The position numbers and the translations under genes were made by a program. The notes under the pieces were generated by a model that was not told the origin of the DNA, did not search any database, and saw only the letters and a list, made by a program, of their open reading frames with translations. 64,000 nucleotides of DNA from Octopus sinensis (taxonomy: Eukaryota), in assembly GCF_006345805.1 (NCBI RefSeq), contig NW_021832279.1, positions 48,286 to 112,285 on the forward strand, in the 5' to 3' direction. Shown in pieces: positions 1-64,000 of this stretch; position 1 is the stretch's first letter; each line of letters opens with the position of its first letter.

Positions 1-325
1 TCAAGTCTCGGAATAAGGTCAACGAGCGTCTTGAAGACAGTTTCGGGATGACCTCCGAGGGTGCAGTCATCAAGGTACCAAACATTCAGCGGGGTTGAGC
101 AGTTCTTAACAATGTGATTAATTCCAAGGCAAAAGAGCACAGGACCCAATGGGTCTCCTTGTTGAACCCCCGAGGACGAGGAAATATGGTAAGGGCCATG
201 GACGAGGGTGGATGGTTTTGCGTATGAGCTGAGCACATAGTTGTATATTTCGGGACAAAATTCAAGACAGTTCTCCAATATAGAGTCGCGGCGAATGGTG
301 TTATTGGAAGTAAAAAAATTACTGT
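1..325 (-). mobile_element. CRE-like non-LTR retrotransposon RT fragment (runs off window start)
   Basis: Minus strand reads SSSSGVQQGDPLGPVLF..NVWYLDDCTLGG, the same motifs as the RT at 15867-16655; repeated at ~61090-61415. Confidence 0.8.
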
Positions 326-353
326 GCCGTCATCAGGTAAATAAAACGAAAAC

Positions 354-1768
354 TCAAATCAAAAACATAGAAAGTGAGTCCTTGTAGAGCACAACAACAA
401 AATATGGGAGTGCTAAAATGCCCTGAACGAATTGTTCAGAATCCAAGGAGGCAACATAAAGCTCTCCACTACAAGTGACTTGTTCTCCTTTTTTGCGGTT
501 GGTGAGAACCACGTCTTGGGACAAATCTACTCGACTGTTGTAAATCATGAGAGTTCGTCTGGAGTCACAAATAACTCCGTATTTCAAATCACAGGACACT
601 TGAGTAAACCTCCTTTCAGACTTGGACAACTCAACGTACGAAAATGCATCCAAAGTTGAAGAATGCCGCCACACAGAACCATCATAGCTGTACACGACTC
701 CATCCACGTCGTATTGAAGACATATCGAAGGAGTGTGAGGATTGTCTCTGCTCCATACCTGTCCCACAACCCGAGAATTGTTCACGTAATTCACTGTTGA
801 TTTCTCAGTCGAGCGAAGGTCCAGTCGTACAATAAACACAGTTTCAGGACATTCTGAATCCTCATCTTCCACAGCCTCGGGATTGAAGGCATCTCGGTCG
901 ATTTCCTTGACTTTTGACAAATCAGTCGAGTCGACAAAATGATAATCCTCGTCAGAACCAATCAACAAAATCCCCGGACTGTCGACATTTCCCTCCAAAG
1001 CCACATATTCCGGCATAGATGAGCCGCCTATTTTCCTCGTTCTGTCACAACTCCAACACGAATTGCTGTTTTTAAAATTTAAAGTGACAATTTCGTATTT
1101 TTTCTTACAAGTGAGTTGTGTTTTGTCACAATTAGGACATGCCAACAACACAATCTCAACTTGCAGACCATTTTCCCTGGAAATGGCAGCATATATCTGA
1201 AACTGACCAAGATCCAAATCTGTATCCAATTCATGATTATAAACCACCTCAATAACCATAAACTTGTACCTGCCATTTCATTTTAGACTGGTCAGCCCTA
1301 TTTCCAGTGGACAGCAATAAAATGTTTGTAGAATCCACGTTCACCACAGCGTACTGCCAGTCCGGAAAGATGAGCGACGTGTAGTTATCTGAGCAAATCC
1401 TCCTCCCCGTATACTCAGAAATGTCAAACTTTTCAGTAAAACAGTCAGAGGCATTTAAAGTGATCTAAAACTGATTCTTTTGTGGATTACTTGAATTAAA
1501 TTGACTTGCATGATTGTAAAGTCCTCGGTGATGTAATAAACCATTTCCTGGTTGAATTGATCGAGTATTAGCAAGTGATTTCTTGAATATAATTTTGTCC
1601 GATATAAGGAACTGTCAGCCATTTCTGTAAGGTCGTAGGTCAAAAGGTCTAAAAATGTGAATTTTTAAAACTTTTTTCGAGTTTTTGCTTGATTTTCTTT
1701 AAAACGTTATTCTTTAAACGATATCCTTGGAATTCATTATTTATCAAATTTCTGTTTGGTCTGAGCAT
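354..1768 (-). CDS. NUDCD1: NudC domain-containing protein 1 orthologue, with introns at 1649-1671, 1465-1490 and 1248-1269 (23, 26, 22 nt)
   Basis: N-terminal RNLINNEFQGYRL and EMVYYI; C-terminal CLQYDVDG, WRHSSTLDAFSYVELSK, VLTNRKKGEQV and VASLDS match remembered animal NUDCD1; removing the GT-AG micro-introns joins the ORF pieces in frame. Confidence 0.8.
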
Positions 1769-1849
1769 ACACTAAAAGAAGCCACAAGAACAATATAAAT
1801 ATATTGAAAATAATGAATTAAATACATAATAAAATAGTTTATTATCAGT

Positions 1850-2142
1850 TTAGAAATAATTTGATCTTTCTCTACCAGCATTTCTCTGTTCATGCCACTA
1901 GCTCTCTTGTCCATGAGATTCTCCAATCCGCTTTTGAATTCGCCTTGGACACTGTGTTCTGCTGTCAGATGCAGATCCCCTAATGAAGTTCCTGATGATT
2001 TGACCAAGGGCAATTGGACACAATTTATTCCTACCAAAAGTTCCTCAAGTGTAAACTCAATCAACACCGCCTGGCCTGTCTGCTTGCAGAGTCCCAAAAG
2101 TACCAGGAACCTGCCTGACAGCCATTCCAATGGAACCAGCAT
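1850..2142 (-). CDS. Possible small gene of unknown function
   Basis: GC-richer open frame (MLVPLEWLSGRF...) between NUDCD1 and RPIA; no recognisable motif; start and end uncertain. Confidence 0.25.
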
Positions 2143-2299
2143 TGCAGATTGAACATAATTTTCGTCATGTTTTTATCTCTTTAAAAATTTATGTAATTTA
2201 AAAAATAAAAATTCTGTGACAATTTATTTTTACTTTGTTAAAAAATTAATTCACCATGGAAAAAAATTATCATAATAAAAAAATAGTACACTTTAAAAA

Positions 2300-3077
2300 A
2301 TGAACGATGACGTTATTACTGACAATTATGAGTTAGCCAAAAAATCTGCTTCTACAACGGCAGTAAATACATACTTAAAAGTTTATCTTATAAAGTAATT
2401 TAAAATAGTCAGATTCAAAAGTTGGTCTTGGGACTGGAAGCACGGCTTATTACGTGGCCGAACATATCTCCCACCTTCTGTCAGAGAGAAAAGTCACAAA
2501 CCTGATTTTTTATCCCACTTCGGTCGAGGCTCATCGAGTTGCACGTGAAATGAACCTGAAAGTTGGGGATATTAACGATGTCGATTCTGTGGACATTACT
2601 TTCGATGGCTGTGACGAGTGCGATCAGAATTTGACTCTTCTCAAGGGAGGAGGAGGCTGCCATGTCCAGGAAAAAGTCGTGGGGTCGATTTCTAAATTTT
2701 ACGTCGTTGTCGGTGACTCGAGAAAACTTGTCAAAAGATTGGGCGAGACGTGGAAAAAGGGAATTCCCGTCGAAGTTTTAAAGTTTTGTGTTGACCTTGT
2801 TTCGAGAAGAATTGTCAAGGCTCTAGGAGGCACTGCAACGGTCAGATATACAGGAAAGGCAAAGTGTGGGCCAGTAGTGACGGATAACGGCAATTATATA
2901 ATTGATTGGGTGTTCCCGTGCGGGATTCATTTAGATAAAACATGGCAAGATGTTGAATATCAATTGTTGAACATTCCTGGTGTGGTGGGCACTGGGCTGT
3001 TTATTGGCATTGCTCATGTCGGAGTGTTTGCCGATTCTCTAGGCATGACATGGGATCTTAAAAGACCCGACTTGTAG
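2300..3077 (+). CDS. RPIA: Ribose-5-phosphate isomerase A; one 28-nt intron (2381-2408)
   Basis: KVGLGTGST, DGCDECD, LLKGGGGCHVQEK, GPVVTDNGNYIID and IPGVVGTGLF motifs; ATG at 2300 splices in frame. Confidence 0.93.
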
Positions 3078-3354
3078 TTTCACTGATTTGTTTATTATCT
3101 TTTATGTTTCTGTTACTTTAAACAAAAAGTAAATATTACTTGAAGTAAACTAAACTATTAAAAAAGCAACTAATCAAAAATAAAAACTTTTTGAGGATCC
3201 AATCAATGGTGAAGAATCGTCTAATCTAGAGAATCGTCTAAAAAAGGTTTATTTTGTAAAATTAGTTTTAAAACCATTTAATTTTGAAATTACTTCATAA
3301 ATTCGTTTTCCTTCTGGTATCAACGTATTCAACAAATGAATGAATTTTTTTATT

Positions 3355-6088
3355 AAAACGGAAAAGCCGAAACAAGAGAGAGAAAGTTAATGAGACAACG
3401 TATGCCTCTTCTCAGTTGTTTCCCTCTTATTTTTTTAATTCGAGATTCGAGAGGAACAAGAGAAATGGTTTGGTTCTCGTAAGGTCAAAACACTAAATCC
3501 GCGGTTCTCCGATAATCTGAGGAGTATATGACCGTCCGAATTTGTATTAGCACATCCGCACGATGTGTGTTTTGCGTTAAGGTCTCCTATTAGAATTCCT
3601 CTATCATTGTTTCGGAAAAATTCTTCAATAAGATTTGGATAATTCTTCATTGCTTTGGAGTACACAGCTCCTACAGATATCCATCCAAGGGATGTTAGTA
3701 GTTTCGATGTAATCAGTTCGCACAAATTTTGTTCAACGATTTTCAAGTCCCTCACCATCAGATTGTCTTTATAATATATTGATGTCCCAGTGCCAGCCAC
3801 TGCGTCAGGTCGCCATGGGATATCAATCGACTGAAAACCATGGATTTTGTGATGCTGCTTTCCCTTAAGCTTCGTTTCATTAACAACCAATATGTCCATG
3901 TTTACCGATCTAACCAAGTAGGTTAGCTCCGTAGCCCGTTTCCGAATTGACCGAGCGTTGATAAGTGTAAAAACGCTCATCTCGTGAAGTTTTGGTGACT
4001 GTCCTCCATAACGAACGGCACCAGTTCCAATAAATTTTTAAACGTTTTTTTAGTCGTCGTTTTCGATTTAAGATGGAGATCCTCCAGTTTTTCTTTTGAA
4101 TGTTCAATTGCACTTGTCTTTTCGTCTGCCATCAGTATGTTGCATGGTGGTTGTCCCTGGATTGATTTAAGAGTGTCCCCGAGTTTCAAAAATGCCATTC
4201 CTTTTTTGGATTGAATCATATATTCGGTTGTGTTTACGCCTTGTTCCAACTTTAATTTTGGTTTTTGCGTAAATATAGTGGGTGTCGCAATTTTCGAAGT
4301 GTTTGACATGAATTCATAGATATCCTCGGTCTGAACCTCAGCGTCCACGAATTTTGTACTTTTACTAAAGTTTCATCCTTTCCAGGTATTTTTTTAAACT
4401 AATAACGATATCTAAAAGTAAAAAGATAGCCAAGCTAATTAAAGGCCTCACGAGACACCCGGCCAGCCTCGCGAATGGCGAAGTCGTTCCCTCGGATCAC
4501 AGCAATCGACAGACGTTCCAGGAGCCAAGAATACTCTCTTGGATCGTGGCTAGTCCTTGAAATCCGTCGACCCAACGAGCGAAGGAAGCGGAGTGTCTTG
4601 GGGCCGAAGATCCAGGAGGACTCCACGGCAATTGGAGTAAAGAACAGCGAGTTGGAGAGGTGGCCGTACTTGAGAATCTTTCGCTCCTCGGCCTGCCTCG
4701 AAGCGTGCCCAGGATTGGCGCCGGACAGAGCGAGATTTCCCAGCGAGAACGTGTCCGAACAAGTAGAATCCCAAATAAGAGATTTCCCCTGCTCGTATGG
4801 GAAGGTGGACATGCCGTCAGGGCGTTTGCCATCCCCTTCATCCAATCCAACAGGTTCAAGGATTGACGGGATGCCAGCTGAAGCGAGGGCTCTCTGTATG
4901 ATCGAGTTGAGTTCACTGTGACGGGGGGCACAACCGGCACTCCGCCGGCAAGCGAGGGGGTGCAAACCGTACTCGTCAACAGTTCCCCCACAACGGCATT
5001 TGTGCGTCTGGCAGATTTTCAGCCCAACACGGAGGGAGATTGCAATTCTTAGGCATTCCTTGTCCACCAGGTTCCCGATAAAAGGGAGAGGGAGGACCTT
5101 TAACCAGACACCGCTGCCTTCGCAGCGACCTGCAAGGAGGCAAGCGACACGGTGTTGATTGGAGACAGGAAGGAGGCCTTCGAAACTTGCCTGACAAGAG
5201 ATTTCGTCCCATTGACGCTGTACAGATTGAGAATTGGGCAGCTTCGAACCAAACCGAGCCTTCCACCGACCACGGGCAGCAGAGTAATCTTCAGACAATT
5301 TCCGTTCGGGGAGGTTTCTAAGAACGATGGTATTTTGTACTTGCACTTTTCCTGTTTATGTTTTGATCTTTTTTTCTTGTATTTTCATTGCGGAAGACGT
5401 ATCAAATTTCAGTTTAGTAGACTGATCTGTAGTTTTCCGAGGTAATCTCTTTTAAGAAGCTCCTTGACAACAGGACATCCTCCGTAGTTGGCCATGTGTG
5501 ATGAGGATCCCCAGTTTATGCACTTGGTAGGGTAGTTTCCAGTCAGAGGGCATTCCGAACGGGTATGTGGGCCTTCACAGATGAGACATCTCACTTTTTC
5601 TTTGCAGAACTGTGAGATATGTCCAAAACGCTGGCAACGGAAACATTGCGTGTCTGGTTGTTTGTACCAACTACAGAAAATTTCGCGGAACCGGAGATTA
5701 GTTTACCCAGATACTTTACAAGTTCCTCGGTTCCAACCCAATTCGGGAAGTTTCTAAGCATTATCACGGACGCACGTGGCTTTGCCTCCTCGATTTTATG
5801 GCCATTTGGTCCAAAGGCCTGGGTATACGTACAGTAGTCAACAAAGGCCGAAAGATCCTCTTTACTTTTGAAATCCAAAACGTAGTCGCCCGAGTGACGA
5901 CGTGTCACTCGAGCCTTGCAAGCGATTTCGCAACCACAAAGTGTGTTTGCTATCTCAATTGAATCGAGCTCTGAGTATTGTACTGATAGTACAGAGGCCG
6001 AGATTGATGGCACGGAAGCCTGGATATTCGGGGATTTAAGATTCTTTTTGGATTTTGAATAATTCATTGTGAATTGTTATTAATATAT
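3355..6088 (-). mobile_element. LINE (I/Jockey-like) with gag-like ORF1 and APE endonuclease; RT deleted; interrupted by a CRE-like insertion
   Basis: Zinc knuckles CLICEGPHTRSEC (5409-5594); APE motifs INARSI, DILVVNETK, GDLNAKH (3435-3980); candidate 10-bp TSD TTTTTTTATT at 3345-3354 and 6089-6098. Confidence 0.75.
4393..5328 (-). mobile_element. 5'-truncated CRE-like non-LTR element (CCHC plus restriction-like endonuclease)
   Basis: CRCG..H, RHSELN, GDGKRPDG, WDSTC and IAVESS motifs; 8-bp TSD GGTATTTT at 4385-4392 and 5329-5336. Confidence 0.88.
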
Positions 6089-6461
6089 TTTTTTTATTTT
6101 GCTCACAAGAACACCATTCAACAAATAAGTTGTGTATGTTCGAGATTTTTTTTTGAACGTCAATGTCTAAATAACATTGGCAGCATTTATAGTAGAAGTG
6201 GGGAGTTTCAACTAAATAAAGTCGGCATTTCAAACAAAGTCTAGAATTTTAAAATCAAATAAACAAAACAATTAGATTTTAGACAAAACTTGAATCATAA
6301 TCAAAGATTCTAAAAAATGACAATAAATCTGATACTTTTACATTATTTAAATCATGTGTCTATATTATTGACACTACGCAATGTCATTGGTCGTTAAAAA
6401 ACATATGCAACAGAATAGGTCTTTACTCGGGACACTTTTTTGTTTTGATCTGTTCCATAGC

Positions 6462-7000
6462 ATGTCGAAATCCCTTATTAAGACACTTTCCAGTGGTTTT
6501 GAGGTCCTCATTAAGGACGACTGGCAATTATAAAAATGCTAGAGTGCGACTAGATAACGTTGACAACCTAGGCGACCTCAGAAAAATTACAGTGGATGTT
6601 TTTAATATGACGAAAGCAAAAAAATGATGGTCAAGAAAGTTTGGGTTTGATACCGTGCCTAGAAAATAGTCAACAAAATTATGTTCGAGGCCAAGAACAT
6701 TCCCGTATATGTAACAGAGTGTCGGGTCTTCACTGAATAAAAGATTTGTCATCTTTTCCAGTCTCTTATTATCACCTCGGTCAAAATCGACTCGTTTGAA
6801 GATTGAAGGGAATCCCGGTACCTAAACAACCCAAATAAAAGCGTCCGGCTTTATTTAGCAAGAAAGAGGGCGTAGATCCTTTTTGTCTACCGTGCTCTTG
6901 CAGCGTCATGGGTACGATGCGAATACATCCAAACTGACTCGCAAAACCACTTTATCCATATAAAGACGAGGGGAAAGCGCTGAGGTTATGATGCTTGATT
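6462..7000 (+). CDS. Possible unidentified micro-intron gene
   Basis: ATG followed by short GT-AG segments joining open frames (MSKSLIKTLSRTTGNYKNARVRLDN..KIVNKIMFEAKNIP); needs a homopolymer correction; product not recognised. Confidence 0.25.
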
Positions 7001-7144
7001 TTTTCCCTACATAAATGATTATTCCCTTTTTTGTAAATTTTCAAATCTCGTTTTTAATGCTATTCTGTGAAAATATTACTTGGCCTTTTTAGCTGAAAAA
7101 CGAATATCTTATTGATAGATTCTATTTAGCCAAGCAAAGCCCTA

Positions 7145-10100
7145 TTTCGGTTGAGTTAGTGACGCAACTCTATTGCACAAAGTCTTAATCACATATGAGG
7201 CTACAAAGAGATTTTACTTTGCTATCATTCAATGTCAGAGGACTATCTGACCTATCCAAGCGAAAAATCCTATGCCGGGATCTGAATGCATATGGTGCAA
7301 CTATCGGATGCTTTCAAGAAACGAGGTCAAAGGCGGGCTAGATGAGATACACAACGAGTATCGAATCATTCTCCTTCCATCAGAATCACGTCATTATGGG
7401 CAGGGGTTTGGCATTCATAAGACCTTTTGGAATTCAATTCACAAATACTACCGTGTGAACGACGCATATGTGTACTACAACTGAGACAAAAAACTTTGAC
7501 CAACACGGATCGAATAATCAGCATTATAAATGTCTACGCCCCACAAAGTGGAAGACTGAAGAAGAACGTGGATGAACTAGACTCTTCTATCACATGCTAT
7601 CAAGACCTACATGAGTATAAAAACATCCTTCCTTATACTAATTGCCGGTGATTGGAATGCTAAGGCAGGCAAAGGCCGTGGTGAAGAAGTGTTCATGGGC
7701 AGACATGGACGGGGATAAGAAATGCACCAGGTGAAATGCTTGTGAACTTCTGCAGCATATTCAAGCTACTGCTATGCAATACGGTCTTTCCTCATGCGGC
7801 ACGTCATAAACCACGTGGACCGGGACTAGAAGAAACAAAAATGGGGAGTACGTCAACATCTATAATCAAATCGATTATATCATCTGTAGACAAGAAGAAA
7901 AACATCGATTGCTGGATGCCAGGTCATATGGCGGGGCACTTACACTGAGCGATCACAAGTCATTGTGGCACGATTGAGACTGAAAAGAATTTTTGGATCG
8001 CCTCTTTCAAAAGAAAATGAATCAAACCGAATTAGATACTCAGTGGAAAAACTGATTACATCAGATGTTACCAAGGAAAAATACTCCAGGCAATCATCGA
8101 AAACCTAAAAGTAACAGAAACGGTAAAAGACCCAAACAAAAGCTGGGATATATTAGAAAAAATTATTCACAAAGCTGCAACGGAAACCATTGGAACGACT
8201 GCATTCAGAAACCACTCAAACCCATTGAATCCAAATGTTGCCGAAATGGCAACAAAACAAAAAGCCATCCACTGAAAATTGAAAACACCAACGACAAGGA
8301 GGCAAAGGAAAAACTCAAAAGAGAACGTAGGAAAATATCGAGAACAATCAGAAGGAAAATCTTAAATACGTGAAAGCTTTATTAAACTCTCGAATATCAG
8401 AAGTTGAAGACTTAAAGGATGGTGCGCAAATGTACGCAGCCATCAGACTACTACGCCGACGACAACAGAAACAAAACTGGTTGTGCACGATGAACATGGG
8501 AAAACAATTGGAAACCCAATCGAAATGGTAAATACAATCGCCGACCACTTCGAAATACTATTCAATGGCAGGGCCGATGCTCTCGATGAGGGTGAAGAAC
8601 GTTATCTAAACAACAAAATAACACACCTTGAAGTTTTGAAGGCTATAAAAAAATTAAAAAACAACCGTGCGGCGGGTCCAGACAACATCAACGGTGAATT
8701 GATAAAGTACTCCCCAATGGAGATCTCAACTATAATCACAAATCTCCTGAACGAGATGTTCCATGGAAATACCATACCGCCTATTGGGAAAGGAACGCTA
8801 ATTCCTCTCCAAAACCCAACAAGCCGCAAGGTCCTCTTAACAAACATTCGCCCAATCATACTCTTGAACACAATAAGGAAAATCTTCTCACTCGTAACAC
8901 TGGAACGTATTAAGGACCCTGTTAATGAATATCTGTCGGCTAGCCAAAGTGGATTCAGGCCTGGGCGATCAACTGCAGATGTAGTATGGGGACATAGATG
9001 GATCTGTGCCATATCTCAGAAATTTAAAATGGCGACCACAATATTGGGCATTGATATGAGCAGGGCATTTGATACAATCCGCAGAGACAAGCTAATGGAG
9101 ATCCTCAAACCATTCTTGACAATGACTCGATCAGAATGGTTCGAGCACTACTTATAGACACCGAGTTAACGGTGAAGATCGGACCCGTACAATCAAGATC
9201 TTTCAAAACAAGCATTGGAACGCCCCAAGGTGATTCAATATCACCTGTACTATTCATTGTCTATCTTGAAGCGGCACTAAGAGATCTGAGAAAACTAGTG
9301 AAGACTACTTCAATAACTGAAGTGATATATGCCGACGATGTAGACTTTTTGTCTCATGATAAGTCGACACTCGAAGAACTGCTGAACATTGCTCCTCATG
9401 CACTGGAAAAATGGTTCTTAAAAGTGAACATAGAAAAAAACCGAATATGTAACAATCAACCGGGAGGCAAATAGAACAGACGAAAAATGGCGAAACTCGA
9501 AAAAAGTTGGAACTCTTTAGGAGATAGTGAAGACATTATGAGGAGAAAGATGCTATCGACTGTTGCACTTAACAAACTGCGGACCACTTGGCTACGAAAC
9601 CGCGAGGTTGGAACGGCCTTACGTGCCAAATTATACAATGCTTTTATTAAACCCATACTTTTGTACAACGGAGGAACATGGGGAATATCTGAGTCTGAAT
9701 CAAAATCTCTTGATGCATTCCATAGAAGACAGTTAAGAATTCTTATTGGCATCAACTGGCCAAAGAAAATCAAGAACTCCACCTATACAATATCTGCAAC
9801 AGCAGACCCGTCAGTGTGGACATTACCGAAGCACGTTGGCGCCTATTGGGCCACATTCTAAGACTCGACCAGGATGTCTATGCTAACTGGGCAATGGAAT
9901 CATATTACGCAAAGGACGAAAGATCTGCGTCCCGAGGACGCCCACGAAATACATTACCTATTGTAATCTCAAAAGAACTACAACGCGTTAAAAGACAACT
10001 GAAAAATGGAGACGACCTAGATACTCTCAGGAGTATAGCATACAACCGCACATCATGGAAAATTATGACCGAAAAGATAGTCTCATATGTGGCACATGTG

Positions 10101-10154
10101 GGAACTTAATTAGTTTTAATTACATTATGTTCCTATGACAGTGCTAATAATAAT
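7145..10154 (+). mobile_element. Full-length but frameshifted RTE-like LINE (APE plus RT)
   Basis: GDWNAK-type endonuclease, QSGFRPGRST, GTPQGDSISP, YADD; (TAA)n tail; 13-bp TSD AAGCAAAGCCCTA at 7132-7144 and 10155-10167. Confidence 0.9.
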
Positions 10155-10526
10155 AAGCAAAGCCCTAATCGTGGATCTGCGCAATATTTAATCAATTACT
10201 TTTGAGACCATATTTAAATTACTTTTGGAAAGATAATTAAGAACACCGATTTATCACTGAAAAACTGTGATTCCTAATTTTATCGAATATTAAATCGCAT
10301 AATTGAAAAACACTATGAATACTGATTGAATTGACAATTTCATTGCACAAAATGTTTATTCTTCAAAAAATAGTCAGTAATTTTGGAGGTGTTTTTATCC
10401 CGTTTTTGCTTTTTATTACTTTTTCTCTTCGTATATTTTATTCGTGTTTGCATTCGAGTTTTTATATTCTGCCTTTTAGCAGAAGAACCAAAACATGCAC
10501 AACAACAGGTATCAAATCACAGTAAA

Positions 10527-13057
10527 TCAGTCAATACAATTCTGAGAAGTTACAGATCCTAATCGATATGCACGAATTCCCAACAATCGAAAAGACCTTC
10601 TAGCAACCCGAAGAGACAATAGCTGTCTTTGAACAACTCCAATACACGCAGTACTTATTACTGATAGATTTTGACCGTACGAGTGAATATTAATTTCTAT
10701 TCATTTAGAATTAACCAAAGAAATAGAAGAAAAGCGTTATGTGCCAGCGACAAGTACGCAGTCCGCGAACAATGACAGACCGATGCGCTGGCAAAACCAG
10801 AGGCCCTCTCTCGGGTCCTTGAGCCTCCTCCCAATGGACCTCATTGAGAAACGAGTCGATCTCCTTTCCCCCGGCTCCAGCGGTCTCCTGGGCGATTGGC
10901 GTAACGCGGTAGCGGTCCGCAAGCAAAAAATATTTGTGTAGTTTATCTTTTCGGCGTGGTTTGCAGCCGAACAAAGATTCGCAGCGGAAGAATGGATCCT
11001 CGACTTTGAAAAGGTATCAACAACGGTAACATCCCATACGAGGGCCTTCCCCGACGAGTACGAGAATATTGTCATCCCGTCAGGCCTTTTGCCGTCTCCC
11101 CGATCAAGTCCGACCAGTTCGAGGAGGCACGAATGGCCCGCCGATTCGAGACCGGCCTTCACGATTTCATTGAGGGCCTTGTGTCTGTGTTCCCTGCCTG
11201 CGCTCCTCTTGCAGGAAAGAGGGTGCAGTCCCTTTTCGTCAACGTCCTCACCGCATATGCAGCGGTGTTTTGCGCAAACATCCAGGCCGAGTCGGTGAGC
11301 GACTCCGATGCATATGGCAGCATCGTCTAGCCACGTCCCGATACTGGAGAGAGGGAGAGTATTTAGCCAGCTGCCAGAGTGAGGGGCGGACGCCGCACGA
11401 AGGCATACAGGCGGTGTTTGTCAAGGGTTACCGAGAGCTCAGACACACGCGCTCGCCACCCGATAGTGTCCCAGAATCTCCGATCCCAGGTAGTAAGCCC
11501 ATCCGACAAAGCACCGGCCAGGCAAGATCCGAAAAATTTGAGTAAGTTCTCCAAGGCCAGGTTGTTGCACATCGAAATGGAGGATAGATATGCCAGAAGT
11601 GCCAAATCGGATGCTGTACGGATTCCCGCACCTCCGAATCTCAGTGGGAGCGAGCATTGAGCCCATCCCGGAGCATCGAGGTGGACGTTAATGATGGATT
11701 CAGCAGCTTTTTTCAGAATGGCGTCGTATGCAAGGACCGAATTAGTCGATCTTCTGAATTTCCCTTTCTTCAGTTTTATGGACAATCCCCGTGTTTCGAA
11801 ATCTTCCTTAATCAATTCCTCATGTAGAATATAAGCAAGATATCCACATTTCGATACAAGATAATTCAGACTAGAAACGTCCGCTCAACACTAATCGACT
11901 TTTATTGACTTATTTTATTTTGTCGATACTTCGTTAGGCCAATAGCCGCACATAGAAAATATTCCACAGACTTTAGAGATCCGAATATAAAAGTCAACAG
12001 TCCTTTTTGACTAAGAATATCCCCACAAGTCCAAATTCCAATCCCATTGAGAAGGACTTTCGTCACTTTCCCAATTCCAGGCACTTTAAAAACTGGCATT
12101 TCAACCATAAATTCTCTAATCGAGGAAATGTTTGACTTGTTCAAAATATACTGCCCGTGCGGTTTATTTATTTCACTGCATATTTTGGGCAACATTGAAT
12201 TTTAAGCTATTCCTACTGAGGCTGTCAGCTGAGTGTGTTGTTTGATCATGAAACAAAGTTCTTCGGTCACATCGTCGACACCTGTGCCAAAATTCTCCAA
12301 ATACGATTCCCTTCAATGATAAACAAACAAATCTGACACGTGGTGGAATTGTTTGAATATAAGTTTATTTATAAATGACAAAAACAGCCTCCTAAATTGA
12401 AAGGAGCTCCATGAAATGTACGATCTTGGGAAATTGAATTTAAAAGGACTTGTAAATGGGAATCGAGTGAGAGAAGTGCTTCATCCAGACTGCCAGCATA
12501 AAAGTCCTTGACATAAGTTGAGAAAATAGTTATAATTTTGTGACTCTTTTTTTTATATATTTTGAGTGATTTGAAGGAATGATGACTAAATCTGGACAAA
12601 GTTTCTGTCCAATGAATCCAGCCATCCCAGCACGGGCACCAAATCTTCTTGCAATGTAATTCGACGTGACCAACATTGATATAGTTTTTACTGCACTGGT
12701 TTATCTGCCAAATCAGGACAGTCCAGCAATTCTACTGAGGCAAAAAATGAGTCGAGGTCGATGTGGAGAAACAACGAGATAAATCTGAATTTTCTTAATT
12801 TTCTCGATAAGCAAATCTGCCGAATTTTTGTCTTTTTGAATCATTTGCTCGGCTAATTTGTATTTTATAGTTTTCAGTTTATTAGCTCGTCTTTTTATGG
12901 ACTAACATCTCTCCTATTGGTTTATGTATTACTTTGAACCCCGAGAGGCTTCGAGAATAATTTCGTTTATTTTTTGAGGGTACAGTCCTTCCATTCCTGC
13001 TTTTGTGTCATTAATTTCCATCATGTTGCATTTACTTGATTCATTCCGATAACTCAT
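10527..13057 (-). pseudogene. POLK: DNA polymerase kappa (Y family), frameshifted and split by a retroelement
   Basis: NDTKAGMEGL..INEIILEASRGSK, LHIDLDSFFASVE, TSNYIARRFG, SLDEA, KVPGIGKVT and KSISVERTF; RLLGIR lies beyond the insertion; several frame breaks. Confidence 0.85.
10714..11738 (-). mobile_element. 5'-truncated CRE-like element inserted in POLK
   Basis: SLPLRFGGAGIR, GDGKRPDG, WDVT and PIAQET motifs; 6-bp TSD GAATTA at 10708-10713 and 11739-11744. Confidence 0.85.
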
Positions 13058-13354
13058 GTCCCTAAATTTACAAGACACAAATTGTTTTTTAAAAAATATA
13101 ATTAATTTTAATTAATAATAATTTAGTCTATATTTTAGAATCTTTGTTTGTTTTCATTGTTTTTTTTAAACCAGCACTAGAAGGAAGAGTAGTAAATACA
13201 GCAAAGTCTCTCATATCTGCCATTTTCTAATAATTGCCACCTTTTACAAGTTGCGAAAAACCGTCTTTGGTAGTAAATTGTAAAGCCGCATGGGATGGAA
13301 GATATATGACTTGACCAAAGTAGAATACCAAAAATGTTATTCAATTAAACAAAC

Positions 13355-13938
13355 TGGCAGAATTTAGAAGAGTGCTGGCAGAATTCCTCGCCACACTCAC
13401 CTCAATGACGTCGTGAAAAGGGCACTAGAGTCGGCAGGTTTCTCTTCCACTCTAGAGCCAGTCAGTCTCTGTCGGAGTGATGGAAAGCGTCCTGACGGGA
13501 TGACTACCTTCCCTTTCAGGGAAGGCAAGTCCCTGATTTGGGATGCAACTTGTGTTGACTCGTTCTCCGCGACGGTGTTACTCAAGTCCATCACTAACCC
13601 GGGTTCTGCCAGTGCTCAGGCTGAGGAGGCTAAGAGGTCGAAGTATGGAAATATTTCGGACTCTTATGAGTTTGTCCCCCTCGCCTTCGAAACATCTGGA
13701 ATCGTCGGCAGGTCTGCGACTCGCCTTCTTGCCGACATTGCCAGGAGAATTGCCAGGAAGACCAACGACCGGAGGGAGACGAGCTGGCTCTTCCAGCGAA
13801 TCTCGGTCGCGGTTCTCCGCGGAAACTGCCACTCGATACGCAGTGCGGCGACTTTGAGCTGACCTCCAGGCTCTTTATAAACCCGTGATTAACTTATTCC
13901 CTGTTTTTGAAAATAAATTGAGGTAATTACAAAAAAAA
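13355..13938 (+). mobile_element. 5'-truncated CRE-like element (RLE end)
   Basis: SDGKRPDG, WDATC, PLAFETSG, RGN; poly-A tail; 12-bp TSD AATTAAACAAAC at 13343-13354 and 13939-13950. Confidence 0.88.
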
Positions 13939-14255
13939 AATTAAACAAACCATGTGATAGTTGATAGTGCACTAATCTTTTTAAATTTTTGACATTGTTC
14001 ACCAAAAAAATTTATTGAGAGGATTCTTAATTGATGAATACAAACACCCGTTTGTCATTTGCAATTGCCCGTTAGGGCTATATAAAGCGATATTCTAAAA
14101 GATAATCTGCTAGTTTGTACACTCACTATCTTTACTTAATTCTTCGAGTCGAATTCTTACTTAATGGAAGCGATTAACCAAATCCTCATAAATAAAGCTA
14201 AAAAATACTAAATGATCAAGGAGAGAACACATAGCAATCATTAGAATGTCAAGTA

Positions 14256-15662
14256 CAGTAAAACCTCTGGTGCTCGCCATTTTCGGGACCGAAGAAAAAA
14301 TGGCGAGCAATAGAATTTGGCGAGCAATGGAAATAATCAATAATTTGTGTGACTTTGAAATTTTGAAAACATCTTGGTTTTCGATACTTTCCGATCATAA
14401 GTGAGCCTTCCAAGTCTTTTAAGGTTAATTTTTATGAGCTTCGAGTGTATTTTCTCCATTTTCAATTTTTTCTAACATAAACTCAAATTTAAGTTTATTA
14501 AAATGTCCTTTGAAGGATCTAATGATTCCTTGATCCATTGTTTGTAAAATTGTTGTAGTCTTCGAAAGTAGGTAAAGAACTTCAATTGACTCTAAATCAG
14601 CGTAAAGTTTATGGGATGGGCATCGATCCACAACTAAAAGAATTTTTTGTTTTTTTAGATGCCTATCCCATGTTAAAAGCCATTCGTTAAAAATTTAACT
14701 TGTCATCCATGCTTTTGGTGAATGACAGTAATCGACAAAATTTCTGGAACTTTCCAATCATTAGTGGAATTTTTTGGTCCGTCCCAGTCATATATATTTG
14801 AACATAGCAACAAAGAAAATCTAAAAAATAAATATTAAGGTAATCTACCTTCGAACAAAAATTAAACCGTTCTTTAAGGATTTTATGTCCACTTTTTGAA
14901 GGGATAGATTTGTAAAAAATCCCAGTTTCATCAGCGTTATAAATGTTTTCAGCATTATATTGTTGAATCTTTGCAGAGATCAAAAAAGTAAATGCATCAA
15001 TTTCTTGTTTCTGATCAAATACAGTAGATCCTGATTTTCCATGTAAAGTCCTCAATTTTAAGTTGTTCTGTATCTTGAACTTGCTTAGTCATCCATTGCT
15101 GGCTTTAAACTCTTTAATTCCATAAATATTAACAATCTTCTTTGCTTTCAACAAAATTGAATTATCGGCCAGAAACCCCCCTCTAAGCTCAATGTATTCC
15201 ATCCAAGTTAATAGTTCGGTGTCAATAACAGAATAAGTTAAGTTAGATAATCTCTTCTTATTGGAGAAAATAGGATCAGTAGACATTATTTTCTCTTTTC
15301 AAGTCTAAAATCGTTTACAGCCCTTCGAGATATTTTTTTCTTCAAAACAGAAGAAAAAATGTAAGCTATAAGGTCCATCGTGAGACTTTTGTTCTCCTCC
15401 ATGTACGCAATAATGCGACGTTTTTCATTAAAAGACAATCTTGTGCACTTACGCATGTTGAATTTTTAGTATAGTTGAAATATTTTATATAAAAATAGTT
15501 TAACCAAAAAAATATTTTTAAAAATTAATGGCGAGATTTAGAAAATGGCGAGCAATAGAATATTTATCAAAATTTACTAGAAATGTTTAATTTTTCGGAA
15601 AATATGTGGCGAGCAATAGAGGTGGCGAGTAACAGAGGTGGCGAGCACCAGAGGTTTTACTG
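14256..15662 (-). mobile_element. pogo/Tigger-like Tc1-mariner transposon with degenerate transposase
   Basis: 24-bp TIR CAGTAAAACCTCTGGTGCTCGCCA; TA TSD at both ends; NADETG, QTMDQGIIRSFK and FKASNG motifs; subterminal TGGCGAGCA repeats. Confidence 0.9.
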
Positions 15663-15849
15663 TAATTATATTCCTGTTCATAAGCAGCTCGAGAGCACCC
15701 ATAACCTCGTCACTACGCAAAAGAGAGTACATATCACTAATCTACGCATAAAACACACCATTAACCACCACTAACAAATCAGAATAAGCTGTGGGTAATT
15801 TCCCGCGTTTTAAATGATTTTGTAAATGATTTGAGTCTTCCGAGCCTCA

Positions 15850-17525
15850 TGTAGCTTTCTATCCTTATGTTCAACGATATACCTATTTCTTCATCTACCG
15901 GGGTTCAGCAGGGTGACCCCCTGGGCCCTCTTCTTTTCGCCTTGGGCGTTAATAATATTGCCCACTCTGTCCGTTCCCCAATTAACATTTGGTACCTTGA
16001 TGATGCGACCATTTGTGGCCCTCCCGATGTTGTTTTCGACGACCTCCGTTTCATTATTCCTTCCCTCTCGGCCATTGGCCTTTCTATAAACAACAACAAA
16101 TCCGAAGTGGTGAACATCAATCTTAACCCAAATTCATTCACTGTTGCAACTTCCACGTGCCAAAATATCCTTTCTGACGTCCAAGTCACCCACAAGTCCA
16201 ATTTGATGATTCTCGGTGCTCCCATGGGTTCTTCTGCCCTTGAAGACACGTTGTCTTGCAAAATCTCTAATCTTTCCAAAATGATCGAGAAGCTCAAAGA
16301 CATCGAGCCTCATGTAGTTTTCTTCCTACTGCGGAATTACTTTTCCATGCCTAAGGTCCTTTACACATTAAGGTGTGCTCCCTGTTTCAAAAGAGACGAC
16401 CTTCTGTCAAATCTGGATAATATCCTCAGGCTCGGTACGAGCTCGTTATGTAATCTGGCCTTTGACGATCCGGGTTGGTCTCAGGCATCTCTACCGGTGC
16501 GTTGGGGCGGCCTGGGCATGAGATCTTATTCCGATCTTGCCCTCCCAGCCTTCCTTTCCGCACGCTCTGCTTCACGTATTCTCTCAGACATCGTTCTCAG
16601 AAACCTTCCCGAACGCAAATTGTCTGAAGATTACTCTGCTGCCTGTGGTCGGTGAGAAGCTCGGTTTGGCCCGTGTATAGCTGATTCCACATCTATCCAG
16701 CGCCAATGGGATGAAATCTCCTGTCAGAAAATATACGAAGACCTGATCGCCGTCTCTAATCAACACCGCCTCGCTTGCCTACGCGCAGGTCGCTGTCAAG
16801 GCAGCGGTGCTTGGCTGAAGGCCCCCCCCTCTTCCGAGCATCGGGACACTACTCGACGGCGATTGCCTCAGAGTAGCTATCTCCCTCCGCCTCGGTTTGA
16901 AGATCTGCGAAATTCACAAGTGCCGCTGTGGGGCCATGATCGACCAGTACGGACTACACCCTCTTTCCTGCAGACGCAGTGCTGGGCGTGCCCCACGCCA
17001 CGCTGCCCTAAATGACGTTGTTCTGAGGGGGCTCAAAGCTGCCGGAATCCCATCAATTCTCGAACCAGTTGGGCTTGTTAGGGGAGACGGAAAAAGGCCT
17101 GACGGTCTATCCACCTTCCCATTCGAGTTCGGAAAATCGCTGATATGGGATGCAACTTGCTCAGATACTTTTTCCGAACTAAATCTTCCTCCTTCAGCTG
17201 TCGCAGCTGGCTCTGCTTCTCGCAGAGCAGAAGAATTAAAGATTTCAAAGTACACCAATCTCTCGGAACGCTATCTGTTTACCCCGATCGCCGTGAAGAC
17301 CTCTGGCGTAATCGGTGACAGGTCACTCATTTTCCTCAAAAAGCTGGGTCGTCTGATTTCTCGCAAGAGAAACGACACGCGTGAGTGTGGATGGCTCCTT
17401 CAGAGGATTTCCCTTGCCATTGTACGTGGAAACTGTTTCTCCATCTACGAGGCGGGGAAGTCCTTTTGTTAACTCTCTTTTCTCTCTGTTTTCTTTTAAG
17501 AAATAAAAATATTCAATAAAAAAAG
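15850..17525 (+). mobile_element. CRE-like non-LTR element (RT to RLE), 5'-truncated, with stop and frameshifts
   Basis: GVQQGDPLGP, WYLDD, LPVRWGGLG, CRCG, GDGKRPDG and RGN motifs; A-rich 3' end; TSD not found. Confidence 0.87.
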
Positions 17526-17559
17526 TTTTTCCAAGTAAGAAATAGAATCTTTGAGTTAT

Positions 17560-18595
17560 TATTCTTACTTATACTCGGTCTAAAGCATGATGCAAGTTGT
17601 TGAAATGGTTTATAGATATGAGTCACGGGAACGCAGAATATATCACAAAATCAGCGGGAGAATAGTAGAAATATGTAGAATGTTATAGAATATGTCTCAA
17701 AAAGACAATTTTCGTAATTCTAGAATTCCTTAGTTGGTGCAAGGCGTTTACTCATCCCCCGATGATGACTATGAGTTTTTTGAAATTACGGAGGGTATTG
17801 GTCATTACAAATAGATAGGAGGAATCATTTCTTATTTATGTGTAACTTTTTCAATTCAACTATAATAAAGAGATACTGTATGAGCATGATCCATTGATCT
17901 TGGCTTATATTATTATAGCACTTCCAGTAAGAACATAAACAGAATAAGTCATATTCCCACACAACCTTCTTAACGATTTTTTTCTACTTTCCGCAGTTTT
18001 GGGCCTGCGTGGAGAGTTCGTTCAGGTCATCGCAGTTTTTTGGGTTTTCTCCGCGCAAATTAGATCATGTTGCAGAACGACCGACAGTATTGTTCGCGTT
18101 GTCCAGGAAAATTTGGTCTATCTGACATAAAGTAGGCAGGTGCAGTTGGGTCCATTCTTAGGATGTGCCAGAATCTCCAGAAAAAATATTTTATTAAATG
18201 GTCAAACTACTAAGTAAAGTCAACAAACTAATAAATTCTCCCAGCGAGACGGAGGGAAACTGTTGCACGCATGACAGCCAGCAGGATCCTCTAATGAGGA
18301 AAGTAAATTCCTAGGGTCATTGGACCGCGAAGAACAAAGATGTCCAATTTCTTTAGGGAAGTGAGGGTCGGGCCAAAGACCCGGAAGTCTCGACAACGAT
18401 TAAACCAAAGTCATCCATCAAGACTGATATTTCCGGCACTTCGAAAGCTCAGCCTTATTAGCACGAGACCCGAATTCTTAAGAAGTGCATATTTCTACCA
18501 TCCGAATTAAAAAATATTGCTGCCATTATCCTAGGAAAATATGTTCAAAGTAATGTATATTAACAAATGCAATTAAATAAATTTATTATCCAATG
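17560..18595. other. Coding-like sequence, probably an unresolved micro-intron gene or pseudogene
   Basis: GC-richer blocks with short GT-AG segments on both strands; no consistent frame or known motif found. Confidence 0.2.
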
Positions 18596-18602
18596 TCTAA
18601 CC

Positions 18603-19126
18603 CAGTGATTCTCAAGTGCTGCCCCTAGGATTTATTTTTTATTTGTTGTTGTGATGTCGAATTCCAAACGTTTTCGAAAAATTTCCGAGGAAAATAGGAT
18701 TTTTCAACACATCTGGGATGAAAAATATTTCATTATTGAGGTCAATAGAAAGGCTCTTTGCCAAATATGCAATTCTATTATTGTAACTTTGAAAACGTAT
18801 ACAATCGAACGGCACTACCTTTCCCACTCTATTCTTTATGACAAATTCACTGGTGTTTCTCTGAAGAAAAAACTAAAACAAATGAAAGAAGATTATTTAA
18901 AACGATCATCCACTTTAAAAAGTGGCACATATTCATCTAATATTAACCTGGGATTATACAAAATTAGTTATCTATTGGCTAAAAATATGGAGCCTAATTC
19001 CGATGACGAATTATATAAAACGGCAATCGAAATATTTGCATCGGAATGTTTGTTAAAAATTATTTGCGGCCCCTGTAATTTTTTTAAAATTTGGGGCCCC
19101 TGAGTAAAGAAGCTTGAGAATCACTG
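18603..19126 (+). mobile_element. Internally deleted hAT (Charlie/SPIN-like) element
   Basis: 14-bp TIR CAGTGATTCTCAAG; perfect 8-bp TSD GTCTAACC; N-terminal transposase fragment (FQHIWDEKYF..CQIC..IERHY). Confidence 0.88.
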
Positions 19127-19935
19127 GTCTAACCAATGAGTTATTCACAATAAAATATGATTCTTAATTACAATTTTTTTACTTTTCCTACTTTTGTTTA
19201 CTCAGTCATTCAAAATAAATGAAACTTTACACAAGAATTTTTGAAATTGGTTATTTTAAATTAGGTTTTTGAAAAACTGTAAATTCAATTGAGTTCATAT
19301 TGCGGGACATGAAAGAAAAGTTACCATTCAAAGAGGCGTTACATTTCCCAATTGAGAAATATTCTAGAATTTAACTAACTTGGAGGAATTGTAATCAACT
19401 TGTTATTAATGCCAGTTACTGTAATGGAGACTCGTTAAAGAAAACACGTCTAGGCAGTATAGAATATTTATAAAAATCTTTATCTAACATTAAAGTTTTT
19501 TTCTGCAATTCCTTCATTAACAGTTTAAAGACATATCACTTAGATTCTAAGTGATTCATTTCGTACTTCAACTAGTAAAATTAAACATAATTTTGATATT
19601 TTAAGTAATAAATATTTGTTAAAAAAAGTGCTTTCAGATAATTATTTCTCAGTTTTATAAAAATGCTTTACCGTCTTAAAAAACAAATTTTTTCGATAGT
19701 TTTTTGAACCGAGGTCGTTGAATTTTTCGGTATTGATGAATTTTTCGAGTTGTTCTCTAGTCAATTCTCTATCAAACGTGTAAATAAAAAATGATTAAAA
19801 ATAAGATAATGCTATATGCCGATCACAAAGAATCCTAATAAATGCCACACAAGTCAATTCGATCCAGTTTGGTGTTCAACATTAATAGAATAGGCTGCTA
19901 TCAAATGGAGATCCTTATATGAACAAATAAAGAAC

Positions 19936-20448
19936 TTATTCATCGTTATTAATGAGCATGTCAGGAATGCCGTCCTGAATAGGGAAAGCACGACCAGTTT
20001 CAGGGCAGATCAGTTTTCCATCGAGAACATCCACCTAAATATAAACCAAATAACCCACTGCCTGCATCACAAGGAAAAATAAATTCTGCATCAATTGAGT
20101 TTCGATAGGAGAAGGGAGCTGAGGCAAGTAAGGCAAAACGTCCTCAATACACTTCGCGAGTGAGTCATGTCCGTCTACCTGACATACCCCTTGACAAATG
20201 GAATCGTGTAACTAATCATTGAATGTACAATTTAGTACAAGGGATATTGCACTCTGAAAACCATCCCAACGAATTCGCTCAATCATTCTGAGCATAAAGT
20301 CATGGTCGTAGGAAGATTCGAGGATAGAAACCTTTGAGGCCTAAATTATTAAAATGTTTAATTTGTTTACATTTATTAGTAAGGGGTACCCATTCACGAC
20401 ATTCTTTAACATTTTGGAGGACAGCATATTATGAGTCAATAATCGCAT
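19936..20448 (-). CDS. TRMT112: TRM112 methyltransferase activator; introns 20341-20370, 20212-20238 and ~20035-20058/61
   Basis: [16 protein letters not shown] at the N-terminus; [20 protein letters not shown] at the C-terminus; splicing restores the frame. Confidence 0.9.
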
Positions 20449-20690
20449 TACACACGTGGATAATAACGAGAGACTATTAAATTATTATTAAAAAAATAAT
20501 TTATACTATTAAATTATAATTAAATTTTTCATATGTATCTGCAAAGATAAATATATTAAAACATTTTAAAATCTTTTATTACTGATTTTATTCAGTTTTT
20601 CTCAGACGAATCATGTAATCACAAGTTCTTTTTAATAAAAATAATTAAAATTTGTTTTTTAAATAAATAAACTGGCATTCGTGACCCTTT

Positions 20691-21575
20691 ATGTTGCAAG
20701 ATTTGGTGGCTCCAATTTCCAACATAAATTTTGACATTGAAACGGCAATAAAAGAGCAATGGGGTTCTCTACCACTCCCTTTCACTGGAATGGACAGTTA
20801 GCCAATAAATACAACATATTAGAGTCTGGTGCCCCGGTCTGCTATTTCTTTTTACAGGGCAAATGCAAAAAGGGGGAGACGTGTCGTTATAAACACATTG
20901 TGTGCAATAAAAGTACAGTCTGCAAGCATTGGCTTCGCGGTCTGTGCAAAAAAGGGGACGGATGCGAGTTTCTTCACGAATACGACACAAGTCGAATGCC
21001 TGAATGTTACTTCTTCACTAAATTTGGTTAAAAACCACCTTCAATGATTCCAGGCTCCTGTAATAATAAAGATTGTGAGTTTCTACACGTCGATCCCGAC
21101 AAAAAACTGAAAAACTGTGCCTGGTATGACCGAGGGTTCTGTCGGCACGGGCCATATTGCAAAAATCGTCATCTCAGAAGGACAATGTGCCCGTTCTATG
21201 GCGCTGGATTCTGCCCAGACGGTCCCGGGTGTAGAATGGCACAGTCAGTTTACGTGTTGCATGACTAGTCCGAGAATTGAACTTCCCACTTCGACCACAA
21301 CCAACGAAGTCGTCAAAAAGTCGCCGATTGTGTGCACTCACTGCGGACAGCCCGGCCATCGCATTTACAATTGTTTCCAACTTACTGCTGAAAGACGGGA
21401 AATTGAGTTGCACGTATTCTGGGTGATCTATTTTTAGAATAGTGGAGAATTCGCTAGACGTCCTCTCAGTGAAGTGACATGCTACAAGGTGTTGTTTTGC
21501 TGGACATTCTTGTAGTGCGGCCAACTAGGCCACTATGCAAACAAGTGTCCACTCTCATTTAGCAATCGTCCATAA
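20691..21575 (+). CDS. CPSF4: Cleavage and polyadenylation specificity factor 4; five introns of 26, 27, 25, 24 and 27 nt
   Basis: LPFTGMDKSGAPVC, VCKHWLRGLCKKGD, WYDRGFCRHGP; five CCCH fingers and two CCHC knuckles after splicing 20797-20822, 21027-21053, 21244-21268, 21414-21437 and 21489-21515. Confidence 0.95.
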
Positions 21576-22045
21576 ACTCAGTCTGTGACTGTTCTGTCAT
21601 ATTTGAGTTTATTAGTGCTGTAATTTATGTTGTGTGTGGCTTTTGATTTGTTTCTATGTGGGGGCTGTAGGATGTGATTTTCACTTTAAAACGGGACTTT
21701 AGAGTCTGAGAGATGGTTAGGATTCTAAATTTACGTTTTTTTTATTCCTGATGTTGATTTTTAGATGTAGTTGACTGTAATGCTGATTCATTTTTTGAAG
21801 GATAGTTTTCTCTTTTGAGCTTGTAGTTAAAATTCCAAAATTCCTTTTTTCTTTTGAACTGTTTCTATGTCATTGTTGTTTAATATTTCCCTGCTATTAA
21901 GCACACAGGTAGGGCTTTGTCATTGGCAATATATGAAATGACTGCTCTCTATTAAAGTTCTGTGGCCATCTTAAAAATCAATTTGATTTTTATTATTTGT
22001 ATTTTGATTAGTAATTTTACTGTATTTAAAAACATTATAATTATA

Positions 22046-22646
22046 ATGGATCAGGTGAAAGCTTTTGTTGGTATTCAAAAACCAGTCGAAGAGCAGAGCG
22101 CATTTGAGAGAGTATGAACAATAAAAATTCTGTAGGTTACTGGGATTGCTACCCTTAGCTGGAGTACTAGGATAAAAGGATTCATTATTTGTTTCGTGAT
22201 CGGTTGCGTTATATCACTTCTTGTATTCGTTAATTTCATTTCAGAGCTGTTTTCTTCTGCTCACAGACGGGGATTTAACCACTTTTGCAGTTCTATATTC
22301 CATCGGAAATTTGGTGTCTTTGTTTAGCACAATGTTTTTGTCTGGCCCCATCAAACAACTCAAAAATATGTTTGCCTACAAGAGAATCTACGCAACTCTC
22401 ATTTTTTTGGTTTCCACTTCATTTGTTAGTCTTAGCTCACAATGGGTCTGACTATCGGCATGGCTGTGGTGGTGATAGTTATTTATTTCTAGACTGGCGA
22501 AACTGGACTTGCCATACTTTTCTGCATTCTGCAATACTTTGCTCTCATTTGGTACACGCTCTCCTACATTCCATTTGCCAGGTTTTCCAATCTATGTTCT
22601 ACTGCCCAGAGATGCCGTTCTCAACATTTTCAAATCCTGCTTTTGA
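22046..22646 (+). CDS. SFT2-domain vesicle transport protein; five micro-introns (about 22-28 nt)
   Basis: LSWSTRIKGF, FAVLYSIGN, MFLSGPIKQLKNMF and WYTLSYIPFARDAV after splicing. Confidence 0.88.
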
Positions 22647-22940
22647 GTTTATTTTCTGTTCTGGACAGTTGCTCTAATTTTTGTTAAAGAGATTATTTTT
22701 TTTGTTTCTACAAGATAGTTTTAAAATATTGAATAAATTTCATTCACCAAAATGATACTGATAAATGTTATCACTGCAATATATTTAATGTACTTGCCAC
22801 ACCTGGAATACCATACTAATAATACTATTTATGTGAGGCGATTATTTACACAAGTTCAAAGTTTTCTAAAAATCGATGTTTTTGTTATTTAAATGCTAAT
22901 CAATCGTTTTAATATTATTATTAAATACCACGGTCTAAAC

Positions 22941-23486
22941 GAGTGTTTCTTAATGTGGTTTCCAGAAATATTTTTAGGTCAATTTATTTTTATGATTAAA
23001 AACTGCGACTTTATAATACACCTTTTATTTTGGAAACCAATAAATTAATTTACGATGGGCAAGAAATTGAATTCCAAGAACAGTTGGTTGAATTTAGAAA
23101 TTCGCAGTTTATAAGTTAACTTTGAATTGCATTCGATTTTTGAATTCCAGATTTCTTTAATATATCCAACCTTAAGTAAAAATGCATTTGTAGTGATAAT
23201 TTCCTTCCCAACCATTTATTTGTGTAAAATAGCATGTCTTGTTATTCTGAACAGTAAAGTTCACAACCGACTTGTAGTGAAAGACAATATAAGAATGACA
23301 CTTAACAACATTGTACCAAAAATTGACCAGGTAGTTTCAGAAAAGCAAAATCACCAATCATATTAACTCTAAATATTGCGGTTTTTTAATCATGTTACTT
23401 TTGTTATTAATTTTTTTGTTACATGTGGTCCTAAAAAAATTCAACAAACTAAAGTGGTCCCAGTAAAAAAAGTTTACAAAACACAG
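22941..23486 (+). mobile_element. Decayed hAT (Buster/ZBED5-like) remnant
   Basis: C-terminal transposase FPTIYLC..NRL..DNIR..LNNIVPKID; near-TSD GTCTAAAC/GTCTAAAA; degenerate TIRs. Confidence 0.6.
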
Positions 23487-24396
23487 GTCTAAAAATGTGC
23501 GTTCAATACTCGAAATACGGATTAGATATTTTTAAGATAAAATTTCATTAAGAAAAAATCCCAAGATAATAAATTAATTACTATTTTTGTTTTATTTTCA
23601 GTCTATAAAATAACTCATAATTTTAGGCTTTATAAGCAACCAGCAAAAAGTTTAATGTCATCAAAAAAACATGAGATGGTTGTTTTTGAACACCCTGGTT
23701 TAGCAATATTTGTCCAAATTAAGTAGTGAGAGACGCACAGCGATTCTTTTTTTTAATGCACGTTCGCGTTATCAGTAAACAATGTTTATGGCTTCTCTTG
23801 TGCCATGTTCCGATAGTGTCGGTACTACGACGATAATAACATTAGGTAGTATTTCCCGTAAACGTCATTGTGTCATCACACGACTTTTTTCTTTTGAAGA
23901 CAACACACATCTATCCTATAACGATCTAAAAAATGTCAATATTGTTTATTGCATTTTCAAAATGGAAATTAATTCGATATTAAGATAGGCCATCAAGCTA
24001 TGTATATCCAAGACAAAAACTTTTATTAGTTCCCAATTGTAGCAAAACATTTGAGTATATACCAACTTCATATGCATCGACGGAATATTCCTTCAAGAAA
24101 CCAATTAAATTACAGTCCTGAAAATAAAATAAAGTCTGACCTTTGCAATATACTGAGCTGCGCTTAAAAATTGTTCAGAATGTCAATAATTTCAAAGTTC
24201 ACCCATGGAGGGAGGACGTAAAAGTCTTCGATCGATGTTTATGTTTTTGAAATTTGAGCAAATTCCGGATAACCAGACAACAATATATAAAAATATTTTT
24301 TGGAAAATTCTTTCCAACATTGCGTTTTATTCGCGCTTAAAAAGAAGGGCCCATATGCTGTCAATGACAGTCATATCTTTTTGTATTTTTTACTTA

Positions 24397-25559
24397 TCTT
24401 AATAATAAAATGGTATGGTGTGTGTCTGTCTGTCTGTGTGTGCACACCAAATTCAAATTGGCAATACGAAGTCCTCGACTTACATGATGAGGTCCTTAAA
24501 ACCTTCCCCCCAAAAAAAATTAAAAAAAATTTTTCTGCATTTTGGTCAAAATGAACAACTACGATGTCCTTGACTTACATGATGAGGTCCTTAAAACCTT
24601 CCCCCCAAAAAAAATTAAAAAAAAATTTTCTGCATTTTGGTTAAAATGAACAACTACGATGTCCTCGACTTACATGATGAGGTCCTTAAAACCTTCCCCC
24701 CAAAAAAAATTAAAAAAAATTTTCTGCATTTTGGTTAAAATGAACAACTACGATGTCCTCGACTTACATGATGAGGTCCTTAAAACCTTCCCCCCAAAAA
24801 AAATAAAAAAAAAAATTTTCTGCATTTTGGTTAAAATGAACAACTACGATGTCCTCGACTTACATGATGAGGTCCTTAAAACCTTCCCCCCAAAAAAATT
24901 AAAAAAAATTTTCTGCATTTTGGTTAAAATGAACAACTACGATGTCCTCGACTTACATGATGAGGTCCTTAAAACCTTCCCCCCAAAAAAATTAAAAAAA
25001 AATTTTCTGCATTTTGGTTAAAATGAACAACTACGATGTCCTCGACTTACATGATGAGGTCCTTAAAACCTTCCCTCCAAAAAAAAATTAAAAAAAAATT
25101 TTCTGCATTTTGGTTAAAATGAACAACTACGATGTCCTCGACTTGCATGATGAGGTCCTTAAAACCTTCCCCCCCAAAAAAAATTAAAAAAATATTTTCT
25201 GCATTTTGGTTAAAATGAACAACTACGATGTCCTCGACTTACATGATGAGGTCCTTAAAACCTCCCGCCAAAAAATCAAAAAATTATTTTCTGCATTTTG
25301 ATTAAAATGAACAACGCGAATGTCCTCGACATTCATGATGAGGTCCATTAAAACCTTCCAGGCAAAAATCTCACGTATTAAGAATATCCTGATGAAAACG
25401 ACAGCGAAAATATTAACAATGATGAACTCCCAATTATTCGCGATAAAGAAATTCAATTCATCCTATGTTTTTCTCTTTAAAATTAAATGCATATATCATT
25501 ATCGACCATGAATCAAAATTAAAGCTATTATCATATTTGACTTTGACAGAATGTGCAAT
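24397..25559 (-). mobile_element. Helitron/Helentron-like terminal segment (microsatellite, minisatellite and unique part)
   Basis: Starts TCTTAATAATAAAA then (GTCT)n; reverse-complement match to 31213-33804, which lies downstream of a PIF1 helicase. Confidence 0.65.
24463..25350. repeat. ~95-bp tandem minisatellite, about 10 copies
   Basis: CATGATGAGG recurs at 24483, 24578, 24673, 24767, 24863, 24956, 25050, 25146, 25242 and 25334. Confidence 0.97.
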
Positions 25560-28172
25560 ATGATGCTCAACATCATATCGGTGAACGCGCGTTCCCTGGA
25601 AGGGAAAAGGGACGCCGTTCAGAGGATGTTGGCCACCACGAGTGCGGACATTCTGGTGGTCAACGAAACGAAGACAAGGGGGGGTCCGTACGTAGTTGAT
25701 GGCTACAACTGTCGTCACATACCCTGGAAAGACGGGTCAATATGTGGCACGGGAACTAGCCTCTTCTACAAGCCGTACCTTCCCCTACAAAGTTCAGGTT
25801 TATGTTTATGTAGCCTATGTGAATTCCTCCAAGTGAGAATTCGCATAGGTGAGCTTACATTTTACCTAGGAGGGATGTACTCGAAGAACTTTACGGCGTG
25901 CTCCTGGCACGTACGGGAGTTCTTTGAAAAGCATCCGAAGGCCATGGTTGTTGGGGACCTGAATGCCAAGCATCAAGATCTTGGCTTCAGGGTAACCAAC
26001 TCGCATGGTTTGGCTCTGAAGACGCTGATTGAAGAACTCGGGCTGGAAATCCGGACCTCGAGCGAGCCAAACCACGTCGACACGAGGGGAGGACGTGACT
26101 GGCTAGGGCTTGCTCTGGTCAGTCCCGGTCTTCTAAATTGGGTTAGTAAAACTATTTTATTGCCCGATATTGGGAGCGACCATCTGCCTCTATTGCACGA
26201 ACTCCGTGAGCCAGTTCCTCAAAGGGTCCCAGGATACTTTGACCTCCGGGTGGGTTCCTGGGCTAACCTGGAGAGTTTCATGGCCAGCAGGTTGCCCTCA
26301 CTTCTGGTGGGGAATACCTGCGCCAACATACGTGAGTTGGAGGCGCTTGATAATGGAATCAATGCTGCCCTGACTGATTACATGCGAGATAATTTCAAAC
26401 AGAACTCAGTGCAGGGTCAGTCACATTCCACGCTCCCTCACCGGATCTTAAATAAAATTAGGTTCAAGCGCCGGCTATCCAGACTACGGGACAAATGCAT
26501 TTACGAGGAGAACCGTGTTTGGTTTCGTGGCTGGATTAGCCGGCTTCAGAGGGAGATCCGAAGAGAAATCCGCGAACTCGAAAGTTCGCGGTGGGAGAGG
26601 GCCTGCCGAAGGGTGGACCCTCGCTTTCCGGACTTCTGGAAGCAGTTGAAGAGCCTGTCGGGGAGAAGGGGGGCTAAGTCAGTGCGCCTTAAACGCTCTG
26701 ATGGAACCCTCGCTTCGGACCCGGTTGAGGTGGTTGAAATACTTTCAGCCCATCTCAATGACATCTCGGGAACTGACGGAAGTCAGTTCGTAGAGACATC
26801 GTCCTTTGATACTGTCCAGCAGATATTGTCGTGGGACAAGCGCTGCCAGCTGGATATATCAATGGACGATGCAGGTGAAATTACTGAAGCGGAGATTCTG
26901 GCAGCAATCTCCCGAAGTAAGAACACCGCGGCGGGCTTGGATCGGATCCCGATGGCCATCTTTAAGAAGGCCCCGCCGCGGTTAATCACTGCGCTAAAGG
27001 TTTTATTTAACGGGAGCTTGCGACTTGGGATGATTCCTTCCAGGTGGAAAGTAGCTGAGGTGATCCTTATCGGAAAACCCGGGAAGCCACATGATGTCCC
27101 CGGGGGATATAGGCCCATTTCCTTGCTCCCCGCGATATCTAAAATCCTAGAAAGAATTATGCACCAAAGGCTCCTGGAGGGGCTGATGGTGGCAGACGCC
27201 CTCCCTGAGTTCCAATGGGGCTTCAGGGAGGGCCGCTCATGCGGGGACTGCCTTCACAAGGTGTCGTCTAGTATGAAGAGCGCCCTCCAGAAAAGGGAAT
27301 GCGGTATTTTAGTTAGTCTCGACATTGAAAAGGCCTTCGACTCGGTGTGGCACGACGGCCTCCGGAGTTCCCTTGCCACGTGCGGGGTTTCTCCGTGTCT
27401 AAGGCGCTGGCTGTCGGGGTTTCTTGAATCTCGCAGACAGGTCGTGCGGCATCAGGGGGTCTTTTCTAAAGTCGCAACAGTCCTTCGCGGGGTCCCTCAG
27501 GGCTCTGTGCTCAGTCCGACACTATTCAATGTGTTTATGGCCACTGCGCCTATGCCAGTCAATGCTCGTACTGAAATGGTAATCTATGCAGACGACATTA
27601 TCCTCTGGGATCACTCAATGAAACCGGAGTGTGCGTGTCGTAGGCTTCAGGTTGCTGTGGATGGACTTGCAAACTGGTGTGGGAGTAGGGGTCTGAGAAT
27701 GTGCGCGGACAAGTGCAGTGTCCTTAAAGTCTGTAAAAGGACGAGGGGTTACACTAATTTTGTTCCTAGGTTATTGCTGAGCGGGTCAGCAATCGCTGCA
27801 GTTGATCGGATGACTTATTTGGGCGTGCTCTTTAAGCCGTCCGGTAAGTTTGATGATCACATTGCACGTACGAAAATGCGTGCAATGCAGCGATTAGGTG
27901 CGTTGCGTGCTTTCCGCTTGAGCAGAGGTGCCTGGTTCCGCGTGTTTAACGCCATGGTGTTACCCGTCTTGACCTATGGCGTCCACGCTTGGTACCTCTA
28001 TGAGGACAGGGATAAGCATGTTGACGTGCTTAAAAAAGTAAGAAGACGAGCCATAAGGCTAGCCTATGGCTTAGGATTCCGGACTGAGCTCTCCGACGCC
28101 CAGGAATCATCCCTCAAAGGCCTCTCTGAGGTCCTAGAGAAGATTATTTCTGGATGGCAGGTAAGGCGGTAA
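25551..28172 (+). CDS. Intact LINE ORF2 (APE endonuclease plus RT, 873 aa)
   Basis: SVNARSL, GDLNAKH, SDHLP, YRPISLL, QWGFR, DIEKAFD, GVPQGSVLSP, YADD; no ORF1 upstream and no RNase H or CCHC downstream. Confidence 0.93.
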   Translation: MCNMMLNIISVNARSLEGKRDAVQRMLATTSADILVVNETKTRGGPYVVDGYNCRHIPWKDGSICGTGTSLFYKPYLPLQSSGLCLCSLCEFLQVRIRIGELTFYLGGMYSKNFTACSWHVREFFEKHPKAMVVGDLNAKHQDLGFRVTNSHGLALKTLIEELGLEIRTSSEPNHVDTRGGRDWLGLALVSPGLLNWVSKTILLPDIGSDHLPLLHELREPVPQRVPGYFDLRVGSWANLESFMASRLPSLLVGNTCANIRELEALDNGINAALTDYMRDNFKQNSVQGQSHSTLPHRILNKIRFKRRLSRLRDKCIYEENRVWFRGWISRLQREIRREIRELESSRWERACRRVDPRFPDFWKQLKSLSGRRGAKSVRLKRSDGTLASDPVEVVEILSAHLNDISGTDGSQFVETSSFDTVQQILSWDKRCQLDISMDDAGEITEAEILAAISRSKNTAAGLDRIPMAIFKKAPPRLITALKVLFNGSLRLGMIPSRWKVAEVILIGKPGKPHDVPGGYRPISLLPAISKILERIMHQRLLEGLMVADALPEFQWGFREGRSCGDCLHKVSSSMKSALQKRECGILVSLDIEKAFDSVWHDGLRSSLATCGVSPCLRRWLSGFLESRRQVVRHQGVFSKVATVLRGVPQGSVLSPTLFNVFMATAPMPVNARTEMVIYADDIILWDHSMKPECACRRLQVAVDGLANWCGSRGLRMCADKCSVLKVCKRTRGYTNFVPRLLLSGSAIAAVDRMTYLGVLFKPSGKFDDHIARTKMRAMQRLGALRAFRLSRGAWFRVFNAMVLPVLTYGVHAWYLYEDRDKHVDVLKKVRRRAIRLAYGLGFRTELSDAQESSLKGLSEVLEKIISGWQVRR

Positions 28173-28398
28173 GTCTTAACTTGTGGTCGTGTGTAGGGAG
28201 GCGTGTGTGTGATGGAGACTGAAAAGGCAGCGATGCCGAAGGTCTACTTAGTTAGTTTTTAACTGCCTCCCTTAACTAATAAATTTTTCCTCCCCCCTTT
28301 GATAGTTGAAACCACATTAGCACAATCATTAACACAATTTACCACCAATTGACAGCGCAATCAGAAGAATTTGCGTAAAAATATTAACTATTTAGTTA

Positions 28399-28640
28399 AG
28401 TTTTTCGTAAAGATAGAATTTATTTTCGGTATGCCTCTTTTCCTAAACTTTTTTATTATTCAAAAATAATTTTTTCAATAGATCACCGAAGGAGGGAAGA
28501 CGACCTTAAGAAAAGAAGTTTTTCGTAAAGATAGAATTTATTTTCTGTATGCCTCTTTTTTCCTAATATTTTTTATTATTCAAAAATAATTTTTTAAATA
28601 GATAACCGAAGGAGGAAAAACGAAGCTGAAGAAAAAACGG
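28399..28640 (+). repeat. Tandem dimer of ~118 bp
   Basis: AAGTTTTTCGTAAAGATAGAATT..GTATGCCTC..TTCAAAAATAAT..ACCGAAGGAGG occurs twice. Confidence 0.8.
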
Positions 28641-28655
28641 TCAGCTTAAGGTAAT

Positions 28656-30256
28656 TGTCACGCGCCATAAATGAAACGCGTGCCTAAAGTGAAACGCCGT
28701 GACCTTGAATTTAACCTTCAATTAAGCTCTTGACAATTATCAAGTCAATATTAAAGATGATTGCGCACTTTGAGATAATATTATCGAAATGAGATTTGCC
28801 AACATTGTAAAGGATGATCAGGAGTATAAGAATATTCTTGATTTTTTAATAAATAATACAATACCAGAAGATTTTTCAAGACTAAAAAGATTTCGTTTTC
28901 TCAAAAAATGTAGAAATTTTGTAAATTCTGGAGGTACTATTAAATCTAATGATAGGTGTGCTATATTATAAACAATCTGATGGAAACAAAATATTGGTAA
29001 TTGCCTCAAATGATTTCGAATCCATGAAACTGCATTGTGAAAGGATTCATTCAATTTATCACTATGGATTTAATAAAATGGAAGAGTATTGCAAAAATAA
29101 TTTTTGCATAATCAATCGAAACATAATTAGGGATGTAATATCATCATGCCACAAATGTCAGCGAAGTCAGCCCTTAAAGAGAAAATATCCACTAGTCAAC
29201 ATAGTAGCCAAAGAACCTCGAGAACGGTTCATTCAATAGCTTATTTTTAGCTATCAAGTTGATTTAGTCGATCTTTCGTTTTATGCAGATATAAATGATT
29301 CCTATAAATATCTTATGAATGTCATAGATATTTATTCAAAATTTTGCTTTGCTAAAAAATAGAAAATAAAGAAGCAGTTACAGTTTCGGAATCATTGAAA
29401 ACTATATTTCTTTCCTATGGTCCACCAAAAATTCTGCAGTCTGACAACGGAACAGAATTTGTTAATTCAGAAATAACGTCATTATGTGAAGAATTTAAAA
29501 TAATTCATAAAAGGGGACGTCCAAGACATCCAGAATCACAGGGACAAGTGGAGCGTTGCAATCAAACCATTTGCAGATGGATTCAAAAAGAACTCACAGA
29601 CAAACAGAAAAAATGGGTGGATGTGTTAGAAAAAATTGTATATCAGTACAATATTTCAATTCATTCTTCTATAAATATGTCACCATTTATGGATTTTTTC
29701 CGAACAAGAGGATATAACATTTCTTATTATAATGATGATGAATTAATTGAAGAACATGAAAATCAAACTATCATAAATGACAAATATCTTGAAAGAATGG
29801 AACGAAATTTTTCAAAAACATTGAAAGAAATTGCAATTGGAATAATGTTTTGCTGAAAAAAGATTTTGATACAAATCAAAGGACGAAGAAGCGAAAATTA
29901 GAATCTTTTTATCATCAACAAATCTTTACTGTTGAAGATTTAATTTCAAATAATAGAGTTAAAATAAAAGATCAAGATGGAAATGAAAAAATAGTATTTA
30001 AATCATAAGTTAAAAAAATTTAGACAGGTAAATTTTCAGGTTAAAATATTTTTAATTTTTTGGTAATTTTAAAATGGCTAACCATTATTTAAATAAATTG
30101 TTAATCTTTCAAACGATAATAATAAAAAATTGATTTCTCGGTTTTATTCCTGTTTTCATCAAAGGATTGTTAATTTTATTTTCGAGGTTTTTTGTGGTTT
30201 TCTCAAGGTTCACAGCGTTTCACTTTAGGCACGCGTTTCATCCATTGCGCGCGACA
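28656..30256 (+). mobile_element. Ginger2/TDD-like TIR transposon with Gypsy-type integrase (Ginger A), near intact
   Basis: ~53-bp TIRs TGTC..GACA; 5-bp TSD GTAAT; HHCC, QVD, QSDNG..35..E; introns 28934-28955 and 29227-29250; remaining breaks in homopolymers. Confidence 0.9.
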
Positions 30257-30795
30257 GTAATTAATTAAATCTTTTTTGTGTGTCGCTTTTTTGGCTGCTG
30301 CTACTCTGCCTGCCGCATCTCCGCCTGCCCCATTTCCACCAGTGGTTTGTCTAATCAAGGTCACTAAGCTAAATCTCCGGACTATAAAGGCTCTTAAGCA
30401 TTATCTTAATTGGCTGTTAAAAAAATTAGACACGTTGTTGCCGTGGCGGCAGAGATTTTTTTTGTTTATACTATTTTACAAATTTTTAAAGTTTTTTTTT
30501 GTTTTTTTTATTTTTTTGTTTTTAAATTTTTTTTTTTTTAAATGACAAACTTATTGTTAATAAACGAAAAGAGTTAAAATGCGCAGCGAATCGACTGGCA
30601 ATTCCCGCGCATGATGGCCAATGAGATCCTTTGAAAGAGTCTGATCGACTCGTTGGGATCTTTCGTGGCAACCACGAGCTTAGATCCAAGGCGACGTTTT
30701 TAAATTATTTATTTTTATTTGTTTTTTTTTATTTTTTTGTTATTTTCTAAAAATTCAACCGGATTGAATTTTTAAACTCCTTAGATCCCTCTGGA

Positions 30796-31212
30796 ATGTC
30801 GAATCATCTTTTAAAGTTAAAGATAGGCGTTCCAGTGGTTTTATTACGAAATCTTGCGCCACCTAAATTATGCAACGGAACGAGGTTAGTTATCAAAAAT
30901 TTGATGGCTAACGTAATAGAGGCGACGATATTAACAGGTAAGTATAGAGGTGAGGATGTTTATATTCCACGAATTCCGATAATTTCTGATGAATTACCAT
31001 TTAGATTTAAAAGGCTGCAATTTCCTTTGAGGATGAGTTTTGCAATGACAATAAACAAGGCCCAGGGACAGTCATTAAAGGTAGTTGGGTTATTTTTAGA
31101 GAGTGAGTGCTTTTCACATGGACAGCTGTATGTGGGATGCTCGAGGGTAGGCAGAAGAGAAAATTTATTCATATATGCCAAGGACGGACGACAAACATCG
31201 ATTGCACTGTGA
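30796..31212 (+). mobile_element. C-terminal fragment of a Helitron PIF1 helicase
   Basis: [32 protein letters not shown] and [13 protein letters not shown] motifs. Confidence 0.9.
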
Positions 31213-31973
31213 TTGCACATTCTGTCAAAGTCAAATATGATAATAGCTTTAATTTTGATTCATGGTCGATAATGATATATGCATTTAATTTTAAAGAGAA
31301 AAACATAGGATGAATTGAATTTCTTTATCGCGAATAATTGGGAGTTCATCATTGTTAATATTTTCGCTGTCGTTTTCATCAGGATATTCTTAATACGTGA
31401 GATTTTTGCCTGGAAGGTTTTAATGGACCTCATCATGAATGTCGAGGACATTCGCGTTGTTCATTTTAACCAAAATGCAGAAAATTTTTTTTAATTTTTT
31501 TTTAGGGGGAAGGTTTTAAGGACCTCATCATGTAAGTCGAGGACATCGTAGTTGTTCATTTTAACCAAAATGCAGAAAATTTTTTTTAATTTTTTTTTGG
31601 AGGGAAGGTTTTAAGGACCTCATCATGTAAGTCGAGGACATCGTAGTTGTTCATTTTAACCAAAATGCAGAAAATTTTTTTTAATTTTTTTGGGGGGAAG
31701 GTTTTAAGGACCTCATCATGTAAGTCGAGGACATCGTAGTTGTTCATTTTAACCAAAATGCAGAAAATTTTTTTTTAATTTTTTTGGGGGGAAGGTTTTA
31801 AGGACCTCATCATGTAAGTCGAGGACATCGTAGTTGTTCATTTTGACCAAAATGCAGAAAAATTTTTTTTAATTTTTTTGGGGGGAAGGTTTTAAGGACC
31901 TCATCATGTAAGTCGAGGACATCGTAGTTGTTCATTTTGACCAAAATGCAGAAAAATTTTTTTTAATTTTTTT

Positions 31974-32719
31974 GGCGGACATTCCTCTGCCGTCGACACG
32001 TACTGGCAAGCTCGTTATCTATGCTGACGATATCCTGGTCATGGATACCTCGAAAAGGATATCGCAGTCTTGGAGACGACTGAAATCATACATTGCAACG
32101 CTAAAGATGTGGACTATAGAGAAGGGTTTGACCCTAGCACCGGAGAAGAGCACCATTTCATGGTTGCGGAGAGGGAGTCGCTATGCGGAGTCTTGTGCAT
32201 ATGCGATGAGTAGCTATGTGATGGATCTCTCGAAAAGAAAAAATCTTTCTTACCTGGGAGCAACCATTAACTGTCGTGGCTCGTACGTAGAGCATATAGC
32301 AAATCAGAGAAAGAGGAGTGTGAGGATCCTCAAAAGCTTAACCAGGTTCCATCTGGATCCGGAAACGTACATCTACGTATACAAAACATGTGTGCAGCCA
32401 GTCCTCACATATGGCTACGAGGGCTGGTACGGTACGGAGGAGAGTGACTACCTGATCGAACAGTTGGAAAAGACAAGACGTTTCGCTATGAAATTGGCTT
32501 ACGGAGTACAACTTGACGGAAGGCTAAAAGACTCACAAGAATCCTCTGTGCCCACGATCCGGATGGTCTTGGAGAATTGTCGTCAAACATGACTAGTATT
32601 GGGGATACGCATGGAAAGAGACACTTCGGTGCCTTGTTTTTATCTCCCCGCCGATGTTTTTCTTCCTTGTTTTTCTTTTTCTTTTCGCTCAATAAACACT
32701 ATTCTATTCTATTCTATTC
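31974..32719 (+). mobile_element. 5'-truncated LINE 3' end, copy 1, (TATTC)n tail
   Basis: YADD, YLG and PVLTYG; related to the C-terminus of the 25551 ORF; inserted in the T-run of the 95-bp repeat. Confidence 0.88.
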
Positions 32720-32911
32720 TTTTTTGGGGGGAAGGTTTTAAGGACCTCATCATGTAAGTCGAGGACATCGTAGTTGTTCATTTTAACCAAAATGCAGAAA
32801 ATTTTTTTTAATTTTTTTGGGGGGAAGGTTTTAAGGACCTCATCATGTAAGTCGAGGACATCGTAGTTGTTCATTTTGACCAAAATGCAGAAAATTTTTT
32901 TTAATTTTTTT

Positions 32912-33659
32912 GGCGGACATTCCTCTGCCGTCGACACGTACTGGCAAGCTCGTTATCTATGCTGACGATATCCTGGTCATGGATACCTCGAAAAGGATAT
33001 CGCAGTCTTGGAGACGACTGAAATCATACATTGCAACGCTAAAGATGTGGACTATAGAGAAGGGTTTGACCCTAGCACCGGAGAAGAGCACCATTTCATG
33101 GTTGCGGAGAGGGAGTCGCTATGCGGAGTCTTGTGCATATGCGATGAGTAGCTATGTGATGGATCTCTCGAAAAGAAAAAATCTTTCTTACCTGGGAGCA
33201 ACCATTAACTGTCGTGGCTCGTACGTAGAGCATATAGCAAATCAGAGAAAGAGGAGTGTGAGGATCCTCAAAAGCTTAACCAGGTTCCATCTGGATCCGG
33301 AAACGTACATCTACGTATACAAAACATGTGTGCAGCCAGTCCTCACATATGGCTACGAGGGCTGGTACGGTACGGAGGAGAGTGACTACCTGATCGAACA
33401 GTTGGAAAAGACAAGACGTTTCGCTATGAAATTGGCTTACGGAGTACAACTTTACGGAAGGCTAAAAGACTCACAAGAATCCTCTGTGCCCACGATCCGG
33501 ATGGTCTTGGAGAATTGTCGTCAAACATGACTAGTATTGGGGATACGCATGGAAAGAGACACTTCGGTGCCTTGTTTTTATCTCCCCGCCGATGTTTTTC
33601 TTCCTTGTTTTTCTTTTTCTTTTCGCTCAATAAACACTATTCTATTCTCTATTCTATTC
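32912..33659 (+). mobile_element. 5'-truncated LINE 3' end, copy 2
   Basis: Same truncation point and near-identical sequence 938 bp downstream of copy 1. Confidence 0.88.
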
Positions 33660-33805
33660 TTTTTTGGGGGGAAGGTTTTAAGGACCTCATCATGTAAGTC
33701 GAGGACATCGTATTGCCAATTTGAAGTTGGTGTGCACACACAGACAGACAGACAGAACGACAGACAGACAGACAGACACACACCATACCATTTTATTATT
33801 AAGAT

Positions 33806-34170
33806 TTATTTATTAATGACCAAGAGACCAGGTAAGCCAGTTAATTATAATCCCCGCGAGTCCCCGATTCAAGCGAGGGAGATCTTTCTGAAAGGTTCGA
33901 TCCTGTCCACGTGATCGGACTGAGACGACGATGTCCCACGGTCAGAGTTCTAGAAGTCCTTTTTCGGTAGGCATTAAGTGCCTTCTGAGCGTTTCCATGT
34001 CCGATTAGAAGTTTTAACTGACATGGTGGACCCCATAACGCCACGCTAAGACCGGAAAGAAGGTAAGAGACCCCCTTTTTTCTACTTTGTCGTGCCAGAA
34101 GTACTCATTGCCTCGCGGGCAGGCGAACGATAACGAGAATTGACCCCAGAATGAAACTAGCCTCCCTCGG
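33806..34170 (-). mobile_element. Degenerate LINE 3' end abutting the 28S
   Basis: LLIGHGN..AYRKR-like C-terminal motif and TAAA tail; weak. Confidence 0.4.
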
Positions 34171-34174
34171 AATC

Positions 34175-37100
34175 GGAAATGTATACGATACCAAGTTCTA
34201 TCGAACTGGACTTCCCAGAGAAAGTGAAAGGCCTGTAGTAACTGTGTACGTTTTCCTGCAAGCATCGTTAGAGTCGGGTTGCTTGTGAGTGCAAGCTAAA
34301 GTGGGTGGAAAGCTTCACCTAAGACTAAAAAATGCACGAGTTCGATAGCGAACAAGTACCGTGAAGGAAAATTGAAAAGAACTTTGAGAAAAGGGTTAAA
34401 AGTGCGTGAAACCGTTTAGAAGGAAGCAGATAGAGCCTTAACGCTTTGCGTTACAGTTGGGACGCAAAGCAGCTGTAATGAGTGTTCTAACTGGTTGCTA
34501 GTTTGGATGTGCCCTTTTGATGGCTGTGTATACTTTATTGTTAGGGTAATGATTCTTGCAGCTTGTTGGTGTTTTATCCGACCCGTCTTGAAACACGGAC
34601 CAAGGAGATTACCGTATTAGCAAGTCTAATGGAGTTATTCCATGCGGCGTAATGAAAGTAACTGGATGTGACGGTGTTAAACCTGCAACATACGCCCCTA
34701 ATTGTAACTACGGTTTATTAGGGAAGTGTTAGCTAATGCGTTAAGACCCGAAAGATGGCGAACTATACCTGGTTAAAATGAAGCAGTGGAAACACTGGTA
34801 AAGGTTATCGCGGTTCTGACGTGCAAATCGATTGTCGAAGCTGGGTATGGGTATAGGGGCGAAATACTAATCGAGCCATCTAGTAGCTGGTTCTCTCCGA
34901 AATTCTCTCAGGATAGCTGGTGTTCGTAAAAAGTTTTATATGTTAAAGCGAATGATTAGAGATCTGTGCTCAGATTGGGTGCATACTATTCTTAAACTTT
35001 AAAAACGTGAGATATGTGGCTCACTTGATTAAAGGCACATATAGAATTAGAGTACCAAGTGGACCAATTATGATAATCATGACTGGCGCTGTGGGATGAA
35101 CCAAAAGTCTAGTTAAGGTGCCTGACTAGACGCACACAGGATACCATGAAAGATGTCAGTTGATTATGACAACTGGAAGGTGACTATAGAAGTCGGAATC
35201 CTCTAAGGAGTGTGTAATAACTAGGGCAATTTTTTTCAGGCACTTAAAATTTATTTTTAGGACCTTAAAAATAGGCATTTTAGGACTTTATTTTAATTTT
35301 AGGACTTTATTCTACATTTTTAGGCACATTTTAAAAGGTATTAAATCAAAAAGTCGTAAAAAATTATTTGTTATAGTAAGGTATTAAATAATTTTTGACA
35401 TTTTCCGCATTGAAACCTCTATCTTTAGTAATTAATTTTTTAAGCATAGAAAATGCTCTTTCAACGGTTGATGATGTACACTGACATTTTCTTATTAGTC
35501 CATATTCTTCAGGGGAGATATTACTTTTCTCCATTTCTATAATTGATTCTATGTCATTTTGTGTAATCTTTTTGTATGTATTCATTTATTTCTGCATTAT
35601 CAGACGGAAATTTTAACAAACAAAGATTGAATGTGCATCATTATTGTATAACTTGTGGATTCCATTTTTTCAATATTTGATTAAGTATCTGATAATTTTC
35701 ATTTATTTCCATTAGACTTTTTCTTAAGGTTGGCGATTCAATTGCTTGTTTTACTTTTTTAACTAATATTCCGTCGTCTTTGAAATTCTCCACAATTTCA
35801 GCAATTGATACAAAATTATTTGCATAATAGTATGCTGCTTGCAGCCAACTACCCCATCTAGTTATGATGACGTCGGGCGGATAACCAATTGTAGAAAACA
35901 TTTTTTTTCTAGTTTTGTTTTTCACTATTGATGTCTTTATAGTCGCAATAAGATTATCAACGTCCGAATAATACGCCTTTACTCTGAGACAGCAATTATG
36001 TAACAAATGTGCAACACATGTTACATGGAACATCCTAGGATAAAGCATTTTCAATGTTTTTCCGGCTAAAAATAATTCAACAAACTACCCAAAATCATAT
36101 ACGGGGCTGCATCAGAAAGAAAAAGAAGAAAATTATTGCGTATAATCTCGAATTTTTTAATCTCTTCATCGATAATCTGAAGAATTGTGTTAGCAGTTAC
36201 AGATTCATATAAAGGTTCACACGAAATTAAATAGGTCTTCTCTGGATAAGCGATATTCCCAATGAGAACAACTACAAACTTCTGTCCATTTACGTCACCC
36301 TCGTCAACAACCATAAAATCTTTTGAGATCTAAAAATTAATCATTTGTTAACCTTAGATCACTTTTATACTTGGATAATTTTTGTTCACTGATTGCAGGA
36401 ATACAATTGCGACAGGCTGATGGGAAGGAAGCGAAATATTCAATTTTTCAAACAATCCCTTTAAGCTGGATTATTGAGCTTATGAAGAGGAATGTTTGCT
36501 TCAGAAAAGGCTTTGGCAACTTCCATCGGCATACTCTGAAAGTCTTCCGTTCGGTTTGACCGTTGAATAGGGAATCTAAGGATTGTTGGAATCCTTCATT
36601 GTTATCTAAAAAAAATAATTTTAAATTACTCAAAAGCTTTAGATGTTTTGTAGATTGTCTATGCTGATCAATATAATTTTTTTTGATGCATTGACGTAGA
36701 TCATACATATTTTACAATATAGACTGCCTTTAATCACTGTGAATTCTTTTACGTAAGTTTCATAGGCTTTTAGAGCTTTAGACTTTATTGTAGAACGTAC
36801 ACGTGGCATTTGAACACAAAAAAGTAATTTATAGCGTGCCTAATTTGTTATTTTTAAAATATTTTTTGTAACATTTAAAAATAATTTATTTTAAAAATTT
36901 TAAGACCTTAAAAAAATTTTAGGACCTTAAAAAAATTTTTTATTTTTAGGACCTTAACAATTTTTTAAGCATTTAAGGCATTTATAACTCGTTGTAGATA
37001 AATCTATTTTAATTAAATTATAGCTTAAATTAATTATTTAAATAAATAGACCTTTTGGTGCAAAAAGGCATTTTAGGCAAAAAATTGCCCTAGTAATAAC

Positions 37101-38023
37101 TCACCTATCGAATTAACTTGCCTTGAAAATGAATGGCGCTGTAGCGTTTGACCTATATACTAGGCCGTTGTAGCAGTTTGACTGGCTTTGGCTAGTGAGA
37201 AAAGATAGGCTACGATGAGTAGGAGAGACGTGGCGGTAGCATGGAAGCCAAGCATGTGAATGCTGGTAGAGCTGTTCACTAGTGCAGATCTTGGTGGTAG
37301 TAGCAATTACTCAAATAAGAACTTTGAGGGCCTATGTTGAGAAGGGTTTCATGTGAACATGAGTTGTACATGAGTTAGTCGGTCCTAAGTACGTTGTCAA
37401 GTCATTTGAAATGTGTGCAAAAGAGAATGGGGTTAATATTCCCGAACCTAAGAAGGCTGTTTATGCGGCGACGCTGTTGTAACAGTCTAGGACGGCAGGT
37501 GTTCTGGGAAGAGTTATCTTTTCTTCTAAAGGGTCGGTTTCTCTTAAAATGGTTTAGCCAGCGAAAGAGAAGTTGTTGATCATTACGATCATATCCGCAG
37601 AGCATTGCAGTTTTTGCTGTGTCCAGTGTACACCTGACGTTTCATAAAACGCCTGTTACAGTTTAACAGTCACTTGGGCCGTACCAATAACCGCAGCAGA
37701 TCTCCAAGATTAGCAGCCTCTGGTCAATAGATAAACGCTGGTAAGGGAAGTCGGCAAACTAGATCTGTACCTTCGGTAGAAGGATTGGCTCTATGGGTTG
37801 AGTCTTTACTGCTGTTTGTTTGATTGCTGCGTAAGTGGTAGTTGAGCATTGAGTAGTAGGACAGTGAACAACCAAAGTAGAACTGGCACGGAGAAGGGGA
37901 ATCTGACTGTGTAATAACAACAAAGCAGTGCAATAGCCGTAAACGGTTTTGACGCAGTGTGATTTCTGCCCAGTGCCCTGAATGTCAGCGTGAAGAGATT
38001 CACTTAAGCAAGAGTAAACGGCA

Positions 38024-38063
<40 letters not shown>

Positions 38064-39150
38064 AATTTAATTGATGACGCGCGTGAATGGATTAACGAGA
38101 TTCCCACTGTCCCTATCAGCACTCTAGCGAAACCACAGACGGGGTAACGGGCCCGTGACAATCAGCGGGGAAAGAAGACCCTGTTGAGCTTGGACTCTAG
38201 ATTGGCATTGTAGGAGGAACATTGGGGATATAGTAATAGGTGGGAGCTGTTCCGCAGCGAAAATGTAAGACAACTTCCTCAGTCGTCTTCCTACTAATTC
38301 AGTAATACCGTGCTTCCTTAATGGGAAAGTTTGCAGTGTAAAGCCCGTTCGGGGTCGATCGGATCTGAAACAGTGTCATTGGGAGTTTGGCTGGGGCGGT
38401 ACATCTGCTAAACAATAACGCAGATGTCCAAGGTGAGCTCAGTGGAACAGAAAGCTACCATAGCGCGAAATGGTAAAAGCTCGCCTTATTTGGATGTTCA
38501 GTACGTATGCAAGGCGCGAAAGCGTGGCCTATCGATCCTTTTATTTTTATAAGCTTTAAGTTAAAGGTGACAGAAAAGTTACCACAGGGATAATTGGCTT
38601 GTGGCACCCAAGCGTACATAGCGACGTGCTTTTTGATCCTTCGATGTTGGCTCTTTCTAATCATTTGCGAAGCATAAATCGCAAAGTGTAGGATTGTTCA
38701 CCCACTACAGGGAACGTGAGCTGAGTTAGACTATCGTGAGATAGGTTAGTTTTACCCTACTGATTGAGTGTCGTTGCCACAGTAATTCTGCAAATTATGT
38801 ATGGAACTGCAGAGTCAGACATTTGGTTCATGCACTTGACTGAAAAGTCAGTGGTGCGAAGCTATCGTCTGAAAGATAATAACTGAACGCCTCTAAGTTA
38901 GAATCTTGACTGGCTGCAACGATATTGTTCGAAACTCTTGTATAGCAAATTTATGCTTTTATGCTGCTACTGGCTTGGTGTCGTTGATAACACTAAAAAC
39001 TGTTGTTACACCAGGTTGACTTGCATTTTCACCGAGCTTTGTGCTAAATTATATGCAAACGACATATACTGGCATTAGAACTGTAGTGACGAAAGCAACG
39101 TATAGTGGCGATCTACTGAGGTCCATCCCTTTGCCTAAAATTTGTCCGCT
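34175..39150 (+). rRNA. 28S (LSU) rRNA, highly divergent, 5'-truncated and interrupted by a hAT; probable pseudo-copy
   Basis: Conserved blocks GAGTCGGGTTG, GAACAAGTACCGTGA, ACCCGTCTTGAAACACGGACCAAGGAG, GCAGATCTTGGTGGTAGTAGCAA, TAACTATGACTCTCTTAAGGTAGCCAAATGCC and GACAGAAAAGTTACCACAGGGATAA. Confidence 0.95.
35222..37092 (-). mobile_element. hAT-like (CGGBP1-related/DUF659-type) DNA transposon inserted in 28S
   Basis: 14-bp TIR TAGGGCAATTTTTT; 8-bp TSD GTAATAAC at 35214-35221 and 37093-37100; C2H2 finger, VVDE, LSDAAPYM, HVTCVAHLLH, TRWGSW and VERAFSML; two 23-nt introns. Confidence 0.92.
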
Positions 39151-39214
39151 TGTCGGACGCTTCTACCATTATTTACAGGGTATTTCATTAATATATCCTC
39201 TAATTTCATAAATA

Positions 39215-40030
39215 TTGAATAACGATACAAATTTATCAATCTGTGACAACGATATAGATTTGACGTATTAATTCATTCTTTTTCTTTTTGAGCCATTCCT
39301 TAGCTCTCTACCTGCAATCTCTTGTCGACCATCCCCAATCTGATCCTCACTCCAGGATTGTTGTTCCATGGGCACGATTCCGTCGTCCTCAAATTGTCGT
39401 AGAGATTTTCGTTGTAGAAAATGAATGACTTCACTAACGTCACTCTCTTGAAAGTTCATCCCATGTCGGTGTTCCACTAACATGCTTTCAAGATTGAATA
39501 TATGCCCTCGGAATAATATCCACACCCAAAAAATCCATATATGATTTGTAGAATTTACTCACAATTCCCTCCCAAGTCATAACAATAGGGACAATTTTAA
39601 CTTTCGCTTTGTATATTTGGGACAACTCTCCTGCGAGGAGGTCGTATTTATGAAGTTTTTCAATCTCAACCACCTTCAGCATCTCCTGAGAAGTGATTCC
39701 GACCTCTACTAAAGTAATCTCCCTTGTCCTTTTATCGAAAACAAATATGTCCGGCTTGTTATGTTGTACTTTGATGTCTGTCATCAGCGTCGTATCGACT
39801 TTAATCTCAACATTCTCAGTTGTTACTATTGATTGGACTGAGTGAGTCTTCAGTTTCTTTGAACATGTGATTCCATATTTACGACACAGGTTTAAATGAA
39901 GACATTTCACCACCTTATTGTGACGGCGTATATAATCACTATTTAACATTCTACTGCATCTCGTTGCCAAATGATCGACTGTTTTTTGGCAGATTTACAA
40001 TGACTGCAATTTGATCCTTTTTCCTCAAAG
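39215..40030 (-). mobile_element. 5'-truncated R4/Dong-like RLE non-LTR element
   Basis: CSHCK..TVDHLATRC, RHNKV, HNKPDI..D, LVEVG and EKLHKY motifs; flanked by a 25-bp direct repeat at 39190-39214 and 40031-40055. Confidence 0.82.
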
Positions 40031-40150
40031 AATATATCCTCTAATTTCATAAATAAATCGTCTTATTCCATAAATATATCCTCTTATTCCATAAATATAT
40101 CGTATAATTTCATCAATATATCCTCTTATTTCATAAATATATCGTATATT
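40031..40150. repeat. ~21-bp AT-rich minisatellite
   Basis: Degenerate ATATATCCTCTTATTCCATAA units. Confidence 0.7.
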
Positions 40151-40231
40151 ATAAACTTTATTAACAACAAAAAAACACCCAAGATAAAACAGTTAACTAA
40201 ACTAATCCGACGACCCGTCCGCATCCGAAGT

Positions 40232-40440
40232 CTGGCGTAATTTATTATGCAATTTTGGCGTTCCCTAGTTGTGACGATATACGGGTACTTGAGATTATGT
40301 AATTAATTGCGTAATATATTATGCAATTTGGGCGTTCCCTAGATGTAACGATATACGGGTACTTGAAATTATGTACTTGAAATTATGTAATTAATTGCAT
40401 AGTATATTATGCAATTTGGGCGCTTTCTAGATTTGACGAC
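40232..40440 (-). repeat. 74-bp satellite, about 3 units, inverted relative to the main array
   Basis: GGCGTTCCCTAG..GGGTACTTGAGATTATGTAATTAATTGCG is the reverse complement of the main monomer. Confidence 0.95.
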
Positions 40441-40466
40441 ATGCTATCTCCTTGTAAAATGACATA

Positions 40467-41381
40467 TGTCACGAGCCTAGGTTGTTACCGAGCCTAGGTC
40501 GTGACATTTCGCTTATTTTTCTATAAAGATTAAAAATTAATTTATCCCTAATCCTAATAAAATTATTCTTAATATTTAAAATTAATCTATTAAATATTAA
40601 AACAAAAATATCCGGATAACCATACATCTGTAATTGTAATAAATATATAAAGGGGTGTTTCTTCTGTGTTACTTATGTCGCGTTCTTTTGTAAGAGATAT
40701 GGATGAGTATCGATTGCGTGTTCATCAGTCAAAACATTCATTTAAAATTGGAGATAAGGTAAACTCAATTATTCTAAATTGTAGATAAGGATTCAGAAGG
40801 ACTATGTACCATCCTTCACTTGCACTCAAGAAATTCGAAAGTCCATACGGAGAAGTTTGTACAATAAGTGAAATCCTCCCGCATAATATGGTGGTCAGAG
40901 TTGAAATGGACGAAGGAACTACTAAGAAGACGCTTATGAAAAGAATTAAAAAATTTAAATAACATAATTTTGTCTTGATTGTTTTGTTAATAAAAAAATT
41001 TAAATCCTAATTAGCAGAGAAACATTTATAGCCGAACATTCAAATAGACAAAATTTTTTCGAATAAAATACATTTTCTGCGTATTTTTTTTATTTGAACA
41101 TTTTGATTTTTGAATTTTTCTTATTTGAACAAATAGCAATTCATAAATCAAAATAGTATTTTTAGTTAGGAAATCGATTTTAAAGCACAGACTAGTTGGC
41201 ATTAATTTTAAATTTTTATAATCGAAAATATTGGCATCCAATTCCATTTTAAGTATTGTCATTTTATAATATTTATTTTGACAAAGTCGATTTTGAAATT
41301 GAATTCAAATATTTTTTTGAATTTTTTTCTAAGTCCATAAGTGTAACGACCTAGGCTCGGTAACAACCTAGGCTCGTGACA
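40467..41381 (+). mobile_element. Non-autonomous Ginger derivative (Ginger C)
   Basis: 40-bp TIRs at 40467-40506 and 41342-41381 (39/40 match); retains a C-terminal tail (FKIGDK|IRIQKD..KKFESPY) similar to Ginger A, with a 26-nt intron at 40759-40784; TSD not clear. Confidence 0.75.
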
Positions 41382-44300
41382 TAATATATTACGCAATTAA
41401 TTACATAGCTCAAGTACATAATATCAAGTACCCGAATATTGTCACATCTAGGGAACGCCCAAATTGCATAATATATTACGAAATTAATTACATAATCTCA
41501 AATACCCGTATATCGTCACATCTAGGGAACGCCTAAAGTGCATAATATATTACGCATTTAATTAAATAATCTCAAGTACCCCTATATCGTCACATTTAGA
41601 AAACGCCCAAATTGCATAATATATTACGACACTATTTACATAATCTCAGGTACCCCGATATCGTCATATCTAGGGAACGCCCAAATTGCATAATATATTA
41701 CGCAATTAATTACATAATCTCAAGTACCCGTATATCGTCACATCTAGGGAACGTCCAAATAGCATAATATATTACGCAATTAATTACATAATCTCAAGTA
41801 TCCCTATATCGTCAATTCTAGGGAGCGCCCAAATTGCATAATATATTACGCAATTAATTACATAATGTAAAGTACCCGTATATTGTCACATCTAGGGAAC
41901 GCCCAAATTGCATAATATATTACGACACTATTTACATAATCTCAGGTACCCCGATATCGTCATATCTAGGGAACGCCCAAATTGCATAATATATTACGCA
42001 ATTAATTACATAATCTCAAGTACCCGTATATCGTCACATCTAGAAATCGCCCAAATTGCATAATATATTACGAAATTAATTAAATAATCTCAAGTAACCG
42101 TATATCGTCACATTTAGGGAACGCCCAAATTGCATAATATATTCCGCAATTAATTAAATAATCTCAAGTACCCGTATATCGTCACATCTAGGGAACGCCT
42201 AAATTGCATAATATATTACGAAATTAATTACATCATCTCAAGTATTCCTATATCGTCACATCTAGGGAACGCCCAAATTGCATAATAAATAACGCAATTA
42301 ATTACATAATCTCAAGTACCCGTATATCGTCACAACTAGGGAACGCCAAAATTGCATAATAAATTACGCAATTAATTAAATAATATCAAGTACCCCTATA
42401 TCGTCACATTTAGAAAACGCCCAAATTGCATAATATATTACGACACTATTTACATAATCTCAGGTACCCCGATATCGTCACATCTAGGGAACGTCCAAAT
42501 AGCATAATATATTACGCAATTAATTACATAATCTCAAGTACCCCTATATCGTCACATCCAGGAAACGCCTAAATTACAAAATATATTACGCAATTAATTA
42601 CATAATCTCAAGTACCCCTATATCGTCAAATCTAGAAAGCGCCCAAATTGCATAATATACTATGCAATTAATTACATAATCTCAAGTACAAATAATTTCA
42701 CAGTACCCGTATATCGTTACTACGCATTAATCATAATCTCAAGTACCCCTATATCGTCACATTCAGAAACGCTAAATTAAAAAATATATTGCGCAATTAA
42801 TTACATAATCTCAAGTACCCCGATATAGTCACATCTAGGGAACGCCAATTGCATAATACACTATCAATTAATTAATAATTTCAGTACATAATTTCAAGTA
42901 CCCGTATATCGTTACACATCTAGGGAACGCCCAAATTGCATAATAATATACGCAATTAATTACATAATCTCAGTACCCCTATATCGTCACAATCTAGGGA
43001 ACGCCTAAAGTGCATAATACACTATGCAATTAATTACATAATTTTAAGTACAAATTTCAAGTACCGTATATCGTCACATCTAGGGAACGTCCAAATTGCA
43101 ATATTATTACAATTATTACATAATCTCAAGTATCCCCTATATCGTATCGTCATCTAGGGAGCGCCCAAATTGCATAATATATTACGCAATTAATTAATAT
43201 TGTAAAGTCCCGTATATTGTCACATCTAGGGACGCCCAATTGCATAATATATTACGACACTATTTACAATAATCTCAAGTCCCCGTATATCGTCTATCTG
43301 GGAACGCCCAAATTCATAATATATTACGTACCAATTAATTACATAATCTAAGTACCCGTATATCGTCACATCTAGGGAACGCCTAAATTGCATAATATAT
43401 TACGAATTAATTACATCATCTCAAGTATTCCTATATCGTCACATCTAGGGAACGCCCAAATTGCATAATAAATAACGCAATAATTCATAATCTCAGTACC
43501 CGTTATATCGTCACAACTAGGGAACGCCAAATTGCATAATAATTACGCAATTAATTAAATAATTCAAGTACCCCTATATCGTCACATTTAGAAACGCCCA
43601 AATTGCATAATATATACGACACTATTTACATAATCTCAGGTACCCCGATATCGTCACATCTAGGGAACGTCCAAATAGCATAATATATTACGCAATTAAT
43701 TACATAATCTCAAGTACCCCTATATCGTCACATCCAGGAAACGCCTAAATTACAAAATATATTACGCAATTAATTACATAATCTCAAGTACCCCTATATC
43801 GTCAAATCTAGAAAGCGCCCAAATTGCATAATATACTATGCAATTAATTACATAATCTCAAGTACATAATTTCAAGTACCCGTATATCGTTACTACGCAA
43901 TTAATTACATAATCTCTCAGTAACCCTATTCGTCCCCACATTCAGGAAACGCCTAAATTACAAAATATATTGCGCAATTAATTACATAATCTCAAGTACC
44001 CCTATATAGTCACATCTAGGGAACGCCTAAATTGCATAATACACTATGCAATTAATTACATAATCTCAAGTACATAATTTCAAGTACCCGTATATCGTTA
44101 CATCTAGGGAACGCCCAAATTGCATAATATATTACGCAATTAATTACATAATCTCAAGTACCCCTATATCGTCACATCTAGGGAACGCCTAAAGTGCATA
44201 ATACACTATGCAATTAATTACATAATTTCAAGTACATAATTTCAAGTACCCGTATATCGTTACATCTAGGGAACGCCCAAATTGCATAATAAATTACGCA

Positions 44301-46219
44301 ATTAATTACATAATCTAAGTACCCCTATATCGTCACATCCAGGAAACGCCTAAATTACAAAATATATTACGCAATTAATTACATAATCTCAAGTACCCCT
44401 ATATCGTCAAATCTAGAAAGCGCCCAAATTGCATAATATACTATGCAATTAATTACATAATCTCAAGTACATAATTTCAAGTACCCGTATATCGTTACAT
44501 CTAGGGAACGCCCAAATTGCATAATATATTACGCAATTAATTACATAATCTCAAGTACCCGTATATCGTCACAACTAGGGAACGCCAAAATTGCATAATA
44601 AATTACGCAATTAATTAAATAATATCAAGTACCCCTATATCGTCACATTTAGAAAACGCCCAAATTGCATAATATATTACGACACTATTTACATAATCTC
44701 AAGTAACCGTATATCGTCATATCTAGGGAAAGCCTAAAGTGCATAATATATTACACAATTATTACATAATCTCAAGTATCCCTTATAGTCAACATCTAGG
44801 GAACGCCTAAATTGCATAATATACACTATGCAATTAATTACATAATCTCAAGTACCCCTATATCGTCAAATCTAGAAAGCGCCCAAATTGCATAATATAT
44901 TACGCAATTAATTACATAATGTAAAGTACCCGTATATCGTCACATCTAGGGAACGCCCAAACCATAATAAATTACGCATTAATTACATAATCTCAAGTAC
45001 CCGTATATCGTCACAACTAGGGAACGCCTAAAGTGCATAATATACTACGCACAATTAATTACATAATCTCAAGTACACCTATATCGTCACATTCAGGAAA
45101 CGCCTAATTACAAAATATATTACCCAATTAATTACATAATCTCAGGTACCCCTATATCGTCACATCTAGAGAACGCCTAAATTGCATAATATACTATGCA
45201 ATTAATTACATAATCTCAAGTACATAATTTCAAGTACCCGTAATTCGTCAATCTAGGGAGCGCCCAAATTGCATATATTACGCAATTAATTACATAATCT
45301 CAAGTACCCGTATATCGTCACAACTAGGGAACGCCTAAAGTGCATAATATACTACGCAATTAATTACATAATCTCAAGTACACCTATATCGTCACATTCA
45401 GGAAACGCCTAAATTACAAAATATATTACCCAATTAATTACATAATCTCAGGTACCCCTATATCGTCACATCTAGAGAACGCCTAAATTGCATAATATAC
45501 TATGCAATTAATTACATAATCTCAAGTACATAATTTCAAGTACCCGTATATCGTCAAATCTAGGGACGCCCAAATTGCATATATATTACGCATTAATTAC
45601 ATAATGTAAAGTACCCGTATATCGTCACAACTAGGGAACGCCCAAATTGCATAATATATACGCAATTAATTACATAATCTCAAGTACACCTATATCGTCA
45701 TCTAGGAAAGCCTAAAGTGCATAATATATTACACAATTAATTACTCTCAAGTACCCCCTCTATCGTACAATCTAGGGAACGCCCAAATTGCTAATATATT
45801 ACGCATTAATAATTACATAATCTCAAGACACCAATTTCAAGTACCCGTATATCATTACATCTAGGAACGCCCAAATTGCATAATATATTACGCAATTAAT
45901 TACATAATCTCAAGTACCCCTATATCGTCAAATCTAGAAAGCGCCCAAATTGCATAATATACTATGCAATTAATTACATAATCTCAAGTACATAATTTCA
46001 AGTACCCGTATATCGTTACTACGCAATTAATTACATAATCTCAAGTACCCCTATATCGTCACATTCAGGAAACGCCTAAATTACAAAATATATTGCGCAA
46101 TTAATTACATAATCTCAAGTACCCCTATATAGTCACATCTAGGGAACGCCTAAATTGCATAATATATTACGCAATTAATTACATAATCTCTCAAGTCCCC
46201 TATATCGTTACATCTAGGG
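41382..46219 (+). repeat. 74-bp satellite array, roughly 60-65 units including 88-bp variants
   Basis: Monomer TCTAGGGAACGCCCAAATTGCATAATATATTACGCAATTAATTACATAATCTCAAGTACCCGTATATCGTCACA. Confidence 0.98.
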
Positions 46220-48386
46220 CAGGGGTCGGCAAAAGCAGGCTCGCGAGCCTTTGAAGGCTCTTTAACTTTTACGGTAGGCTCTTTTAATTTTTAATTATTT
46301 TTTTTTTATAAATGATTCAATTTTTAACTATTTTTTTTGTTTTGTTGATAACAAAAAATCTTTGCACGTTTAACATTAATTTTTTGTGGCACATCGATAT
46401 ATGCCTAGCAATAAAAAAAAGTAATAAAAAATCGATAATGCGCGACATTTTCAATCAAATGAAATACGCTGGAATTGGAATGGGAGAGTGTTTGTCCCCC
46501 TGGCTGTTGAGACGTCAGGAATACAGGGGCCTTCTACTCGGACCCTACTCCAGCGCATTGCCTCATTAATCAAAAGGGTTACCGGCGACCCGTGTGAGCA
46601 CCGGTATTTAATCAAAAGAATATCTATAGTCAGAGGCAATACTCTGGCTATTCGCCAATGACTATTTCTCTTTTGATTTGAAATATATTAATTGACTTTG
46701 AATGTAAAAAAATGGACTGAAACTTTTGCATTCACGACTAATTCAGAACACTACCGAAATGTCTCATTTGTCAGGAAACTTTGAATCAAAATAAAAAGTC
46801 GAATTTAGAGAGACACTTTAACACAAAACACTCAAATTTCGCAAAAAAATATCCAATTGGTGATTCTCGAAAGAAAGCTGTAGAAGAACTTGCAAAGAAT
46901 AATCTGATCGAGAATTCCGCTTTTAAATATTGGTATCACAATGCCAGGACTGCAAATATTGCCAGTTTTTTAATAAGCCACAAGATCGCAAAAAGGGGAA
47001 AACCATTTACCGATGGCGAATTTATAAAGGCATGTTTCATTAAAACCTCTGAAGAACTTTTTCACACGATTTTTCAAATAAGGTAGAAATCGTGAATAAG
47101 ATAATGAATATATCTTTATCTGCGAAAATAGTAGCCGACAGGACTTTAAAGATGTCTTCGAATGTATCTGTTCAACAAGTTTCTGACATGAAATTGTCTA
47201 ATTCAATTTCAATAGCAATAGATGAATCATGTGATATAAATGACATTGCACAAGTATCATTGTTCATGTCATACTTAGGTGTTTCTTCTTTGTTCGTTAT
47301 GTGTCTCGAGGTTTCCTGAGGCAAGAACTTTTGGCATTATTGCCTCTAAAGGGTCAAACCCGTGCTAAAGCCTGCAAGCATGTTGGGATCGAGAAAGGAT
47401 TTATAACTTTAATTAAAAGGAGAATTGATCATGAAGTGATTACTCTACATTGTATTATCCAGAAAGAAGCACTATCTGCGCAAACGTTTCCGAAAGAAAT
47501 TTTAGAAGTGATGAATTGGTCATAAAGATTACTAACTTCATTATATCAAGAGTAATATATTATTCTTGTATGCAAGAAGTCAAACTTTTTTAAATGAAGA
47601 AGTAAAATTAGAGAACCTCAAAAATTCTAGATAACAAAAAAGTAGAATTAAACAGAATACCAATTCCGATTAGCCTGGTGTTTCTATTGTTTGATAAAAT
47701 ATTAATAAATTAGTTATTTTATTACATTATTCCGATTTTAAATATAAAATATTGTTTCTAAAATTATATTAGCTAAATCAAATGAGAAACGGAGCATTCA
47801 AAAATAAGAAAAACAGCGATACAGACGAAAAGGATAACAAATTTAATAAAAATGACTATGAATATGATTTGGTTACTTTTTTCTGACATGGAAGAATCCA
47901 ATAAAAGATTTCATTTCTGTTTTCCGATGGTTTTAAAAATCTTCTAATATATTTTTAGAAAAATACGATAATTCTTATCAAACAAATATCCAAAATTCGT
48001 AATGTTACATAAATTTTTCTAGAAAAAATAATTCTTTTTAATTTGGTTTTTTCTTTTCTATTTTTTCCGATAATCAATTCTAATTCTAAAGAAATTTTTT
48101 ATTTTTTTATCTTACGAGTAAAAAATCTAGAATCAAACCTCAGATTAAAATTAACGACTTACGACCCAGACATTAACCAACTCTCCAAAGAAATGAGGAA
48201 TCACATTTCATTAATGTCTAATTAATTTAATTTTTTAAAATGAATTCTTAATTATTTTTTAATTAATGTATATTTAATTTTCATGCATAAAATTTTTGAC
48301 AAGTGGTAAAGGTGGCTCTTCAATTTTTCGAAATTTCCAAAAATGTTCAAAATGGCTCTTCTTCTCCAAGTATTTGCCGACCCCTG
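46220..48386 (+). mobile_element. hAT (SPIN/GTF2IRD2-like) inserted in the satellite, copy 1
   Basis: 14-bp TIR CAGGGGTCGGCAAA; 8-bp TSD ATCTAGGG; CLICQE, KIAKRGKPFTDGEF, AIDESCD and LHCIIQ; 25-nt intron at 47254-47278. Confidence 0.92.
46462..46709 (+). mobile_element. Short CRE-like 3' fragment nested in the hAT ORF (also at 53588-53836)
   Basis: KY..VFVPLAVETSG..RGN; poly-A; TSD AAAATGGA; removal restores FNQKWTETFAF. Confidence 0.8.
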
Positions 48387-48460
48387 ATCTAGGGAACGCC
48401 CAAATTGCATAATATATTACGCAATTAATTACATAATCTCAAGTATCCCTATATCGTATA

Positions 48461-49533
48461 CCTAGTTGTCGGATTCTAATTACCATGTACTGCAGAAAAC
48501 CCAATGAAAATTCCAGGCGGATCTTATAAATGTTAAAGATATAAAGAGTTTGACGATGGATGTAATTGGATACTGACAATTATTGACATCTACAGCAAAT
48601 TTGTTTGTCTGCAAATCTTTAAAAAATAAAACTGCTTCTGGTAAGACTTACAATTTAATTGAAGAAGTGGTGAATAAATTCCAAAATTGTTTTAATCAAT
48701 TGGATACTGTCAGATCTTGCAAACGGACAAAGGCTGGAATTCAAAACCAACTTATGGCTCAACTATGCGAGGAATAAATTTGAAATAAATTAGGGTGTAA
48801 TTGAGCGCTTTAACTAGATATTGACACGTGGTATGGCAAAACTGATGGATGAGAAAGGAACTAAAAATTGGAAACAATACGGCGGACATATTACGAACAA
48901 ATTTCGACCTCTCTAAAATCAAATTATACAACATGCTAAATTATACAACATGTCTTATTGTACAATTTCTCTACATAAAAAAATACGTAAAAATTGAAAC
49001 AATTTTTAGACAAAGTAACTTTTTCCTATAATACGACACACCACTCGGCGATCAATGAGACCCCCTTCACAAGTTTAGGGGTATTTCTGGAATTAACACT
49101 GTGATTCATGAAATACCAGTTATAATCTTATTTATAATTTAGATGAAAATAACGAGGCATCGTTTGTCGAAGATGAACTTAATGGTAAATTTACGATGTA
49201 TTTATTTTTAGAAACGAATAATAAAAATTGTAGGACGAATCCGTCATTAAAGCTACACAGATTTGAATCCTTATATGAAGAAAATGGAAAAGTAAAAAAT
49301 ATAATGTCTAAATACAGATTAATGGTTATTTGTCTTTCCTAACAAACATTTAGATCGAATTACGAAATAGTTACTATGAATAGAGATAAAAAATGTTAAG
49401 TTTTTTGATTTTTTAGCAATTATCTTTAGTCAGTAATTAGTGTCAAACTATGTAGGTCGCCCTGTCAATCTTGTCAACAATGAAGGTCGCTCTGGTCGCC
49501 AGCGTGGGATGGTCGCCAGCGTGGGTCGCGACA
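48461..49533 (+). mobile_element. Ginger integrase 3' part with right TIR (Ginger B), copy 1
   Basis: EKFQADL, IIDIYSKF and QTDKGLEF; ends GGTCGCGACA with internal repeats. Confidence 0.75.
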
Positions 49534-49730
49534 TATTATGCTATTTTGGGAGATTCCTAGATTTGAGGGTATTGGTTTACTTGAGATTATGTAATGAATT
49601 GCGTAACATATTATGTAATTTGAGGAAATCCCTAGATGGAGGATACGGGGGGACTTGAGATTGTGTAATGAATTGCGTAGTATATTATAAAATTTGTGGA
49701 GGTCCATAGATGTGAGGATATGGGGTACTT
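49534..49730 (-). repeat. Diverged inverted 74-bp satellite units
   Basis: TACTTGAGATTATGTAATGAATTGCG cores; continues at 50888-50916 beyond the LINE. Confidence 0.8.
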
Positions 49731-50882
49731 ATTTATTTTATTTATTTAAACACCAAGACCACGCTAAAAACCGAACAAATGTCACGTGATCCCGATGCAC
49801 TCAACCAGGGACCTCATTTTCGCTCGGTGGTCTTTCCACGAGCCCACACAAGATCGCACAGGGCGGCAGGCCGTTTTTGGCGGAGCAGTCGCTGGCGGGC
49901 CCAGGTTCAGCTTGATGAGGTCTTCCAGAGAGGCTGGACCGGGGCGTTGGCTATCAAGTGACCAACGATCGGTTAATCTGAGGGCCCTTTGTTGGGCCTC
50001 CTCGATCCTCGCGCCTCCTGTTGGACCACGATATCCGCGGACCCCATGATCCGCAAGCGTACGCAACACAGGGTTCGAAGTACTGGCGGTAGATATTCGC
50101 CAGTACCGGGTGCGACCCGTTTTCCAAATACCAGATAGAGTTCGCAGAATGTTCAGTTTATGTTCGCATTTGCGAAGGAGGTTGTCCACATGAGGGAAGA
50201 AACAGAGGTGCATGTCGAGGGTTACCCCTAGGACCGTCTGACTCCCGCAGAAAGGAACGGATATATTGTTCAGCTTTAAGTCGACTGACGTCCTTCCCAA
50301 TTTTTTATATCCGAGGTGAAGAGGGACGTGGCGGACTCGCGCCGCGTTTACCACGAGCCGGTTGTCCGTCAGCCATAGGTTCACCCTATCCAAGTTAGCT
50401 TGGAGCCTTTCAGAGGCCTTCTGGATGTCCCGGTCCCGTGAGGCTAGCACGATGTTGTCCGCGTAGGAGAGAACAATGTCATTGTTGTCGAGGAAGTGAT
50501 GGAGGTCTTCCAAAAATAGGTTGAAATGAGCCGGGGATAAGGGGGATCCCTGAGGTACTCCGTTGGGTAGAAGAAGAGATTTGGACTTCAGACCACCGAG
50601 GCACACCCTTCCTCTTCGTCCACTTAGGAAGTTGGTAATCCATATTTTTAGCTTCAGAGGAAAGTCGGATTGGAATATCTTCCTGGAGAGGAGCTTCCTC
50701 GAGACGGAATCGAAGGCTTTATGGATGTCGACGGAGCAGAGCACGGTCTTTTGGTGCCTCGGTTTGCTGGCAAAACCGGTACAGATGAAGTTTGACAAGG
50801 ATTGGAGGTACGAAGACGTGGACTTCGCCTTCCTAAAACCATGTTGAAAATGTCTTTCGGGTAAGAAAGCTTCTATTCTTGA
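49731..50882 (-). mobile_element. 5'-truncated LINE RT with (TAAA)n tail, copy 1
   Basis: VDIHKAFDSV, GVPQGSPLSP and YADN; candidate TSD TACTT. Confidence 0.87.
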
Positions 50883-50916
50883 TACTTGACTTGATATTAT
50901 CTAATGAATTACGTAA

Positions 50917-51736
50917 TGTCATCGTCCAGACCGGCCGGGCGCCAGATATCGGTCAGGTCAATTATCTAAATAATACAAAACAAATATTTTTCCTACAAAA
51001 CATTTCATTGCAAAAAAATATTGATAATAAAAAAATAAAAATCTTATTAATAAAAAGTTCTAAAAAGTTGAAAAGATTAGCATTAATCAATGGTTTTAGT
51101 TGAATTAACTCGAGACACCCTCGAAAAAATTAGGGAGTATTTGGAATCAGGCCACCTTGATGATTCCTTGAGTTCGGAAGAAAGGGCACGAATACGGAGA
51201 TATGCCAAAAAATTTAGTTTCAAGAAGAACAACACCTACATTTCTAAAAATGGCTCAAAGTTACGTTTTTTTTGTATCGAAGACACAGAACTTAAGAAAC
51301 TACAAAACAAAGGCCTTTTGACCTCTTGTTCGGAACTGATTTGGAGAAACCAAATAAAAAACTAACAAATTCTGAGGTCGTGAAAAAAAGGAAAAAAGCC
51401 CTTGAAAATATTGTAAAATCGGGAGAAAAAATGAAAAGGCGGAGAAAATGGAAATATGATGAAGTTTAAAGTGGCGATGAAATTTTAATACGCCATGATG
51501 GGGATGCAAACCCGGTTATAGAAATACCCATTATACGACGAGATATCTGCACAAAAATATATTGTGAAAAATAGGGATCGAGAACTCGTAACGATAATTA
51601 ATGAAGAGGATGAAAAGATCAAAGGATACATATTAGCAAGTAAAAAAACTTTAACTGCAAATATTCATTGGGTTCGTTCTGTGTTTTTTCTCGTGTCATA
51701 TTTACTTAATTGTGAAATAATTGTGCCATTGTTACA
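50917..51736 (+). mobile_element. Internally deleted Ginger (Ginger D), copy 1
   Basis: Starts TGTC; N-terminal helix region resembles the Ginger A N-terminus; C-terminal GDEILIRHDGDANP; integrase core missing. Confidence 0.55.
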
Positions 51737-53340
51737 TTTCAAGTACCCCTATATCGTCACATTTAGAAAACGCCCAAATTTGCATATATATTACGACACT
51801 ATTTAGATAATCTCAAGTAACCGTATATCGTCATATCTAGGGAAAGCCTAAAGTGCATAATATATTACACAATTAATTACATAATCTCAAGTATCCCTAT
51901 ATAGTCACATCTAGGGAACGCCTAAATTGCATAATACACTATGCAATTAATTACATAATCTCAAGTACCCCTATATCGTCAAATCTAGAAAGCGCCCAAA
52001 TTGCATAATATATTACGCAATTAATTACATAATGTAAAGTACCCGTATATCGTCACATCTAGGGAACGCCCAAATTCCATAATAAATTACGCAATTAATT
52101 ACATAATCTCAAGTACCCGTATATCGTCACAACTAGGGAACGCCTAAAGTGCATAATATACTACGCAATTAATTACATAATCTCAAGTACACCTATATCG
52201 TCACATTCAGAAACGCCTAAATTACAAAAATATTACCCAATTAATTACATAATCTCAGGTACCCCTATATCGTCACATCTAGAGACGCCTAAATTGCATA
52301 ATATACTATGCAATTAATTACATAATCTCAAGTACATATATTTCAAGTACCCGTATATCGTCATCTAGGGAGCGCCCAAATTGCATAATATATTACGCAA
52401 TTAATTACATAATCTCAAGTACCCGTATATCGTCACAACTAGGGAACGCCTAAAGTGCATAATATACTACGCAATAATTACATAATCTCAAGTACACCTA
52501 TATCGTCACATTCAGAAACGCCTAAATTACAAATATATTACCCAATTAATTACATAATCTCAGGTACCCCTATATCGTCACATCTAGAGAACGCCTAAAT
52601 TGCATAATATACTATGCAATTAATTACATAATCTCAAGTACATAATTTCAAGTACCCGTATATCGTCAAATCTAGGGAGCGCCCAAATTGCATAATATAT
52701 TACGCAATTAATTACATAATGTAAAGTACCCGTATATCGTCACAACTAGGGAACGCCCAAATTGCATAATATACTACGCAATTAATTACATAATCTCAAG
52801 TACACCTATATCGTCATATCTAGGGAAAGCCTAAAGTGCATAATATATTACACAATTAATTACATAATCTCAAGTACCCCTATATCGTTACATCTAGGGA
52901 ACGCCCAAATTGCATAATATATTACGCAATTAATTACATAATCTCAAGTACATAATTTCAAGTACCCGTATATCGTTACATCTAGGGAACGCCCAAATTG
53001 CATAATATATTACGCAATTAATTACATAATCTCAAGTATCCCTATATCGTCAAATCTAGAAAGCGCCCAAATTGCATAATATACTATGCAATTAATTACA
53101 TAATCTCAAGTACATAATTTCAAGTACCCGTATATCGTTACTACGCAATTAATTACATAATCTCAAGTACCCCTATATCGTCACATTCAGGAAACGCCTA
53201 AATTACAAAATATATTGCGCAATTAATTACATAATCTCAAGTACCCCTATATCGTTACATCTAGGGAACGCCCAAATTGCATAATATATTACGCAATTAA
53301 TTACATAATCTCAAGTACCCCTATATCGTTACATCTAGGG
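51737..53340 (+). repeat. 74-bp satellite, about 21 units
   Basis: Variant order matches ~44630-46219. Confidence 0.97.
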
Positions 53341-55517
53341 CAGGGGTCGGCAAAAGCAGGCTCGCGAGCCTTTGAAGGCTCTTTAACTTTTACGGTAGGC
53401 TCTTTTAATTTTTAATTATTTTTTTTTTATAAATGATTTCAATTTTTAACTATTTTTTTTGTTTTGTTGATAACAAAAAATCTTTGCACGTTTAACATTA
53501 ATTTTTTGTGGCACATCGATATATGCCTAGCAATAAAAAAAAAGTAATAAAAAATCGATAATGCGCGACATTTTCAATCAAAATGGAAATACGCTGGAAT
53601 TGGGAATGGGAGAGTGTTTGTCCCCCTGGCTGTTGAGACGTCAGGAATACAGGGGCCTTCTACTCGGACCCTACTCCAGCGCATTGCCTCATTAATCAAA
53701 AGGGTTACCGGCGACCCGTGTGAGCACCGGTATTTAATCAAAAGAATATCTATAGTCAGAGGCAATACTCTGGCTATTCGCCAATGACTATTTCTCTTTT
53801 GATTTGAAATATATTAATTGACTTTGAATGTAAAAAAAATGGACTGAAACTTTTGCATTCACGACTAATTCAGAACAACTACCGAAATGTCTCATTTGTC
53901 AGGAAACTTTGAATCAAAATAAAAAGTCGAATTTAGAGAGACACTTTAACACAAAACACTCAAATTTCGCAAAAAAATATCCAATTGGTGATTCTCGAAA
54001 GAAAGCTGTAGAAGAACTTGCAAAGAATAATCTGATCGAGAATTCCGCTTTTAAATATTGGTATCACAATGCCAGGACTGCAAATATTGCCAGTTTTTTA
54101 ATAAGCCACAAGATCGCAAAAAGGGGAAAACCATTTACCGATGGCGAATTTATAAAGGCATGTTTCATTAAAACCTCTGAAGAACTTTTTCACGATTTTT
54201 CAAATAAGGTAGAAATCGTGAATAAGATAATGAATATATCTTTATCTGCGAAAATAGTAGCCGACAGGACTTTTAAGATGTCTTCGAATGTATCTGTTCA
54301 ACAAGTTTCTGACATGAAATTGTCTAATTCAATTTCAATAGCAATAGATGAATCATGTGATATAAATGACATTGCACAAGTATCATTGTTCATGTCATAC
54401 TTAGGTGTTTCTGTTTGTTCGTTATGTGTCTCGAGGTTTCCTGAGGCAAGAACTTTTGGCATTATTGCCTCTAAAGGGTCAAACCCGTGCTAAAGCCTGC
54501 AAGCATGTTGGGATCGAGAAAGGGATTTATAACTTTAATTAAAAGGAGAATTGATCATGAAGTGATTACTCTACATTGTATTATCCAGAAAGAAGCACTA
54601 TCTGCGCAAACGTTTCCGAAAGAAATTTTAGAAGTGATGGAATTGGTCATAAAGATTACTAACTTCATTATATCAAGAGTAATATATTATTCTTGTATGC
54701 AAGAAGTCAAACTTTTTTAAATGAAGAAGTAAAATTAGAGAACCTCAAAAATTCTAGATAAACAAAAAAGTAGAATTAAACAGAATACCAATTCCGATTA
54801 GCCTGGTGTTTCTATTGTTTGATAAAATATTAATAAATTAGTTATTTTATTACATTATTCCGATTTTAAATATAAAATATTTGTTTCTAAAATTATATTA
54901 GCTAAATCAAATGAGAAACGGAGCATTCAAAAATAAGAAAAACAGCGATACAGACGAAAAGGATAACAAATTTAATAAAAATGACTATGAATATGATTTG
55001 GGTTACTTTTTTCTGACATGGAAGAATCCAATAAAAGATTTCATTTCTGTTTTCCGATGGTTTTAAAAATCTTCTAATATATTTTTAGAAAAAATACGAT
55101 AATTCTTATCAAACAAAATATCCAAAATTCGTAATGTTACATAAAATTTTTCTAGAAAAAAATAATTCTTTTTAATTTGGTTTTTCTATTTTTCCGATAA
55201 TCAATTCTAATTCTAAAGAAAATTTTTTATTTTTTTATCTTACGAGTAAAAAATCTAGAATCAAACCTCAGATTAAAATTAACGACTTACGACCCAGACA
55301 TTAACCAACTCTCCAAAGAAATGAGGAATCACATTTTCATTAATGTCTAATTAATTTAATTTTTTAAAATGAATTCTTAATTATTTTTTAAATTAATGTA
55401 TATTTAATTTCATGCATTAAAATTTTTGACAAGTGGTAAAAGGTGGCTCTTCAATTTTTCGAAATTTCCAAAAATGTTCAAAATTGGCTCTTCTCCAAAA
55501 GTATTTGCCGACCCCTG
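53341..55517 (+). mobile_element. hAT in the satellite, copy 2
   Basis: Same TIRs and TSD as copy 1; intron 54380-54404 restores IAQ|VFLFVRYVS. Confidence 0.92.
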
Positions 55518-55591
55518 ATCTAGGGAACGCCCAAATTGCATAATATATTACGCAATTAATTACATAATCTCAAGTATCCCTATATCGTATA

Positions 55592-56674
55592 CCTAGTTGT
55601 CGGATTCTAATTACCATGTAACTGCAGAAAAACCCAATGAAAAATTCCAGGCGGATCTTATAAATGTTAGAAGATATAAAGAGTTTGACGATGGATGTAA
55701 TTGGATACTGACAATTATTGACATCTACAGCAAATTTGTTGTCTGCAAATCTTTAAAAAATAAAACTGCTTCTGGTAAGACTTACAATTTAATTGAAGAA
55801 GTGGTGAATAAATTCCAAAAATTGTTTTATCAAATTGGATACTGTCAGATCTTGCAAACGGACAAAGGGCTGGAATTCAAAAACCAACTTATGGCTCAAC
55901 TATGCGAGGAATAAATTTGAAATAAATTAGGGTGTAATTGAGCGCTTTAACTAGATATTGACACGTGGTATGGCAAAACTGATGGATGAAGAAGGAACTA
56001 AAAATTGGAAACAATACGGCGGACATATTACGAACAAATTTCGACCTCTCTAAAAATCAAATTATACAACATGCTAAATTATACAACATGTCTTATTGTA
56101 CAATTTCTCTACATAAAAAAATACGTAAAAATTGGAAACAATTTTTAGACAAAGTAACTTTTTCCTATAATACGACACACCACTCGGCGATCAATGAGAC
56201 CCCCTTCACAAGTTTAGGGGTATTTCTGGAATTAACACTGTGATTCATGAAATACCAGGTTATAATCTTATTTATAATTTAGATGAAAATAACGAGGCAT
56301 CGTTTGTCGAAGATGAACTTAATGGTAAATTTACGATGTATTTATTTTTAGAAACGAATAATAAAAAATTGTAGGACGAATCCGTCATTGAAGCTACACA
56401 GATTTGAATCCTTATATGAAGAAAATTGAAAAGTAAAAAATATAATGTCTAAATACAGATTAATGGTTATTTGTCTTTCCTAACAAACATTTAGATCGAA
56501 TTACGAAATAGTTACTATGAATAGAGATAAAAAATGTTAAGTTTTTTGATTTTTTAGCAATTATCTTTAGTCAGTAATTAGTGTCAAACTATGTAGGTCG
56601 CCCTGTCAATCTTGTCAACAATGAAGGTCGCTCTGGTCGCCAGCGTGGGATGGTCGCCAGCGTGGGTCGCGACA
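55592..56674 (+). mobile_element. Ginger B, copy 2
   Basis: Duplicate of 48461-49533; 24-nt GTAAGA..AG intron at 55775-55798. Confidence 0.75.
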
Positions 56675-56868
56675 TATTATGCTATTTTGGGAGATTCCTA
56701 GATTTGAGGGTATTGGTTTACTTGAGATTATGTAATGAATTGCGTAACATATTATGTAATTTGAGGAAATCCCTAGATGGAGGATACGGGGGACTTGAGA
56801 TTGTGTAATGAATTGCGTAGTATTATAAAATTTGTGGAGGTCCATAGATGTGAGGATATGGGGTACTT

Positions 56869-58011
56869 ATTTATTTTATTTATTTAAACACCAAGACCAC
56901 GCTAAAAACCGAACAAATGTCACGTGATCCCGATGCACTCAACCAGGGACCTCATTTTCGCTCGGTGGTCTTTCCACGAGCCCACACAAGATCGCACAGG
57001 GCGGCAGGCCGTTTTTGGCGGAGCAGTCGCTGGCGGGCCCAGGTTCAGCTTGATGAGGTCTTCCAGAGAGGCTGGACCGGGGCGTTGGCTATCAAGTGAC
57101 CAACGATCGGTTAATCTGAGGGCCCTTTGTTGGGCCTCCTCGATTCGCCTCCTGTTGGACCACGATATCCGCGGACCCCATGATCCGCAAGCGTACGCAA
57201 CACAGGGTTCGAAGTACTGGCGGTAGATATTCGCCAGTACCGGGTGCGACCCGTTTTCCAAATACCAGATAGAGTTCGCAGAATGTTCAGTTTATGTTCG
57301 CATTTGCGAAGGAGGTTGTCCACATGAGGGAAAACAGAGGTGCATGTCGAGGGTTACCCCTAGGACCGTCTGACTCCCGCAGAAAGGAACGGATATATTG
57401 TTCAGCTTTAAGTCGACTGACGTCCTTCCCAATCTTTTATCCGAGGTGAAGAGGGACGTGGCGGACTTCGCCGCGTTTACCACGAGCCGGTTGTCCGTCA
57501 GCCATAGGTTCACCCTATCCAAGTTAGCTTGGAGCCTTTCAGAGGCCTTCTGGATGTCCCGGTCCCGTGAGGCTAGCACGATGTTGTCCGCGTAGGAGAG
57601 AACAATGTCATTGTTGTCGAGGAAGTGAGGGAGGTCTTCCAAAAATAGGTTGAAATGAGCCGGGGATAAGGGGGATCCCTGAGGTACTCCGTTGGGTAGA
57701 AGAAGAGATTTGGACTTCAGACCACCGAGGCACACCCTTCCTCTTCGTCCACTTAGGAAGTTGGTAATCCATATTTTTAGCTTCAGAGGAAAGTCGGATT
57801 GGAATATCTTCCTGGAGAGGAGCTTCCTCGAGACGGAATCGAAGGCTTTATGGATGTCGACGGAGCAGAGCACGGTCTTTTGGTGCCTCGGTTTGCTGGC
57901 AAAACCGGTACAGATGAAGTTTGACAAGGATTGGAGGTACGAAGACGTGGACTTCGCCTTCCTAAAACCATGTTGAAAATGTCTTTCGGGTAAGAAAGCT
58001 TCTATTCTTGA
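56869..58011 (-). mobile_element. LINE RT fragment, copy 2
   Basis: Duplicate of 49731-50882. Confidence 0.87.
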
Positions 58012-58045
58012 TACTTGACTTGATATTATCTAATGAATTACGTAA

Positions 58046-58864
58046 TGTCATCGTCCAGACCGGCCGGGGCGCCAGATCGGTCAGGTCAATTATCTAAATA
58101 ATACAAAACAAATATTTTTCCTACAAAACATTTCATTGCAAAAAAATATTGATAATAAAAAAATAAAATCTTATTAATAAAAAAGTTCTAAAAAGTTGAA
58201 AAGATTAGCATTAATCAATGGTTTTAGTTGAATTAACTCGAGACACCCTCGAAAAAATTAGGGAGTATTTGGAATCAGGCCACCTTGATGATTCCTTGAG
58301 TTCGGAAGAAAGGGCACGAATACGGAGATATGCCAAAAAATTTAGTTTCAAGAAGAACAACACCTACATTTCTAAAAATGGCTCAAAGTTACGTTTTTTT
58401 TGTATCGAAGACACAGAACTTAAGAAACTACAAACAAAGGCCTTTTGACCTCTTGTTCGGAACTGATTTGGAGAAACCAAATAAAAACTAACAAATTCTG
58501 AGGTCGTGAAAAAAAAAAAAAAGCCCTTGAAAATATTGTAAAATCGGGAGAAAAAATGAAAAGGCGGAGAAAATGGAAATATGATGAAGTTTAAAGTGGC
58601 GATGAAATTTTAATACGCCATGATGGGGATGCAAACCCGTTTATAAAAAATACCCATTATACGACGAGATATCTGCACAAAAATATATTGTGAAAAATAG
58701 GGATCGAGAACTCGTAACGATAATTAATGAAGAGGATGAAAAAGATCAAAGGATACATATTAGCAGAGTAAAAAAACTTTAACTGCAAATATTCATTGGG
58801 TTCGTTCTGTGTTTTTTCTCGTGTCATATTTACTTAATTGTGAAATAATTGTGCCATTGTTACA
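58046..58864 (+). mobile_element. Ginger D, copy 2
   Basis: Duplicate of 50917-51736. Confidence 0.55.
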
Positions 58865-60468
58865 TTTCAAGTACCCCTATATCGTCACATTTAGAAAACG
58901 CCCAAATTGCATAATATATTACGACACTATTTAGATAATCTCAAGTAACCGTATATCGTCATATCTAGGGAAAGCCTAAAGTGCATAATATATTACACAA
59001 TTAATTACATAATCTCAAGTATCCCTATATAGTCACATCTAGGGAACGCCTAAATTGCATAATACACTATGCAATTAATTACATAATCTCAAGTACCCCT
59101 ATATCGTCAAATCTAGAAAGCGCCCAAATTGCATAATATATTACGCAATTAATTACATAATGTAAAGTACCCGTATATCGTCACATCTAGGGAACGCCCA
59201 AATTCCATAATAAATTACGCAATTAATTACATAATCTCAAGTACCCGTATATCGTCACAACTAGGGAACGCCTAAAGTGCATAATATACTACGCAATTAA
59301 TTACATAATCTCAAGTACACCTATATCGTCACATTCAGGAAACGCCTAAATTACAAAATATATTACCCAATTAATTACATAATCTCAGGTACCCCTATAT
59401 CGTCACATCTAGAGAACGCCTAAATTGCATAATATACTATGCAATTAATTACATAATCTCAAGTACATAATTTCAAGTACCCGTATATCGTCAAATCTAG
59501 GGAGCGCCCAAATTGCATAATATATTACGCAATTAATTACATAATGTAAAGTACCCGTATATCGTCACAACTAGGGAACGCCTAAAGTGCATAATATATT
59601 ACGCATTTAATTAAATAATCTCAAGTACCCGTATATCGTCACAACTAGGGAACGCCCAAATTGCATAATATACTACGCAATTAATTACATAATCTCAAGT
59701 ACACCTATATCGTCACATTCAGGAAACGCCTAAATTACAAAATATATTACCCAATTAATTACATAATCTCAGGTACCCCTATATCGTCACATCTAGAGAA
59801 CGCCTAAATTGCATAATATACTATGCAATTAATTACATAATCTCAAGTACATAATTTCAAGTACCCGTATATCGTTACATCTAGGGAACGCCCAAATTGC
59901 ATAATATATTACGCAATTAATTACATAATCTCAAGTACCCCTATATAGTCACTTCTAGGGAACGCCTAAAGTGCATAATATATTACACAATTAATTACAT
60001 AATCTCAAGTACCCCTATATCGTCAAATCTAGAAAGCGCCCAAATTGCATAATATATTACGCAATTAATTACATAATCTCAAGTACATAATTTCAAGTAC
60101 CCGTATATCGTTACTACGCAATTAATTACATAATCTCAAGTACACCTATATCGTCACATTCAGGAAACGCCTAAATTACAAAATATATTGCGCAATTAAT
60201 TACATAATCTCAAGTACCCCTATATAGTCACATCTAGGGAACGCCCAAATTCCATAATATATTAAGCAATTAATTACATCATCTCAAGTACACCTATATA
60301 GTCACATCCAGGAAACGCCTAAATTACAAAATATATTACGCAATTAATTACATAATCTCAAGTACATAATTTCAAGTACCCGTATATCGTTACAACGCAA
60401 TTAATTACATAATCTCAAGTACACCTATATCGTTCACATTCAGGAAACGCCTAAATTACAAAATATAT
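58865..60468 (+). repeat. 74-bp satellite, about 21 units
   Basis: Begins with the same variant order as 51737. Confidence 0.97.
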
Positions 60469-61415
60469 CTTGTCATAACTTTCTGCAAGGAAAAGTCCGA
60501 CGGCAGCTTCGATTCGTTTGCGCTCCAACTGTCAAAGTAGGCAGTCATCTTAGGTAATGAAAAAATTCGGGGAGGAGATGGAGAATCTTCTGAACCGAGT
60601 TTGACTGCTGTACAGTGAAGACAGGATGCGGGGCGGGACCATCGGTAGGATTTCGGATGCCAAGACCTCCAAAGGAGACAGAAAGGGAAGCTTTTTCCAG
60701 CCTTGATCGTCGAATTTGATGTTTATATTCGTTCAGTTGTTTCAGAAAGGACATAATAGAATGAAGTTGATCATTTTCTAAGAAGCAGGGTGACCCCCGT
60801 CACATGAATTAATTTTTGGATGCCAAGGGCATTTTTGAGCAGAAAGAGGCTGTATGTGGGTCCAACAAATTAGACGAACAAAGTTTTTTCGTAGCATTTC
60901 CTTAGTTTCAAGAGCGTTCTTGATTCCACCATCTGTCATGGGCAGCCTAATATCTCAGACTGATACTAGGCGTGATGGACGCCTCCAGGAATTACTCACT
61001 GAAAGAGGAAACAATACCTCGAATTTATCACGACTGAACCCAAAATTAATGATTTCACTTTTTGAAGTGTTCAGTATAAGACCAACCATTCAAGTTCGAA
61101 TAAGGTCAACGAGCGTCTTGAAGACAGTTTCGGGATGACCTCGAGGGTGGCAGTCATCAAGGTACCAAACATTCAGCGGGGTTGAGCAGTTCTTAACAAT
61201 GTGATTAATTCCAAGGCAAAGAGCACAGGACCCAATGGGTCTCCTTGTTGAACGAACCCCGAGGACGAGGAATATGGTAAGGGCCATGGACGAGGGTGGA
61301 TGTTTTGCGTATAGCTGAGCACATAGTTGTATATTCGGGACAAAATTCAAGACAGTTCTCCAATATAGAGTCGCGGCAATGGTTTTATTGAAGTAAAAAA
61401 ATTACTGGTGCCGTC
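60469..61415 (-). mobile_element. CRE-like RT fragment, broken at the satellite junction
   Basis: WYLDD and SFGGLGIRNP; its right part duplicates 1-325. Confidence 0.8.
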
Positions 61416-61438
61416 ATCAGGTAAATAAAACGAAAACT

Positions 61439-62848
61439 TCAAATCAAAAAATAGAAAGTGAGTCCTTGTAGAGCACAACAACAAAATATGGTAGTGCTAA
61501 AATCCCTGATACGAATTGTTCAGAATCCAAGGAGGCAACATAAAGCTCTCCACTACAAGTGACTTGTTCTCCTTTTTTGCGGTTGGTGAGAACCAACGTC
61601 TTGACAAATCTACTCGACTGTTGTAAATATAGAGTTCGTCCTGGAGTCCCACAAATAACTCCGTATTTCAAATCACAGGACCCTTGAGTAAACCCTTTTT
61701 CAGACTTGGACAACTCAACGTACGAAAATGCATCCAAAGTTGAAGAATGCCGCCACACAGAACCATCATAGCTGTACACGACGCCATCCACGTCGTATTG
61801 AAGACATATCGAAGGAGTGTGAGGATTGTCTCTGCTCCATACCTGTCCCACAACCCGAGAATTGTTCACGTAATCACTGTTGATTTCTCAGTCGAGCGAA
61901 GGTCCAGTCGTACAATAAACACAGTTTCAGGACATTCTGAATCCTCATCTTCCCAGCCTCGGGATTGAAGGCATCTCGGTCTTTCCTTGACTTTTGACAA
62001 ATCAGTCGAGTCGAAAATGATAATCCTCGTCAGAACCATCAACAAAATCCCCGGACTGTCGACATTTCCCTCCAAAGCCACATATTCCGGCATAGATGAG
62101 CCGCCTATTTTCCTCGTTCTGTCACATCTCCAACACGAATTGCTGTTTTTTAAAATTTAAAGTGACAATTTCGTATTTTTTCTTACAAGTGAGTTGTGTT
62201 TTGTCAAATTAGGACATGCCAACAACACAATCTCAACTTGCAGACCATTTCCCTGGAAATGGCATCTATAATCTGACTGACAAGATCCAATCTGTATCCA
62301 ATTCATGATTATAAACCACCTCAATACATAAACTTGTACCTGCCATTTCATTTTAGACTGGTCAGCCCTATTTCAGTGGACAGCAATAAAATGTTTGTAG
62401 AATCCACGTTCACCACAGCGTACTGCCAGTCCGGAAAGATGAGCGACGGTGTAGTTATCTGAGCAAATCCTCCTCCCCGTATACTCAGAATGTCAAACTT
62501 TTAGTAAAACAGTCAGAGGCATTAAAGAAGTATCTAAAACTGATTCTTTTGTGGATTACTTGAATTAAATTGACTTGCATGATTGTAAAGTCCTCGGTGA
62601 TGTAATAACCATTTCCTGGTTGAATTGATCGAGTATTAGCAAGTGATTCTTGAATATAATTTTGTCCGATATAAGGAACTGTCAGCCATTTCTGTAAGGG
62701 TCGTAGGTCAAAATGTCTAAAAATGTGAATTTTTAAACTTTTTTCGAGTTTTTGCTTGATTTTCTTTAAAACGTTATTCTTTAAACGATATCCTTGAATT
62801 CATTATTTATCAAATTTCTGTTTGGTCTGAGTTCGCATTTTGGAGCAT
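61439..62848 (-). pseudogene. NUDCD1: Second, indel-rich copy of NUDCD1 (real duplicate or noisy consensus)
   Basis: Colinear with 354-1768; many 1-bp indels. Confidence 0.75.
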
Positions 62849-63369
62849 ACACAAAAGAAGCCACAAGAACAATATAAATATATTGAAAAATGAATTAAAT
62901 ACATAATAAAATAGTTTATTATCAGTTTAGAAATATTTGATCTTTCTCTACCAGCATTCTCTGTTCATGCCACTAGCTCTCTTGTCCATGAGATTCTCCA
63001 ATCCGCTTTTGAATTCGCCTTGGACACTGTGTTCTGCTGTCAGATGCAGATCCCCTAATGAAGTTCCTGATGATTTGACCAAGGCAATTGGACACAATTT
63101 ATCCTCCCAAAAGTTCCTCAAGTGTAAACTCAATCAACACCGCTGGCCTGTTCTGCTTGCAGAGTCCCAAAAGTACCAGGAACCTGCCTGACAGCCATTC
63201 AATGGAACCAGCATTGCAGATTGAACATAATTTTCGTCATGTTTTTATCTCTTAAAAATTTATGTAATTTAAAAAATAAAAATTCTGTGACAATTTATTT
63301 TTACTTTGTTAAAAATTAATTCACCATGGAAAAAAATTATCATATAAAAAAAATAGTACACTTTAAAAA

Positions 63370-64000
63370 ATGAACGATGACGTTATTACTGACAATTATG
63401 AGTTAGCCAAAAAATCTGCTTCTACAACGGCAGTAATACATACTTAAAAGTTTATCTTATAAAGTAATTTAAATAGTCAGATTCAAAAGTTGGTCTTGGG
63501 ACTGGAAGCACGGCTTATTACGTGGCCGAACATATCTCCCACCTTCTGTCAGAGAGAAAAGTCACAAACCTGATTTTTAATCCCACTTCGGTCGAGGCTC
63601 ATCGAGTTGCACGTGAAATGAACCTGAAAGTTGGGGATATTAACGATTGTCGATTCTGTGGACATTACTTTCGATGGCTGTGACGAGTGCGATCAGAATT
63701 TGACTCTTCTCAAGGGAGGAGGAGGCTGCCATGTCCAGAAAAAGTCGTGGGGTCGATTTCTAAATTTTACGTCGTTGTCGGTGACTCGAGAAAACCTTGT
63801 CAAAAGATTGGGCGAGACGTGGAAAAGGGAATTCCCTCGAAGTTTTAAAGTTTGTGTTGACCTTGTTTCGAGAAGATTGTCAAGGCTCTAGGAGGCACTG
63901 CAACGGTCAGATATACAGGAAAGGCAAAGTGTGGGCCAGTAGTGACGGATAACGGCAATTATATAATTGATTGGGTGTTCCCGTGCGGATTCATTTAGAT
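63370..64000 (+). pseudogene. RPIA: Second, indel-rich copy of RPIA, cut by the window end
   Basis: Colinear with 2300-2980. Confidence 0.8.

Follow-up and report, generated by a model that had tools for sequence, protein, structure and literature searches.

What does intron structure look like in the mobile DNA of a genome whose own introns are probably among the shortest known in animals, and how do such introns arise? The window analysed here, a stretch of 64,000 nucleotides, contains several transposase genes interrupted by short segments with GT-AG boundaries. The sequence-only reading had listed seven such segments whose removal restored the reading frame or the family consensus, and proposed that tiny introns are gained de novo, or shrunk, even in selfish DNA. 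The features are collected in Table 1.

Table 1. Coordinates of the transposons, predicted introns and reference genes in the window. A slash marks the position of the removed segment in the translated product.
Feature	Position	Strand	Description
RpiA (ribose-5-phosphate isomerase A) exons	exon 1 2300-2380, exon 2 2409-3077	+	
RpiA intron, host-gene control	2381-2408	+	28 nt, GT-AG
Intact LINE ORF	25551-28172	+	AP endonuclease and reverse transcriptase; 873 codons, uninterrupted; retroelement comparison
Ginger A element	28656-30256	+	Ginger2/TDD-like cut-and-paste transposon; TIRs, TSD, rve and H2C2 domains
Ginger A intron 1	28934-28955	+	22 nt, GTACTATTAAATCTAATGATAG; FVNSG/GVLYYK
Ginger A intron 2	29227-29250	+	24 nt, GTTCATTCAATAGCTTATTTTTAG; in-frame TAG inside; PRER/YQVDLVDL
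28S-hAT element	35222-37092	-	within 28S rRNA gene (34049-39145, Rfam LSU match)
28S-hAT downstream intron	36066-36088	-	23 nt, GTAGTTTGTTGAATTATTTTTAG; DAAPYMILA/GKTLKMLYP, Ala codon split
28S-hAT upstream intron-like segment	36330-36352	-	23 nt, GTTAACAAATGATTAATTTTTAG; near KSDLR/ISKDF
Ginger C candidate intron	40759-40784	+	26 nt; inside C-terminal integrase fragment only (40651-40959)
SPIN-like hAT intron, copy 1	47254-47278	+	25 nt, identical to copy 2
Ginger B element, copy 1	48401-49622		
Ginger B intron, copy 1	48641-48664	+	exact twin of 55775-55798; missing from the earlier list
SPIN-like hAT intron, copy 2	54380-54404	+	25 nt, GTATCATTGTTCATGTCATACTTAG; DESCDINDIAQ/VFLFVRYV
Ginger B element, copy 2	55532-56763	+	53-nt TIRs, rve domain 1e-09
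Ginger B intron, copy 2	55775-55798	+	24 nt, GTAAGACTTACAATTTAATTGAAG; in frame, stop-free; NKTAS/EVVNKF

The source of the DNA matters for what follows. The contig that holds the RpiA ORF, VCDQ01008639.1, is an unplaced 112-kb contig of the Octopus sinensis assembly (GCA_006345805.1). On circumstantial grounds the stretch most likely belongs to a Dicyema-like kidney parasite that was co-assembled with its octopus host, since its features match those of Dicyema, an octopus kidney parasite with a median intron of 27 bp: animal genes, an intron of <30 nt, about 37% GC and abundant repeats, in material from a cephalopod host. D. japonicum has been collected from the renal sacs of O. sinensis; its genome has 36.7% GC and 48.9% repeats, the median dicyemid intron is 27 bp with two thirds below 30 bp, the 5′ splice site is reduced to GTa, and among animals introns of <30 bp are found only in myxobolids and D. 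japonicum (PMC6543705, PMC6736024, PMC13644364). Of the seven distinct transposon segments, five start with GTA, in keeping with the D. japonicum logo. The RpiA protein shares no more than about 44% identity with any named animal protein, and searches of the protein collections gave no identity above about 54%, the window's own RpiA ORF (P0056) apart. We therefore flag this 112-kb contig of a public assembly as probable parasite contamination, which is of consequence to users of the assembly.

Restoration of the reading frame is not in itself informative. A search of the whole window for GT..AG segments (18-32 nt) that connect two ORFs of ≥50 codons gave 93, compared with 78-184 for control dinucleotide pairs. 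Frame restoration by GT-AG removal, taken alone, is thus not above chance and provides no evidence for an intron. We employed instead a deletion scan that uses homology only and is blind to GT and AG. Profile HMMs were built from relatives, with the window sequence excluded. Each stretch of 0-39 nt (12-39 nt for Ginger A intron 1) within ±36 nt of a site was deleted, and the translation was scored in bits; scores are given below for the unspliced sequence and then after the claimed removal. The intron of the host gene RpiA served as a positive control. The best length was 28 nt and the claimed segment tied for the top score, with an increase from 2.5 to 254.1 bits.

At five independent sites the claimed length is the best found by the scan, and the GT-AG segment lies within the best-scoring plateau. 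These are the two Ginger A sites (22 and 24 nt), the downstream site of the hAT element in the 28S rRNA gene (28S-hAT; 23 nt), the SPIN-like hAT (25 nt) and Ginger B (24 nt). The joint probability of this result by chance is about 8e-9, taking f(GT) × f(AG) as 0.0026 and the plateaus as 6-17 positions wide. Removal at the five sites gives coding sequence that is collinear with the relatives; gap-free alignments of the spliced products were obtained with 10, 12 and 11 of them.

The one available copy of Ginger A carries TIRs of 47 nt (TGTCAC...GCGACA), and its target-site duplication is GTAAT. The coding sequence (28789-30008) encodes rve (7e-17) and Integrase_H2C2 domains and is a pseudogene, shifted in frame by 1 nt near 29352-29358 and again near 29838; the relatives of the Ginger elements include KRBA2-like and SCAND3-named proteins. 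For intron 1 the best length is 22 nt, the score rising from 13.9 to 103.0 bits with the top of the plateau at 106.2, and removal gives a gap-free alignment with 10 of 10 relatives. Intron 2, which lies immediately before the first catalytic D, has a best length of 24 nt and ties for the best score (120.3 to 134.4 bits).

The 28S-hAT has TIRs TAGGGCAATTTTTT (TAGGGC...) and an 8-bp TSD, GTAATAAC, at 35214-21 and 37093-100. It is also a pseudogene, with at least four frame switches upstream of 36350. In Pfam the element and its relatives match DUF659 only, weakly for the element itself, and a conserved C-terminal motif VER[SA]FS aligns. At 36088-36066 the best length is 23 nt; the score rises from 92.8 to 320.6 bits and ties for best, and the alignment without the segment is gap-free with all 12 relatives.

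The two copies of the SPIN-like hAT intron lie within a segmental duplication of 98.4% identity and represent a single event. The coding sequence of the second copy starts from 53834 and lacks the TDGA block and the C-terminal half, where full-length relatives have Dimer_Tnp_hAT; the ends of this copy were not found. The relatives carry a Spin-doc-type zinc finger and DUF4371, domains that would place the element as Charlie/Buster-like and no more closely. The best length at 54380-54404 is 25 nt, with a change from 231.0 to 259.6 bits (best 260.3), and removal gives gap-free alignment with DESCDIIDTAQVALFVRYI and other relatives. Ginger B is present twice, and its second copy has decayed extensively: the integrase core has lost 33 nt, and a TAG replaces Gln. 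By tblastn, 102 codons of the window are spanned by 94 residues of the relative P0001. The scan gave a best length of 24 nt, increasing the score from 103.3 to 116.7 bits (best 117.1).

Two of the listed segments behaved differently. In Ginger C, removal of the 26 nt lowers the score from 12.4 to 6.8 bits, while in-frame deletions of 15-30 nt reach up to 20.6 bits, and 26 nt with an extra 1-nt repair reaches 24.1. At the upstream 28S-hAT segment the scan prefers a deletion of 22 nt (104.0 bits), and removal of the 23-nt GT-AG segment scores just 1.8. Extra DNA is present there, and a conceptual join gives a gap-free alignment, but the segment is one base longer than homology requires and the frame needs one further 1-nt change. 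Thus five of the seven sites behave as the sequence-only reading had claimed; the upstream 28S-hAT segment does not restore the frame as listed, and the Ginger C segment stays a candidate. Its broader observation, that unrelated DNA transposons carry short GT-AG insertions of host intron size, holds for four elements in two superfamilies, Ginger and hAT.

As a group the segments have no counterpart in any of the relatives, their GT-AG ends lie in the sense orientation, and their size matches that of host introns. All eight listed segments (seven events) read GT...AG on the coding strand, in + and - strand elements alike, and are 22-26 nt long; the five supported by the scan are 22-25 nt, compared with 28 nt for RpiA and a median of 27 bp in dicyemids. 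Judged from these sequence features, they are probably ordinary U2-type GT-AG spliceosomal micro-introns of DNA transposons in a dicyemid genome, and we infer that they would have been spliced while the elements were active. Every copy in the window is now a pseudogene, a point not noted in the sequence-only reading; frameshifts, stops and deletions of the ordinary kind have accumulated, so nothing functions here today. The protein collections searched yielded no near-identical spliced product.

Were these introns gained within the transposon families, or are they old introns that have become shorter? The six supported positions all differ, and none is common to different families. Ginger A, B and C of this one genome share no position; the second Ginger A position is read through by Ginger B, and those of B and C are read through by Ginger A. 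The nearest relatives, 10-12 per family, are uninterrupted (of the 10, 12 and 11 that were aligned, none has a break at any of these six positions), and one of them, P0180, is a single 1476-nt exon on a 1.3-Mb contig. Moreover, the intron-less P0001 (42%) is a nearer relative of Ginger B than Ginger A is (34%). Since no positions are shared and the nearest relatives are uninterrupted, the evidence leans toward lineage-specific gain. The chances are about equal that most of the introns arose in these families after their split from intron-less relatives, rather than being shrunken old introns. The more general proposition, that DNA transposons in dicyemids, from two superfamilies or more, each gained several introns of host type (<30 nt) after entering or diversifying in the lineage, is put forward tentatively, as somewhat improbable in that full form.

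The principal alternative is that the introns are real but inherited, the ancestral Ginger and hAT elements having had the same positions and the dicyemid lineage having only shortened them. We regard this as unlikely in view of the differing positions and uninterrupted relatives, yet it has some basis. Transposase genes of Ginger1 elements carry one to four canonical GT-AG introns, three of which are conserved into domesticated genes (Bao, Kapitonov and Jurka, 2010, PMC2836005), and, according to the cited title of Ogino et al. (2010), dicyemid host introns are shortened. In addition, the relatives are mostly predicted as single ORFs, a bias of homologue collections by which intron-bearing relatives would be missed. 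The comparison with the closest homologues suggested by the sequence-only reading thus found no shared position and favors gain, subject to this bias, without settling the choice between gain and shrinkage. Intron-exon similarity was not significant, and the analysis turned up no trace of the mechanism by which the introns originated.

Could the segments instead be chance insertions or decay in dead copies, with GT and AG ends by accident? All the copies are indeed pseudogenes with many indels, ORF joining is by itself uninformative, and two of seven sites fail to restore the frame. This explanation is nevertheless very improbable, given five sites that combine the homology-predicted length, GT-AG ends and sense orientation at the joint probability calculated above; the remaining indels in these copies are of 1 nt, or are deletions, and 22-25 nt fits the mode of host introns. 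Removal at the DNA level rather than by RNA splicing is less credible still: in size the segments resemble the smallest internal eliminated sequences of the ciliate Paramecium, but their ends are GT...AG and not TA...TA, the window uses the standard genetic code, its host gene and transposons have a metazoan appearance, and the RpiA intron is of the same type.

Having considered these alternatives, we return to the reading as spliceosomal micro-introns. Introns are already known in Ginger, hAT and other DNA transposons, and their probable presence here in tiny form is a modest extension of known biology, with no new mechanism. The Ginger elements resemble Ginger1 in superfamily, integrase-like rve transposase, TGT...ACA termini, short target-site duplications and canonical introns. 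Ginger A differs in its 5-bp duplication, its KRBA2- and SCAND3-like matches and the absence of an OTU or Ulp1 domain, and is further set apart by introns of 22-24 nt. Paramecium also has tiny host introns. Its Tc1/mariner elements Sardine, Thon and Anchois are predicted to have introns within the transposase ORFs (Arnaiz et al., 2012, PMC3464196), a similar combination in a ciliate with another genetic code and in another superfamily, whereas the host here is an animal. The transposase genes of plant CACTA elements likewise vary in exon-intron structure among families in a phylogenetically traceable manner, with both gain and loss (PMC4158355); there the introns are long and loss dominates, while the pattern here leans to gain. 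The closest likeness in size class, GT-AG ends and reduced GTa 5′ site is to the micro-introns of dicyemid host genes, of which that of RpiA is an example. The papers on dicyemid introns treat host genes (Zverkov, 2019, PMC6543705; Lu, 2019, PMC6736024; PMC13644364; Ogino, 2010, as cited), and in term searches of two dicyemid genome papers LINE ORF2 was the sole transposable element found mentioned.

The extreme intron size of dicyemids thus appears to reach their mobile DNA. Ginger A, Ginger B and the two hAT elements offer families in which gain and shrinkage could be separated and dated. If the introns were gained, de novo intron gain would be ongoing in an animal whose host-gene introns have been described as conserved in position and merely shortened, and the divergence of copies, which dates transposon families, would provide a timed record of intron birth. 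These families might also show that, in this host, expression is poor for transgenes or transposons that lack introns. The earlier proposals that such introns restrict the elements to suitable hosts, or allow control of transposition by splicing, are speculation. Splicing-based regulation of DNA transposons has been demonstrated in the Drosophila P element and maize Ac. As in those elements, transposase expression here would depend on the host spliceosome.

How might a transposase gene come to have the introns of its host? The normal dicyemid intron is about 20-30 nt, and the transposase genes seem to carry that size too. Cut-and-paste elements move as DNA, and an intron in the transposase gene would be copied along with the element. 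Retroelements pass via spliced RNA, and would remain without introns. The sequence-only reading saw none in the retroelements, and in agreement with this the single intact retroelement ORF, that of the LINE, is uninterrupted.

We have examined the short segments that a sequence-only reading had proposed to interrupt the transposase genes of several Ginger and hAT transposons. All eight run from GT to AG on the coding strand, with lengths of 22-26 nt, as claimed. Restoration of a reading frame is not in itself proof of an intron, because the elements have decayed into pseudogenes that carry ordinary frameshifts of 1 nt, and an ORF-joining scan gave no excess; across the whole window 93 GT..AG stretches of 18-32 nt join two long ORFs, compared with 78-184 for control dinucleotide pairs. 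This criterion was dropped as uninformative, and homology was therefore used instead.

Conceptual spliced proteins employed as queries retrieved full-length relatives, with identities of ~40% for Ginger A, 40-46% for 28S-hAT and up to 54% for the SPIN-like hAT (42-48% for its aligned full-length relatives). For these three elements all junctions fall in gap-free columns of the relatives' alignments. Profile HMMs were constructed from the relatives alone, excluding the window sequence. Every stretch of 0-39 nt (12-39 nt at the first Ginger A site) was then deleted at all positions within ±36 nt and the translation scored, ignoring GT and AG. At each of the five transposon sites in the table, the length that scores best is the one claimed, and the GT-AG segment lies each time inside the top plateau of 6-17 positions. 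Taking f(GT) x f(AG) = 0.0026, the joint chance for the five sites is ~8e-9. In the host gene RpiA, used as a control, the scan picked out 28 nt; the GT-AG segment shared the top score, its removal giving an increase from 2.5 to 254.1 bits.

Features of the window and results of the deletion scans (scores are unspliced -> claimed removal)
Feature	Position	Strand	Details
RpiA (ribose-5-phosphate isomerase A), host gene	2300-3077		two exons, 28-nt GT-AG segment between
DNA polymerase kappa-like (POLK-like) gene	11875-13021	minus	collinear with human protein, no evident introns
Pogo/Tigger-like (DDE_1) transposon, decayed	14428-15088	minus	candidate segment 14821-14848
Ginger A	28656-30256		47-nt TIRs ending TGT...ACA, GTAAT duplication, rve + H2C2 transposase
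Deletion scan, Ginger A	28934-28955		best length 22; 13.9 -> 103.0 bits
Deletion scan, Ginger A	29227-29250		best length 24; 120.3 -> 134.4 bits
28S-hAT	35222-37092	minus	TAGGGC... TIRs, 8-bp GTAATAAC duplication
Deletion scan, 28S-hAT	36088-36066		best length 23; 92.8 -> 320.6 bits
Deletion scan, SPIN-like hAT	54380-54404		best length 25; 231.0 -> 259.6 bits
Ginger B	55532-56763, twin 48401-49622		53-nt TIRs, decayed rve core
Deletion scan, Ginger B	55775-55798		best length 24; 103.3 -> 116.7 bits
Ginger B intron twin	48641-48664		exact match to 55775-55798, overlooked in the sequence-only reading
Ginger B, second intron-like segment	56325-56351, twin 49185-49211		27 nt, in frame; GTAAATTTACGATGTATTTATTTTTAG
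LINE ORF, intact	25551-28172		873 codons
28S rRNA gene	34049-39145		38% GC, divergent
93-95-nt tandem repeat arrays, mutually inverted	24400-25560 and 31210-32070		arms up to 290 nt, 98% identity
74-nt satellite, large arrays	41270-46300, 51600-53400, 58700-60600		GC skew about -0.35, strong strand asymmetry
74-nt satellite, partial inverted copy	40235-40442		
Segmental duplication	46400-51600 and 53522-58726		5.2 kb aligned, 98.4% identity, copies ~7.1 kb apart
Direct copies at window ends	1-2936 and 61090-64000		96.4% identical

The observation is largely real. That removal restores the frame or family consensus is solid at the five sites, and does not hold as stated at two others, one being off by a base and the other, where the score drops, staying a candidate. 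At 36330-36352 in 28S-hAT the extra DNA is real, with a best deletion of 22 nt (104.0 bits); removal of the 23-nt GT-AG segment gives 1.8, and the coding frame upstream is offset from the one downstream by an amount that a 23-nt removal leaves uncorrected. We conjecture that a base lost at the AGG/GT boundary of this much-decayed copy would account for the mismatch. In Ginger C, a C-terminal fragment only, removal of the 26 nt at 40759-40784 lowers the score from 12.4 to 6.8; in-frame deletions reach 20.6, and the 26-nt removal together with another 1-nt repair reaches 24.1.

The segments are most likely host-type spliceosomal micro-introns within DNA-transposon genes, because they lie in the sense orientation, have GT-AG ends and are 22-25 nt in size, and because a nearby host gene holds an intron of like type. 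The 5′ end is GTA in five of the seven, and their features match the published dicyemid intron profile (PMC6543705, PMC6736024, PMC13644364). We infer that they would be spliced. Elements mobile as DNA would retain introns, while a LINE moves via RNA; the reported lack of such introns in retroelements is borne out for the one intact LINE ORF, which has none. Host restriction of the elements and splicing-based control of transposition are speculation.

Were the introns gained or inherited? The first interpretation stands in part: introns of host type fit, while gain is a reading towards which the data only lean. The six supported positions are all different; Ginger B is uninterrupted at the second Ginger A position, and Ginger A is uninterrupted at the Ginger B and C positions. 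None of the aligned relatives is interrupted, and in three of them (P0001, close to Ginger B in sequence; P0176, in the 28S-hAT family; and P0180) the gene runs as one unbroken ORF on its contig. These observations lean towards intron gain within these families, with the caution that protein collections favor uninterrupted ORFs. Inheritance draws support from Ginger1 transposases elsewhere, already described with 1-4 introns per element, some of them conserved (PMC2836005). An origin of the introns by tandem duplication or microhomology gained no support. Each intron was locally aligned to 40 nt of either flanking exon, and 18 such tests against shuffles gave no significant intron-exon similarity (p = 0.04-0.99); no footprint of an origin mechanism was found. 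A likeness seen by eye between the SPIN-like hAT read-through VSLFMSY and the exon sequence VFLFVRY failed to hold. The two SPIN-like introns represent one event, because they are carried by the segmental duplication, the cargo of which comprises the SPIN-like hAT, Ginger B and a LINE reverse-transcriptase fragment, followed by satellite DNA.

We infer that the window is dicyemid DNA co-assembled with that of the octopus host. It is repeat-rich eukaryotic DNA using the standard genetic code, with GC content mostly 0.30-0.45 in 2-kb windows. The RpiA protein has at most ~44% identity to named animal RpiA, molluscs included. Introns shorter than 30 bp in animals are reported for myxobolid cnidarians and Dicyema japonicum only, so that 28-nt introns lie outside ordinary animal genomes; dicyemid introns have a median of 27 bp, two thirds being below 30 bp, and D. 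japonicum, taken from the renal sac of O. sinensis, has a genome of 36.7% GC and 48.9% repeats (PMC6543705, PMC6736024, PMC13644364). The 28-nt RpiA intron, the ~44% identity, the GC content of ~37% and the divergent 28S gene of 38% GC together argue for a dicyemid rather than an octopus source. The RpiA ORF lies on VCDQ01008639.1 of GCA_006345805.1, an unplaced contig of 112,285 bp in the Octopus sinensis assembly that is probably parasite contamination of the public data. A ciliate host or non-standard code was rejected, the spliced Ginger A and RpiA frames being free of in-frame TAA or TAG. The POLK-like gene was also set aside when host introns were sought: 1-nt frameshifts and two TAA stops in frame disrupt it, it is apparently intronless, and it may be a processed pseudogene.

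Introns in DNA transposons are known, and so are micro-introns in dicyemid host genes, where they are well documented (PMC6543705, PMC6736024, PMC13644364); the modest addition here is of probable micro-introns in DNA transposons from a probable dicyemid genome. Term searches covering two dicyemid genome papers showed LINE ORF2 as the sole transposable element mentioned, and DNA transposons were not found. Paramecium offers a likeness, as a tiny-intron host whose DNA transposons carry predicted introns. These lie in Tc1/mariner elements (PMC3464196), and both gain and loss of introns have been traced in CACTA transposases (PMC4158355).

The Ginger B intron at 55775-55798 is a multiple of three and stop-less, such that its retention would add eight residues unnoticed. 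Of the other supported introns, four would shift the frame if retained (three reaching a stop within ~12 codons, the SPIN-like one reading ~37 codons first), and the 24-nt second Ginger A intron holds an in-frame stop. This difference echoes the known deficit of stop-less 3n introns in Paramecium (PMC3464196). The second Ginger B segment lies in a variable acidic region where homology has no say. Its 3′ end, TTATTTTTAG, is that of two confirmed introns; the upstream 28S-hAT segment ends TTAATTTTTAG.

A further candidate is the 28-nt segment GTAGATTACCTTAATATTTATTTTTTAG in the pogo/Tigger-like element, between KERFNF and MTGTDQKIPLMIGK. The frame stays broken after its removal, and in the spliced versus unspliced Pfam comparison the DDE_1 match begins downstream of the site. 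Were it genuine, micro-introns would extend to a third superfamily.

28S-hAT with its duplication (35214-37100) sits inside the 28S rRNA gene, within the highly conserved stretch GTGTGTAAYAAC/TCACCT. No 18S or 5.8S rRNA gene was detected within the window, leaving this 28S copy as an orphan among transposons. Specificity of the family for rDNA gains no support from the P0176 contig, where the element adjoins a cystathionine-beta-synthase-like gene. The SPIN-like hAT is internally deleted, the TDGA block and C-terminal half having gone; among its relatives, those of full length have Dimer_Tnp_hAT and DUF4371 domains, and the name is a label that does not imply membership of the SPIN family.

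The window also contains further LINE fragments and a Helitron helicase fragment. Exact-sequence look-ups with the LINE ORF and P0020 gave no match. The LINE ORF has 53% GC compared with ~37% in the DNA around it, and the inverted 93-95-nt repeat arrays flank the intact LINE, Ginger A and the Helitron fragment on both sides. A second copy of RpiA is broken, and its intron (63450-63476) is 27 nt rather than 28 nt, one A having been lost.
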